A stretch of 59,797 nucleotides of DNA, counting the filler, from Malassezia furfur (Eukaryota), in NCBI GenBank assembly GCA_052055015.1. It is 8 parts of 8 records of this genome, joined end to end, with 100 filler letters (N's around TTAATTAATTAA, not from the genome) between each part and the next. Parts side by side here need not be neighbours in the genome. Positions count along the whole stretch, not along the records: positions 7,612 to 15,074 come from JBQJIT010000497.1; positions 15,175 to 22,622 come from JBQJIT010000498.1; positions 22,723 to 30,086 come from JBQJIT010000499.1; positions 30,187 to 37,534 come from JBQJIT010000500.1; positions 37,635 to 44,971 come from JBQJIT010000501.1; positions 45,072 to 52,401 come from JBQJIT010000502.1; positions 52,502 to 59,797 come from JBQJIT010000504.1; 1 more part is not named here. One strand, written 5' to 3'. Position numbers and translations under genes: made by a program. The notes below the pieces were generated by a model. The model did no database searches. It saw only the letters and a program-made list of their open reading frames with translations, and had not been told where the DNA came from. Of this stretch, positions 1 to 59,797 are shown in pieces; position 1 is the stretch's first letter; each line of letters starts with the position of its first letter.

Positions 1-311
1 GACGAGTAGATGTGCATCACAGACACATTGAGAGTGTGGTTGGCAATGGCATAGAGAACTGGAAGTAGGATGATCACGAGATTGACAATGAAGAGAACTG
101 GAAGAAGAATGAACGTGAAGATCAGCAGCTTCTTAGAGAAGAGCTTTTTCTCATAGGGGGTCTTGCGAGCGGCAAAGTAACCAATGGGTCTTCCTGGCTG
201 ATGGAAGCCCGTCTGTCCTCGTGCTCCAAACGGCTCATCGTGCTCGTCAGTGTGAAGGGTCTGTGAGGTGATTCGGCGGCGTACGCCGTCTTCCCCGCTA
301 AGCTCTCGCAT
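1..311 (-). CDS. N-terminal part of a type II membrane protein, probably a second DUF3712/Tag1-like family member (runs off the left edge; not in the ORF track)
   Basis: Manual translation from ATG at 311: MRELSGEDG...KKLFSKKLLIFTFILLPVLFIVNLVIILLPVLYAIANHTLNVSVMHIYS. Basic patch, one long hydrophobic helix, then an 'AIAxHTLNxSxMHI' segment like the start of DUF3712-type repeats. No stop before base 1. Confidence 0.6.
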   Translation of the reverse strand, partial: MRELSGEDGVRRRITSQTLHTDEHDEPFGARGQTGFHQPGRPIGYFAARKTPYEKKLFSKKLLIFTFILLPVLFIVNLVIILLPVLYAIANHTLNVSVMHIYS

Positions 312-597
312 CTGTCACACGTCCCTGCCGTTCTCCCAGATCTCAAGTGTGGTCGCGTGAACAGACAAGATTCGGGCACTTCTGCCGGTGGGCGTTGTTC
401 AGGAACAGCGGCATATCATGCATGTTGGGCCAATGAATAACCAGGTTTGACACGCAGCGAGGTCACGCACCCAACATTTGGGAACGCGTGGGCGTGCGGG
501 GTGTCGCATGACCCACCACCTCCACATAGTACGAGCGCAACGGATCTGGTATACAAGAGAAAACGAGACTATGATGGAAACATGAATGGGAGACGGT

Positions 598-3500
598 TTA
601 GCCAAAGAGGTTGTCCAGCAAACCGCCCGACCTGCTTGATGAAGCGGCACCGCCACCATTATTATTAGAGCCACCCGACTGGCCTTGTGCTGATGGACGT
701 GCTTGTTGTGATGAGCCGCCGCCGCTTCCGCGGCTGCCACCGCTATCCCGATTGGCTGCGCTCCGTTGTCCGGCTGCGCTCGAAGCACTTTGTGGCGAGG
801 CTCTTGCTCTTGCACTGCTTGCAGCTGCCGCCGATGCCGCCGACGCCGCCGACGCCGTGCTAGCCACCGAACGGCTGCTCGCGCTGGCCGACGAGGCGGC
901 GACCTTGCCAGCGGCGGTGTTGGCACTGCAGTCGGCCGTGTGGATGAGAGAAAGGGGGAGCTTTTCGAGCGCGCAAACAACCTGCTTCCACTCGGTATTG
1001 GCGAGTTGGATAATCCCCTCGGAGCCGAGCTTGGCGAAGCTGTCCGTAATCTTGCTGACGTCCGTGGCCGGGAGCTTCGGCAGGGCGCCCACGATACCCT
1101 CGATTAGATCCAAAATGGTGGTGACGTTAAGCAAGACGTGGTCACTAATGGCGAGCGCGTAGGTAGTCAATACATCTTCCTCGTTGTACTGGAAACCGTC
1201 GGCCACATAACCATTGTCGTCGACCATGATCTGCACCATGTTCTTCACGTCGAGATTCTTCCCAAGCGACGGAGCCGACCCAATCAGGCCTTGCGGGAGC
1301 AGTACATTGTGGATGGGATCGCACTTGTGGAAGCCCGGGTTGACTTTGGTGGCTGTGGCCGCTGGGATACGACAGTTCGTTACGTGGTTCTCCGTGAAAG
1401 AGGCAATGGTGGGCGAACTTGTCCCAGCCGTAGTGGCTTGGTCCTGGATCCGCAAGAAGGTCTGCGGAACAGGGAAGTCGTTCCGGAACGTGAGGGCGAT
1501 GTAAATGTACGGCCGGAAGCCGGGCGCGGAGAAGAGAGTGAGCACGTCGAAGTACGAGTCGATCTGGTTCAGCACACGAATGGCAATGCCCGGCACGGAA
1601 CTCTCCACATAGGTCTTCTCCATACCCGGGATCAGCGACGCGAACGGCGTAAGCGGCGGGTTTGCATTCGGGGTGCCCTTGATAACGACCGGAGTCTGGT
1701 ACGGGATGCTGACCGCACCGTGGCCCTCCTGGGGTTGGGCGTAGCGCGTAAGCATCTCCAGAGCGACCGAGTTGTTGTGGCCGTCTGGCTGGAAGCGCAC
1801 AATTGTGTCGAAGTAGTTGTCGCCCGGTACAATGATCTTGTTGTTCATGATCGAACGGCCGACGTACGTGTTCTTGTAGAACGATGGCAGCGAGATACCG
1901 GTCGTGTGCACCGTGATGTTGCTTGGGTTCGTGAGAATAAGCATGCCGGTGTTGTCGAGGTATTGGGGTGTGCCCTGCTTGACATCCAGGCGCTGGAGCG
2001 TCGCTTTCCCGGTGAATGAGTTGAAGCCGGCCATGCTCGTAGTGACGTTGAACGGAATGCCGTGGATGGGAATGTTGCCAATCACCATCTTGCCGATCAG
2101 GCCGGCGGTGCCCGTGACGCCAAACGTCGCGCGCGGTGTGTCGAGCAGGTCGGCAAGCAGCGCCATGAACGCCGAACGGTCCTGCGCGATCAGCGGCACA
2201 TTCTTCCACGAAATGATCAGCGGCTGGTGGTCGTTGGGGCCGTGCGACGTGCCGGCGCGCGCGTTGCGCATCGACAGCGTAAGCTTGGCGGCGACCGCGT
2301 TCTGGTAGATCATCTCGGCGTCGAGCGAGGCCTTGAGCGGGGTCAGGCTAAAGTGCAGCGGGTTGGCGTACGTCGCCATCGACTGGTTCGAGCCCGTCGG
2401 CGGTGCCCACGTGTGCGACTGCTGCATCATCGTCATGTACAGGTCCGAGATGGTCATGGCGTACACGATGCGGTAGATGTGGCCGGGGAGCACGACATTG
2501 AGCGTGAGCGTCTTGAACGCTTTGGTCAGCCAGCTGACGGGCTTGTTGCCGTTCTCGCGCGTGACCACGCTGACACCCTTGACGCTCAACTGGCTGTTCT
2601 TGCCCTGGAGGTACTGCGAGAAGAGCTTGCCCGTGGCCTGGACCTCGGCGTTGCCATTCTTGCGCGTGATGAAGCCGTTGAGAATCGACGAGGTGGTCGT
2701 CAGGCCCTTGAGGAACAGATTCGAGGCGTGCGCAGGACCCACGTACTGGTTCTCGAAGAAGATGTTGAAGTTGGCCGTCTCGAGATCGATGCTCAGCGTC
2801 GCCGGCGACGGGATCGTCGTGCCAGTCGTGATCTTGAGCGCGTCGGACGTCTCGCCAGGGATGTCGAACGAGGTGACCTTGACGCCCGGCAGACCGTTGA
2901 AGGCCTTGAAGTGCAGCGTCTTGCTGATCTTCACATCGTTGAACACAATGTTGAGCGAGCGCACCCGCAGCTTGTCGCTGCTGATCGTCCACGTAAAGTC
3001 GGGGTTGTGCAGGATGTACGTGGCAAACTTAGTGAAGCCGTCCTGGTTCGTGATGGTCAGCTCGCCCGACGTGCGCAGGTTCGGCACACCGACGTCGGCC
3101 GCCGCACAGATCGGCGGCAGGGCGATCTTGGCAATGTCCTGGCCCTGCCACGTCACCTTGACGCCATCCGGGAACTCGATCTGCGCATCAAACGGACCCG
3201 TGTTGAGCAGCTGGCCCTGCAGGTCGAGGTGGAAGCCGCCGTCACGCAACTTGGTGATGGTCGTCATCGAGAACGAGAGCGTCGCCTCGTTCACAATGTT
3301 CTGCACAATCGGCGCACCAATGGGACCGATGAGGTACAGCGACGTGCGGTCGGTGTCGGTGGGCACCGGCGACTGCTTAAAGTTGAGGTTCGTCTGGTAG
3401 TCGTCCATCTTCACCGTCGACTCAATGTCCAGCGTCACCTCGAGGCCCTTGAGCAGCGACAGCACCGCACCGAACACGTCGAACTGATGGCCCGAGTGGC

Positions 3501-6500
3501 AGTTGGGCGGGTTCGAGTCGGGGTACGGCTGGACCGTGGTCTTGGTGCTCGACATCGCCATCACCTTGTTGAACTGCGCCGTGAGCGGACCAAGGTCCGT
3601 GTTGGTGTTCGCCGCCGCCTTCTCCACAAACTGGATCAGGTGCTTCGGGTCGAGGTCCATCTTGAGCGGCAGCGTCCGCGAGGTGATTGTCGTGTGGCCA
3701 TTCGCACGGATCGGTGGCGAGAGGTTCTGGTCAATCACACCGAGGTAGATGCCCTGGTACGACGCCTTGGCATTCACCTTGAGCAGGTTGATCGACGCCG
3801 TGAACGGATTCTTCAGCTGGAAGCTCGACTGGGCCAGAGACGTCTGCGCAATGTTCTTCCGGATGACCAGCTTCGCCTCAATGATCAGCAGCTGGTGCAG
3901 CGGCGGGATCTGCGTCGAGAGCTGAATACCGGACAGGGCTTCCTTGAGCGACGCGATCGGCGTCGTGTCGCGCGAACCAATAATCTTGGACGTTGACACG
4001 ATGCCCTGCACGTAGTTCTCGAGCAGGTTCTGACCGGCCGCAACGTTGGCGGCGCCGTGCGGCGAGTAGTGCACGTTGGTGGCCACATTGTTCACGCCCG
4101 GGACCAGGACGAGGTCCGAGACCTCCGCGGTGCCGATGGGACGGCCCTTGTACTGCAGACCGAACGACACGTCGCCGGTGCCGATGGTGATGTGCGACGG
4201 GTTGTACATCGAGGCATCGAGTGTGATTAGCAGGTAGCTCTTGTATCCGTGCTTCACGTCCAGGTTCGACGTCACCACCGGCCGCGCATTGAGATTCTGC
4301 AGACCGTCCAGCGACGTCGTCACACCGAACGGAATGTCGGTGATCGTCACCACACCGGCGGCGGTGCGCGCAACCGAGTTGGCATTGCCGTGCAGCTGGA
4401 ATGAGATGCTCTTTTGCGCCGTGGTGTCCGCAAGGAACCCAGAGAACTGGCTGTGCTTGCCGCCGTACGCCTGCATGGGCACATTGTTGAACTTGACCGT
4501 CATGATGCGCTGCTGCACGTCCGTCGTCGCGGGCGACATGGGGATGTTGAGGATGGCCACGTCCGAGCCCTTGTACCCCTGGATGAAGCCACCGCCGGCC
4601 TGAGTGATGTCGATCGGGAAGTTGAACGGCAGGTAGAACGGCGCCTCGGTGTTGGACGAGCTGGTCAGGGGACTCCATGCGTTCTTCTCCGAGAACATGA
4701 GCGTCATCTGGTTCAGCTGAATGCCCTTAATGACGCTAAAGTGGCGCGCCGGCAGCTGCGACGAGATGGTGAGCAGCTTGATACCCTCGTTGAGCCACGT
4801 CACCTCCGACGGACCGGCGTACTCGCCGCGAATCTGGATCGGGATCGTCTTGCCGTGCACCACATCCGTAAACGTCTGCGAGAGCGTCGCGAGGCCGTGC
4901 GTGCTGTCCTGGTGTTGCATGCGACCCGACAAGGGCAGGCGCGTCGTCGACAGCGGCTGCAAAATAAACTCGGTGTCGGCCGCAACAGGGCCGAGCTGCG
5001 TGTTGTTGCGCCAGGTGGTGGTGCCGAACCGCGACAGCTGCACACCGACCTGCGACGGGTTGCGGATCACTGCCTCGGCGGTGAGGTGGATGCCGCCCGC
5101 CGGGTCGTTGTACGGCAGGTCGTAGGTGGTGACCTCGACCGAGTTCTTGAGGTTGTTCAGACCGGTCAAGATCACCGTCTTCGACATGGTCATGCCGGGC
5201 GTCTCGAAGCCAAGGGCATTGACCACGATGCCCTCGCCCGACACCTCCCAGACAAAGCTCGGCTGCGTCACCAGGAACTTGGTGAACTGGGTCAGCGCAT
5301 CAATGTTGGCCACAGCAAAGTCCGCCTCGAGGTCGATCTGCGCGCCTTCTTCGGCCACAAGCGTGATGTTGGGCATCGCAATCTGACCAAGCACCTGGTT
5401 GTTCCACGAGAGCTGCAGACCCTGTCCAAAGCTGATCACCGCATCAAACGGACCGGCATTCGTGATGGAGCCGACCATGTGTGTGCGGAACCGGTTCAGC
5501 GTCGGGTTCAGGATCACCACCGTGTTGATCACCAGGTTCGAGCCATCGATAATCTTCTGCACGATCGGCTTCGACAGCACAGGCAGCAGCAGGTTCAGCG
5601 TCTCGTCGGTCCGCATCGGCACATTCTGCTGCGAGAAGGTCAATGGCGACACATAATCCCCAATCTTGGTCTGGGACACAATCTCGAGGTTGGCCGATGC
5701 CACCGAGAACGCCCGGTTCACAAAGTTGGGTAGGTTGAAGCCAGTATACATGTTCGTCTTGCGCTTCACCAGCGTGTGGTTCGTCATCTCGGCAGGTCGC
5801 TCTTCGGCCAGCACCTCCTCTTCGGCCAGCGAACGCTTCGACGGGCGGCGGTCGCTGTTCGCATCCGTCGTCTTGGAGTACGTGTAGCCACCGATACCGA
5901 CAATCCCGTCCAGGGGTCGCACGTCCTCACCAGCCTGCAGCGCCAACGCACGCACCAGCGCAAACATGTCCGGCGGGTACAGGTTGAGGTGCAGCGGGAT
6001 GTTGGGCGACGGCGTCACCGCCTTGCCAGCGGCCGAGAAGTCCAGGTCCGTATCAATCTGAGCCACGAAAATGCCGTGCATCGTCACATTCGACGAAATG
6101 TGCGTGATCTGCAGCCCCGCCGAGAACGGATTGTTGAGGCTCACGATCGAGTGCGCCACATCGTCTGTAATACCGGTCGTGTTGAGCACCACCAGCGATG
6201 CCTGTTGCACAAGCTGCGTGTTCAGGCCGCCCAGCGTCGTGTTGATGCGCATCGCCGAGAACGCCGGCACCAGCGAGTCGATCGGCGTCGAGCCCTCAAA
6301 GCCCGAAATGTTCACCGGCGTGTCCTGACCGCTCACATAGCGGTTCAGCGTCTCGTATCCGTACGGGCTCACCTTAGGGCTGAACGTCGAAATCGCCGTA
6401 ATGTTGTTCGCACCAATCACCAGGTTCAGGTTCTCGAGGAACACATTGCCGATCACGTCGTGGTTCAGGAAAAGCAGCGTGACGTTACCGGATTGCACAT

Positions 6501-7511
6501 TGACATTCGACGGGTTGATGATGGTCGTGTTGACCGCCAGCTTCAACCCTTCGGTGGTGCCGCCAATCACGTCGACGCCATTGATGGTCGTAGGGTAGTG
6601 GTTCAACCCTTGCAGACCCAACAGACCACTCTGGACCGAGAACTTGATGCCGTCAAGAACGATACGGCCCACCGGCGTGTCTGTTACCGCGGTCGAAGAG
6701 CCGTTGAACATCTTAGTGTCCACACCGGAGAAGACGAACTCCTTCTGGAAGTACTGGAACTCTTTCCGAGCGGCATCCGTCTGCTCGGGCAGCCGCATCA
6801 GCGACGGCTTCAGCGTCAGGTACAGCGTACCCGCCGTCTGCCCCGATGCAACAATGTCCAGCTGCGTCTCGGAGTTGGAGTAGACACCGTCCACCACCAC
6901 CATCGGTGTGTTGGTCTTGTCGTCCACCAGCGTGATCTCATTCTTGGCCGACACAATATTCAGCGGGAAACCGAACGGCAATCCGATCTCAGCACTCAAG
7001 CTGTCCGATGATGCCGTCGGCGCATACGGGTCCGAATCGGCATAGTAGGTTAGGTTGAACTGCTTGATCACAATGCTCTTAATGGGGTTGATCGGAATCG
7101 GGGACTTGAAGGGCACTTCGATCGTGAGCGCTTTGATGCCGTCCTGCAGCCAGTTGGGTGTGACGCCGCTCGTGGTGGTCACACTCTTACCCACCGCTTG
7201 AGTTGGCGAGACCTCTCCGTTGATGTAGCGCGTCATTAGCTCACCCAGAATGTTCAGCGCCGTCTGGTTGTTTGTATAGGGGAGAAGTCGTCCCTGCAAG
7301 TTCACCAGGTTGAGGCTGGGAGTCAAGTTGACGTTGGGTGAGAACGCCGGACCGAGCAACAGGCCCTTGTAGTAGAGATCAAATTCCAGCCGCCCGAGCT
7401 GCATACCAAAGGGCGATGGATTCCTCAGTATCGTGGTCGCATAAAAGGCAATACCGCCGTCCTTGTCAGCATTTGGCATTTGGAAGTCGACAATCTGCAC
7501 GTCCTTGAAGT
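598..7511 (-). CDS. Very large DUF3712/Tag1-like repeat protein (>2300 aa, 5'-truncated at the contig end)
   Basis: Uninterrupted ORF. Recurrent 'NPS(N/Q/H)(V/I)xxxxG', 'N(A/T)GPFDAxIxF', 'LxLxPGxN' and 'GLxGL/FNGLPG' units typical of fungal DUF3712 proteins. Ala/Ser/Gly-rich C-terminal tail. Confidence 0.8.
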
Positions 7512-7611
7512 NNNNNNNNNNNNNNNNNNNNNNNNNNNNNNNNNNNNNNNNNNNNTTAATTAATTAANNNNNNNNNNNNNNNNNNNNNNNNNNNNNNNNN
7601 NNNNNNNNNNN
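7512..7611. other. Artificial contig linker (N44-TTAATTAATTAA-N44)
   Basis: 12-mer with stops in all six frames, flanked by N runs; identical at seven places. Confidence 0.98.
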
Positions 7612-9379
7612 CGTCGTGCGCGGGCGGCGCGCGGGGCGGCGCCGAGAGGCGCGCGTCAGCGCCCGGCGCCTCGTTCGGCGGCACTCCGGCGTTGAGCACC
7701 TCGGTGGTCGACACCACGTTGCCATAGTGCCCCATCTGCGCCGAGATGCTCGGCATCGGACTCGCGTTGCCGTCGGAGCGGAGCGGCGGCGTGCCGCGCC
7801 CCGTGCTGTCCAGCGCACGCACCGTCGTGCGGGGCGAGCGCGACGACCATCCCAGCATGCTCGTCGCGCCGGGCGAGGCCAGCGACGCCACCTCGGTGCG
7901 CTGGTCGTACGGCGACGGCGAGCGGGGATGCAGCGTCTGCAGCGTGCTGACGGACGAGCGGTCCGAGCCGCGCATGCGCTGTGCGTCCATCGTCCAGTCG
8001 CTCAGCTGCGAACCGGACGTGTCGCGCCGTGAGCGCTCGCGCACGTTGGGCGTCACCACGACTTCGGTCGTGTCCGACGGCATGGTCGGCGACACATCCG
8101 CGGTCGTCACGAGCGCGGGCGCCGTCGTGTCGTGCGGCGTGTGCAGCTCCTGCACCCACTGCTGCGTGCGCGCACGCCAGCCGCGCTCCTCGGCCTCGGT
8201 CGTGTACCCGGGGTTGTCAGGCACGCGGGCGACGCCGGCCTGGGCCTCCATCCGCACGGCCTCGGCGGGGGTCATGACCATCGACCCGACGCGCACGGGC
8301 GGCGCGGGGTGTGTGGCGTCGGGGCGCACGAGCGACGTGCGTGACGACCCCGAGGCCATCGACGCTGCCTCGTCTTCGTGCAGTGTGCTGCTCCGCTCGC
8401 CGCGCGGCGCCAGCTCCGTGTTGAGAGACCAGATGGAGCTGGCGTCGCGCACCGTCTCGCTGCGCCGCGATCGGTAGGATGTGCGCGACGACGGGCGCGA
8501 AATGTGCCGCCGCGAGGCGCTCGGCGGTGCACCGCCCATGCTGGTGAGTGCCAACGCACTCAGCTCGTGTGGCAGCGTCGGCCGCGCGTTGGGCGCGGAC
8601 GAGCCACGCGCCATAGCCGGCGCCGACGGCGGCAGTACATCCTGCTCCGTATCATCGGAAACCGGCACGAGCAGCGGCGAGCGCCGCGAGCTCGAGATGC
8701 CGGGGCCATTGCGGTAGATCCACGTATCGTTGGTCGGCTTCACCATGTGCTTGACGCGCGGGGTCGAGCCGCGCGCGGGCGGCACGGCCTGCAAATACGA
8801 CGGGGGCGCCGCGCACGTATCGACTGGTGGCGCAGCGTCCGGCGACGTACGAAGCCCATCGAGGTGCCAGCCCTGCGTGGATGTGGGCTCAGCCGGCCAC
8901 GCCAGCTCGGCGTCGGTGCCTGCATTCAGCATCGGGGCAGACATCCCGCGCAGGGGGCCACGCAGGTTGCCGCGCGGCGGCGCACGGAAGGGCGCTGGCT
9001 CGATGCTGCTGCTGCTGTTCACCGACGACGTGCTGCTCGTCGACTTGCTGCGCGCGATGCCCGAGTCGGTATCGCTCGCCTGTGCGCCCTGCCGGCTCGA
9101 CGAGCTGTGCAGCGACGTCGTCGAGTGCTGCGCCGAGTTCAGCAAGTTCACCTCGCTGGCCTCGGCAGAGCGCGGGAGCGAACGAGCGACGGGCGCGTTC
9201 GACCCCCGCCAGGAACTCGACGAGGACGGCGGCGTACTGCTCACCGCGTCGTCGTCGAGCAGGCTGCGCAGCGGCGCATGTACATTAGGCTTATCGGGCG
9301 GCGCACTCGCAGCGTCTGCGGTGCGTGCCGACGCCACACCAGGCATGGCAGCCCGCAAGGCACTCCCTGCTGCCTCCAT
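7612..9379 (-). CDS. Hypothetical Ser/Pro/Ala/Arg-rich disordered protein, N-terminal part (3'-truncated)
   Basis: ORF of about 590 aa from ATG 9379 to the contig end; PPSY motif; no recognisable domain. Confidence 0.6.
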
Positions 9380-9426
9380 CCTGGCCGCGCTTCGTGTGGC
9401 TCGCGCGCAACGCGGCGGGAACGGCG

Positions 9427-9434
9427 GTCACGTG
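9427..9434. promoter_or_regulatory. GTCACGTG (Cbf1-type bHLH E-box) in a 55-bp intergenic gap
   Basis: Exact GTCACGTG upstream of the 9379 start; the motif recurs in other promoters. Confidence 0.5.
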
Positions 9435-11441
9435 TTATGAACTACGGTCGGGCGGCGCATCGTCGGGCGGCGTGGGGGAGCGCTCGGGCGTCCCAAACGA
9501 GATCGGCGCCGAGCCGAACGAGAACTGGCCACCGGACGTCACACCACTCGTGTTCGCAAACGATGGACCGATCGCGGCCTTGGTGAATGCCCCGTCGTCT
9601 TTCGGCTTGCTCCCGAACGTGAAGCGGTGCGGCGAAGAGCTCGTGGGCGCCAGCGGCGAGGTGCCAGGTTTGAGCGAAAAGGCGCTCGGCGAAGCACCCG
9701 CCGTCGACCCAAATGCAATTGGGCGCGTTGGCTCGACTGGCGGCGTCGCAGGCACGGCGGCGGCGGGCGCAGGCGCACTGCTCGCCGCAGGTGTCTCGGT
9801 CGAAGGGGCCTTTGCGTCCGAGCCCGGCTTCGATGCGGCGGCCGCGGCGGGCTCCTCGGGCTTGGGTTTGGGGCCTAGTGTCTTGCCAGCAAACGAAAAA
9901 CCGCCCGCGGGGATCGAAAACGCGGGGGCGCTCGGTGCAGGCGACGAACTCGGTGCGGTGCTTCCAAGGAACGAGGTCGTCGACTTGCCCGCGAACGCAA
10001 AGCCGCCGGGCTGCAGCGAGAACGACGGCGGCTTGGCCGGCTGCGACGAGGAGGCAGCACTGGCGGGGGTGGTATCTTGAGGAGCCGCATGGGCCTCATC
10101 CGCTGTCTTGTGCTCTGCCTGCTCGGCGGCCTTCTGGGCGGCGCGTTCCTTGTCGGTACGCTCCTTCTCAGCCCGTTCCTTCTCAGCCTTTTCCTTCTCA
10201 GCCCGTTCCTTCTCAGCCCTTTCCTTCTCAGCCTTCTCCTTCTCAGCCTTTTCCTTCTCAGCCTTCTCCTTCTCGGCCTTTTCCTTCTCGGCCTTCTCCT
10301 TCTCGGCCTTCTCCTTCTTGGCCTTCTCCTTCTCGGCCTTCTCCTTCTCAACACGCTCCTTCTCAGCACGCTCCTTCTCGGCCTTCTCCTTTTCAGCGCG
10401 CTCCTTCTCAGCGCGCTCCTTCTCAGCCTTTTCCTTCTCGGCCTTTTCCTTCTCGACCTTTTCCTTCTCGGCCTTCTCCTTCTCGGCCTTCTCCTGCTCG
10501 GCCTTCTGCTTTGCTGCCTTTTCCTTCGCTTCCCGCTCCTGCTCAGCCTTGGCCGCACGCTCCTTCTCGGACTTCTCTTTTTCCGCACGAGCCACTGCCT
10601 CTGCATCGTCCTTCTTGGGCATTCCATAGGTCGACGACGCAAAGGAAGGTGCACTCTTGTTCTCTGTTGACGCTTGTCCAAACGCCTTTCCAAAGGCCGG
10701 TGCGCCGCTCAAGGAAGGTGCAGAATTGGATGCGCCGCCAAACGACGAAGAGAACGCCGAACCCATGGCTCCCGGCGCCGGGGGCTTTGCATCGGCGCCG
10801 CCAAGCACAGGCTTGGACGGCTGGGCAGCTGCAGGAGGCGCCGGCTTGGCCTCCGGCCACCGTTTCTGTACAAGCGTATCGTAGTGACGCGAATATTGCT
10901 CTGAAAACGACTGCAGCACCACGCCAAGGTTCCCACAATCGCTCGATTCGTTTAGGGTATGCATTAGGGACTTCATCATCGACCAGTTCAGTCCGCGGAT
11001 GGACGTCAAAAATTCCACATCCTTGCCTTGCTCATTTGCAGACGGTGTCAAACCAGTAGCCGGCGCGGTCGAGGGCTTGCCTGCCGACGCTGCTGGCGTC
11101 GAGACCGCGGGACTGGCCTTGGGGGCCGCCGGAGCGCTTGGTGCGGAACTTGCCGCGGGTTTCGGCAACGCCAAGCTGGCAAATGGGTTCGCCGCAGGAG
11201 CGCTCGAAGCAGGCGTACTAGACGCTGCCGGCGCACCGAGCGCGGCAAACGGATTCGCGCTAGGCGGCGTCGGGGCACTAGGTGCCGCTGCGCCGGCGCC
11301 ACGCCGTTTCGGCAGGCCGCGGATCACACGGTTCTGTGGCGCCGGTGCTGACGTCGTCTCTGTGTCCTGTGTGTCGGCAGACACCGCATGCGGGTCGTCG
11401 CCGTCCTCGCGCTGGATTTGTCGGTCGGCGATGCGCTTCAT
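9435..11441 (-). CDS. NUP2: Nup2/Nup50-like nucleoporin with EKAEK repeat and FxFG-like repeats
   Basis: Starts MKRIADRQIQRED, like the yeast Nup2 N-terminus MAKRVADAQIQRE, followed by 'IRGLPKRR'. NPF motifs; C-terminal FAFAG/FSFAG/FTFG/FSFG. True start is 11441, not the 12539 in the ORF track. Confidence 0.75.
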   Translation of the reverse strand: MKRIADRQIQREDGDDPHAVSADTQDTETTSAPAPQNRVIRGLPKRRGAGAAAPSAPTPPSANPFAALGAPAASSTPASSAPAANPFASLALPKPAASSAPSAPAAPKASPAVSTPAASAGKPSTAPATGLTPSANEQGKDVEFLTSIRGLNWSMMKSLMHTLNESSDCGNLGVVLQSFSEQYSRHYDTLVQKRWPEAKPAPPAAAQPSKPVLGGADAKPPAPGAMGSAFSSSFGGASNSAPSLSGAPAFGKAFGQASTENKSAPSFASSTYGMPKKDDAEAVARAEKEKSEKERAAKAEQEREAKEKAAKQKAEQEKAEKEKAEKEKVEKEKAEKEKAEKERAEKERAEKEKAEKERAEKERVEKEKAEKEKAKKEKAEKEKAEKEKAEKEKAEKEKAEKEKAEKERAEKERAEKEKAEKERAEKERTDKERAAQKAAEQAEHKTADEAHAAPQDTTPASAASSSQPAKPPSFSLQPGGFAFAGKSTTSFLGSTAPSSSPAPSAPAFSIPAGGFSFAGKTLGPKPKPEEPAAAAASKPGSDAKAPSTETPAASSAPAPAAAVPATPPVEPTRPIAFGSTAGASPSAFSLKPGTSPLAPTSSSPHRFTFGSKPKDDGAFTKAAIGPSFANTSGVTSGGQFSFGSAPISFGTPERSPTPPDDAPPDRSS
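10150..10580 (-). repeat. Coding 15-bp tandem repeat (about 22 units) encoding EKAEK/ERAEK
   Basis: Plus strand shows repeated gccttctccttctc(a/g). Confidence 0.95.
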
Positions 11442-11537
11442 TCCTGCATGCACCGACGGCGAAGGGAGGAGCCACGAGCACGGTAGCCGGCCGAGTCGGG
11501 GTCCGTCCGCCTCCACATTCGAGCGAGGCGTCCGACG

Positions 11538-12711
11538 ATGAGCGAGCCGCCGGCGTACTTGGACCCGCGCGACCCGGCTGTGCACCTCGACCAGCACACC
11601 CAGCGCTATGTCTGGGAGGGTGACGAAAAGGAGTGGGAATGGCACGGGCGTCCGCCGATGGAGGAGGAGCGGCAGACGAGCGGACGCTGGATCGAAGTGA
11701 TCAGCCAGGAAGAAATCAACAAGCAACAAGAGGTTTACAGTGTCGCGGGTGTCGACGAGACGGTACGTATGCCTCAACACCCAACCTAGGTACCCGCTGC
11801 GCCCGTAATCAAGCGGCAACAGGGCAAGAAGCGCAAGGAGCCAGAGCCCGCGGCGCCCAAAAAGCCCCGGCCCAACACGGCGGTGTTTGTGTCGCAGCTG
11901 CCGCTCGACGCGGAGGCGAGCGAGATCGCCGAAGTGTTTTCCCGATACGGTGTGCTGCTGGAGGACGAGGAAGGGCAGCCACGGATCAAGCTCTACCACG
12001 ACAGCGAGACGGGCGCATTCAAGGGCGAGGCACTTGTGGTCTACTTCAAGCCCGAGAGCGTCGAGCTTGCGATCCAACTTTTGGACGATACCTACCTGCG
12101 TGCGAGCAAAGGCGTGTGCACCGGCTCGCGCATGCATGTCGAGCGTGCACACTTCCAGAGCGAGTCGGGCGCTGACGCCGCGGAAAAGAAGCCGCGCGAG
12201 CTGTCCGAGGCCGAGCGCAAGAGCCTCAAGAAGCGCATGAACAAGATGAACAGCAAGACGAACGACTGGGACTCGGACTCGGACACGGAGCGGCCCAAGA
12301 CTCAGGCGACGGCGCGCACGTTGATTCTCAAAAAGATGTTTACACTCGCCGAGCTGGATGAGGATGCGACGCTGCTGCTGGACCTGAAGCAGGACGTGCG
12401 CGAAGAATGCGAGTCGCTGGGCGAGGTGACCAACGTGGTCCTGTGGGACGTACGTAACTTGACTCACGCAGCGGGAGCCTGAGGGCGTAATTACGGTGCG
12501 TTTCCGCGACCCAGCCGCGGCACAGCGTGCGTATGCCAAGATGGATGGGCGGTACTTTGCCGGGCGTCAGATCGTTGCGTCGCTCACGGATGCGCGCCCC
12601 AAGTTCCGCAAGACGGCGCACGCGGACGACGAGGACATCGAGGACGACGAGCACCGGCGTGCTGATGCGTTTGGCGACTGGCTCGATGCACAGGGCGAGG
12701 GAGATAAATAG
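11538..12711 (+). CDS. CUS2: U2 snRNP-associated Cus2/Tat-SF1 (RRM + UHM); introns 11763-11789 and 12450-12471
   Basis: NTAVFVSQLP, 'IKLY..ETGAFKGEALVVYFKPESVELA', 'DVREECESLGEVTNV', 'MDGRYFAGR'. Removing the 27- and 22-nt GT..AG introns joins three ORF pieces. Confidence 0.9.
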
Positions 12712-12713
12712 GC

Positions 12714-14147
12714 CTACTTGACACGCGTAATAATTTGTTCGTTGAGCTGTGCGAGCGCGCCGCGAGCATCGCTTTGGGGCAGCACATGGAGCGCCTCTGC
12801 GGCGACCTGTGCGTGGTATCGGGCGAGCTCGGCGGTGCGGGCCAGGCCGTTGGAGCGATGCACAATTGCGAGTGCCTCTTGGACGTCGCCCGGCTCGGTG
12901 AAGCGGCGGTGCACCATCTCGCCCAGGCGGCTGTCCGGGAACTCTTGCCAGGCATACAGCACGGGTGCGGTGGCCAGGCCGAGCTGCAGGTCGGCGCCGC
13001 CCGACGGCTTGCCGAATGCCTCCGAAGTCGACTGGAAGTCGAGCAGGTCGTCGACCAGCTGGAACGCGATGCCGACGTTGCGGCCGTACTGGTACGCCGC
13101 ATCGCACACCTTGCGCGCCCCGTCGCGGTCCGCGCCCGTCAGGCGTGGTGCGCCGACGGGCGCCTCACCGCACCCGCCAAGCACCGTCGCGGAGCGCGCC
13201 GACTTGGCGATCAGAGAGGCGGTCTTCAAGTAGGTCTTTTGCAAGTAGTACGAGAACATCTCGCGCGTCGGCCCGCTCGGCGCCGTGCTGGGCGCCCAAA
13301 AGCGGTCCAGCACCTCGGCGCCCGGCTCGGACGACTGCAGGTCGGTCACGGGCACCGCGTCCGAGTCCTGGGCGCGCATCTGCATCACCTCGCCCTCGAC
13401 GAGGTTCGCAATGACGGTCGACATCAGCTCGACGACCTCCGGGTCGCGCAGGCGCGCGAGGGCAATCGAGGCGCGGCCGAGCAAAAAGTCGCCGCCGAGA
13501 ATGCTCAGCTTGTTGCCGAATGCGTTGGGCGCGGACGGTGCACCGCGCCGGAGTGGGGATGCGTCGATTACGTCGTCGTGCAGGAGCGATGCGACGTGGA
13601 TCATTTCGGTGATTTCGGCGAGGCGGCGCTGCGTGGGAAGCAGCACGTTTTGCAGCTGCGGCGTGTACGGCTCGGCGGGTCGCGGGAGAGGGTCGGACGG
13701 CGTGCGCCGTGCGCTCGGGTTGACGTCGTTCAGCACGCGTTCGGGGCTGATAGCCGTATCGGCGAACTCGCCGACCAACGAGGCGCGCTGCGCGGCCCAC
13801 GCCGGGCTGAGCCCGTTGGTGGCCTTGGCCATGAGCAGCACGATCATGGGGCGCACATGCTTGCCCTCTGCCTGGAAATAGTACTTGCCGACGCGGTCCA
13901 GGGACGGGTGGCCGCTGCCGAGGAGCGCGGCGATATTGTGCCGGAGCGACGACAGCTCGTCGCCGACGACCTCGAGCGGGTCGCGCAGGAGCGCCGACAC
14001 GGCGGCTTGGTCATCGGCACCGCTGCTGCCCGAGCCTGCGAGTGCCTCCTTGGCGCGGTCCACAACAGCGGACCATGACGAGGCGTGGCGCGGTGCACCG
14101 TAGCGGCACAGCGGCGCGGCCGCCGCCCGCTTCCACAAAAAGGCCAT
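12714..14147 (-). CDS. COQ1: Mitochondrial trans-prenyl diphosphate synthase (coenzyme Q side chain)
   Basis: GKHVRP, EMIHVASLLHDDVID, KTASL and FQLVDDLLDF motifs. Confidence 0.93.
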   Translation of the reverse strand: MAFLWKRAAAAPLCRYGAPRHASSWSAVVDRAKEALAGSGSSGADDQAAVSALLRDPLEVVGDELSSLRHNIAALLGSGHPSLDRVGKYYFQAEGKHVRPMIVLLMAKATNGLSPAWAAQRASLVGEFADTAISPERVLNDVNPSARRTPSDPLPRPAEPYTPQLQNVLLPTQRRLAEITEMIHVASLLHDDVIDASPLRRGAPSAPNAFGNKLSILGGDFLLGRASIALARLRDPEVVELMSTVIANLVEGEVMQMRAQDSDAVPVTDLQSSEPGAEVLDRFWAPSTAPSGPTREMFSYYLQKTYLKTASLIAKSARSATVLGGCGEAPVGAPRLTGADRDGARKVCDAAYQYGRNVGIAFQLVDDLLDFQSTSEAFGKPSGGADLQLGLATAPVLYAWQEFPDSRLGEMVHRRFTEPGDVQEALAIVHRSNGLARTAELARYHAQVAAEALHVLPQSDARGALAQLNEQIITRVK

Positions 14148-14192
14148 GGTGACGAACGGTGCGCCTTCTTCGCGGATTAGTCATCCATTCGC

Positions 14193-14999
14193 ATGAGCGT
14201 TGCGCCGCGGCCGGTGGTGGAGCGCACGGTGCTGCTCGTGGGGCTGGGCAACTACACGCACCCCTCGACGCGGCACTCGATCGGGCAGTATGTGCTGCGC
14301 CCGCTGATGCGTGCCGCCGTTGCGCACGATGCCGCGGTGCGCGCGCAGCTCGCGCGGCGGCCCGTGCACGGCCCTGGCCCGGTGTACGCGGTACCTCCGC
14401 CCACGGCGCCGACCGACTTTGCGCTCGTGCGCACGGCAAAGGGGTGGGTCGCGTCGGTGTCTGTGCTGCTCGACTCGCTGCCGCCGAAGGGCATGGCGCG
14501 GCGCCTCCCGGTGGAGCACTATCCGTTTGTGCACGCGACGCTGCTCTTCTACGTGCCCAAGTACCTCATGAACCAAAACGGGCTCGGGGTCGCGGCGGCC
14601 TGCGATGTGTTCCCTGCGGTGCGTGTGCCGCAGGACGTGCTGCTGCTGCACGACGAGCTGTCGCGTGCGTTTGGCAAAATCTCCGTGAAGCACGCGGGGA
14701 GTGCCGGCGGGCACAACGGCGTGCGGAGTGTGCAGGCCATGCTCCGCTCGCGCCGCGTCGATGGCGACGTGGCGCGCATGCGTATAGGGATTGGGCGCCC
14801 GCCGGAGGGCGTGGACGTGAGCGCGTTTGTGCTGGGCGCGATGCCTCCGGCGTGGCTCGCGGCGCTGTCCGACACGCCGGCGCCCGAGGGTGCGCCTGGG
14901 CCCGACGGCGCGGCGGCCTCTGGCGTGCGCCCTAGCAGCCTCGTCGCGACGCTGTGGTCCGACGTCGCACAGTGGGTGATGGCGCCCTGTATCTCGTAG
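14193..14999 (+). CDS. PTH1: Peptidyl-tRNA hydrolase (Pth1 type)
   Basis: VGLGN...TRHSIG, YLMNQNG, LLHDEL, GSAGGHNG, RIGIGRP. Confidence 0.9.
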   Translation: MSVAPRPVVERTVLLVGLGNYTHPSTRHSIGQYVLRPLMRAAVAHDAAVRAQLARRPVHGPGPVYAVPPPTAPTDFALVRTAKGWVASVSVLLDSLPPKGMARRLPVEHYPFVHATLLFYVPKYLMNQNGLGVAAACDVFPAVRVPQDVLLLHDELSRAFGKISVKHAGSAGGHNGVRSVQAMLRSRRVDGDVARMRIGIGRPPEGVDVSAFVLGAMPPAWLAALSDTPAPEGAPGPDGAAASGVRPSSLVATLWSDVAQWVMAPCIS

Positions 15000-15074
15000 C
15001 TACAAAGTATGTCACGAGCCGGCGCCGCTCTCGGCCCGCCCGGCCGCCGCCGGCCGCCCCCCAGCGGAGGCGTC

Positions 15075-15174
15075 NNNNNNNNNNNNNNNNNNNNNNNNNN
15101 NNNNNNNNNNNNNNNNNNTTAATTAATTAANNNNNNNNNNNNNNNNNNNNNNNNNNNNNNNNNNNNNNNNNNNN
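15075..15174. other. Artificial contig linker
   Basis: N44-TTAATTAATTAA-N44. Confidence 0.98.
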
Positions 15175-15361
15175 GCGGGGCGGGGCGGGCGAGGGGTACG
15201 TCGACCCGTGGCTGCGCCCCGAGCTGGCCACGTCCGATGCCGCGGCGCAGTACCGCGCCGGGGGCTATGACTGGCAACGGCAAGTGTGGCAGCGTGCGCT
15301 GGGCGCCGCGTGCGACGCGCTTGCCTTGCGGCCGGCGGGCGGGAGCCAGGGAAGTGCGTAG
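15175..15361 (+). CDS. Probable 3' end of an unidentified gene (5'-truncated)
   Basis: Frame reads ..GYVDPWLRPEL..GGYDWQRQVWQRALGAACDALAL..* and its TAG lies 2 bp from the COX10 stop. Confidence 0.4.
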
Positions 15362-15363
15362 CG

Positions 15364-16677
15364 CTACGTAGTGTACAGGGGCGGCTCCTCTGGCGTGCGC
15401 GTGTGCCACAGCTCGTATTTGCACGCCATCGCGAGCAGCATCACGGCCGGCAGATGCACGAGGCTCAGCCGGAAGCACGCGCGGGCGGTCGCTTCGCTCG
15501 GGCGCCGGAAGAACTGGTAAGAGGCGTAGGCCAGCGCGACGTTCGGCACGAGCGACAGCACGCCGTACGCCACGGGCTCCACCGTCTGCGTCAGCGGGAG
15601 TGCCAGCGAGCACAGCGGGATGAGCAGCAGCGCGTAGCGCAGCGCGACGCGCCGGTTCAGCGTGGGGTTCGTCACCGCCATCATGCGGTAGCCGCCACGC
15701 GCGTACTCGTTACCGGTGACGTGCGACAGCGCGTTAAAGTGGGGGAACTGCCATGCGAACAGGATGCCCGCGAGCACCCACCCGGCCGCGTCGGTGACGT
15801 GGTCGAGCGTGCCCGTGCACGACGCCCAGCCCATGAGCGGGGGCAGCGCTCCGACGAGCGCGCCGACCCACGTATTCGCGATGCTCACGCGCTTCATCGG
15901 CGTGTAGATGAACGAGTAGAGCACAATGTTAGCCGCGCCGAGGGCCGCCGTCAGCGGGTTAACAAGCGTGCCGAGGATCGCAACGCCGGACACGGCGCTG
16001 ACGGCTGCCATGCCAAAGGCGTGCGCGGGCGCAATGGCGCGGCGCGGCAGCGGGCGCGCCTTGGTGCGTGCCATCTGCGCGTCGTACGGTGCTTCGATGA
16101 TCTGGTTGAGCGCGTTGGCACTCGTGGAGCACAGCGTCATGCCGCCGGCCAGCGCCAAGAGCCGCACGACGGGCGGCAGCGCCGACGGCACGACGTACGC
16201 CGCGGGGCACAGTGCATACCCCATCATGCCAGACAGTACCACCAGGAACGTGAGGCGCGACTTGGCCAGCTGCCGGTACACGCGGAAGGTGCGCGCGAGC
16301 GTCGGCGGCTTCTGCGGCACAAACCCCGCGGGCGGCTGCGCAACCAGCGCCGAGGGCACCGGGTCGTCGCGCACCACCTCAACACACAGCGGGTCATCCG
16401 TCGCGGGGCGGTACTTGTGCGCGACGTGCTCGGCGGCCTCGGCGATATGCGTGCCCGTCTGCGGCGCCGGCACCGGCGTGAAGAAGAGGGGGCCGGGCGG
16501 ACGTGCCATGCGCTCCGTGCGCCCGACCTCGCGCACGCAGCGGGTTGAGCTTAGCGCACGCATCTGCGACGCACATCCGTCTACGGGGTATCTCGGCGCC
16601 CACTGCGCGCGCACACACGCACGCAGCACGCGCACACTCGCCGGCGCCCGCGCGCCGGTCCCACTGCACCACGCCAT
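15364..16677 (-). CDS. COX10: Protoheme IX farnesyltransferase (heme O synthase)
   Basis: LAKSRLT, SANALNQIIEAPYDAQMARTKARPL, YTPMKR..NTWVGALVGALPPLMG, WQFPHFNAL. Confidence 0.95.
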   Translation of the reverse strand: MAWCSGTGARAPASVRVLRACVRAQWAPRYPVDGCASQMRALSSTRCVREVGRTERMARPPGPLFFTPVPAPQTGTHIAEAAEHVAHKYRPATDDPLCVEVVRDDPVPSALVAQPPAGFVPQKPPTLARTFRVYRQLAKSRLTFLVVLSGMMGYALCPAAYVVPSALPPVVRLLALAGGMTLCSTSANALNQIIEAPYDAQMARTKARPLPRRAIAPAHAFGMAAVSAVSGVAILGTLVNPLTAALGAANIVLYSFIYTPMKRVSIANTWVGALVGALPPLMGWASCTGTLDHVTDAAGWVLAGILFAWQFPHFNALSHVTGNEYARGGYRMMAVTNPTLNRRVALRYALLLIPLCSLALPLTQTVEPVAYGVLSLVPNVALAYASYQFFRRPSEATARACFRLSLVHLPAVMLLAMACKYELWHTRTPEEPPLYTT

Positions 16678-16687
16678 GGTCGGAGAG

Positions 16688-16695
16688 ATCACGTG
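16688..16695. promoter_or_regulatory. ATCACGTG E-box overlapping the upstream gene's stop codon, just 5' of COX10
   Basis: RTCACGTG match about 10 bp from the COX10 ATG. Confidence 0.35.
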
Positions 16696-18011
16696 CGCGA
16701 ACGCCGGCCCTGGAGCCAGGCCCACTCGTCGGCCGTCGCCGTGGACCGTGCGGTGCGTCGCGCGCCGTGTGCGCCCAGCGCCGCGTCGGACACGCGCACG
16801 GCCGCGTGCAGCTTGCTACCACGGACGCGCGCCTGATGAGCGGCATGCTCCGCGACGCGCAACGCACGCCGCGCGCCGTCCCACGGCTGCTGCGCGCCGC
16901 CCGCAACCGCTGCGTGCGTGTCGAGCGCCTCGGCGTACGTCTGTGCATTGTGCGCAACCTCGTCGTCCGTAGCAAGGTGCAACTTCGGCGTCTGTGCAAG
17001 GAGGCGCGCCCACTGCCGGCGCTGCGCGCGCAGCCGGCGTGAATAGTCGGTACGCGCCTGTTTCCACGGGCCGGTGCGCTGGGCACGGGGCAAGCGCGAC
17101 ACGGGCGCGGTGGTACCGACCGCTTCGGCAAGGGCGCGCGCGCGGGCCAAGAACCGGGGCGACGTTGCCGGCATGCCTTCGCTCATGGGCGCGGGCGCTG
17201 TCGGTGCGCTGGTTTCAGCACTGATCGCCCCCTCGCGCACTTGCACACGGCGCGGCACGGTGGTGCCACGCGGTTGCGCCTTGGCCTCGAGCGCATACAT
17301 TGTGTCCATCCCGATGTCCTGTGTGCCCACTTGCACGCCAAGCGGTAGCCATAGTCGCGACATGTGTTCAGTCACGTACCGCCAATGCGCATTCGCGACG
17401 CGCCGGCGCGGCACCGTTTTGCCGGGGATCCGCGCCGCCGAGTCGTAGGCAATGCGCAGCTTGGGCGGGCACTGCAGCGTGCTCTCCTTGGCCGGTGCGC
17501 CGCGCTGGGCATGGGTGGAAAGCAGTAGCGCACGAAGGACCGGCGGAAGGTATGGCAAACGCTGCCGTGGCATGTACTGCGCCTCTTCCCCTACGGCCGG
17601 CGAGGGGTGCGGCGGCGCTAGGAGCTGGGTCAGTGGGTGACGTACATTCAGAAGCGCACGCCGCGGTTTGCCGCGTCGCGCGTAGGCCTGCTCGAGCGCG
17701 CGTGCGACGGCATGGGGCCACCCCAGGTTCGCATTCGCGAGCTGTCGTATGCGTGCGCAGCTCTGACGGTGCCGGCGCTCGGCGCTCGTGCGCCGTGCAT
17801 CCGCGTCGTCGGACGTCGACGCGCCCGAGCGCTGTGCGTCACGCACAAACTCGATGGACGTGCGCGCGAGCGCTGTATGTGCTGCATACATATGTGGATC
17901 GCGCCATTCGTAGGCGAGCAGCCGCGCCTGCTCGCGCCACGCGCGGTACAGGCGCGGCAGCGGCAGCGCACGAAGGCCGCCCACGCTCAGCGGCGCGCTC
18001 CCAGCGTGCAT
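16689..18011 (-). CDS. Hypothetical protein with LYR-like N-terminus (probably mitochondrial)
   Basis: 'LYRAWREQARLL' and 'RQLANANLG..RALEQAYARRGKPR' resemble fungal LYR-motif proteins; very basic. Confidence 0.55.
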   Translation of the reverse strand: MHAGSAPLSVGGLRALPLPRLYRAWREQARLLAYEWRDPHMYAAHTALARTSIEFVRDAQRSGASTSDDADARRTSAERRHRQSCARIRQLANANLGWPHAVARALEQAYARRGKPRRALLNVRHPLTQLLAPPHPSPAVGEEAQYMPRQRLPYLPPVLRALLLSTHAQRGAPAKESTLQCPPKLRIAYDSAARIPGKTVPRRRVANAHWRYVTEHMSRLWLPLGVQVGTQDIGMDTMYALEAKAQPRGTTVPRRVQVREGAISAETSAPTAPAPMSEGMPATSPRFLARARALAEAVGTTAPVSRLPRAQRTGPWKQARTDYSRRLRAQRRQWARLLAQTPKLHLATDDEVAHNAQTYAEALDTHAAVAGGAQQPWDGARRALRVAEHAAHQARVRGSKLHAAVRVSDAALGAHGARRTARSTATADEWAWLQGRRSRT

Positions 18012-18074
18012 GTGGAGGCAAGGCACACGGCAGCCTACTGGGCACAGTCACGCACTACGGGCTCGTCGCGGCGT

Positions 18075-18912
18075 CTATGCATGGTCGGCGTCGAGCGCAG
18101 GGTCGTCCCACGACACAAACGTACCGTTGCCAAGCGGCTCGCCGTCCTTCTTGGGCTCGGTGCGCGAGCCACGCAGCGCAAGCGCGGCCAGTACACTGGC
18201 GGGCTTGTCGGCCGGGAGCAGCTTGCCCTCCTTGTGCAGGTCGAGGAACTTGGCGTGCTCCTTTTGGTTCATCGTGTTGGAGCCGCGGATCTGCGTCTGC
18301 ATGTCCGTGTCCACCACACCAGGGCGCACCGAGAACGAGGCAATGTCGGGCTCCTCGTTCGCGAGCGTGCGCGCAATCGAGTTCATGGCCGCTTTCGAGG
18401 CGCTGGGTCAGTCGCGCAACGTACTTGTACGGGGCCCAGGATGCATAGTTGCCGACCGCTGCGCCGCTGCTCACAAACACGACGCGCCCATGGCTCTTGC
18501 GCAGCGACGGCAGCGCCGCGCGGATCGTGGTGACGAGCGACACCGTGTTGACGTTCAGCGTATTCAGCAGCATTTCGGGCGACTGCGTCAGGGTGGCACG
18601 TACCAGGTTTTCGATGCGCGCAAATTCGGCAATGCCCGCATTCAGAATCAGAGCATCCAGACGCTTCCAGCGCTGCAGCGCCTCTTCGACCGCACGCTTG
18701 TTGTCGTCCAGCTCGGTGACGTTGCCCTTGACGACGGCGAGGGCGTCGGGGAAGTCTTGCTGGAGCTGCTGCAGTTCTTTCGGCTCGGAGCGCGAGAGCG
18801 TCACGACATTCGAAGCAGGCGTCTTTTCCGTTCCCTTCAGAAGAAGCTTGAGCACGGCGAGGCCAAGGCCGCGGCTTGCGCCGGTCAGGAGCACCACTTG
18901 CTTGTCTGCCAT
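18075..18912 (-). CDS. Short-chain dehydrogenase/reductase (IRC24/YIR035C-like); introns 18583-18603 and 18403-18424
   Basis: TGASRGLG, LNAGI, VSSGAA. Splicing restores catalytic YNASK and PGVVDTDMQ. Confidence 0.9.
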
Positions 18913-19123
18913 GGTCGGTAGGGTCGAGATCGCTTAGCTAAGACGGGCACCGTGCGAGGGTCCGTGCGCGAACAGGGTCGCCCCACCCGCCCAAGACGCG
19001 GACCGCGTCTGGGAGAGCGCAGGGCTCTGCACAGGTACCACGCTGTGCACAAGACGAACGCAAAGGGTAGCCTATAGTTGATAACGTCTATGCACAGAAC
19101 GGTGGATATAGACTTCAACTGGC

Positions 19124-19941
19124 TTACTCATGGTACTCCTTAAGCGCGGGGTCGTCCCACGAGACAAAGGCGCCCGCTCCAAGCGGCTCACCGTCCTTGG
19201 TGGGCTGCGCACGCGAGCCTCGCGCGGCCAAAACAGCGAGCACAGCGGCAGGCTTCTCGGGGGGGAGCAGCTTGTCCTCCTCGTAGAGCTTTTCAAACGT
19301 TTCGTCTGTGGTGCGAATCTTGCCCTGCATCGCCGTATCGACGTGGCCGGGGCTCACGGCGAACGACGCCACGTCTGGTTCCTCGTTGGCGAGCGTACGA
19401 GCAAGGGAGTTGAGAGCAGCTTTGGAGCAACTGAGTCAGTGGCGTCACACACCTATACGGAGCCCAGGTAGGGTGGCACAGGTACGACGAGCTGCTTGTC
19501 ACAAACACCGCACGCCCTTTGTGCTTGCGCAGCTCTGGGAGCGCCGCACGCAGAGTATTGACGGGTGCGGCCGCATTCACTGCGAGCGTCTTGAGCATGG
19601 TGTCAAAGTCCTGCGTCAGTGCGGCCACGCACCAGCTCCTTCAACGGCGCCAGCTTCGTAATGCCGGCATTCAACACAAGCCCATCGAGCCGCTGCCAGC
19701 GCGAGACGATATCGTCCACGGCCTTTTGACTGTCCTCGTACTTGGTCACGTCGCCTGTCGCGTAGGCGAGCCGACCTTGATACTGGGACTGCAGCTCCTT
19801 GAACTCGTCAGAAACGGCCATGGTCAGCGTATAGACATTGGCCGGTGGCGTCCGCTGCGTGCCTTGGAGCAGTTTCTTGACGACGGCAAGGCCGAGGCCC
19901 ATGCCGCCACCGGTAACGAGCACACTAGGAGTGGGGGACAT
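19124..19941 (-). CDS. Short-chain dehydrogenase/reductase, tandem paralog; introns 19611-19632 and 19431-19452
   Basis: TGGGMGLG, LNAGI. Splicing restores YSCSK and PGHVDTAMQ. Intron positions match the neighbouring SDR. Confidence 0.88.
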
Positions 19942-19979
19942 GTCGGGAAGGGAAACCGTGATCACTAAACACAACGCAG

Positions 19980-21272
19980 CTAGGGCACACTAGGGTAAGG
20001 GCGGATTTTGCGGCCTTCGACGGTCATCCACGCTTCGTGCCGCTGGGGGACGTGGTCGGGCGTGTAGATCGGCAACGGCGCCGAGATGGTCACTGAGCGC
20101 CGTTGCGGCTGGGTCATCTCGGTGAGCGGTGCGCGGAAGAAGCGTTTCCATGTGGGACGCTGCGTGGTGCACGGCTCCTCTTTGCCCTCGAGCGGCGTCT
20201 CGCGGCGAAGTCGTCGCCGCTCCCAGCGCGCGAGTCCCACAAAAATCACCGCAGAAACGCACACACAGCTGAACGCCGTGCCGACGTTGGCGCTGAGCAC
20301 GAGCTGCGTAGGAAGCATGCCGGGCTGCGACAGCGCCGCCTCGCCGAGCGTGCGCTGCCCGTTGACCGCATTGAAAGCGTCGTTGGCATGTGAGACTTGA
20401 ATACGTAGACAGATCATGACAATGAACAGCACCACGGCGGCCACGTCCTGTGCATAGGTGCAGCATTGCAGCCCGAAGAGGAAGCGGCGTGTCGGCAGAG
20501 TACACGTCGCCTTGCATGCCTCGCGGTGCACGCGCCGCGCCTGCAGCGCGGAGCACACGATGAGCACGAGCAGCGACAGAAGCACAAATACAGGTCCGGC
20601 CGTAATGCCGGTCAACATCCCCGAAGTGTCGGTGTGCAGGCCCGGCGACGTCGCGAGCCATGTATTGTTAAACGTGGGCTGCAGACTCGAGCCGGTGCAG
20701 TGGTATGTGCTGTTGGTGTCGGTGAAGCACGAACCAAGGAGGCCAACGGTGAAACGAATGTTGCTGATTGGCATTGTGCTGGTGTCGACGGGATCATCGC
20801 GTTTGCGCAGGTGTCTTCGTGTGGGGCCGGCGGTTGAAGTAGGGAACGGATGGCTGTCGGGTGGCAGCGCCACGGTCGGCGCGGTATCGGACGCGCTTGC
20901 GCGAGTATGCGGGGAAAGGGCCGGTGACGCACTGGCCGTGTCGCTGTCCGGCTCCATGGCGTCCGCCGACAAACTGTACAGGCTGCGTGCCATGCTGAAC
21001 GAGTCGGGCTGCACCGTGTTGGCGGAGGACACGGCGGCTGTTGCGGCGGACGATGCAGACGTGCTGGTCAGCGCACTGCTCACAGAGGCCGAGGAGCCGA
21101 GCGCGAGCGCTTCAGGGGACGAGGCATTGCTGGCGGGTGCGAGCACGGGGCTGATGTACACGAGCGAAATGCTCGACGAATGATACGGCACCGGGCTAAG
21201 GAGGGTGATGAGCACCAACAGGAGCGCGACGAGGTGCAGTACGGGGGGCGCGACGAGCGATAGAAACGCCAT
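19980..21272 (-). CDS. SUR7/PalI/Rim9-like tetraspan membrane protein with Ser/Ala-rich extracellular loop
   Basis: N-terminal hydrophobic helix, claudin-like 'VGLLGSC...YHCT' motif, three further hydrophobic helices. Confidence 0.65.
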   Translation of the reverse strand: MAFLSLVAPPVLHLVALLLVLITLLSPVPYHSSSISLVYISPVLAPASNASSPEALALGSSASVSSALTSTSASSAATAAVSSANTVQPDSFSMARSLYSLSADAMEPDSDTASASPALSPHTRASASDTAPTVALPPDSHPFPTSTAGPTRRHLRKRDDPVDTSTMPISNIRFTVGLLGSCFTDTNSTYHCTGSSLQPTFNNTWLATSPGLHTDTSGMLTGITAGPVFVLLSLLVLIVCSALQARRVHREACKATCTLPTRRFLFGLQCCTYAQDVAAVVLFIVMICLRIQVSHANDAFNAVNGQRTLGEAALSQPGMLPTQLVLSANVGTAFSCVCVSAVIFVGLARWERRRLRRETPLEGKEEPCTTQRPTWKRFFRAPLTEMTQPQRRSVTISAPLPIYTPDHVPQRHEAWMTVEGRKIRPYPSVP

Positions 21273-21396
21273 ACATGACGGATCCTCGTCGCCGCGCGTC
21301 TATATACCCAGGGGAAGAAAGGAGTGCGGCGTGTTTCTTTCTTCCTCGCACAGACCACGCGGGATTCTTTGTGCGGGCCGGTCTTCTCCACACACC

Positions 21397-22206
21397 ATGT
21401 CCCTACTCGCCCCGGTCCGCAGCGCTGGTCTTTTGCGCACTGCCACGCGCACGCCCTGCATTTCGCCGCTGGGCGTGCGTGCATGGTCGTCGCAGACCCC
21501 GCGCCCCTCGTTCACACGCCCCCGCGCGGCGTCCCGCGGTGCGGGGATGCTGGCGCGTCCCTTTACGGCGACGACGGTCGCTGCGTCGCTCTTTGGCTTC
21601 CTGAGCAACCCCCGCGAGATCCTCGGCACGACCGAGACGGGCTCGATCTTGCGTGAGGCGTCGCCTGCCGCGCCGACCAAGCAGCCGTACACGCTCGTCT
21701 TCCTGAGCTCCGACCCGCTGCATGTGAAGCGCAGCCAGTGGCAGTCGTGGATCATGTACTTCCGCGAGGCCGGCTACGACTGCATCGACATGAACGTGTC
21801 GCTGCCCGAGAAGCTGCCCGAGGGTGTCACGCGCGAGGAGCAGCTTGCGCGCGAGGTTGCTGGGCAGGTGCGCCTCGCGTCGCTGCAGCGCCAGCCGGTC
21901 CTTTTCCTGCGCGACAGCGAGGACCAGATCGTCCCGCCGTACCTTGGGCAGGGCGGCCTGTTTGGTCGCCGCGGCCCCATGTCTGGCCTGGTGCTGCTGC
22001 ACCCCGGCAGCGCCGAGCCCGCCGAGAAGGCCGACTGGCCGAACAACACGCCGATCCTCGTCGTGCCGCGCTCGCAGGGCGAGACCGATGCGTGGTCGAG
22101 CGTCGAGGCGTCGGCGCGCAACGCCAAGGTGATGACCGACGAGTGGAACGAAAAGGAGGGTCTCATTAAGGAGGTCGAGCGCTGGCTGCGCAACAGCGGT
22201 CTGTAG
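21397..22206 (+). CDS. Hypothetical protein with mitochondrial presequence-like N-terminus and degenerate alpha/beta-hydrolase-like pattern
   Basis: Arg/Ser-rich, acid-free N-terminus; 'LVFLS', 'WIMYFREAGYDC', 'GLVLLHP', 'PILVV'; no GxSxG. Confidence 0.55.
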   Translation: MSLLAPVRSAGLLRTATRTPCISPLGVRAWSSQTPRPSFTRPRAASRGAGMLARPFTATTVAASLFGFLSNPREILGTTETGSILREASPAAPTKQPYTLVFLSSDPLHVKRSQWQSWIMYFREAGYDCIDMNVSLPEKLPEGVTREEQLAREVAGQVRLASLQRQPVLFLRDSEDQIVPPYLGQGGLFGRRGPMSGLVLLHPGSAEPAEKADWPNNTPILVVPRSQGETDAWSSVEASARNAKVMTDEWNEKEGLIKEVERWLRNSGL

Positions 22207-22622
22207 CTACGGTAGAGACGTATGCCGCGCCGTGTTCAGTCGGTACACCACGCCCTGGGTCAGTGGGGCACGTACGTTTTGCGATACGCGCACGACATGG
22301 TTCGCGGCAAGCAAAGCAATGAGCGCCTTGTTCACCTTGCCGGCAGGCAGGGCGGGGGCATGCGCCACGTCCGCCACTGGGTCAGTACTCGACGTACCGC
22401 GCACGCCTTGGTCGCCCGCCGAGAGCAGCGCAAGGATCACGCCGTGGAGCAGGCGCCGCTGGCCCGCATCGCCATTGCGGTACTCGAGCGGCATGGTATC
22501 AATAATGTCGTCGGCAAACGCCTCGCGCCGGCGCTTGACGGCAAGGGGAATGCGCTTCGGCGCGCGGGCGTCGGCCGTCGAGGCGCCCAGACGCCGGTCG
22601 GTCGAGGCCGCCGGCCGGCCCG
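22207..22622 (-). CDS. C-terminal fragment, probably the basidiomycete-type DASH complex subunit Dam1; introns 22377-22397 and 22255-22275
   Basis: Spliced product IIDTMPLEYRNGD..RRLLHGVI..LPAGKVNKALIALL..GVVYRL matches my recollection of the basidiomycete Dam1 C-terminal extension (not verified). Confidence 0.5.
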
Positions 22623-22722
22623 NNNNNNNNNNNNNNNNNNNNNNNNNNNNNNNNNNNNNNNNNNNNTTAATTAATTAANNNNNNNNNNNNNNNNNNNNNN
22701 NNNNNNNNNNNNNNNNNNNNNN
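22623..22722. other. Artificial contig linker
   Basis: N44-TTAATTAATTAA-N44. Confidence 0.98.
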
Positions 22723-25700
22723 GTGCTGCTTTTGGGCGGCATGGGCTTTGCCTGCCTTGCGCTCGTCCGCGGCGGTGGTGCCGCGCGCCTCGGCGATGGC
22801 GTCGAACAGGCCCGCCTCGAGGGCCATGCCGTAAAAGATGGACTGGTCGTTGCTGAGCAGCGCCTTGGGGGTGTCGAACTCGGCCACGCAGCCGTTTTGC
22901 ATCACCAGTACGCGGTCCGAGTCCAGCACGGTGTTGAGGCGGTGGGCGATGGTGATGGTGGTGCCGTGGAACTCGGAGCGGACGAGCTGCTGGACGAGGT
23001 TGTCCGTCTCGAGGTCGACGCTGCTCGTCGCCTCGTCGAGCACGAGGATTTTGGTGCGGCGCACAAGCGCGCGTGCGATGCACACGAGCTGGCGCTGGCC
23101 CGCCGAGAGGTTCGTCCCGCTCTCGGCGACGAGCTGGTCGAGGCCCGCGGGGTCCTGCTCGACGAGCGAGGCGAGGTGCGCCTGCTGGAGCACACGCAGG
23201 ATCTCTTCGTCGGAGTACTGGTGGAGCGGGTCGAGGTTGTCGCGCAGCGTGCCCTGCCAGAGCTGAGCGTCCTGCGGGATGATGGCGAGCGCGTCGCGCA
23301 GCTCGTGCAGGCCGAGCGTCGCAATGTCCACGCCGTCGATCACAATCTTGCCGTGGACCGCCTCGAGGATGCGGAAGAGCGCGAGGGTGAGCGTCGACTT
23401 GCCCGCGCCGGTGCGTCCCACGACGCCGACGCGCTCGGCGGGCCGCAGCTCGAACGACAGGTCGTGGAGCACGAGCGGGTGGCCGGGGCGGTAGCGCGTG
23501 GCGTACTGCTCAAACGCGATGGCGCCCTGGCTCGGCCACGCGGCGTCTGGGCCATTGGGGAGGAGGAAGGGCGCCTCCTGCGGCAGCTCGGAGTAGTCGA
23601 TCACGCGCTCGACGCTGACGATGTTCTGCTCGACCTCGGACGCGGAGCGCACGGCCCAGTTGAGCGTCTGGGTGGTGGAGAGCACCTGGGAGAGCATCAG
23701 GCCGAGCAGGCCGGCCGAGATGGCGCCGCTCGTCGTCACCATAAACACCGCGGCGGTGCTCGCGAAGAAGATGACCGAGGAGCCGAGCATCTCGATGCGC
23801 ACCGCGAGCCAGCGGTTGCAGGTGATGGCCGGGAAGTAGCACATCTGGTTGCGGTCGACGCGCGCCTCGAAGGCGTCCGTGAAGCTTGCCGTCTTTTCGT
23901 AGGCGCGGATGGTGGTCAGGCCGCCGAGCGACTCCTGGAACCAGGTGAAGAGCGGCGACTTGGACACGGCGTCGATGCGCTTCAGCTCGCGGCTGGACGC
24001 GAGGTAGTAGCGCATCACCGCGCGGTACAGCAGGCCGAGCGGGATCACAAACAGCAGGAACGACGGCACGCTGTACGACACGATGCAGATCACGCTCAGC
24101 ACCACCATGAACGAGCGCACAAAGCCCTGAATGACGCGCGGGAGGGTCTCGTCGATGACGCTCACGTCGCGGCTGAACAGGTTGAGCAGGCGCCCGGTCG
24201 GCGTCGTCTCGAACCACTGCAAGGGGTAGCGCATCACGGCGAGGAACAGGTTGTCGTGGAAGCGGCGTGCGCTCGCGAGCACGAGCCAGACGTACAGGAT
24301 GAACGGCGCCATGCAGAACCCGACCGAGGAGAGCAGGCCGACGCCCGCGTACAGCGTGAGGTAGAAGCGGGCGAGCCCTGCCTGGTCCTCGGGCGGGTGC
24401 GTCTCGTTGGCGGCGCTCCACTGCTTGAGCACGACGTCGCGCGACAGGCTGAACACCTGCGTGAGGACGTGCGCCGCAAAGAAGAGCGCGACGCCGACGA
24501 CGCCCGCGCTCTGGATGTACTGGCGGTACACGGCCCACTTGACGTTGCCCTGCTCCTGCTTCTCCTTGGGGTTCGTCGACTCGCGCAGCTGGCGGATGGT
24601 GTCCACCTTGACCTCGTCCTTGGCGAGCGCGCGCGGGCGCACGAGCGCGTGCTTCGACGCGCGGCGCTGCGCANNNNNNNNNNNNNNNNNNNNNNNNNNN
24701 NNNNNNNNNNNNNNNNNNNNNNNNNNNNNNNNNNNNNNNNNNNNNNNNNNNNNNNNNNNNNNNNNNNNNNNNNGCGAGATGATCTTGTCGCACTCCGACA
24801 GATAGGACACGGCGTTCAGCGTGAGGATCAGGCGGTACACCTCGCCGCGCTGCTGCATCACCTCGTCGTACGTGCCCTGCTCGGCGAGGAGCGCGCCGCT
24901 GCGCAGCGAGATGATCTTGTCGCACTCCGACAGATAGGACACGGCGTTCAGCGTGAGGATGCGCGTGCGTCCGTCGAGCAGGCCGCCCGGACCAATCACG
25001 TGCTTCCACAGGTGCGCGCCGACGTGTGCGTCGACGGCCGCGAGGGGGTCGTCGAGCAGGTAGATGTCGGCGCTCGCGTAGCATGCGCGCGCGAGGGCGA
25101 CGCGCGCGCGCTGCCCGCCGCTGAGGCTCACGCCGCGCTCGCCGATCTCGGTGCGGTCGCCGTCGTTGAACAGGGCCAGGTCGGGCTTCAGCGCGCACGC
25201 AAACAGGCACCGCTCGTAGTGCGCCGCGTCAAACTCGCGGCCGAACAGGATGTTGTCGCGGATGCTCGCGCCCATGCACCAGCCGCCCTGCGAGAAGTAG
25301 GCGGTCTCGCCGTGCACCACGACGGAGCCCTGGCGCACCACCATCTCGCCCAGCACCGCCTGGAGCAGCGACGATTTGCCGTCGCCGACGCGGCCCAGCA
25401 CGCCCACGAGCTCGCCGGGGCGCAGCGCGAGGTTGATGTCGCGCAGCACGGTCGGCTGCGACTCGGACCAGGCGAACGAGGCGTTGCGCAGCTCGATCGT
25501 GTGCTCCGGCGGGGGCGTCTCGGCGCGCGGCCGCTCGGCGTCGTCCGGGAGCGGCACGACCGTCCGGGCGTGCGGGTCGAGCTCGTCGGCGTCGAAGAAG
25601 GACGCGAGGCGGTCGGCGGACACCTGCGTCTGCAGGAACATGCTGACGACGCCCGCGAGCATCGACAGCGGGAAGTTGAGCAGCTGGTACAGCGACAGCG

Positions 25701-27561
25701 CCGGGAACACAATGTCGGCGGTCAGCGGGCGGTCGCTGGTGAGCGAGAAGGCGACAAACGTGCCGAGCGACACGAAGAACGGGATCGCCTGCCAGAAGAA
25801 GTTGAAGCCCGCCGAGGCCATGCCGACGCGCTTGAGCAGCGGCAGCTCTTCGCCGTCGCGCACGTCGAGCAGGCGCGTGGTGAAGGCCTGCTCCCACGCA
25901 AAGAGCTTGATCGACTTGATGTTGAGGATGATCTCGTTCATGATGCGCGTGCGGCGGTCCTTGACCTTCATCATCTTGGCGCTCAGCTTGCGCAGGTAGG
26001 TCGCGAGCACCGTGTTCATCGGCAGCGACACCACCATGATGCCGACGCCCACAAACGCCGACCACCCGAGCAGGTTGTACAGCGAGAAGAAGGCGATCGT
26101 GATCTGGAACACGGCGGACCACAGGATGTGTGCGTACATCACAAAGTCGGGCAGGCGGTTCGCGTCGACGCTCATCAGGTTCACAATGTCGCCCGTGGCG
26201 CGCTGCGCCCGCGCCTCGCTCGAGAGGCGCAGCGACTTGCGGAAGATGGCGCTGACGACGCCCGCGCGCGCGCGCATCCCCGCGACGCTCACGAGCTGGA
26301 AGTACTGGTGCAAACACATGGTCTGCACCACCGCCGTGAAGAAGAGCAAAAAGGCCAGCACGTAGCCACGCAGCGCCGGTCCGCGGGCGTCGGCGTCGTC
26401 GGTCGACTCCCAGTTCTGCACAAAGGCGAGCAGCGCGCGCAGGAGCTGCGGCTGCGTGAACGCGAGCACGTCCTGGAACACCTTGTACACGGCCGCGACC
26501 ATAAACAGCCGGCCGTACGCGCCCAGCAGCGTCGTCCAGAAGCGCGTGCGCCGCGTCTCGGGCAGCGGGCGGCCGGCGAGGGCCACGCGCTCCGTCTTGG
26601 CGTCCCAGATGTGCTGGAACGCGTCGCCGAGCGCCTCGGTGTCCTCGCCGCGGGGCAGCGCCCACATGTCCGCCTCGGTGAGGAAGCGGCGCGCGCCGAG
26701 CGACATCATGGGCTGCATCCACTGGAAGGTGAGCCGCGAGAACAGGTTTGCCGTCTCGACGGGCGACTCGGCGGGCGCATACAGCGGGTCGGGGTGCAGC
26801 GCGTCGGGCGGCGGCACCTCCTGGTCGTCGTTGAGCGCGAGCAGCCCGTCGTCGTCGCCGTCGGGCAGGGCAATCGCGCCCACTTCGCTGTCGATCGGCT
26901 GCGACTCGAGGAAGAGCACGACGACGACGAGCAGCAGGCGCATGCACAGCGGCACGACGAGCAGCAGCTGGATCGCCGACGCCCACGGTGCGAGCTGCGT
27001 GAGCGTGCGCAGGCGCACGGGCGCGGCCACGAGCTGCGTCAGCCAGAGAAGCAAGGCGACGTCGCTCCCGTGCCGGATGCGCAGGTGGTTGGCGTGCTGC
27101 AGGAGCAGCGCGCACACGTACGCGAAGCACACGACGAGCCCCGCGACGATCTGCATGCCGCTCGTCAGCGCGGCGGCCTCGCCCGTGGCGTGCCGGCGCA
27201 GCACGGCCAGGACGGCGACTTCGGCGGCGCCGAGCAGGGCGATGATCGTCGTGATGCCGTCCTTTTCGTGGAGGAGGTGCAGCGACGTCTCGCTGCGCTC
27301 CTGCACGGGCAGGTGGGTGAGGTGCTTCAGCGAAACGAAGGCGAGCACGAGGAAGGCAAGCGCGGGCACGCACCAGAGCATCACTGCCTGGAAGCACGGC
27401 GTGAGGTCAAAGGCGCGTGTCGGCGACATCGGCCCCCATCCCTCGGTGGCGTCGCACAGCCAGGTGCCGCACACGCGCACCTTGGGCGCGTGCGCCCACA
27501 CGGCGAGGCGCCCGGCGCGCAGCAGCGGCTCGTCGAACGACCACCACGACCCGAACTCCAT
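22723..27561 (-). CDS. YCF1: ABCC/MRP-family transporter (Ycf1-like), with internal assembly gap; stop lost at contig end
   Basis: TMD0, two TMDs, Walker A GRVGDGKS and GRTGAGKS, signatures LSGGQ and LSAGQ, LLDDPL and LDEATS. Confidence 0.88.
24674..24773. other. Scaffold gap (100 N) inside the ABC gene
   Basis: N run without the linker 12-mer. Confidence 0.97.
24774..24960. repeat. Exact 55-bp direct repeat (24774-24828 and 24906-24960) at the gap edge
   Basis: ILTLNAVSYLSECDKIIS appears twice in the translation; likely assembly artefact. Confidence 0.85.
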
Positions 27562-27594
27562 GGCCGTTCTCGTCACCCGCCGCCCCTTCGCAGG

Positions 27595-27602
27595 CACGTG
27601 AC
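27595..27602. promoter_or_regulatory. CACGTGAC (reverse complement of GTCACGTG) in the 83-bp divergent promoter YCF1/ACO2
   Basis: Exact motif midway between the divergent ATGs at 27561 and 27645. Confidence 0.55.
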
Positions 27603-27644
27603 TCCGTGGCGTCTGCGGTGCTGACTCGGCTTCCTTCTTCCGCC

Positions 27645-30086
27645 ATGCGAAGGGTCTGGGGCGCGCTGCGTACGCCTGCGGCGCACTTTGCGACGCTCGC
27701 GCATGAGCATCGTGTGCACCCGTCGCGCATGCCACGGTATGCGGAGCTGGTCGACCAGCTGCGCACCGTGCGCCCGCTGCTGAACGACCGCCCGCTGACG
27801 TTCGCGGAGAAGATTGTCTACACGCACCTGCTCGACCCCGCGGCCGACCTGGACGGCGCGGGCGCGGACGCGAGCAAGGTGCGCGGCAAGCGCTACCTCA
27901 AGCTGCGCATCGACCGCCTTGCGATGCAGGACGCGTCGGCGCAGATGGCGCTTCTCCAGTTCATGACGTGCGGCCTGCGCCAGGCGGCGGTGCCGGCGAG
28001 CGTGCACTGCGACCACCTGATCCAGGCGTACGAGGGCGCGAACGCGGACCTGGAGCGCTCGCTCGACCAGCACCACGAGGTGTTTGCGTTCCTTGAGTCG
28101 GCGTGCCGCAAGTACGGCATCGAGTTCTGGCGCCCCGGCTCGGGCATCATCCACCAGATTGTGCTGGAGAACTATGCGGCACCCGGCCTGCTGATGCTCG
28201 GCACCGACTCGCACACCCCGAATGCGTCCGGCATGGGCTGCCTCGCGATCGGTGTGGGCGGCGCGGACGCGGTCGACGCGATGACCGCCACGCCCTGGGA
28301 GCTGCTCGCCCCCAAGGTGCTCAACGTGCACCTCACCGGGCAGCTTTCGCCGTGGTGCTCGGCCAAGGACGTGATCCTCAACATTGCTGGGCGCCTCACG
28401 GTGCGCGGCGGCACGGGCTACATCGTGGAGTACTCGGGCCCCGGCCTTGCGACGCTGCCTGCCACGGGTCTTGCGACGATGGCCAACATGGGTGCCGAGA
28501 TTGGCGCGACCACGAGCGCGTTCCCGTACACGGCCGCGATGGGCCGCTACCTTGCGGCGACGCGCCGTGCGGACGTGGCGCAGCAGGCCGAGCAGGCCGC
28601 GCACGCCGGCCTGCTCACGGCCGACGACGGCGCCGAGTACGACGAGCGGATCGAGATTGATCTGTCGGCGCTGGAGCCGAGCCTGAACGGCCCCTTTACG
28701 CCGGACCTCAACGTGCCGCTCTCGACGTTTGTGGAGCGCGTGCGGAGCGGCACGGCGAACCACCCCAAGGAGCTGTCGGCCGCATTGATCGGCAGCTGCA
28801 CCAACAGCTCGTATGCCGACATGAGCCGCTGTGCGGACCTCGCGCGGCAGGCGACCGACGCCGGCCTGCGTGTCCAGGCGCCGTTCGACGTGACGCCCGG
28901 CAGCGAGCAGGTGCGTGCGACGGTCGAGCGCGACGGCATCGAGGCCGCGCTGACCGACGCCGGCGCGCGTGTGCTGGCGAACGCGTGCGGTCCGTGCATT
29001 GGGCAGTGGAAGCGCACCGAGTGCCAGGGCGAGTCGAACGTGATCCTCACCTCGTTCAACCGCAACTTCCGCGCGCGCAACGACGGCAACCCCCAGACGC
29101 TCAACTTCCTCGCGGCGCCCGAGATTGTCACGGCGTACGCGTTTGCGGGCCGCCTCGACTTTAACCCCACGACGGATGCGCTGCAGAAGCCGGACGGCAC
29201 CGAGTTCCGCTTCCAGCCGCCGCGCTTCGAGGAGCTGCCGAGCGCCGGCTTTGCGCAGGGCGACACGTCGTACCTGCCCACGCCGATGCCTGCGCCGCAG
29301 CCCGAGGTCGAGGTGGCCATCTCGCCCGCGAGCCAGCGCCTCGAGGCGCTGCAGCCGTTCGCCTCGCCGTTCGCGCCCGAGGACACGGCGCAGGGCAAGT
29401 ACGAGCTGCCACCGCTGCGCTGCCTGCTGCGCATCCGCGGCAAGTGCACGACGGACCACATCAGCGCCGCGGGCCCCTGGCTGAAGTACAAGGGGCACCT
29501 GAGCAACCTCGCGGAGAACACGCTGATCGGCGCGTCGAACGACGAGACGGGCAACGTGAACGACGCGGTGGACTACGCGACGAGCGCCTCGGAGGACGCG
29601 CACGACACCATCCCCGGCATGGCCAAGCGCTGGCGCGCGCGCGGCCAGCCGTGGATGATCGTCGCCGACCACAACTACGGCGAGGGCTCCGCGCGTGAGC
29701 ACGCGGCGCTGCAGCCGCGGCTGTTCGGGTGCCACCTCGTGCTGGCGCGCAGCATTGCGCGCATCGCCGAGACGAACCTGCGCAAGCAGGGCGTGCTCAC
29801 GCTGCTGTTTGAGCACGAGGACGACTACCTGAAGATCGGCGGCGGCGACCTCGTCGAGACGGTCAACCTGTCCGAGCTGCTGCGCCCCGACGGCGACCTG
29901 TCGACGGTGGTGCGCGTGCGCGTGACCAAGTTCAACGACGACGGCAGCGTGCGCACCTCGTTTGAGCTGCCGACGCGCCACTCGCTCAGCGCCACGCACC
30001 TCGCCTGGATCCGCGCTGGCTCCGCGCTGAACCTGATCCGTGCGCAGGCGCAGGCACGGGGCGCGCCCGGCGCGCCGGGCGCGTCG
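27645..30086 (+). CDS. ACO2: Mitochondrial aconitase family, Aco2/homocitrate dehydratase type (stop lost at contig end)
   Basis: QDASAQMALLQF (Aco2-type), HCDH, TDSHT, IGSCTNSSY, ANACGPCIGQW, KCTTDHIS, GEGSAREHAAL. Confidence 0.88.
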
Positions 30087-30186
30087 NNNNNNNNNNNNNN
30101 NNNNNNNNNNNNNNNNNNNNNNNNNNNNNNTTAATTAATTAANNNNNNNNNNNNNNNNNNNNNNNNNNNNNNNNNNNNNNNNNNNN
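30087..30186. other. Artificial contig linker
   Basis: N44-TTAATTAATTAA-N44. Confidence 0.98.
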
Positions 30187-31378
30187 GCCGCTGCGGCGCC
30201 GGACGCATCGGCGGGCGCATCGGCGGGCGCATCGGCGGACGCCTGCGCGCCTGCCTCTGCGTCATCACCCGCCTTGTGCGCACGCCGGCGGCGCGGCGTA
30301 GGTACATAGTCGGGCAGCAGGTTGCGCGACGCGCCGCGTCGGATCGCATCGACGCCCGCGTACTCGAGCTGCAGCGACCGGCCCAGAAGCCGGCCGTTGC
30401 GCGGCTCAAGTAGCGCCTGCGTCGCTTCGGTAGTCGACGCAAAGTCGACAAACGCGAACCCTTTGCACTTGCCCGTATCCTCAAACGTGCCCATGCGGAT
30501 TTTCTTGATGCCCGCGCCGGGCGGGTCGGCATCGCGCGTGTCTTCCGGGTCGTTCTCGTGTTCTTGCAGATAGCGCCGCTGTGCAGATCCATCGAGTAGT
30601 TCCCTGATCGCTGCCTCGGTCGTCTCGAAACTCAGGTTGCCCATGAACAGCGTCGGGCCTGCAGGGTTACGCTGCGCCTGAAGGATCTTTTGCGCCGTCT
30701 TGGTCAAGCCGGTACGACCGCCGGACGCGCCATGCACGCCTGTCAGCGCGGTGACGTCCAGCCCCGGTCGCCCAGTATAGTCGCTGCCGCTCTTGATCAG
30801 CAGCCGGCGCCCGGCCAGCTGCTCCTCCGACAGGGCCATGCATGCCTCGACCTGCGCTTGCGACGGCAGATCCACATAGGCAAAGCTACGGTCAGACACA
30901 GGACGTACCCCTTATTGTACTCAAACTTGCGCACGCCCTGCGGCATATGCACGCGGCTAATGCCTTCGATGTCGTGATCACGCAGCCATTCGGTCAGTTG
31001 CTCCTGCGTCGTGGAAAAGGCCAGGTTGCCGATCCACACGCTGTAAGGGCTGCGCTTCGGCCGCGCAGGTGCATTGGGTGCACTCGGTGCACTCGGCGCG
31101 TCAAAGGACTCGTTCGCGCGTGCTTCGGCCTTCTCCATACGGCGCCGCTTTCGGCGCTCCTTGTGCGACAGCGGCGGGTCTTCATCGTCGGCCGCTGGAA
31201 GATCAGTGGGCGCCGATGTCGACGGATCGACGGCCTCAGGCTCCTCATCTGCGGGCGCAGCTGGCACCTCCGAATCGGCCCGTCGCTTCTTCTTGGGCGC
31301 CTCGGCCTCGCGCGCCTGGGCGCGCTCGGCCTTCCGCGCCTTACGCCGCTCTTTGTTGGTCAACTCCTCCTCCGCCAT
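30187..31378 (-). CDS. NOP13: Nucleolar two-RRM protein (Nop13-like), 3'-truncated; intron 30886-30908
   Basis: YSVWIGNLAF, spliced RNP1 NKGFAYVD, GRRLLIK, LFMGNLSF, RMGTFEDTGKCKGFAFVDF. Confidence 0.8.
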
Positions 31379-31434
31379 CTATTCCACAAAAAAAAAAAAC
31401 TCCGCTGCCGTCCTCCACAGTGGAGGTGGGAAGA

Positions 31435-33670
31435 CTACCGAACCGTGCGGCCGCTGCGCCGCCTCGCGTCGTCGGCGGTGACGGCTGGATGCGCCTCGAT
31501 CTCGTCGGCGTTCCACACGGGCTTTCCGCGCAGCTTTCGTGTCTTGCTCGGACTGTCCGCCCTGGGCTGGTATAGGTCCTGCGAGTCGTCCAGCACGTTG
31601 GCCGACCGGGGTGCAAGGACGGGCGAGTCAAAGACGGCACTGTCGTCGCCGGATACGACGATGTCGTCGCTGTCCATACTCGACCGACTTGTCTCGCTGC
31701 GTATATGTGCCCGTGGTGTTGGTGCGGACAGGCGCGCGAACAGGTCGATCTTGCGGTCCGTAAATGCGTCGTTCGCCTCCATCTCGGTCCGCAGCTGCTC
31801 CTCGTAGTAAGTTTGCATCTTCTTGAGCGCATGCTCAAGGTGTGCGGCCATCTCGTCGCGGACCGTCTTTTCAATGACGGTGCACAAGTTTTCTGCACGC
31901 TCACACTGTGTTAGAAAAGCACGTACCCGCTGCCGTAGCCGCTCGTTTTCCTCGAGAAGCATCGTCACGAACGGATCCTCGTCGTCGTCGTCGCTCGACT
32001 CGGCCTGCGTCGAGGCGCTCGCTGCGCGCTGGACAATCGTGTTCGCGGGCTTGCTTGGCGACGCGCTCGGCGCAACGTGAATCCCAACGTCCTTGGCCAT
32101 CGCGCTGAACCGCATCACATTCGTGCTCTCCTCGAAGCCTGTCCCGTATGGATTCACGTTGACGATCATCACCACCGACCCGTCGCCCGTAAAGAACGAC
32201 TGGAAGAGCTCCGTGAGCTTCGAGTGGCGGAACGGAATGATGCTCTGCCGCCGGCGTGGCTTCCCGGGGCCGTCCTGCGGCTCGGGGCGCTCGCGCGGCG
32301 CACAGATCCCGGCACGGATCTGGTTCTTGCGCATGATCTCGAGGCACTGGCCGAGGCACATGAGGCTCTTGTTGATGTTGCCCGCCTCCTTGAGCCGCGG
32401 GCCGCTCGGCACGTCGGTGTTGGCCACGCGCTCGCTGCCCGCCAAGTCAACGATGCTCATGCGCGACACAAAGTACTTGCGGCTCAGCCCCGCAATGTCC
32501 CGGTCGTCGACGTCCACCTGCGTGTGCTCGCGGAGCACCTTGATCGTAAAAACGCTGTGTGAGCGCGAGCTCGCATGGTTCGCCATGGTGCCAAACACGC
32601 TGCGGTTCTCCTGCCCGCGGTACAGCAGCTCTTTGGCCTCGGCAATCGAGTGCACCTTGACCTCTTTGAGGCCGCCAACGTATTTGCCGCCGCTTTCGAC
32701 CTCGCTCTTGAGCAACAAGGGGCGCCGCGCCGCGCCGGGTTCCGCATCCGTGCGCGAGTCGCGCAGCAGCGACGCGGCAGGGGTCGGCTCAAGTAGGTCA
32801 TAGAGCTTCTCGTTGTACACCTCGACGTAGCTGACCCACACGCTGTACCGAAAGGCGTCCGACACCGGCACCGTGGTCGGGTCGACGTCCCAGTGCGGCG
32901 CGGGCGTCGCACGTGCCTTGCCATCACGCAGCAAGCTCTTTACGGGGTCCGACACGCCAGGCTGCACGCCGGAGAGGCCCATGGGCCGGATCTGGGTGAG
33001 ACACTCCACGTACCGCTTTGGTGCACGCCAGGCCGGCGGTCGAGTTGAAGATGACGTCGATCGCGCGCGGCAGGATGCCTGCCTCACCGGCTTGCTGGTT
33101 GCCCTGGACGGTGTACGTCTTGCCCGAGTTGGTCACGCCGTACGTAAACACGAGACTGTTTTTGCCTTGCAGCAAATCGGCAACGAGCGGCAGTGTCGTC
33201 TCCGCGAAAAAGGTCGACTGGCTATCCGCTGACGGCCCCGCACTCTGGAACACGCGCGAAAAAGTGTAGCGCGCAGGCGCAGCCGCCTGCGCGCGCAGCC
33301 GCGACGCGCGCACCGTCGTGTCCGCCGACGGATGCGGCGCCATCACCACGTCGGTGTCCGAGAGCACGTCGAGGGCAAACGATTTAGGTGCGTCGCCATG
33401 CGGGGGACGGATGCGCAGGTATGCCTGGGTGAGGACATGACGTACGTGGATCGGCTCGCTCGACACGCCCAGCTCGGCCAGGCGCGCGACGCTCGACGCG
33501 GACGGCGTGCGCAGCGCCGACATGGGCACGCGGCCCCCAACCGCGCCGTGCAGCGCACGCTTCGTAGGTGACTCGGCACGCGTCTCCTTTTGGGGCGAGG
33601 ATACGCGCGGCATGCGTGCAGGCGTCCGCGCCGCGTTCCGCCGGTCGTTCAGCGCCGCGGCGTGCGACAT
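31435..33670 (-). CDS. Kinesin-6 family motor (Klp9/KIF20-KIF23-like); introns 33425-33445, 32992-33013, 31906-31926
   Basis: AYLRIRP, FTYGVTNSGKT (kinesin-6 P-loop), YVEVYNE, SSRSH, DLAGSE, PFRHSKLTELFQ. Confidence 0.88.
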
Positions 33671-33701
33671 GGCGAACCGTGCGGCGTGTGTTTGCCCCGC
33701 G

Positions 33702-33717
33702 ACGCGTTGGTCACGTG
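33702..33717. promoter_or_regulatory. ACGCGT (MCB-like) plus GTCACGTG in the 64-bp divergent promoter kinesin/ICP55
   Basis: Sequence ACGCGTtgGTCACGTG. Confidence 0.5.
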
Positions 33718-33734
33718 CGTTTGCGAAGACGACG

Positions 33735-35377
33735 ATGCTGCAGGCGAGCCGGGGCACGGCCCTGCATCGCGCGCTGCGGACGACAGCGCAGCGACTCGGC
33801 GGCACGACGTGCCTGCGCGGTGTGCACACGCCGCCGGCGGTCGGCCAGCCACTACCGCACACGCATCCGCACCTATTTCCGATCGACTTTGCGCGCGGCT
33901 GGCAGGCCGAGCTTGGCGGGGGCGTCGCGACCGACCACCTTACGCCGGGCATTCCGGCCGCTGAGTACGAGCAGCGCCGGCGCAACCTCATGGACCGCCT
34001 GCCTACGGGCAGCGTGGTCGTGCTCATGGGCGGGCGCATCAAGTACATGAGCCGCAACATCTTGTACGTGCGCCGCTGACCACCAGTTACAAGTTCCGCC
34101 AAGAGTCCAACTTTTGGTACCTGACTGGCCTCGAGGAGCCCGACGCGGCGCTCGTGATGGGTACGTGGCGTATTAACGCAGTGAAAAACAGCTCACGCCG
34201 CGGCTACGCCATGACGTTGTTCGTCGCGCCGCGTCAGGCGAGCAAAGAGCTCTGGGACGGTCCGACGTGTGGCCTCGACGGCGCGGTCGAGGTGTTTGGC
34301 GCGGACCACGCCGAGCCGAACGACCCTTCGGTGCTTTTGCACGTGTTGAAAAAGACGCTTGCCTCTGCCGAGCACCTGTACGTCGACATGCCCTCGCAAG
34401 CGACCGTGCCGCGGCTCAGTCAGCGCACGCAGCGCTTCAGCCTGCACGACTTTCTCGCGCCGCCATCGCCCACCGGCTTTGACTTGTTCGCGCGCAAGAC
34501 CGACTTTGACAACGTCGTGCGCCTGCTGAGCGACCGGCGCAATACGCACTCGCTGCAACGCGAGATGGATGTGCTGCGTAGCCGCAAGAGCGCCAACGAG
34601 TTGCGCGTCATGCGACACGCAGGCGCAATTAGCGGCGCGGCGATGACCGAGGTGATGCGCGTCGTGCGCCCCCACCTTGCTGAGAGCGAGGCGCAGGCCG
34701 TGTTTGAGTACGAGTGCGCACGGCGCGGCGCGGCGCGGCAGGCGTACGTGCCGGTATTTGCTTCGGGGCGCAATGCGCTGATGATCCACTACGTGCGCAA
34801 CGACTGCCTAATCGGCGACCAGCAGGTGCTTTCGGTGGATGCTGGGTGCGAGTTTGCGGGGTACGCGTCTGACATCACACGTACGATGCCCACCGCGGCG
34901 GATGGGCGCTTTACGCCCGCCCAGCGCGACATTTACGAGGTGCTGCTGCGCGTCTTGAAAGGGTGCACGGCGCTGGCGACCGAGCGCCAGGGCTACTCGC
35001 TCTCGGAGCTGCACCGCCGCTCGGTCGAGATGCTGAGCAGCGAGCTGCGTGCGCTTGGCTTCTCGCTGAGCTACGGCGTGCTGGAGCGCACGCTGTACCC
35101 CCACTACCTGAGCCACTGGCTCGGGATTGACCTGCATGATACCAGCACCGTGGAGCGCTCGACGCGCCTGCAGGAGGGCATGGTGTTTACCATCGAGCCC
35201 GGCCTGTACATCCCTGACGACCCCGCCTTCCCCAAGGCATACCGCGGCATCGGAATGCGCGTCGAGGACGACGTGGCGGTCGGTGCCGCCGAGCCGTACG
35301 TGCTGAGCGCCGACGCCCCCAAGGAGGTCGTCGACATCGAGGCGGTGTGCAGCGGGCGCCTGCCGCGCTTCGTATAG
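33735..35377 (+). CDS. ICP55: Mitochondrial intermediate cleaving peptidase (Xaa-Pro aminopeptidase M24B); introns 34064-34086 and 34161-34181
   Basis: Presequence, LTPGI..EYEQRR, spliced [51 protein letters not shown]. Confidence 0.9.
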
Positions 35378-35387
35378 TACAGTGCAT

Positions 35388-35987
35388 CTACAGCAAATCG
35401 AAGTCATCCAACTCGTCGTTGTAGTTGGCGATCGCACGCCGGATCTTGCTGGTGTCGACCCAGGTGACGCTGCGGTCAGTGCAGTGCATACGTACAAGTC
35501 CTCGAGGTTGCGCGTCACCAGGAACGCGGGGTCGGTGATCGTGTCGGGCCCGACACGCACATGGCCCTGCTCCACGTAGCGCACCGCCTGCGACACCGAC
35601 TCGCTCATGTGCAGCCGCACCATGACGACCGGCAGCCGCCGCCGGCAAAACGCACTCACGTTGACGCGCTCCATGATGTCACTCATCTTGGCGCCCGTGT
35701 CGAGCAGGCCCATATCGTACAGTTTGTTCAGCAGCATCGCCTCCTGCTGCGCACGGAACGGATCGGCGCTCGGCAGCGTCGAGAGGCGCAGCGCGAGGTT
35801 GCGCACCTTGCCGACAAGGTTGTTGTACTTCTGGTAGTCGTCGCGGTCCTGCAGGTGGTACCTGCGCATGACCTTGATCTCACGCAGGTTGTTCTCGTTC
35901 TTCCATTGCAGGAAGTCGTGCCTGGGTCAGCGGCGTGGCAGCGTACTTTTTCAGGAGCTTTTGCTCGTGAAACTTGAGCTGCCGCAT
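35388..35987 (-). CDS. IMP3: U3 snoRNP protein Imp3; introns 35922-35946 and 35470-35495
   Basis: Spliced [21 protein letters not shown]...[10 protein letters not shown]...QGHVRVG...EDFVTWVD...DDFDLL. Confidence 0.95.
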
Positions 35988-35996
35988 CGTGGTCGA

Positions 35997-36020
35997 GGGG
36001 TGCGCCGCTTTTTTTTTTTT
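35997..36020 (+). promoter_or_regulatory. GGGGTGCGCCGC-T12 element in the IMP3/NAR1 divergent promoter
   Basis: Near-identical copy at 50327-50346 on another contig. Confidence 0.45.
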
Positions 36021-36061
36021 GGATTGGTCAGCGTGGAGGTGCGCGAAGGTTTGCCACCAGC

Positions 36062-37534
36062 ATGGCGTTCTCGGGCGCCTTGGTACGTGGTGTGCGCTGA
36101 CGCAGTCGGTGACCGACCTGAATGACTACCTAGGCCCCTCCCAAGTGTGCATCAAGCCCGTCGAGGCCCCGGCACCGAGCCCCGCGCCGGGCGGCGAGGT
36201 ACGTCAGCCGCTCACGCAGACGGAAATCGCCATCGACCAGGGCACCTACTACGAATCCAACGGACAGCGCGCACGCACGCAGCTCGAGACCGCGCAGATC
36301 TCGCTGAACGACTGCTTGGCGTGCAGCGGGTGTGTCACGAGTGCCGAGACCGTGCTCATTGGCATGCAGAGCATCGACGAAGTCGAGCAGGCACTGGCCT
36401 CCCCCGACGGCCGGACGTTTGTCGCGTCGATCAGCCCGCAGTCGCTCGCGTCGCTCGCAACGCGCTATGCATACGCACATCCCTCGTCGTCGCACGAGGC
36501 GCCGCTCACGCTGCACACGCTGCTCCTCCGCATCGCACACGCGCTCCGCCAGCGTGGTTTCCATGTGGTGACCGACACGAGCTTTGCGCGGCACCTCGCG
36601 CTGCGTGAGCACGTCCGCGAGTTTCGTGAGCGGCGTGCGGCGCGGGACGCGGGCGCACAGGACGTGCCGCGGCTGCCGATGCTGGCCTCGGCGTGCCCGG
36701 GATGGATCTGCTATGCGGAAAAAGCGCACGGCGAGTTGCTGCCGTACATTGCGGCCACGAAATCCCCCCAGCAGGTTGCCGGCGTGCTCGCGAAGCAGTG
36801 CATCGGCCCTGCGCAGGGCGGCGCCCCCGTATACCACGTCGCGGTCATGCCGTGCTACGACAAAAAGCTCGAGGCGAGCCGCCGGCAGCTCGAGCACGAA
36901 GGCGTCAAGGAGGTCGACTGTGTGCTCACCACCGGCGAGCTGCACGACCTGCTCCTTGCGTCGCACTTTGATCCCTATGCGCCCGTCCCCGACGAGCCGG
37001 CGACGAGCGCCTGGCCGCAGCTGCTCCAGGAGCCGGGGAGCAGCAGCGGCGGCTACCTCTTTGCCGTGCTGCACTGCGTCTGGGCCGAATGGGTAGCCGC
37101 GCACCCCGGCGCGACGCCGGCGCTCGAGCTGCGCGTGATCCGCTCCGTGGACTACACCGACTACGTGCTGCGCGCGCCGAGCGGTGAGACGCTCTTCCGC
37201 GGCGCGCAGTGCTACGGCTTCCGGAACCTGCAGAACCTCGTGCGCAAGATCCAGCGTGCGACCGGCGCGCGCGGCACACGGCGGCCGGGGCGCGGGCGCA
37301 TGGTGCGCCGCGGTGCGGAGGACGACGCGGCGTACGACTACGTCGAGGTCATGGCGTGCCCGGGGGGGTGCGTCAACGGCGGTGGGCAGATGCGCCCGCC
37401 GAGCGGTGCCGGCGCGCAGCGCGACGTCGATGCGGATGCCGGCGCGCAGGGCTGGCAGGGCACCGACAAGTCGTGGGTGCAGCGCGTCGAGGCCGCCTAC
37501 TGGGTCGACCCCAGCCGCCGCGCGACGATGGCCG
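36062..37534 (+). CDS. NAR1: Cytosolic Fe-S cluster assembly factor Nar1 (3'-truncated); introns 36083-36105 and 36199-36219
   Basis: DLNDYLGPSQVCIKP, ISLNDCLACSGCVTSAE, SACPGW, MPCYDKKLEASR, YGFRNLQN, EVMACPGGC. Confidence 0.95.
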
Positions 37535-37634
37535 NNNNNNNNNNNNNNNNNNNNNNNNNNNNNNNNNNNNNNNNNNNNTTAATTAATTAANNNNNNNNNN
37601 NNNNNNNNNNNNNNNNNNNNNNNNNNNNNNNNNN
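37535..37634. other. Artificial contig linker
   Basis: N44-TTAATTAATTAA-N44. Confidence 0.98.
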
Positions 37635-39260
37635 TGGCTGCGGGCCCGCCGATCCCGAATGCGCCGCCGATGGACGGCGCGGCGCAGTCCGACCTCGCGG
37701 CGCTCGGCGTGGCGCCGGCCGAGGAGGAGATGGACTGGGCGTCGGTATGTGACCCGACTCACAACGCAGCTGAACAACGACTACTGCGAGACATGCCGTG
37801 GGCACGGCCGCTTCCTGTGCTGCGACGGGTGCCCGCGCTCGTTCCACTTTGCGTGTGTGAACCCGCCGCTGGACGTGGACGAAATGCCTTTCCCGAACGG
37901 GACCCTGCTGCCGAAGCGCAAGGGCGACGCGAAAAACGACCCGCGCGCCGCGCGCGCCGATGCGGACGACAGCTGGTTCTGCCAGGTGTGCTTTGCGGCA
38001 CGCCTGCCGCCGAAGCCGGTGCGCAATGCCGGGCCGTTTGGCGTCTTGGTGCAAAAGCTCGAGCGGGAGAACCCGAGCATCTTTTCGCTCCCTGCCGAGC
38101 TGCGCAACTACTTCAAGGGCGTGTCCACCGGCGCGGACGGCGCGTACGTCGATAGCACCTCGCTGCGCCCGCTCAAGCTGTCGCGCCACGGCTTCGTCGA
38201 GGAGCGCGACGCCTTCCAGCTGCGGGACAAGCATGGCGAGGCGGTGCTGTGCTACCAGTGCGGGGGCTCGGCGCTGCCCATCGCCGACGTGCTCCCGCCA
38301 GGCGCCGCGCGTGCGCCGACGCAGGCCGAGGAGCTCGAGGCGCTCGAGACGCTCGCCGACGCCGCGCTCGCCGCGCAGCAGCCGCCGCGCGCTCCGCCGC
38401 ACGGCCGCCGTATGCTGTCGTGCGACTTTTGCCATCTGCACTGGCACCTCGACTGCGTCGACCCGCCGATGCAGACCATGCCGCCGACCACACGGCGGTG
38501 GAAATGCCCGGCACACAGCAGCCACGCCGAGCCGCGCGTGCGGATACCCCGCGCTGCGAACCAGGTCAAGACCATCGACGTGCCGCTCGCGACCGCACCG
38601 CCGCCCGCCGCCCGCGCGCCTCGGCCGCTCGGCGAGGTCGAGGTGCTCGCCGACCCCAACGATCGCTACTTTGACCACGAGAGCGGCAAAGGCCACTCGT
38701 CCGAGCCACCGTACGACGAAATCACGGTGAGCAACTCGAACGGGACACGCCTTCGATACCGGATCCCCGAAAAGACCATCCGCCTCGAGTTCTGGAGCCG
38801 CGCGGCGTTGGAGCGTGCGCAGCAGGCGCGCCGTGCCGCGGCAGCGGCACCGTCTACCACACACGCGCCCCCCGCGCCGCTGCCCCACGCGCCACCCATT
38901 GCGCCCACGGCGCTCGACCGGCTTGTGGTCGTGGCTCTCGGCGAGGCGCGTGCTCCGACACACGATACGGCCACGGTCGAGGCGCGCACGCCCGAGCACC
39001 TCGCACAGAACGCCGCGGCGGCACATGCATCGCTTGCCCCCAACGCGACGCCGTTCGACGGCGCGATGCGGTCAACGTATTGTGCGGACGAAGCACAGCC
39101 GCTCGCACCGAGCGCACGGCGCGACGCACCGCCGCCGCCGCCGGTTGCCGAACCGCTCACGTACGTGTACCCCTCGGAGCTCGGCGAGCTACGCGCTATC
39201 AAGCGCATGCTCACTGCCAAGGGGAGCGAGCGCGTCCGCGCGTTTTTGCAGGAGTCATAG
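37635..39260 (+). CDS. RCO1: Double PHD-finger protein (Rco1/Cph1-like, Rpd3S complex), probably 5'-truncated; intron 37745-37769
   Basis: NNDYCETC..FLCCDGCPRSFHFACVNPP..WFC, 'NPSIFSLP..YFKGV', split second PHD CYQC..CDFCHLHWHLDCVDPP..WKCP. Confidence 0.8.
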   Translation, partial: WLRARRSRMRRRWTARRSPTSRRSAWRRPRRRWTGRRYVTRLTTQLNNDYCETCRGHGRFLCCDGCPRSFHFACVNPPLDVDEMPFPNGTLLPKRKGDAKNDPRAARADADDSWFCQVCFAARLPPKPVRNAGPFGVLVQKLERENPSIFSLPAELRNYFKGVSTGADGAYVDSTSLRPLKLSRHGFVEERDAFQLRDKHGEAVLCYQCGGSALPIADVLPPGAARAPTQAEELEALETLADAALAAQQPPRAPPHGRRMLSCDFCHLHWHLDCVDPPMQTMPPTTRRWKCPAHSSHAEPRVRIPRAANQVKTIDVPLATAPPPAARAPRPLGEVEVLADPNDRYFDHESGKGHSSEPPYDEITVSNSNGTRLRYRIPEKTIRLEFWSRAALERAQQARRAAAAAPSTTHAPPAPLPHAPPIAPTALDRLVVVALGEARAPTHDTATVEARTPEHLAQNAAAAHASLAPNATPFDGAMRSTYCADEAQPLAPSARRDAPPPPPVAEPLTYVYPSELGELRAIKRMLTAKGSERVRAFLQES

Positions 39261-39262
39261 CC

Positions 39263-40147
39263 CTACCTACCAGCCGGGCACGGCCCGGCCTCGTCTACAT
39301 CGCTCGTGGCGACGTACGCCCCGTCGTCGCATGTCGCACACGGCGGGGACGGCGCGCGGGGCACATGCTCACGCGCCTCGAGCGCCTCGGCTAGGTCATC
39401 GAGGATGCGCCGCGGCGTGCGGTACGCCGCCTCGTACAGCGGGGCAGGCCGCGCGGGCAGCTGCGTCCGTCGCCGCCGCCGTCGCGGCCGACGCGGCTCG
39501 GGGGGTATAGATGGTACCAGCCGCGGAAGCAATGCGGCGAGTGTCGTATGCGCCGCGCGGTGCGCCTCGGATGCGGGCGCCAGGCGCGTCGGCGCCGCGA
39601 GCGGCAGCTGCGCTGCCCAGCGGTGCCACCGCGGCGCCGGCGCTGTGGAGGGCACGAGGGTATCTAGCAAGGTGCGGCGCGCCTGGGCATCATCGTAGCG
39701 TGCATGCTCCGCAGCCAACTCGGCACGGATCTGCTCGAGCACCTGGATACGCAGCACGCTGTCCGGCACGGCGCGCGCCGCGGCACATGCCACGAGGTGC
39801 GTCCGCCGCTTCACAGCGCTATGGGAGGCGGCAAAGTGCGACGCGCACAACGTGCACCGCGGCAGCATGCGTATCGCCTCGCGTGGGAATGCGTCAAGGC
39901 ACGAGGCGGGCGGCGTCGGCCCGCTCGTGCGCGGCTTGGTCGGCGAGCGGCGCGCAGCACCGCCGTCGGTGGGCATTGCGTTCGTCGTCGCTTTGGGCGC
40001 AAACGGTGCGCGTGCAGGGCGGCGCCGCACAGCCGAGCCAGATGTAGCACCTCCCTCGCGTTCCAGTGCACCGCGGGTATCTGGCGCGTACGCAAACGAC
40101 GCGAGCTGCGCCCGGAACGCGGCGTCCTCCTCCCCCGCCACGCCCAT
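39263..40147 (-). CDS. Hypothetical protein with CxxC-x14-HxxxC zinc-finger-like motif
   Basis: LPRCTLCASHFAASHSAVKRRTHLVACA; fills the space between RCO1 and SOS7. Confidence 0.55.
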   Translation of the reverse strand: MGVAGEEDAAFRAQLASFAYAPDTRGALEREGGATSGSAVRRRPARAPFAPKATTNAMPTDGGAARRSPTKPRTSGPTPPASCLDAFPREAIRMLPRCTLCASHFAASHSAVKRRTHLVACAAARAVPDSVLRIQVLEQIRAELAAEHARYDDAQARRTLLDTLVPSTAPAPRWHRWAAQLPLAAPTRLAPASEAHRAAHTTLAALLPRLVPSIPPEPRRPRRRRRRTQLPARPAPLYEAAYRTPRRILDDLAEALEAREHVPRAPSPPCATCDDGAYVATSDVDEAGPCPAGR

Positions 40148-40151
40148 CGCA

Positions 40152-40165
40152 ACGCGTGTCACGTG
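40152..40165. promoter_or_regulatory. ACGCGT directly followed by GTCACGTG in a 45-bp divergent promoter
   Basis: Sequence ACGCGTGTCACGTG, followed by GCGAAAA. Confidence 0.5.
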
Positions 40166-40192
40166 GCGAAAACAACACGGAGCGCCTCCACC

Positions 40193-41474
40193 ATGACGAC
40201 GCGCCGGCAGAGTGCGTCGAGCGCGACGCGCGCGGCGCGCGTAAGTGTGTCGCCCGGCAGCAAGAGCCTATCGCACCTGTCGCCGAAGCGCGATGCGTTG
40301 CAGCCTATGGCGGAGCACGATGAGAACACGAGCAGCGCACAGGACACGATCCGCGCGACACAGAGGTGCGTGCGGCCTCCACGCTGACGCAGTCTGCTTG
40401 CGACGCTCGAGACGCCGTCATCGGGCACTCAGGACTCCTTAGGCCTGAATAAGCTGCGCGAAAAGCTCGCGCAGTACGCTGCCAGTGAGCAGCAGCAGTT
40501 TGTCGACGAGGGGCTTGGACTCGACTGGGAGCTGTACAACGACGTCGGCGGTGCGCTGGAGCAGGAAGAGGCGCTGTTGCTGGTGCGTGTGCCAATCTGA
40601 CGCGCAGGACTATTTCCGGAAACTCAAGTTTATTTACCTCGAGCAAGAAACCAAGCTGCGGTTCCTTGCGGACCTGCAGGACGACCCCGAGACCGGTCAG
40701 GAGCCGCAGATTCTGTCGGCGGCCGACGTCGCGCAGCGAGAGCACGACTGCCGGCGCGTCAAGCAGCAGCTCGTGGAGGCGAAGCGGCGCGTGCGTGACC
40801 TGCGCGAAGAGATTGACGAGCTTGCTGCGGCGATGGCCGAGCCGTGGGCTGCGCTCGAGGACGGTGCACAGGAAGCCAAGCAGCTCATTTCCGAGATTTC
40901 CGACATGGAGCTCGAGCTCGCGCGCAGCAAGGCCGCCGAGGGCACGCAGAGCGCCATGACCACAGCCGAGGCCGAGGCGCTGTGTGACGAGCAGATCGTC
41001 GAGATGCAGACGTTCGACGATGATACCACCCACAAGACGCGCGAGATGGAGCAGTGCAAGCGCGAGCTCGCCGAGAGTCTGCGGCACCTTGAGCGGCTCA
41101 AGGTCGAGCGGAGTGCCGCGGAGAAGCTCGCGAACGAGGCGCAGCTCGGAGCCGGGCGCGACCGCGGGCGCGACTGGGAGATGGAGCGCGTGTGTGCGCG
41201 GCACCAGTCCATGCTGGACCACCTGCACGAGACGCTTGCGCTGCAGGCGCTGCGTGCGCCGTCCGCGCACGAGCTGGAGCTTGTGTTTGCGCCACACGGC
41301 ACGACGCTGCGGCTCGCGTTTGATGAGCCGGGCGGCGCACTGGTGCAGTACGCCGTGGAGGACGCGCACGGCGAGGCCATAGACCTGTCCAAGGACACGC
41401 TGGCGTTCGCCGATGCGGCGCTCGCGAGCAATCTGCCCGCGGCGCTGGCGCAGCGGATCTGGCAGGAGGTGTAG
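40193..41474 (+). CDS. SOS7: Kinetochore protein Sos7 (Kre28/Zwint-related); introns 40366-40392 and 40583-40607
   Basis: FRKLKFIYLEQETKLRFL signature followed by coiled coil; two GT..AG introns join the frames. Confidence 0.75.
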
Positions 41475-41492
41475 TTCATGACTACGGAGACG

Positions 41493-42782
41493 CTACAGGA
41501 GCATCGTGGGCAGGTCCTCGAGGTACTGCTTGAGCTTCACGAGGAAGGTCACGGCCTCGCGGCCGTCGAGAAGGCGGTGGTCGTAGGTGAGCGCCACGAC
41601 CATGATCGGGCGGACCTCGACCTTGCCGTTGACCACCCACGGCTTCTCCTTGACCGCGTGCATGCCGAGAATCGCCGAACCGGGGAGGTTCAGGATGGGC
41701 GTACCGAAGAGCGAGCCGAACACGCCACCGTTCGAGATGGTGAAGGTGCCGCCGGTCATCTCCTCGATCGAGAGCTTGTTGTCACGTGCCTTGAGGCCGA
41801 GGGCGTGGATGGCCTTCTCGATCTCGAGGATGCTCATGTCGTTGGCGTTGCGCACGACGGGCGTGACGAGACCGCGCTCGGTGCTCACCGCAACGCTCAG
41901 GTCGACGTAGTCGCGGTACACGATCGTGTCGCCGAGACCCTCGCCCTCAATGCTGGCGTTCGCGGCAGGGATCTCCTTGAGGGCCAGCGCACTCGCCTTG
42001 GCGAACGCGCCCATGAAGCCGAGCTTGACGCCGGTCTCCTTGAGCACGCGGTCCTTGTTGCGCTTGCGGAACTCCATCAGGGCGCTCATGTCGATCTCGT
42101 TGAAGGTCGTGAGCGAGGCCGCCGTGTTCTGCGACTCCTTCAGGCGCTCAGCAATGCGCTTGCGCATGCGGTTCATCTTGACACGGTGCTCGGTGCGCTC
42201 ACCGGCCTTGGGCGCGGCAGGCTCGGGCTGCTTCTTGGGCTCCTCCTTGGGCGCCGAGGGCTTGGACGCCGGCGCCGAGTCCTGCTTCTTGGGCTCCTCC
42301 TTCTTGGGCTCCTCCTTCTTGGGCTCCTCCTTCTTCTCCTCCTTCTTCGGCTCCTCTTTCTTCGGCTCCTCCTTCTTCTCCTCCTTCTTCGGCTCCTCCT
42401 TCTTCTCCTCCTTGGGCTCTTCGGCGGGCGCCTCGCCCTCCTCGATCTTCACGAGGTCCTGGCCGACCTGGACGTTGTCCTCCGGCTGCGCGAAGAGCTC
42501 GACAATCTTACCCGACTCGGTAGAGTTCACGGCAACGTCAATCTTGTCCGTCTCGATCGTGGCGAGCTCTTCGTCGGCCTTGACGTAGTCGCCGACCTTC
42601 TTCGTGAACTGCTTCAGGGTACCTTCGCTGATCGACTCGGCCATCTGCGGCACCTTGACGATGCCGAGGCACATGCGAGTCGTCGACAGGTTCCTGCGTG
42701 CTGCCAGCGCCAGCGCGCCCGAGTACAGCGGCGCACCGCGCACGGCGAGGCGGGCGGTCAGGCTAGGTGCGAGCGGGAGCAT
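41493..42782 (-). CDS. KGD2: 2-oxoglutarate dehydrogenase E2 (dihydrolipoamide succinyltransferase)
   Basis: Lipoyl [39 protein letters not shown]. Confidence 0.97.
42230..42415 (-). repeat. Coding 15-bp degenerate repeat encoding [10 protein letters not shown] linker
   Basis: Repeated ggctcctccttctt on the plus strand. Confidence 0.9.
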
Positions 42783-42871
42783 CGTGGCAAAATAAAACCG
42801 TGTTGGCCCGTCTACCACGTGGTCGAGCGGCGTTGCGCCTCTCCCAACCCCCCGCGCGTAAGTGTCGAGCT

Positions 42872-43870
42872 ATGCCCGCTTCGGCGTCGAACGCAGGAGC
42901 GCAGGAGGCGCGTGCGCCGACGCGCTCGGCCGCTAAGACGCTGGGCGTCGGCGGACTCGCTGGGTTTGCGTCATGTGTGCTGCTGCAGCCGTTCGACTTG
43001 CTTAAGACGCGCATGCAGCAGGAGCAGAGCCGTGCCGGGCCGCATCTCGTCGAGACGCGCACGCAGCGGCTCGTGCGCAACTTTCGACAGGTGGTGAAGG
43101 CCGACGGCTGGCAGGGCCTGTGGCGCGGCACGATGCCGACGGTCGTACGCAACGTGCCAGGCGTCGCCGCCTACTTTTACACGATCAACGAGCTGCGCTG
43201 GCTCGTGGCCATTTGGCAGGTGCCGCTGCTCTCGATCGGCGGCGCGACGCAGGCGGCAACTGGGCACTCGAGCTCGACGCTCGCGCGCCTCTCGACGACG
43301 GGTAACCTGCTCACGGGCGCGGCGGCGCGCGTCGCCATCGGCTTCTTCCTGAACCCCATTACGATCGTCAAGGCGCGCTACGAATCTTCGCACTACGCAC
43401 GCACGGCATACCCCACGATTTTCTCTTCGCTGCGTGCCATCTACCGCGATGGCGGCTTTGCGGGCTTCTTCCGCGGCTTCCCGGCGACGGCGCTGCGCGA
43501 CGCGCCGTACGCGGGCCTCTATTTGGCGGTGTATGAACACACCAAGCAGCTGCTCGGGCGCTTCTCGCGTCACGACCGCTCCGGCAACGCATGGGTGGTC
43601 AGCGCGAGCGGACTGACCGCGGGCACGCTTGCAACGGTCTTCACGCAGCCGTTCGACATCCTCAAAACGCGCATGCAGACGACGCCGAGTGCGCTGCTCG
43701 GCATGCCGGCGGAGCGCGTTGGCATGGTGGCCATGACGCGCCATGTGCTCGCGACCGATGGCCTCGGCGCATTTGCCGACGGCCTTGGCCTGCGGATTGC
43801 ACGCAAGGCCGCGAGCGGCATGATCGGCTGGACGATTTTCGAGTTTGGCAACCGGTACTGGAATGCATAG
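42872..43870 (+). CDS. HEM25: Mitochondrial carrier, glycine transporter SLC25A38/Hem25 type
   Basis: QPFDLLKTRMQ, WRGTMPTVVRNVPG, PITIVKARYES, LRDAPYAGLY. Confidence 0.88.
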   Translation: MPASASNAGAQEARAPTRSAAKTLGVGGLAGFASCVLLQPFDLLKTRMQQEQSRAGPHLVETRTQRLVRNFRQVVKADGWQGLWRGTMPTVVRNVPGVAAYFYTINELRWLVAIWQVPLLSIGGATQAATGHSSSTLARLSTTGNLLTGAAARVAIGFFLNPITIVKARYESSHYARTAYPTIFSSLRAIYRDGGFAGFFRGFPATALRDAPYAGLYLAVYEHTKQLLGRFSRHDRSGNAWVVSASGLTAGTLATVFTQPFDILKTRMQTTPSALLGMPAERVGMVAMTRHVLATDGLGAFADGLGLRIARKAASGMIGWTIFEFGNRYWNA

Positions 43871-43915
43871 GGTAGTATGTACAGTACAAAAAAAAAAAGG
43901 GGGCGGAGCACGTCG

Positions 43916-44971
43916 CTACCGCCGGCGGCGCACACGCTCCCAACGGCTACGCTTGCTGTCGAGCGACGCCGTGTCGTCCGCGCTCGTGCGGCGCTCGCTC
44001 GCGCTGCGCCGCGCGCCGAGGCTGTTCCATGGGAGCGCCGCGGCCACCAGCGAGCGGCTGCGCTGGCGCGGGAGTGCCGCGCCGCCGTCGTCGCGCGGCT
44101 CGAGCTCCAGGCTGCGCTGGTACAGCTGCTCGGTGGCCGCCGCGTAGCTCTGCGCGCAGCTCGCGACCTGCACCTCGTCGCGCATCTGTGCGAGGAAGCG
44201 CTGCAGCTCGGGTACCTCGACGAGGGTGTAGGCGCGCGCCTGGAAGCGCTGGACCTCGCCGACGATCTCGGCGAGGCGCATGCAGCGCACCCAGTTGACT
44301 ACCTCTGGCGTGCCGTCCGGCGCGCCCTCGGGCGCCGCGCGCCGCTTGGCGTGGCCGCTCAGGCAGAACGTCACGTCGGTGTTGACCAGCCCGAGGAACG
44401 GCAGCACCGGTCCTTGGGCGTCGCGCAGCTGCGCGCGGTACGCGGCAAAGTTGCGCGTGTGCTCCATCACGGCGCGCTGCGCCTCGAAGCGCGCGAGCGT
44501 CTTGGTCGAGAGGCCGGCCCACGTGCGCTTCAGGCGGAGCACCGTCGAGGAGTTGAGCGCGCCCTGCACGGCCATGAGCAGGTTGAAGTTGCACAGCGCA
44601 AGGCTCTCCGAGCCGACGCGCACGAGGTGCTGGAGGACGAGCGTGCGGCGCTTCACGTCGGTCTCGCGCAGGAGGCACTCGCCCATCCAGTTGGTGAGCT
44701 GCGTGGTGAAGGTGGCCATGGCACGCGCATGCGTCGCCGTCGCCGTCGCCGTCGTGCCGTTGGGGCGGCAGTAGGGCTCGTGGCAGTACAGCAGCTCCAT
44801 CGGCAGCACGCTCGCAAACAGGCGCGCCTCGGCAATGGTGATCTGCCGCGCGAGCTCTGCGGCGTCCAGGTCGAGCACCGACACGCTCCACAAATCGGGC
44901 GCCGCGCGGAGGGCGGCGCGCACGCCTTTGGACACCGCCGGCACGGGCGGCGCCGGGGCGCGGGCAATGCG
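43916..44971 (-). CDS. Ras guanine-nucleotide exchange factor, CDC25 domain (5'-truncated)
   Basis: ELARQITI.E, NFNLLMAVQGALNSSTVLRLKRTW, NFAAYR, PVLPFLG..TDVTF. Confidence 0.9.
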   Translation of the reverse strand, partial: RIARAPAPPVPAVSKGVRAALRAAPDLWSVSVLDLDAAELARQITIAEARLFASVLPMELLYCHEPYCRPNGTTATATATHARAMATFTTQLTNWMGECLLRETDVKRRTLVLQHLVRVGSESLALCNFNLLMAVQGALNSSTVLRLKRTWAGLSTKTLARFEAQRAVMEHTRNFAAYRAQLRDAQGPVLPFLGLVNTDVTFCLSGHAKRRAAPEGAPDGTPEVVNWVRCMRLAEIVGEVQRFQARAYTLVEVPELQRFLAQMRDEVQVASCAQSYAAATEQLYQRSLELEPRDDGGAALPRQRSRSLVAAALPWNSLGARRSASERRTSADDTASLDSKRSRWERVRRRR

Positions 44972-45071
44972 NNNNNNNNNNNNNNNNNNNNNNNNNNNNN
45001 NNNNNNNNNNNNNNNTTAATTAATTAANNNNNNNNNNNNNNNNNNNNNNNNNNNNNNNNNNNNNNNNNNNN
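44972..45071. other. Artificial contig linker
   Basis: N44-TTAATTAATTAA-N44. Confidence 0.98.
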
Positions 45072-45686
45072 GCGGGTGCGGGCATCGCCGCCGGCGCCGC
45101 GCTCGGCACCGGGGCGGCGCTGGGTGCGGGTGCGGGCTATGCGCTTGGCCAGCCCTCGGAAGGCGATGCCATGACGACGCACAACAGTCTCTCGTACCTC
45201 AAGAGCTTTATTGGCGGACATTCCTGGTCGCACGGCGACTTGTCGACCCATTCGAACGCCTCCTCCGCTCGGAACAGCACCGACGACCTATTCCACGATG
45301 CACCCGGCACGCCCGGTGAGTGGGACACGCGTCCGCCGGCGCCCAAGGAGGTGAAGCATGACGGCGCCCAAGGCTACGACCTCACTCACGGCCACAACTT
45401 TGAGGTGGACGAAGGCGTGGAGGGCGATGCCGACGACGCGCGTGAGCAGCGCAGCGCGCACATGCCGTTCGACGAACAGATTGCCGAAGGCGGTATGACC
45501 GCGCACGGCGCCGAGATTGCCAAGGAGAAGTCGCCGCTCGCGGGCTTCCCGTACTTTGCCAACGGCGGCGGCGCCGAGGAAGTCGCCGAGGCGAACCGTC
45601 GCGCACGAGAATCGGCGCAAAAGGCGCGGGAGCGGAAAAGCTTCTTTTCCCGGCTGAACTGCTGTGGTGGAAAGCATGTGGACTAA
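45072..45686 (+). CDS. C-terminal fragment of a hypothetical acidic protein ending in a basic/di-Cys tail
   Basis: Frame is open from the contig start (AGAGIAAGAALG..) through the 45171 ORF; ends RERKSFFSRLNCCGGKHVD. Confidence 0.6.
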   Translation, partial: AGAGIAAGAALGTGAALGAGAGYALGQPSEGDAMTTHNSLSYLKSFIGGHSWSHGDLSTHSNASSARNSTDDLFHDAPGTPGEWDTRPPAPKEVKHDGAQGYDLTHGHNFEVDEGVEGDADDAREQRSAHMPFDEQIAEGGMTAHGAEIAKEKSPLAGFPYFANGGGAEEVAEANRRARESAQKARERKSFFSRLNCCGGKHVD

Positions 45687-45918
45687 TGAGTGTCTTTTAA
45701 TTGTTGAATAGCTTTCTTTCGCATCCCTGGACGGTCTTGGATCGCTCCGTTCGTGCTTCCCCGCATTTGCGCGCGGCGCGGCGCGGTCTTATGCGTGATG
45801 ACAAAGAGCAGTGGAGCGTACCGCCGAGGCGCGTCCGCTTCCACCGGGGTTCTCGTGGGGATCGAATCGGTGTGGTCGCATGCGCAACGCCCTTGTGTGA
45901 TCGGGCTGCACCAACGCA

Positions 45919-48285
45919 ATGGGTTCCGAAGATGGTTTCGAGGTACCCGGAAACTTTGTGGATGTCGAGTTGAACGACGAGCCGGAGATTCCCGACACGC
46001 CGACAAACGCGTCCGTCGTCGATCTCGGATCGTCGCTCCGCACCAGCTACAAGCGTGGCCCGCGATGGTGGAAATCGCAGGTGACGATCGGCGTCGATGA
46101 CCCCGCAGAGGCACCCGTACCGGCGTGCTTGCCCGCCGAGGCGCCCGCGCCTGCGGAAGAGCATACGGCTCCAGAGCAGGAGCCGCGCGTCTCGGAAGAA
46201 CCATTGAGCCCACGGCCCCGGCGGCATAGCATCTCGGGTTTTTCCAATGTCCATGGTGTCGAGGACACCACCGCCTCACCGGGCCTTGCGTACCGAGTTT
46301 CGTCGACACCCGTGCACGATGCGCGTCTCGCGTCCGACTCGGCGTTTAGCTCGACGCCGGTCCGGCGCAAGGCTGAAGGACGCTACCGCAGCCGGCTCGA
46401 GCAGCCGATGCCACGTCCAAGTCTGCTCCGCCTCTCAGCCACGACGCCCGGGTCGTTACCTCTCGGTGTCACAGTGGACCCGACGCTCGAGCCCGGCGTT
46501 TCTATGACGGTCGCGGACGAGACGGGCGAGTTGTACGTCGTGCGCTCGCCCAAGCCTAAGACATTATCGGGCCATATGCTTCCACCGCCGTCATTCTCGT
46601 CACAGATGGACCGTGCGCTTGCGCGGCTGGACCACAGTCGATTTGCGCGAAGCGAGAGCATGTTGGCGCCCATGGCCGAGTTTGCACCTGAACAGCATGC
46701 TGCTATGCAAGCGAGTATTCATACCGATGAGGGCGACGCATCATTTGATGCGGCAGATGGTCATGCGTCACCCACGAAGCAGACAGGACTGGGCTTGAAG
46801 CATGCACAACTGCCCACCGATGCAGCGGCAGAGCCAACGACGCCGCGCATGGCGACCCCTGCGGCGCCCAATGCACCGGCCACGGCAGCAGCCGCTGCGC
46901 CCGCGGCTGCATCAGCAGAGGCAACTCCACACGCGGCTCTTCCGGCGGCGGCACCGGCAGCGACCGAATCCCCGCCTGTGTCTGTGGTGGCGCCGTCCAC
47001 TGCCCACGCTAATGGGTCGGCGGACACGTCGGACAAGTCGGGCTCCAGCAGCCTGACGCGTATGCGCCATCTCCCGCCGAAATCGCGCAAGGAAGAGGCC
47101 CGGCACCTCGCCGACTTCCGTGCAATGATGCAGCGATCCAAAGAGGCCGAGAAGAAGCGGGAAGAGGAGCGGGCGGCCTTGCAGCGGAAGAGGGACGAGG
47201 AGGCGGAACAGATGCGCCGCGTATGGGACCAAGAAATTCTCCCGTGCTGGACACGGGCGCGGCAAGAGCAAAAGTACCAGGCGCTGTGGTGGCAGGGCAT
47301 TCCCCAGCCATTGCGTGCGCGCCTGTGGCCGCGTGCGGCAGGCAACAATTTGATGCTGCCACACGACTTGTTTGTGCGCGCGTCACGCGAGGCCCAAAGT
47401 GCACTGGCGCAGGGTCGTTTCCCTGAAGCGCTCTGTGCAGCGATCGACGCTGAAGTGAGCGCAACGCTGCCGAGTTTGCGGCTGTTTGACCACGCGGCGG
47501 CGCCGATGCACACGGATCTGCGCGATGTGCTCTACGCGTACGTCTTTCTACGTGCCGATGAGGCGTGCCAGCGGCTGGGCTCGGGTGTCGTGGATCTGGC
47601 GTCACTGGACGAGTTGTTTGTGCTGTATGTACCCGGCTCGGCGAGCCTTGCCGCCATGCTGTTGCTCAACCTGCCTGCGCCGCAGGCGTTTTTGGCACTG
47701 CTCAACCTCGTTGCGTCCAAGGCATGGCTCAAGGCGATCTACCAGCTGGACCGGCCGCAGGCGCAGCACCCCGACGTGTCGCACGGGAGTGAGCCTGTGA
47801 CGCGCCACGCCCAAGCGTTTGAGCGCGTCTTTAATACGCTCATGGCCGAGCAGATGCCGACCGTGTACGCCAACCTGCACAAAGCCGGGATCCGCACCAG
47901 CGACTACCTCCGTGCGTGGATTCGCACGCTGTTTGTGCCGTGGCTCGACATCGACACGGCGATGCGCGTCTGGGACGTGGTGCTGCTCGATGAGTCCGGC
48001 GCAGTGCCGTTTCGCGTAGCGCTGGCGCTCGTGCAGCTGCTTGAACCGCGGCTGTACGAACACGACCGCGACGAGCTGCTGAGCATCCTGCGCGGCACCA
48101 ACGCCGGGGCACTGCATGTATGGCGCCGTTCGCTGCCCGACGGCGTCAAGGAGGAGGTGCCGCGCGACCGCATCTATGCACAATACTGCATCAACGAGGA
48201 TGCGCTCTTTCAGGTGCTCGACGAGCAAAAGGTGTGGTGGCGCGACAATACGCTGCGGCGCCTGCTTGACCGCGAGCTACGCTAG
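45919..48285 (+). CDS. TBC (Rab-GAP) domain protein, TBC1D12/14-like, with degenerate catalytic fingers
   Basis: HLPPKSRKEE..HL, W..EILP.W, LWWQGIP..LR..LW, W..TLF..LDID..MRVWD. Confidence 0.8.
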   Translation: MGSEDGFEVPGNFVDVELNDEPEIPDTPTNASVVDLGSSLRTSYKRGPRWWKSQVTIGVDDPAEAPVPACLPAEAPAPAEEHTAPEQEPRVSEEPLSPRPRRHSISGFSNVHGVEDTTASPGLAYRVSSTPVHDARLASDSAFSSTPVRRKAEGRYRSRLEQPMPRPSLLRLSATTPGSLPLGVTVDPTLEPGVSMTVADETGELYVVRSPKPKTLSGHMLPPPSFSSQMDRALARLDHSRFARSESMLAPMAEFAPEQHAAMQASIHTDEGDASFDAADGHASPTKQTGLGLKHAQLPTDAAAEPTTPRMATPAAPNAPATAAAAAPAAASAEATPHAALPAAAPAATESPPVSVVAPSTAHANGSADTSDKSGSSSLTRMRHLPPKSRKEEARHLADFRAMMQRSKEAEKKREEERAALQRKRDEEAEQMRRVWDQEILPCWTRARQEQKYQALWWQGIPQPLRARLWPRAAGNNLMLPHDLFVRASREAQSALAQGRFPEALCAAIDAEVSATLPSLRLFDHAAAPMHTDLRDVLYAYVFLRADEACQRLGSGVVDLASLDELFVLYVPGSASLAAMLLLNLPAPQAFLALLNLVASKAWLKAIYQLDRPQAQHPDVSHGSEPVTRHAQAFERVFNTLMAEQMPTVYANLHKAGIRTSDYLRAWIRTLFVPWLDIDTAMRVWDVVLLDESGAVPFRVALALVQLLEPRLYEHDRDELLSILRGTNAGALHVWRRSLPDGVKEEVPRDRIYAQYCINEDALFQVLDEQKVWWRDNTLRRLLDRELR

Positions 48286-48297
48286 GGGAGATGTATT

Positions 48298-50241
48298 TTA
48301 CGCTTCGTAGACAGGGGGAAACACGTTGGCCGACGCACGGTCTGCCGCGGCCGGGCTGTTGACGCCCGCGTCCGTGGGCGGCGCCGTAAAGTAGGCGGGC
48401 GGATGCGAATCGCGCGGCGACGTCGGCGCACTGTGCTCCGCCGAGGCCGCATCTGCATACGACGGTGGGAGCGGCGTCGGCAGCGACACGCCGCGCGGCG
48501 GGCGTGCCGGCCACGCAGCGGGCGGCGGCGATGCGTCAAAGTCAAGCAGCGCCGCGTCCTGCTGCGCGGCCTGCTCAAAGTTGGGCGGCTCGTCCGAGGG
48601 CGCCGGCTCCTCGACCAGCTCCATGACCGAGTCGTACATCGCCACCGGCTCATCCGGCGGGGGTATCTGCGCGAGCTGACTCGCGTACGACGCATTCGTG
48701 CCGAGGTCGTCGGCGAGGCGCGCATCGTGCACGTGTTCGGTCATGCTCGGCGGCGGGTCCTGCGTCGCGGTGGTCGCAAACGCCATTGCGTCGTCGCCGC
48801 TGCCCAGCGCGCCGCTCCCGCCTGTCACGGCGGTGGCAAGCATCGCATGGTCCGGGCGGCTCGCGTCGTCGTACCCGTCGTACTCGGGAACACCGACAAA
48901 CCACGCCGCGACGTTGTGCTCGGTCGACATAGGCGCCTTGCCGTGCTTGCCGCTGGGCGAAGGCGGCGCCGGGGGCGCCGTGTCGTCGAGCGTAGCGTCA
49001 CCGACCGCCGCCGGGAGCACCTTGACCAGCTGCGCCGTGCACACGTCGCGCTGTGCGCCGCTGCCGTCGCGCAGTACCACACGGACGCACACCACAAAGC
49101 GCACGCTGTGGAGCGGCGTGTCCTGCGTGATCGACTCGCACCGCCCGTCGCCGCCGAGGCTGTGCTGTGTCGCATGCGCGTCAAAGGCGTCGGGCTGCGG
49201 CACACGCGGGGACAGGGGGTGCAGGGCGAGGCGCAGATGCACTGCTTCGACCGAGTGGAAGCGGCACGACTTGCCGCTGTATGCCACCAGCGCCGTGCGC
49301 ACGAGCGGGGCAGGCGCGGCGCCCGCGCCACGCGCGTCCCCTGCGCCACTCGCCTCTCCCCGCGCCGAGCGCCGGGGCGTGCATCGCTCGAGCGCTAGGG
49401 TGTGTTCCAACACGTCGGTGTCCGACAGCATCGAGCCGAGCGGATGCGACTGGGTGACCCGCAGCAGCTCCGTCTCGACGCTGAGCAGTTGCAAACCGTT
49501 TTGCAGCACGAGTGCATCGGTCGGTGGTGGAATGTGCACCTGCACCTCAATCGGCTCCGTGTTGCGCACCACCGAGCGGTCGAGCCAGTAGTGCACGGCG
49601 ACGGGCGCATCCGTGCGCCAGTAAAGCGGTGAGAGCGAGTAGCGCGAGTTGGGCGTGACAACATTCCAGTGCGCCAGGGCACGTTCGCCAAACCCAGGGG
49701 AGGCGTACGGCGCGAGCGCCGCCCATCCGGGAGAGGTATAGCGTGTGGGGTGCACCACCGTGCGCGCCACCAGGCGTGCGCCGTCGACGTGCACCAGGTG
49801 CGCTTCGAGCATGTACAGCAGGTCGCTCGACTGTCCGTGGATGCACTGCGGCAGGTCGGGCGTCAGCTCAAACTCGAACGGCAGCACGGCAGGGACGTGC
49901 GCAGGAAGGTGCGCGGCACGCCAGACGGATTGGTGCGCGGCATAGAGCTCCATGTGCTGGGCCTGGTCTCCATAGATGTGCTCCACAGCTCGCAGAGACA
50001 CGACGCATTCGCTGTACCGCGCAGCCTGCTGCGACTCGCGCGCGAGCTTCACCAGCACGTCGCCAACGATGCGCGCGGGCGCCGTGTCGAGACCGAGGTA
50101 GCCTGCCTGAAACGACGCGGCGTCCGGCCGAGGCGCGATCTCAAATACGTCGTCTGCCTGTGCGCGAGTCGCGCGTACATACGAGGACTGTGGCGCGTCC
50201 GTGTACGCGGGCGGCGCAGCGACGGCGCCGTCGTGCGACAT
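48298..50241 (-). CDS. Arrestin-like protein with multiple PY motifs
   Basis: Beta-rich N-domain (IVGDVLVK, LPFEFELTPDLPQCIH) plus PPAY, PPSY, PPAY, PPVY. Confidence 0.6.
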   Translation of the reverse strand: MSHDGAVAAPPAYTDAPQSSYVRATRAQADDVFEIAPRPDAASFQAGYLGLDTAPARIVGDVLVKLARESQQAARYSECVVSLRAVEHIYGDQAQHMELYAAHQSVWRAAHLPAHVPAVLPFEFELTPDLPQCIHGQSSDLLYMLEAHLVHVDGARLVARTVVHPTRYTSPGWAALAPYASPGFGERALAHWNVVTPNSRYSLSPLYWRTDAPVAVHYWLDRSVVRNTEPIEVQVHIPPPTDALVLQNGLQLLSVETELLRVTQSHPLGSMLSDTDVLEHTLALERCTPRRSARGEASGAGDARGAGAAPAPLVRTALVAYSGKSCRFHSVEAVHLRLALHPLSPRVPQPDAFDAHATQHSLGGDGRCESITQDTPLHSVRFVVCVRVVLRDGSGAQRDVCTAQLVKVLPAAVGDATLDDTAPPAPPSPSGKHGKAPMSTEHNVAAWFVGVPEYDGYDDASRPDHAMLATAVTGGSGALGSGDDAMAFATTATQDPPPSMTEHVHDARLADDLGTNASYASQLAQIPPPDEPVAMYDSVMELVEEPAPSDEPPNFEQAAQQDAALLDFDASPPPAAWPARPPRGVSLPTPLPPSYADAASAEHSAPTSPRDSHPPAYFTAPPTDAGVNSPAAADRASANVFPPVYEA

Positions 50242-50305
50242 GGTGCCACGCGCCGCGCGGCCCCTGCGCGCGTGCCTTGGCACCCGCCGCGCCGCCGCCG
50301 CACGG

Positions 50306-50313
50306 GTCACGTG
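50306..50313. promoter_or_regulatory. GTCACGTG in the divergent promoter arrestin-like/SNU13
   Basis: Exact motif. Confidence 0.5.
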
Positions 50314-50326
50314 CCGCGGGCCTACG

Positions 50327-50346
50327 GGGGTGCGGCGCTTTTTTTT
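50327..50346 (+). promoter_or_regulatory. GGGGTGCGGCGC-T8 element upstream of SNU13
   Basis: 19/20 identical to 35997-36016. Confidence 0.45.
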
Positions 50347-50389
50347 GCAGCGTGTCCCTGACCTGTGATCCGCCGTCGTGAGGTCTGCC

Positions 50390-50810
50390 ATGTCCGAGTC
50401 TCAAGTGAACCCCAAGGCCTTCCCGCTCGCAGATGCGGCGCTGACGAACCAGATTCTGGACCTCGTGCAGCAGTCGTCGCACTACAAGCAGCTCAAGAAG
50501 GGTGCGAACGAGGCGACCAAGACGCTCAACCGCGGCATCTGCGAGTTCATCGTGATGACCGCCGACGTCGAGCCGATTGAGATCGTGCTGCACCTCCCGC
50601 TGCTTTGCGAGGACAAGAACGTGCCCTACGTCTTTGTCCCGTCGAAGATCGCGCTCGGCCGTGCGTGCGGTGTGTCGCGCCCCGTCGTGGCGTGCAGCAT
50701 CACCACCAACGAGAACCGCGAGCTGCAGAGCCAGATCCAGACCATCAAGCTGGCGGTATGTTGGCGCGAGAAGTGTGTGCTAACGACAGATCGAGCGCCT
50801 GCTCATCTAA
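50390..50810 (+). CDS. SNU13: Snu13/15.5K kink-turn binding protein; intron 50756-50789
   Basis: [41 protein letters not shown]; splicing gives the terminal IERLLI*. Confidence 0.96.
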
Positions 50811-50865
50811 GGGAATCATATTGGCGTCCGCAGCGGACTCTATATAGTACAAAACGACGCGTTCT

Positions 50866-51558
50866 TCACGCCAAGGCCTTGCGCACCTCGCTGCGCTGCG
50901 TCTGCGAAAGCTTGTCGGGGAACTCGACGTTCCACTCGACGACCAGGTCACCCTTCTTGGCGCCCTTGACCTTCGAGATGGGCATACCTTCGTTCGCGAT
51001 GCGCGTCGTGCGCCCGGGCGAGATGGTCGTCTTGCCCAGACCGGGCGACGGCAGCGGAACGTCGATCGTGCGGCCGTCGAGCGTGGTGATCTTGCGCCGC
51101 GACTCGGGCGAGCCGGGGGTCGGGGGATCGAGTGCGTCCGCAAGCTTCAGCGGAAGAATCATGCGCAGGTCATCGCCGTTGCGCGTAAAGCGCGTGTTCG
51201 GCCGCTCGTCCACCACGAACACGAGGTCCTGAGCATTGCCGGGCGCCACTTCGTTGCCGGAGCCCGCGAAGCGCACCTTCGTGCCCTTCTTCCAGCCGGG
51301 CTTGACATCGATCGTGATGACTTTTTGCTCGGTCTGCCCGTTGGCGAGCTTGCGGCCGATCTTGAGCTTCTTGGTGGTGCCGGTGTAGAGCTCCTCGAGC
51401 GTAAGCTTCAGCGGAGTCTCCCAGTCCTCGGGCTTTTCCTGGGGCTCGGGCGTCGCCGAGGCGAACCCGCCGCCCCGGCCGCCGCCGCCACCGAACAGGT
51501 CCTCGGCACTGAAGCCACCGCCGCCCATGCCGGACGAGCGCGTGCGGGTGCCACCGGG

Positions 51559-51589
<31 letters not shown>

Positions 51590-52026
51590 CCGCCCATGCC
51601 ACCCATGCCGCCGAAGATGTGGGCAAAGATGTCGTTCGGGTCCGAGGGCGAGAAGCCGCCACCGCCGAACGGATTGCCGCCGCCGCCCGACGAGAAGTGG
51701 AAGGTGCGGCCGCCGCCGCCGCCGGGGAAGCCGCCTGCGCTGAAGCCGCCGCCAGGGAAGCCACCCGCGCCACCAGCGTCGCCACCCGGCGGGACGCCGC
51801 CTTTCAAGCCGTCCTCGCCGTACTGGTCATAAATGGCGCGCTTGTTCTTGTCCGAGAGCACCTCGAAGGCCTCGCCGACCTCCTGGAACTTCTTTTTGGC
51901 TGTCGCCTCGTTGTCCTTGTTACGGTCCGGGTGCCACTTCAGCGCCGCTTTCTTGTACGCCTTCTTAATGGCGTCGTCATCGGCGGATTTGGGCACACCG
52001 AGAATTTGGTAGTAGTCCTTTCCCAT
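50866..52026 (-). CDS. SIS1: Type II Hsp40/DnaJ co-chaperone
   Basis: MGKDYY J-domain with HPD, G/F and GGM repeats, [16 protein letters not shown]. Confidence 0.93.
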
Positions 52027-52171
52027 GATGTGGAAGCACGGTGGTGCCGTGCGCGCACGGCGCAATATATTGGGCTCGGCCGTGGCCCGCGGCGCGCCGC
52101 ACGGGCGAGATGTCGCGCGCTTTCCACAACCTTCGGTGCTCGTTCCACCGCGCCACGTGCCAGGCACCTAT

Positions 52172-52401
52172 CTACTCCACCTGGCGCACGGCGCGCGCCA
52201 GGTCCTCGGCGAGCGCCGGGAGCTCCGCCAGGAGCGCCGTACGGTCCCACTCGGCGCGGTGCGCGAGGATCGCGTCGAAACACACGGCACGCAGCTGCTG
52301 CAGCTGCTCGACATTGAACCCGTCGGTGGTGCGCACGAGCGCCGCGGTGAGCGCGTGCTGCGCGTCGAGCGGCAGCACCGGCGCGGGGGGACGCGGCGGC
52401 G
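52172..52401 (-). CDS. YTA7: C-terminal fragment resembling Yta7/ATAD2 AAA ATPase
   Basis: TTDGFNVEQLQQLRA..AILAHRAEWDRTALL resembles the Yta7/Abo1 C-terminal helical motif. Confidence 0.6.
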
Positions 52402-52501
52402 NNNNNNNNNNNNNNNNNNNNNNNNNNNNNNNNNNNNNNNNNNNNTTAATTAATTAANNNNNNNNNNNNNNNNNNNNNNNNNNNNNNNNNNNNNNNNNNN
52501 N
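52402..52501. other. Artificial contig linker
   Basis: N44-TTAATTAATTAA-N44. Confidence 0.98.
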
Positions 52502-53958
52502 GGTGGTTGAAGAACTGCTGCAGCTTCTCGTTGGTGTAGTTGATGCACAGCTGCTCAAACGAGTTCGTCTCGAAGATCTCAAAGCCCGCAATGTCCAGCA
52601 CACCAATGAAGCGCGACTTGCTCGTCGGGCGGTCCAGCACGTGGTTGATGCGGTCGACGAGCCACCCAAACGTCTTTTCGTACATCGTCTTGCACAGCGC
52701 CGCAATCTCGTCGGTGACCTGCTTCTTGTTGCGCGCCTGCGTCACCATCTCCCGCCCGGCGCGCACCGTCGGACGCACCAGCGCACTCTGCAGCTTGCCG
52801 GGCTCCACACCAAGCACCTCGCCTACGATCGCCAGCTGCTCGGCGTTGGTGATGCGCGCCTGCTCGGAGCGGTCCTCGGCAAGCTCGAGGTTGCCGAGCT
52901 GCAGGATGCCGGCGACGACGCGGAACAAGTCCTCCTCCTCGTGCGCCCGGAAACCCATCGTTTGCAGCGCCGTACGCAGCTGCACCCACTCGTGCGTATC
53001 GTCGACGCCCTCGACGTCCTTGCGTGAGGCGCGCAGGAATTGGTAATGGTCGGGGTGGTTCGACAGCTGGAAGCGGTCGAGCAGCGCCTTGTCGCGGCTG
53101 CGCAGCAGCTGGTAAAAGACATGGAAGTTGCGCTCGTTTGCGCTGCGGCTGTGCACACGGCTCTTTTCCAGCAGGTACCACTCGATGTTGCCGCCGGCGA
53201 TCGCGCCGTGCGCCGTGAACTCGATGCGCACAAACTTGCCGAACCGACTCGAGTTGTTGTTGCGCACGGTCTGTGCATTGCCGAACGCCTCGAGGATCGG
53301 GTTCGCCTGCAGAATCTGGCGCTCGAGCAAACCCAGCGGCTCGTGCGAAAGGCGGCGGTGGTGCAGCAGCTCGGGATCGACGTCCGCGTCCGCATCCACG
53401 GCAACCGCGGTCAGGTACTGGATGACACGCTTCGTGTTCTCCGTCTTGCCCGCACCCGACTCGCCCGTGATGAGCAAGCTCTGGTTCTCTTGTGCGTGGA
53501 TCATGTTTTGGATCGCGCCGTCGGCCACGGCGAAGATGTGCGGCGGGTTCGCCTCGCGCCGCATCCCGCGGTACTGCTCAATAATGGCCTCGGTGTAGAT
53601 CGGCAGCGCATGGTACGGGTTCACCGCGACCAAGAAGAGGCCCGAGTAGGTCTGCGTGAGCGGAGCGGCGACGTACATAGATCAGGTCGCTAAAGTAGCG
53701 CTGCCGCAGGTTGTGCACCACGGATGCCTCGTTTAGGAAAGTCAGGTCTGCAATGTCGGCCACTTTGTCGAACTTGGCGGGGTTCATCGCGCTCAGCGTG
53801 CTCGTCGGCACGGTGCGCACTTGGCCGTTGGGCAGACACACCACGCTGTCGGTGCCGTCCTCGGACACGACGTATGCGGCGACGTAGCCCTGCGTCGCAT
53901 CCGGCACCCACACGTCCTTCCGTGCCGCATCTGCTTTTTCAACCGCGCTCGACACCAT
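52502..53958 (-). CDS. MYO1: Class II myosin heavy chain, N-terminal motor part (3'-truncated); intron 53652-53676
   Basis: VWVPD, MNPAKFDK..LTFLNEASV, spliced IYTYSGLF, GESGAGKTENTKRVIQY, NNNSSRFGK, LDIAGFEIF. Confidence 0.92.
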
Positions 53959-54091
53959 CCTGGGTCCACACGCGCCGTCGGGGGGCAGAGCGTGTCGGTG
54001 GGGGGCTGGTGTTGATTTCCAGGACGCGCGTGTTGTTTACCCAATCACGACGGCAGCGCCTCGCCTCCTCCACATACGCCGTGCTGCGAAC

Positions 54092-54840
54092 ATGCCACTG
54101 CATCTCGCGCACCACAAGAGCTACCGTACGTGTGCCATACCCCTCACTCAGACCCGTACAACCGGGAGAATATCGAACGTGTGCGCCGAGATGAGGCAGA
54201 GGCGCGCGAGCGTGAGCGCGCGGACGAAGCGCGCCTCGCGGACGCCGATCGCCAGGAACGCCTGCATACGCTGCGTGCCCAGCGCGACGCACGCGAGGCG
54301 GGCGACGCTGCAGCGCCAAAGCGCGACGTGCAGATCACTACACGCGAGGGGCACATCAATTTCTGGCAAGACTACGAGCTAGGGCGAACGCAGCCGGCTG
54401 ACGATGCGCCGACCACCTCCGACGCGCGGCCCGCAACGACGCGGCGGCCGACCGTCGAGCTGAACCCGTGGTACGCAAACGCAGAGTTGCGCAACGGGCG
54501 CGAACAGCAAAAGAACGAGGACGAGGTGCTCGAGGACTGCTACCGCGACACGGCGCTCAAGTCGCGGCACGACCCGCTGCGGTCCATCCAGGCGCACTTG
54601 GACGAGCGCGAGGCGTCGTCGCGCGCGCTACCCGTGCGTGCGCCTGGCTCGCCGCGCACCACACATACCCTGGCCAGTGAGCGCTCCGAGCGCGAATCCA
54701 AAGAGCGCGCGCGCGCTGCCGAGCTCCAAGCGAAACGGGCGGCCGACCCCTTTTTTCGCGCCTCGGCTCGTGCCGCGCGTGAGGCACGAGCCGGACGATA
54801 CGCACGCAAGCGCGCACGCGCCCATCGAGCCCACGAGTGA
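54092..54840 (+). CDS. Cir_N-domain protein (LENG1/Cwc25-related); intron 54126-54151
   Basis: Spliced MPLHLAHHKSYHPYNRENIERVRRDE; GHINFW; PWY; HDPL. Confidence 0.75.
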
Positions 54841-54931
54841 CGAGCTGTGGGCGGAGCTGGGCGAGATCGATGCGTCGCTCGTGCCGGAGCCGGGCGACGC
54901 GTCGTTTTCGTCGCTGGACGAGACGCTGCTG

Positions 54932-57052
54932 ATGGCTGCGCCTCTGGACGATGCCGGGGCGCCTCGGGAAGCGCCTGCCGAGCGCCTCGTCTCGCAGCGG
55001 TATGGCCGCGAGTCGATGTACGTCGAGCTCGTGCAGGATATGATCTGCGTCGTGCTTGCCCACGAAAGCGACCTCTTTACGGAGCGCGAGCGCGCGTGTC
55101 TGCAGCACATCATCCTCCTGCCGTATGAGGCGCGCTACCTGTTCGTGCGGCTTGTGCAGCGCAAGCGCACCTGGCACCGTCTCGACCGCCTCGCATACGA
55201 CGGCGAAATAGCCGACGTGGCGGCCGCCTGCACGGCCCTGTGCTGCCCGTTCGGCGTGCCGACGGCGCCAAGCGATTCCGAGGCGCCCGCACACGGCGCT
55301 GACCACGAACTGTATCGCTTCGCGATGATGGACGTCGAAATGGCGGGCGGCATCGAGGCGCGGCTCGCGACGCTCCGTCTCGACGAGCTCAAGCAGCTCG
55401 CCAAGCGCCTCGGCGTCGCGCGTCGCGCCAAGACGCGCGACGCACTGGTGGCCGAGCTGCTGGCCAAGCCAAAGAACGCGACGCTGCTGTCTTTCGGCGC
55501 GCCGGGTGCCGTACGTGAGCTCGGGATGGACGCGCACGCGTGGCACTCGCGCCTCGAGACCGAGCTCGCACGCGTCGCGCCGGGCTGCATCTGCGTTGTG
55601 CCCGACGTCGCGCGGCTGCTGGATCGCGTGGGTCTCGTGTACTACCGCGGGCGCCCCGCGTGGGGCTCGCTACTCACCGCGGCGGTGCTTGCGCGTACAC
55701 ACAAGTGGCACTTTCCCGCCTACCGCATCGAGCGCACGCCGGATTTGTTCGGCTCACGCGCACAGCTGCTCGCATTTGAGCATGCATTGCAGCTCGAGGA
55801 GGCAATGGACGAGCAGATCGACGCACTCAGCACGTCACCGGACGCCGCGCGCCACGGCGTCAAGGTGCTCGACGCGGCGTGGCCGGACTGGCAGCGCGCG
55901 CTGCAGGACGTGCGCACCCGATACCCCGCGGGCGACGCGCTCGACCCGCACGCGTACGTACGCATGCAGTTCCACCCCGGTTGGGTGCTCACGCGCGTCG
56001 TGTACAAAGGATGCGAGTGCCTCGCGCGTCTCGGACACCGGCACCGCGAGCAGCGCCTGCTGTGTGCGCTGCTATCGCAGCGCTACTTCCGCCGCGGCCG
56101 CCGGGGACAATGGCACGAGCGTCTTGCCCTCCTCGCGGCCAAGCCGCAGGACGGTGTGCCGGTGGCCGATGCCCGGCGCGCGGCGCTCGCACGGTGCGAG
56201 GCGGCGCTCCACGACCCCGACACGCACCTTATCTACCAGTTTTCGCTGCAGCGGCGCATCGAGCGGCTCGAGGCCCAGCTCAAGATACCCCCCGCTGCGC
56301 GGCACAACTTTGCGCATCACCAGCTGCGCAACGCACACCACCGCACCATCCGCGGCACGCGGCTCGCACCACCCGCTGGGCGCACCGGCACACGCAGCCT
56401 GTGGCGCAGCGCGAGCGGCGCCAGCATCTCGGTCGAGGAGCTGTGCCTCGAGGCATACGCACAGCGCCAGTTTCGCGGCGCACACTGCGAGGGCAGCATC
56501 GTGCTTTTCTTGTTCACGCTGCTCATGTGGGACGTACTGTTTGCGCCGGTCGACGGCGCATTTGAGACGGCGTACCAACGCGAGCCGCTTGACCTGCCCA
56601 CCGACGTGTTCGCCGTCGCGCGCCGCGGCGCCATCGACGCGCGCCTCGCCGAGATTGAGGCGACGGGCGGGGTGGACCTCGTGCGCGCCGTCGACGCACG
56701 CGAGCGCCCGCAGCGGACGGCGGCAGTCGCCTGCCGCTGGGACGACTTTTCTGCGGAGGACCTGGCAGAGATTGCCGAGTGCATTGGCGGCCGCGCACTG
56801 GCACTGCTGTGCCGCCTGCTGTGTGAAGAGTGGGCGATGCGCACGAGCGGGTTTCCGGATCTATGCCTATGGCGCTACGCGGACCGCACCGTATGCTTTG
56901 CCGAGGTCAAAGGGCCCAACGACCGCCTCAGCGAGAAGCAAAAGGTGTGGATCGACGTGCTCATCCGCGCCGGTCTGACCGTGGAGCTCGCGCGCGTCGA
57001 GGACCTGGGCGCTCGCAGTCCGTCCAAACGACAGCGGTGTGAGAATGCCTAA
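54932..57052 (+). CDS. FAN1: Fanconi-associated nuclease 1 (VRR-NUC); start uncertain
   Basis: LFVRLVQRK, SAP-like segment, RRGQWHERLAL, VEELCL, HCEG, SGFPDLCLW..FAEVKGPNDRLSEKQKVW. Confidence 0.92.
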   Translation: MAAPLDDAGAPREAPAERLVSQRYGRESMYVELVQDMICVVLAHESDLFTERERACLQHIILLPYEARYLFVRLVQRKRTWHRLDRLAYDGEIADVAAACTALCCPFGVPTAPSDSEAPAHGADHELYRFAMMDVEMAGGIEARLATLRLDELKQLAKRLGVARRAKTRDALVAELLAKPKNATLLSFGAPGAVRELGMDAHAWHSRLETELARVAPGCICVVPDVARLLDRVGLVYYRGRPAWGSLLTAAVLARTHKWHFPAYRIERTPDLFGSRAQLLAFEHALQLEEAMDEQIDALSTSPDAARHGVKVLDAAWPDWQRALQDVRTRYPAGDALDPHAYVRMQFHPGWVLTRVVYKGCECLARLGHRHREQRLLCALLSQRYFRRGRRGQWHERLALLAAKPQDGVPVADARRAALARCEAALHDPDTHLIYQFSLQRRIERLEAQLKIPPAARHNFAHHQLRNAHHRTIRGTRLAPPAGRTGTRSLWRSASGASISVEELCLEAYAQRQFRGAHCEGSIVLFLFTLLMWDVLFAPVDGAFETAYQREPLDLPTDVFAVARRGAIDARLAEIEATGGVDLVRAVDARERPQRTAAVACRWDDFSAEDLAEIAECIGGRALALLCRLLCEEWAMRTSGFPDLCLWRYADRTVCFAEVKGPNDRLSEKQKVWIDVLIRAGLTVELARVEDLGARSPSKRQRCENA

Positions 57053-57056
57053 CGAT

Positions 57057-57770
57057 CTACTGGACCACGAGTTTGGGCGGCTCGGCTCGGTACAAGTCGA
57101 GTGGAATGTCGCCGATGTAATGCTCGTCGCCAAAGCCGCCCACATAGTAGATGCGTGTCGGTGCGAACCGCGCCCACTTGGCCAAGTGGGGGCTGTATGG
57201 AGATCCCGGTGCCCAAGCGGCCGCATCAGGGTGATAGTGCCGGAAACACGCCGCGAGGTCGTCACTCGCCGCGTGCTTGCTGGGCACCACCGTCATGGTG
57301 CCATGCATATTCACGCGTGCCTTGGACGGCATGCCCTTGCGCCACATGGGCCGCTCGGACGGCCACCGCAGGCGGCCAGCGGGCGACGTGACGCTGTGCC
57401 GCACGTCCACCACGCTCGGGTCCGCGTTCGAGTGGATCAGCACCGAGGCCGTGGCATTAGGCGCCAACGCGTTACGCCAGTTCTCCGACACGGGCAGCGC
57501 AAGAAACAGCAGATCGCCCTCGCGCGCACCATCCACCTGGTCAATGAGCGACGCGTTGAAGCATGGCGCATAGTACTCGGCGCCGATCACCACCTCGCCG
57601 TCGCGCGAGACGCTCCCCAGCGAGGCCACGTAGAAGGTCGTATCGTCCACCAACAGCCTGCGCAGATCCTTGGCGGCTGGATTAGCATGCCACGTACCTG
57701 TCTCTGCGTGTTCCCATGCACACACACCCATGCACAGCAGCAGTGCGCCTACCGCGCCGACCCACCGCAT
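57057..57770 (-). CDS. Secreted CREG-like / pyridoxamine-oxidase split-barrel protein; intron 57677-57697
   Basis: Signal peptide, EYYAPC, RVNMHG, CFRHYHPDAAAW.PG, IYYVGGFGDEHYIG.I. Confidence 0.75.
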   Translation of the reverse strand: MRWVGAVGALLLCMGVCAWEHAETGTWHANPAAKDLRRLLVDDTTFYVASLGSVSRDGEVVIGAEYYAPCFNASLIDQVDGAREGDLLFLALPVSENWRNALAPNATASVLIHSNADPSVVDVRHSVTSPAGRLRWPSERPMWRKGMPSKARVNMHGTMTVVPSKHAASDDLAACFRHYHPDAAAWAPGSPYSPHLAKWARFAPTRIYYVGGFGDEHYIGDIPLDLYRAEPPKLVVQ

Positions 57771-57838
57771 CGTGGTTCCCCACATCGTGCGATCAGGCCA
57801 TCAGCATCGGGCGATCGGGTGGAGGTCGTGTTGACGCC

Positions 57839-59134
57839 ATGGCGAAACGCGCGCGCACGGACGAAGCGACGCGCGACGCGTCGCCGTCGCTGCCGGACCC
57901 GCAGGCGCCCGCGCCCAATATTGCGCCAGAGCTTGGATTTACGGCACAGGACCTGATTCAGCAGCAGGAGCAGCTCGAAGCAGACGCAAACGCCGCCTAC
58001 CCCTTCCAGATCGACACATGCACCCATGCCCTCGGGCCCATCCGCCAGCCGGTGTATGCGTGCCGGACGTGCGGCGGCGGTGGCGTGTGTGCGGCATGCA
58101 GCGTCATGTGCCATGGTGAGCACGAGCTCGTCGAGCTGTTCCACAAGCGCGACTTCCAGTGCGACTGCGGTACGCCGTCGCTGTACCGCGAACGCACCGA
58201 CCTGACCGATACCGACCGGCCGCGCGACGCACAGCCCTGTGCGCTGCGCAAGCATGAGCCCAACAAGGGCTGGGATGAGCCGAACCACAACAAGTATACC
58301 CACAATTTCCAGGGGCATTTCTGTATCTGCGAGCGCGGCAAGTCGTACGACCCCCAGACCGAGGAAGAGACCATGTACCAGTGCCTTGTATGCGAAGAGT
58401 GGTACCATGAGTCGTGCACATCGCTGGGCACGCGCCGCATCCTCTCGGCAGATGTGTTTGAGCACCTCGTGTGCGACGCTTGTGTCCAGCATCCCGATGC
58501 GCGCTTGCTGCGTACCTACGCCGGGACACGGCACTGGATGCTGCTAGCGCCAGGGGGGCCGGCTGCGTGGGACGGCGTTACGGCCGAAGTGCACGGCGAT
58601 TGGAAGCTGTACGGCTGCGCAGGCGCCGCGTCGACGGCCCCGGAGGCGGCGCCCACATCCGAAGCGGCTCCTGCAGTGCCGCCCGCCTCGGACGCGACAC
58701 CGCTCGGGAAGCGCGCGCGTGCGTCCTGTACGTCGCCGACCGAGATCCACCCCAGTGTGCTGCAGGCTGAAGCACGTACCGACGTCTTCCTTGACGCTTC
58801 GTTCCGGCAGCGGCTGTGCGACTGTGCGGACTGCGAAGCTGCGTGGCGCGCTCAGTACCCCTACGTCTACGAGGAGGAGACGACGTATGAGCCGCCGACC
58901 GAGATGGATGATGCGGCGTCGACGACGAGCTCGACGTACGACCGCGCCGTCGCGGCGCTGGGACAGCTGCCGCGGGTGCAGATGCTCGAGTCGCTGCGGG
59001 CGTACGAGCAGCTGCGCAATGCGCTGTATGAGCACCTGCGCCCCTACGCAGAGCGGCACGAGCCTGTGGACGAAGAGGCAGTCCGCGCCTTCTTCCGGGA
59101 ACATGAGGCACGGCGTAGTCAGTCCAAAAGCTAG
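57839..59134 (+). CDS. UBR7: UBR7/Mlo2-like E3 ligase (UBR box + PHD)
   Basis: RQPVYACRTC..CAACSVMCHGEHELVELFHKRDFQCDCG, YTHNFQGHFCIC, MYQCLVCEEWYHESC. Confidence 0.92.
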   Translation: MAKRARTDEATRDASPSLPDPQAPAPNIAPELGFTAQDLIQQQEQLEADANAAYPFQIDTCTHALGPIRQPVYACRTCGGGGVCAACSVMCHGEHELVELFHKRDFQCDCGTPSLYRERTDLTDTDRPRDAQPCALRKHEPNKGWDEPNHNKYTHNFQGHFCICERGKSYDPQTEEETMYQCLVCEEWYHESCTSLGTRRILSADVFEHLVCDACVQHPDARLLRTYAGTRHWMLLAPGGPAAWDGVTAEVHGDWKLYGCAGAASTAPEAAPTSEAAPAVPPASDATPLGKRARASCTSPTEIHPSVLQAEARTDVFLDASFRQRLCDCADCEAAWRAQYPYVYEEETTYEPPTEMDDAASTTSSTYDRAVAALGQLPRVQMLESLRAYEQLRNALYEHLRPYAERHEPVDEEAVRAFFREHEARRSQSKS

Positions 59135-59797
59135 TCTATGAGGTATTTGCGCTTGAAGAAGCCACGCAGGTGGTATACCTGCCACACGCCGAGGACCGTC
59201 ACGGCGAGCAGCGAGAACCACGCAAAGCCGTGCACGCGGCGGAGCGTCGAGTCTGGGTCAGGGGTGCGCACGTACCGTTGGTCGAGCTGAGGCGCTGCTC
59301 GCGCGATTTGAGGTACTCCATCTCGTCGAGGATCTCATCGGCCGTCGTCGCCAGCTTGCGGAGTTCCGTCTCCATGCCCGAGAGCGACTCTTGGTTCGCG
59401 ATGGCGTTGTAGTCGATAGCGTCGCCGCCGAGGTGCACGTCGAGGTCGATGTCGGACACGAGATGGTCGCCTGGGTGAGTGAGGAGCGACGTACGTTTCC
59501 CGCGGTTCAGAATGCACACACCGAGGTCGGCGTCATGGTGTGTGTTAATCGCGAGGCGCGTCTCATCGGTGAGCCCCTTTTTGCTGAGGTACACGTTGTG
59601 GTGCGTGCGGTCCACGACCTTCACCTCGATGCTCTGGTCGGCGGCGGTGCGCGCGTCGCGCGGCACGACGTTGATCGAGATGATGGCGAGCGTGTCTTCC
59701 AGTGCATAGTTCCAGATGCACAGCGGCGTCGGGTTCTTGGACGCGTGCAGCTCAAACTTGATGGCCGCGGCCCCTGCCGCGAGGCTCAGCAGCCACG
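59131..59797 (-). CDS. ERV25: p24 family cargo receptor (Erv25-like), 5' end outside the window; introns 59471-59494 and 59253-59275
   Basis: GOLD domain, DVHLGGDAIDYNAIANQESLS..E, EMEYLKSRE..TN, TM helix, WQVYHLRGFFKRKYLID*. Confidence 0.9.

Follow-up and report, generated by a model that had tools for sequence, protein, structure and literature searches.

The closest described systems are the introns of other Malassezia yeasts. In the curated annotation of M. sympodialis, 5350 introns, 99% of them supported by RNA-seq, have a mean length of 30 bp (PMC5389616), and Table 1 of PMC9241646 gives M. restricta introns a median of 30 and an average of 37.2. A review of the genus speaks of "very short introns" (PMC7426719), and annotators have worked with introns of a minimum length of 15-20 (PMC6473144), so that the earlier note's description of Malassezia introns as known to be short agrees with the means and medians that these sources give. 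The stretch of Malassezia furfur DNA analysed here (59,797 nt of assembly GCA_052055015.1, hereafter the window) comes from the same genus, with a compact, gene-dense genome and the same GT-AG class of intron, but its introns, with a median of 22.5 and a mode of 21 nt, lie below these published means and medians. In the published literature that we searched there was no statement of the motif, the 5-nt spacing between branch point and 3' end, the 21-nt minimum or the 21-base mode described below.

Beyond the genus, Stentor coeruleus introns of 15-16 nt are described in PMC9505925 as compressed to their signals, with a fixed branch adenosine, a 5-nt 3' tail, a loop of 10-11 nt, no strong branch consensus and about 76% A+U. 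The 5-nt distance from branch adenosine to 3' end recurs in 21 of 27 introns of the window but, compared with that description, the window shows a loop of 16 nt or more, a strong branch motif (CTGAC/CTCAC) and introns with 61% G+C. Tiny introns of about 25 nt are given for Paramecium and Nyctotherus (PMC8997360, PMC5014332). On these accounts they belong to a similar length class, but both organisms are ciliates and their introns are AT-rich. Introns that are a multiple of three and lack a stop are in deficit in Paramecium, whereas they make up 10 of the 28 in the window. Chlorarachniophyte nucleomorph introns measure 18-21 nt. Introns of less than 30 bp are listed for Microsporidia, Dicyemida and myxozoans (median 22 bp) in PMC13644364, where microsporidian short introns are reported to be inefficiently spliced and where the list of short-intron exceptions does not name Malassezia. 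As far as these accounts go, all four groups resemble the window in extreme shortening within reduced genomes and differ from it in being parasites or endosymbiont remnants.

The window contains 28 segments of 21-34 nt that are apparently genuine spliceosomal-type GT-AG introns. All 27 reported in the earlier note begin with GT and end with AG on one strand, at the lengths given there, and every time the strand concerned is the one that codes for a gene; one more was added here. They are as follows, the strict motif being defined below.

11763..11789, plus strand: Tat-SF1/CUS2-like gene, intron 1, 27 nt (GTACGT...TAG)
12450..12471, plus strand: Tat-SF1/CUS2-like gene, intron 2, 22 nt, strict motif
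17625..17645, minus strand: added probable intron directly 3' of an LYRM2-like domain, 21 nt, the 18th strict-motif match
18403..18424, minus strand: short-chain dehydrogenase B, intron 2, 22 nt
18583..18603, minus strand: short-chain dehydrogenase B, intron 1, 21 nt
19431..19452, minus strand: short-chain dehydrogenase C (paralogue of B), intron 2, 22 nt
19611..19632, minus strand: short-chain dehydrogenase C, intron 1, 22 nt
22255..22275, minus strand: DAM1 (DASH complex), C-terminal part, 21 nt
22377..22397, minus strand: DAM1, 21 nt
30886..30908, minus strand: two-RRM protein, splitting the RNP1 motif, 23 nt
31906..31926, minus strand: kinesin, intron 3, 21 nt
32992..33013, minus strand: kinesin, intron 2, 22 nt
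33425..33445, minus strand: kinesin, intron 1, at the start of the motor domain, 21 nt
34064..34086, plus strand: Xaa-Pro aminopeptidase, intron 1, 23 nt
34161..34181, plus strand: Xaa-Pro aminopeptidase, intron 2, 21 nt
35470..35495, minus strand: IMP3, intron 2, 26 nt
35922..35946, minus strand: IMP3, intron 1, 25 nt
36083..36105, plus strand: NAR1, intron 1, seven codons past the start codon, 23 nt
36199..36219, plus strand: NAR1, intron 2, in a variable linker, 21 nt, strict motif
37745..37769, plus strand: PHD-finger gene, 25 nt (GTATGT...CTCAC...CAG)
40366..40392, plus strand: Sos7-like kinetochore gene, intron 1, 27 nt (GTGCGT...CTGAC-G-CAG)
40583..40607, plus strand: Sos7-like gene, intron 2, 25 nt
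50756..50789, plus strand: SNU13, six codons 5' of the stop, 34 nt
53652..53676, minus strand: myosin, 25 nt
54126..54151, plus strand: gene whose N-terminus is Cir_N-like, close to its start, 26 nt
57677..57697, minus strand: CREG-like protein, 3' of the signal-peptide region, 21 nt
59253..59275, minus strand: p24/GOLD cargo receptor, intron 2, 23 nt
59471..59494, minus strand: p24/GOLD cargo receptor, intron 1, 24 nt

Common to these introns are the 5' site GTRYGT and a branch motif fused to the 3' site, CT-V-A-C-S-CAG. They open with the hexamer GTACGT in 21 cases, GTGCGT in three, GTATGT in two, and GTGTGT and GTACGC in one each; 27 of the 28 carry a YTNAY branch-like motif (CTGAC 15, CTCAC 8, CTAAC 2, TTAAC 1, CTAAT 1), and the terminal trinucleotide is CAG in 26 and TAG in two. 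Both strands were scanned with a strict pattern (GTACGT, 3-22 bases, CT[AGC]AC, 1-8 bases, YAG), and chance expectation was taken from 300 dinucleotide-preserving shuffles. The strict pattern matched 18 times against a shuffle mean of 0.16 (maximum 2), which bears out the shared consensus that had been claimed; all 18 matches lie on coding strands and 17 are segments listed earlier. A relaxed pattern gave 41 matches against 10.6 in shuffles. One relaxed match, with a weak 5' site, lies in an ABC transporter and served as a negative control: it behaves as coding sequence, the TMD0 Pfam score being 71.9 bits with the segment and 65.2 without it.

The lengths are tightly packed (21 nt in nine introns, 22 in five, 23 in four, 24 in one, 25 in four, 26 in two, 27 in two and 34 in one), and shorter matches to the pattern in the window are all nested within listed introns, so that the earlier statement that none falls below 21 nt holds for the window, the added intron included. 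In 10 of 27 introns the putative branch adenosine occupies position 16, and in none does it lie nearer the 5' end; 5 nt separate it from the 3' end in 21 of the 27, and 6-8 nt in the others. The 21-nt minimum follows from the sum of these two limits, a branch adenosine at position 16 or beyond plus 5 nt to the 3' end. The hard floor proposed previously is partly supported by nine introns at 21 nt, none below and two additive minima, on the basis of 28 introns from one window.

Excision joins long open frames at all sites. The length is not a multiple of three in 16 of the 28 introns, so that retention would shift the frame; the other 12 are divisible by three, and an in-frame stop occurs in two of these but not in the remaining 10. 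Independent support comes from the abutment of exons on Pfam profiles, solved structures, orthologues or intron-less relatives, which is exact or near-exact at 21 of the 28 junctions. For example, exon 2 of the Tat-SF1/CUS2-like gene reaches residue 308 of human Tat-SF1 and exon 3 begins at 309 (12450). In both short-chain dehydrogenases intron 2 falls in one split codon between adh_short positions 149 and 151 (18403 and 19431). At 19611 exon 1 ends at position 96 and residue 5 of exon 2 aligns to 101; at 18583 residue 108 of 110 in exon 1 aligns to 94 and residue 7 of exon 2 to 103, so that by extrapolation the exons abut at 96/97. Myosin_head passes from 29 to 30 across 53652, and EMP24_GP25L from 148 to 150 around a split codon at 59253; at 59471 the exons meet to within one position, with position 82 aligned to residue 98 of 100 in exon 1 and position 90 to residue 6 of exon 2. 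Residues 1-120 of the 122-residue SNU13 exon 1 align to 1-120 of the 128 in human 15.5K, and the 6-residue exon 2 completes 128. In DAM1 the 7 would-be residues of 22255 are exactly what is missing from the homologues P0001 and P0002, and the 7 of 22377 exactly what is missing from P0001-P0003; those of 57677 are missing in 13 of 13 aligned homologues.

The syntenic block from the RRM gene to NAR1, with 11 junctions, was compared with three or four related Malassezia loci (L001-L004). The nearest named matches are M. psittaci (66%) and M. yamatoensis, at 64% (kinesin) and 69% (NAR1), and the organism behind the window is a Malassezia, as the earlier note had it. At 30886, L001 and L002 are uninterrupted, with one glycine codon, and the same spot carries a 29-nt intron in L004 and a 40-nt intron in L003. 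The 7 residues of 31906 are missing in 15 of 15 orthologues (ORF calls of close relatives excluded) and the site is uninterrupted in L001-L004; orthologues and L001-L003 are likewise uninterrupted at 32992, and at 33425 orthologues lack the 7 residues and L001-L003 are uninterrupted. The first aminopeptidase intron splits a codon between AMP_N positions 31 and 34, where L001-L003 have one phenylalanine codon; at the second, exon 2 ends at position 57 and residue 6 of exon 3 aligns to 63, and L002 and L003 are uninterrupted with lengths agreeing within one codon. IMP3 exon 2 aligns with yeast Imp3 17-156 and exon 3 with 158-182, the codon split by 35470 being residue 157, and L001-L003 are uninterrupted there. 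The Ribosomal_S4 profile begins at 14 in IMP3 exon 2; at 35922, L002 is uninterrupted with one lysine codon, and introns of 23 and 39 nt stand at the same spot in L001 and L003. Annotated orthologues, 11 in all and ranging from Malassezia to Agaricomycetes, agree with the 36083 junction; L002 is uninterrupted, L001 and L003 have introns of 25 and 29 nt, and ORF calls of two relatives read through an in-frame intron while a third begins inside one.

It is barely credible that the segments are retained, those that are multiples of three as short coding insertions and the frameshifting ones as sequencing or assembly indels. The 10 stop-less multiples of three would permit this, and ORF callers do read through such segments (P0004-P0006, P0274, P0275). 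Such calls from close relatives, however, keep the codons of the splice signals (V-R ... L-T-Q) while the middle and flanks change, as with the 7-residue V-R-x-x-L-T-Q insert kept at 31906 in two relatives that are 94% and 81% identical. Indels would not yield GTACGT...CTGAC-N-CAG 18 times against the 0.16 expected, retention would break conserved domains at 16 of the 28, and exactly these residues are missing in orthologues within the genus and beyond, with related genomes uninterrupted at exactly the predicted codon at 30886, 34064, 35922 and the three kinesin sites.

Three introns have partial external support. At 36199 homologue linkers differ in length and alignment does not fix the junction; a V-R-x-P-L-T-Q signature survives between variable flanks in the ORF calls from two close relatives, the equivalent segment is coding in the NCBI model of M. 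yamatoensis NAR1 (P0276), and the intron is a stop-less multiple of three, so that retention also leaves an open frame. Excision restores the frame at 40583, where Sos7 profile position 1 is residue 1 of exon 3, and at 54126, where Cir_N position 4 is residue 1 of exon 2 in a weak match (E 0.044, below the curated cut-off). Four further, putative introns (11763, 17625, 37745 and 40366) are identified by motif and frame. The segment 17625..17645 on the minus strand, missing from the earlier list, is a probable intron: the LYRM2-like profile runs to its last position, 85 of 85, on residue 133 of the 134 in the upstream exon, and frame gives no test, the segment being a stop-less multiple of three whose retention leaves an open frame. 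Excision of 37745 links an open frame of 36 codons, truncated by a mask of N's, to one of 496 codons, with the PHD domain beginning at residue 6 of exon 2, and retention of 40366 meets an in-frame stop. The least certain of the 28 is 11763..11789. Its retention meets an in-frame stop and its excision links a 92-codon to a 230-codon open frame; it lacks a YTNAY motif and has CCAAC at the usual spacing, and exon 1 gave no match in the PDB.

This atypical branch site, together with an in-frame AAG 24 nt downstream that would give a 51-nt intron, raises the question of whether some introns are real but use other, more distant splice sites, and nested alternative GT sites occur within 22377, 35470, 40583, 54126 and 59253. 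We consider this very unlikely, and then for at most a few sites: the boundaries given here abut within one residue of external references at the 21 supported junctions, and use of the nested alternatives would put 35470 and 40583 out of frame and, at 22377, include residues that homologues lack.

Relatives carry a same-codon intron at three of the 11 syntenic-block junctions (30886, 35922 and 36083) and have none at seven; the eleventh, 36199, is not scorable owing to its variable linker. The window retains introns absent from these lower-GC relatives. In the aminopeptidase gene, introns occur at differing nearby codons from species to species. Both observations would suit a recent gain, in this lineage, of a stereotyped, introner-like mini-element, which would explain the likeness of the introns as well as the absence of many of them in relatives. 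Such a gain is nevertheless improbable. Two kinesin positions absent in the related loci are shared with distant basidiomycetes, where about 30 loci have a GT site at the codon of 32992 and about 30 an AG directly 5' of the codon of 33425, so that these positions are ancestral and were lost elsewhere. At the three positions common within the genus both sequences and lengths differ (23 nt in the window against 29 and 40, 25 against 23 and 39, 23 against 25 and 29), and what the introns have in common lies in the splice signals alone, with almost zero information at positions 7-12. Judged by position, then, these introns appear to be old and shrunken and not inserted anew.

They are very probably U2-type (GT-AG) spliceosomal introns of the ordinary kind, reduced to little more than their signals. 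At 21 nt, such an intron consists of a 6-nt 5' site (GTRYGT), some 5 free bases and a fused C-T-V-A-C-S-C-A-G block with the putative branching adenosine 5 nt from its 3' end, a layout into which a polypyrimidine tract would not fit. Excision from the RNA may proceed by reading of the 5' site through bases +1 to +6, pairing of U2 with CTVAC and use of the first AG past the branch point. Recognition would probably be by definition across the intron, from about 21 bits of signal (some 11 at the 5' site and 10 in the 3' block) and a tight length window, and not by base composition, given 61% G+C in introns and 65.5% in the window, a difference from the tiny introns of ciliates. The spliceosome proposed in the earlier note, adapted to introns on which U1 and U2 could not bind side by side, would be a conjectural further step; an Rfam search of the window and of four loci from relatives detected no RNA gene. 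Very short introns were already known in Malassezia; the lineage represented by the window pushes them to a sharp lower limit, and introns of 21 bases are near the lower size limit for any known spliceosome.

The 27 segments that an earlier note had proposed as introns all start with GT and end with AG on one strand, in each case the coding strand of a gene, and the lengths given for them are correct. When both strands were scanned with a strict pattern (GTACGT, 3-22 bases, CT[AGC]AC, 1-8 bases, YAG), we observed 18 matches, against a mean of 0.16 and a maximum of 2 in 300 dinucleotide-preserving shuffles; a relaxed pattern gave 41 matches, against 10.6 in shuffles. Seventeen of the 18 strict matches were already in the earlier list, and the eighteenth, a 21-nt segment at 17625-17645(-) immediately after an LYRM2-like domain, was missed there and is a probable 28th intron. 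GT and AG ends on the coding strand are thus common to 28 of 28 introns, which are named here by their start coordinates.

The window has a G+C content of 65.5% over 59,797 bases, and a plain listing of open reading frames was unsuitable, as it consisted mostly of the spurious frames typical of G+C-rich DNA. Gene models were built instead on codon-position G+C and Pfam matches. Introns are found in the genes for a Tat-SF1/CUS2-like protein, two paralogous short-chain dehydrogenases, DAM1, a two-RRM protein, a kinesin, an Xaa-Pro aminopeptidase, IMP3, NAR1, a PHD-finger protein, a Sos7-like kinetochore protein, SNU13, a myosin, a protein with a Cir_N-like N-terminus, a CREG-like protein and a p24/GOLD protein. 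Runs of N (7512-7611, 15075-15174, 22623-22722, 24674-24773, 30087-30186, 37535-37634, 44972-45071 and 52402-52501) cut DAM1, an ABC transporter, NAR1, the PHD gene and a RasGEF, so that certain gene ends, and perhaps introns, go unseen. These masks recur about every 7.5 kb as pairs (44+44 with 12 bases between), together with one run of 100 N. Other features of the gene models are as follows.

601-7509(-): single open frame of 2303 codons carrying DUF3712 in six stretches and one match to LEA_2; no intron-like motif compatible with the frame on its own strand
16692-18047(-): LYRM2-like domain to residue 133, then the 21-nt intron-like segment, then an open frame of 311 codons without a Pfam match; G+C at third positions 0.78 across the full ORF
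35375-35390: aminopeptidase and IMP3 converge, with 10 nt between their stop codons
35985-36064: IMP3 and NAR1 diverge, with 74 nt between their start codons

LYRM2-family proteins are usually short, and the long extension after this domain is unexpected for the family. The 10-nt and 74-nt spacings place the introns in the compact, gene-dense kind of host to which very short introns of the Malassezia type belong.

The earlier note also held that removal of most segments restores reading frames or conserved motifs. We gave the flanking exons separately to outside references and checked whether they abut, which they do at 21 of the 28 junctions; support is partial at three (36199, 40583 and 54126) and consists of motif and frame at four (11763, 17625, 37745 and 40366).

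Table. Pfam profile positions reached by exons at the junctions
Both dehydrogenases: adh_short 149/151, with the split codon as position 150; first introns at about 96/97
Aminopeptidase: AMP_N 31/34-57/63 across the junctions
Myosin: Myosin_head 29/30
p24/GOLD protein: EMP24_GP25L 82..90 and 148/150
IMP3 exon 2: Ribosomal_S4 from profile position 14
Sos7-like gene: Sos7 profile begins at position 1 of its exon

Set against solved structures, exon 1 of SNU13 matches residues 1-120 of the 128 in the human 15.5K structure, and its 122 residues with the 6 of exon 2 also make 128; exons 2 and 3 of IMP3 match residues 17-156 and 158-182 of yeast Imp3; and exon 2 of the Tat-SF1-like gene stops at residue 308 of human Tat-SF1, where exon 3 starts at 309. 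In alignments both 7-residue segments of DAM1 are exactly absent from its homologues, as are the 7 intron-encoded residues from 13 of 13 CREG-like homologues. For the kinesin, orthologues from Malassezia as far as Agaricomycetes and Phycomyces align continuously with the spliced form across each of its three junctions, and the first NAR1 junction, seven codons past the start, is matched by orthologues. The best named protein matches are all from Malassezia (for kinesin M. psittaci, 66%, and M. yamatoensis, 64%; for NAR1 M. yamatoensis, 69%), and database proteins beyond these reach 94-95%. Taken on sequence comparison, the motif excess and the exon abutment make it well supported that the segments are, as the earlier note proposed, ultra-short spliceosomal introns, here of the U2-type GT-AG class and of a Malassezia.

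Weakest among the 28 is 11763-11789(+), the first intron of the Tat-SF1-like gene, which lacks YTNAY; if its 3' end were instead the in-frame AAG lying 24 nt downstream, the intron would be 51 nt long (11763-11813). Exon 1 of this gene finds only chance-level matches in solved structures, and the candidate is therefore unconfirmed. A further candidate of 24 nt within the ABC transporter (26995-27018(-)) combines a weak 5' site (GTGCGC) with a perfect 3' block (CTCAC-G-CAG) and was rejected. As a negative control, the Pfam TMD0 score was 71.9 bits with the segment and 65.2 bits without it, so the segment is probably coding; the PDB alignment of the transporter stopped short of it. This case shows that the 3' block by itself is insufficient for an intron. 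Relaxed matches at 1968, 10957, 13702/13709 and 56819 are antisense to genes, and those at 34793 (peptidase domain) and 36330 (NAR1) lie within conserved coding sequence; all were judged to be chance. In a related locus (L001), a 20-nt candidate at 16111-16130 was rejected: its removal joins no long open frames, the frame stays open throughout when it is kept, and a 39-nt variant would delete 13 in-frame residues. To look for longer introns within coding regions, the principal 5' hexamers were sought on each strand; among the matches listed, none combines a branch motif and an AG with a fit to a gene model. Rfam at gathering thresholds gave 0 matches in the window and the four related loci.

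Intron lengths (n=28) are 21 nt in nine cases, 22 in five, 23 in four, 24 in one, 25 in four, 26 in two, 27 in two and 34 in one (median 22.5, mean 23.4, range 21-34), in keeping with the length of about 30 nt or less taken as typical of Malassezia-type very short introns. The 5' site is GTRYGT (about 11 bits), with G at +5 in 28/28 and T at +6 in 27/28, and at the 3' end the signals are fused into one block, C-T-V-A-C-S-C-A-G (about 10 bits). A YTNAY motif, the predicted branch site, is present in 27/28, with CCAAC in its place in 11763-11789. In 21 of these 27 the putative branch A is 5 nt away from the intron end, and in the other six 6-8 nt; counted from the 5' end, its position is never below 16 and is exactly 16 in ten cases. 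Each of the nine 21-nt introns pairs a branch A at 16 with a 5-nt tail, so that two separate limits add up to 21, and the five 22-nt introns have the branch A at 17 with the same tail. Signal occupies about 15 of 21 bases and amounts to about 21 bits, to which a narrow range of lengths is added, and positions 7-12 carry only about 0.03-0.28 bits each. The introns are 61% G+C and therefore show no compositional contrast with exons. There is no space for a polypyrimidine tract of the metazoan type, with four bases from the branch A to the terminal AG in 21/27. Such a tract is not a defining feature of fungal introns, though its absence departs from textbook introns.

Lengths divisible by three occur in 12 of the 28 introns, two of which would bring in an in-frame stop on retention. 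Retention of the other ten (17625-17645, 18583-18603, 22255-22275, 22377-22397, 31906-31926, 33425-33445, 34161-34181, 36199-36219, 57677-57697 and 59471-59494) would give an in-frame insert of 7-8 residues and not a truncated product, with V-R-x-x-L-T-Q as the phase-0 reading. Stop-less introns of this kind are reportedly depleted in Paramecium; in the window, by comparison, there is no such depletion. In close relatives, multiple-of-three introns are read through in ORF calls and appear as V-R-x-x-L-T-Q inserts at the same sites (the signature is present in P0005, P0006, P0274 and P0275), in which the splice-signal residues are conserved and the middle residues and flanks vary.

A metagenome scan yielded four loci (L001-L004) from other Malassezia of lower G+C (50-58%), syntenic with the block from the RRM gene to NAR1. 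At shared positions their introns are about equal in length to those of the window or longer, and the predicted single junction codon is present exactly in the intron-less loci.

Table. Introns of the window and of related Malassezia loci
RRM gene junction: window 23 nt; related loci 29 and 40 nt; two loci intron-less
IMP3 intron 1: window 25 nt; related loci 23 and 39 nt; one locus intron-less
NAR1 intron 1: window 23 nt; related loci 25 and 29 nt; one locus intron-less
Aminopeptidase, window: 34064-34181, two introns of 23 and 21 nt
Aminopeptidase, L001: 7242-7264, 23 nt, 10 codons further on; probable second at about 7133-7160, about 25 nt
Aminopeptidase, L003: 8599-8743, 145 nt, at the position found in L001
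Aminopeptidase, L002: no intron

Seven window introns are missing from the related loci, namely three in kinesin, two in the aminopeptidase, the second of IMP3 and the second of NAR1, the last counted only as far as a variable linker allows. The aminopeptidase intron of two related loci (23 and 145 nt) lies at a different, nearby codon, so that introns have slid or turned over inside a stretch of about 40 codons. Among distant basidiomycetes there are about 30 loci in which the kinesin motor-domain exon begins directly after AG at the same codon as in the window, and ends with GTAAG/GTGAG five codons past a conserved block, at the second kinesin junction of the window. As these two positions are common to distant basidiomycetes, the kinesin introns are old. 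Introner-like elements would show similarity beyond the splice signals and lineage-private positions, and the window introns do not fit this description: intron bases 7-12 are nearly free of information, and of the places in genes where the introns lie, distant basidiomycetes share two and other Malassezia three. The picture suggested by these comparisons is one of ancestral introns that were retained and shrunk in this lineage and lost in other Malassezia, and not of recent insertion.

Short introns in Malassezia were, as the earlier note stated, known before (PMC7426719, PMC5389616, PMC9241646). A review speaks of "very short introns" (PMC7426719), the curated annotation of M. sympodialis is described as holding 5350 introns of mean 30 bp, 99% with RNA-seq support (PMC5389616), the median in M. 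restricta is given as 30 (PMC9241646), and the annotation of the latter used minimum intron lengths of 20 and 15 (PMC6473144). The window introns are a more extreme member of this known set and not a new category. Our literature search, covering any Malassezia, did not find the motif, the fixed 5-nt spacing, the 21-nt mode or the floor; the supplementary length figure for M. sympodialis exists as an image only. Excerpts of a paper from 2026 that deals with the shortest introns of animals name ciliates, Microsporidia and Dicyemida as the exceptions below 30 bp and do not mention Malassezia (PMC13644364).

Default minimum intron sizes in gene finders and read mappers miss such introns, and ORF callers read through them. 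Inserts of 7 residues (V-R-x-x-L-T-Q) stand at intron sites in database proteins from close relatives, and the NCBI models of M. equina DAM1, with large gaps at the intron places, and M. yamatoensis NAR1, with a 21-nt-equivalent segment taken as coding, look mis-spliced. Several Malassezia kinesin orthologues bear the NCBI name 'succinate--hydroxymethylglutarate CoA-transferase' despite their kinesin motor domains. Public annotation is apparently affected for the homologues P0003, P0276, P0007, P0008, P0014, P0015, P0061 and P0072.

The hard 21-nt floor put forward in the earlier note is plausible, with nine introns at 21 and none shorter among 28 introns from one window. Standard U2-type introns would be recognised across the intron, and the 3' AG would presumably be the first AG downstream of the branch site. 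The floor may be geometric, since only four bases of a 16-nt loop would be free once the 5' hexamer and the five bases of the branch helix that precede the A are taken up. We consider it possible, though doubtful, that the spliceosomal system of this lineage is complete and signal-rich and operates at a hard geometric minimum, a 16-nt lariat loop plus a 5-nt tail. The same tentative reading takes up the adapted spliceosome of the earlier note, proposed there for introns too small for side-by-side U1 and U2 binding: 15 nt from the 5' site to the branch A would be too short for the two snRNPs to lie next to each other in the way of known early complexes. Early recognition under a hard minimum would then be sequential or would proceed via remodelled factors, and a remodelled set of U1, SF1, U2AF and SF3b would read CTVAC-S-CAG as one element. 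The 15-16-nt introns of Stentor are described as having a 5-nt tail, the same as in the window (PMC9505925); on this reading the agreement would suggest that the second catalytic step has a lower limit of universal validity.

These findings are of moderate interest for specialists in splicing and annotation. With old positions kept and shrunk here and lost in other Malassezia, intron loss and miniaturisation become comparable within one genus. A culturable fungus with G+C-rich introns of 21-27 nt and a fixed 5-nt branch-to-3' distance may be a cleaner minimum-intron system than ciliates. Transformation and CRISPR/Cas9 are reported for Malassezia (PMC5654937; bioRxiv 10.1101/638429), and the genus would therefore offer a fungal model for minimal-intron splicing if the hard geometric minimum holds.
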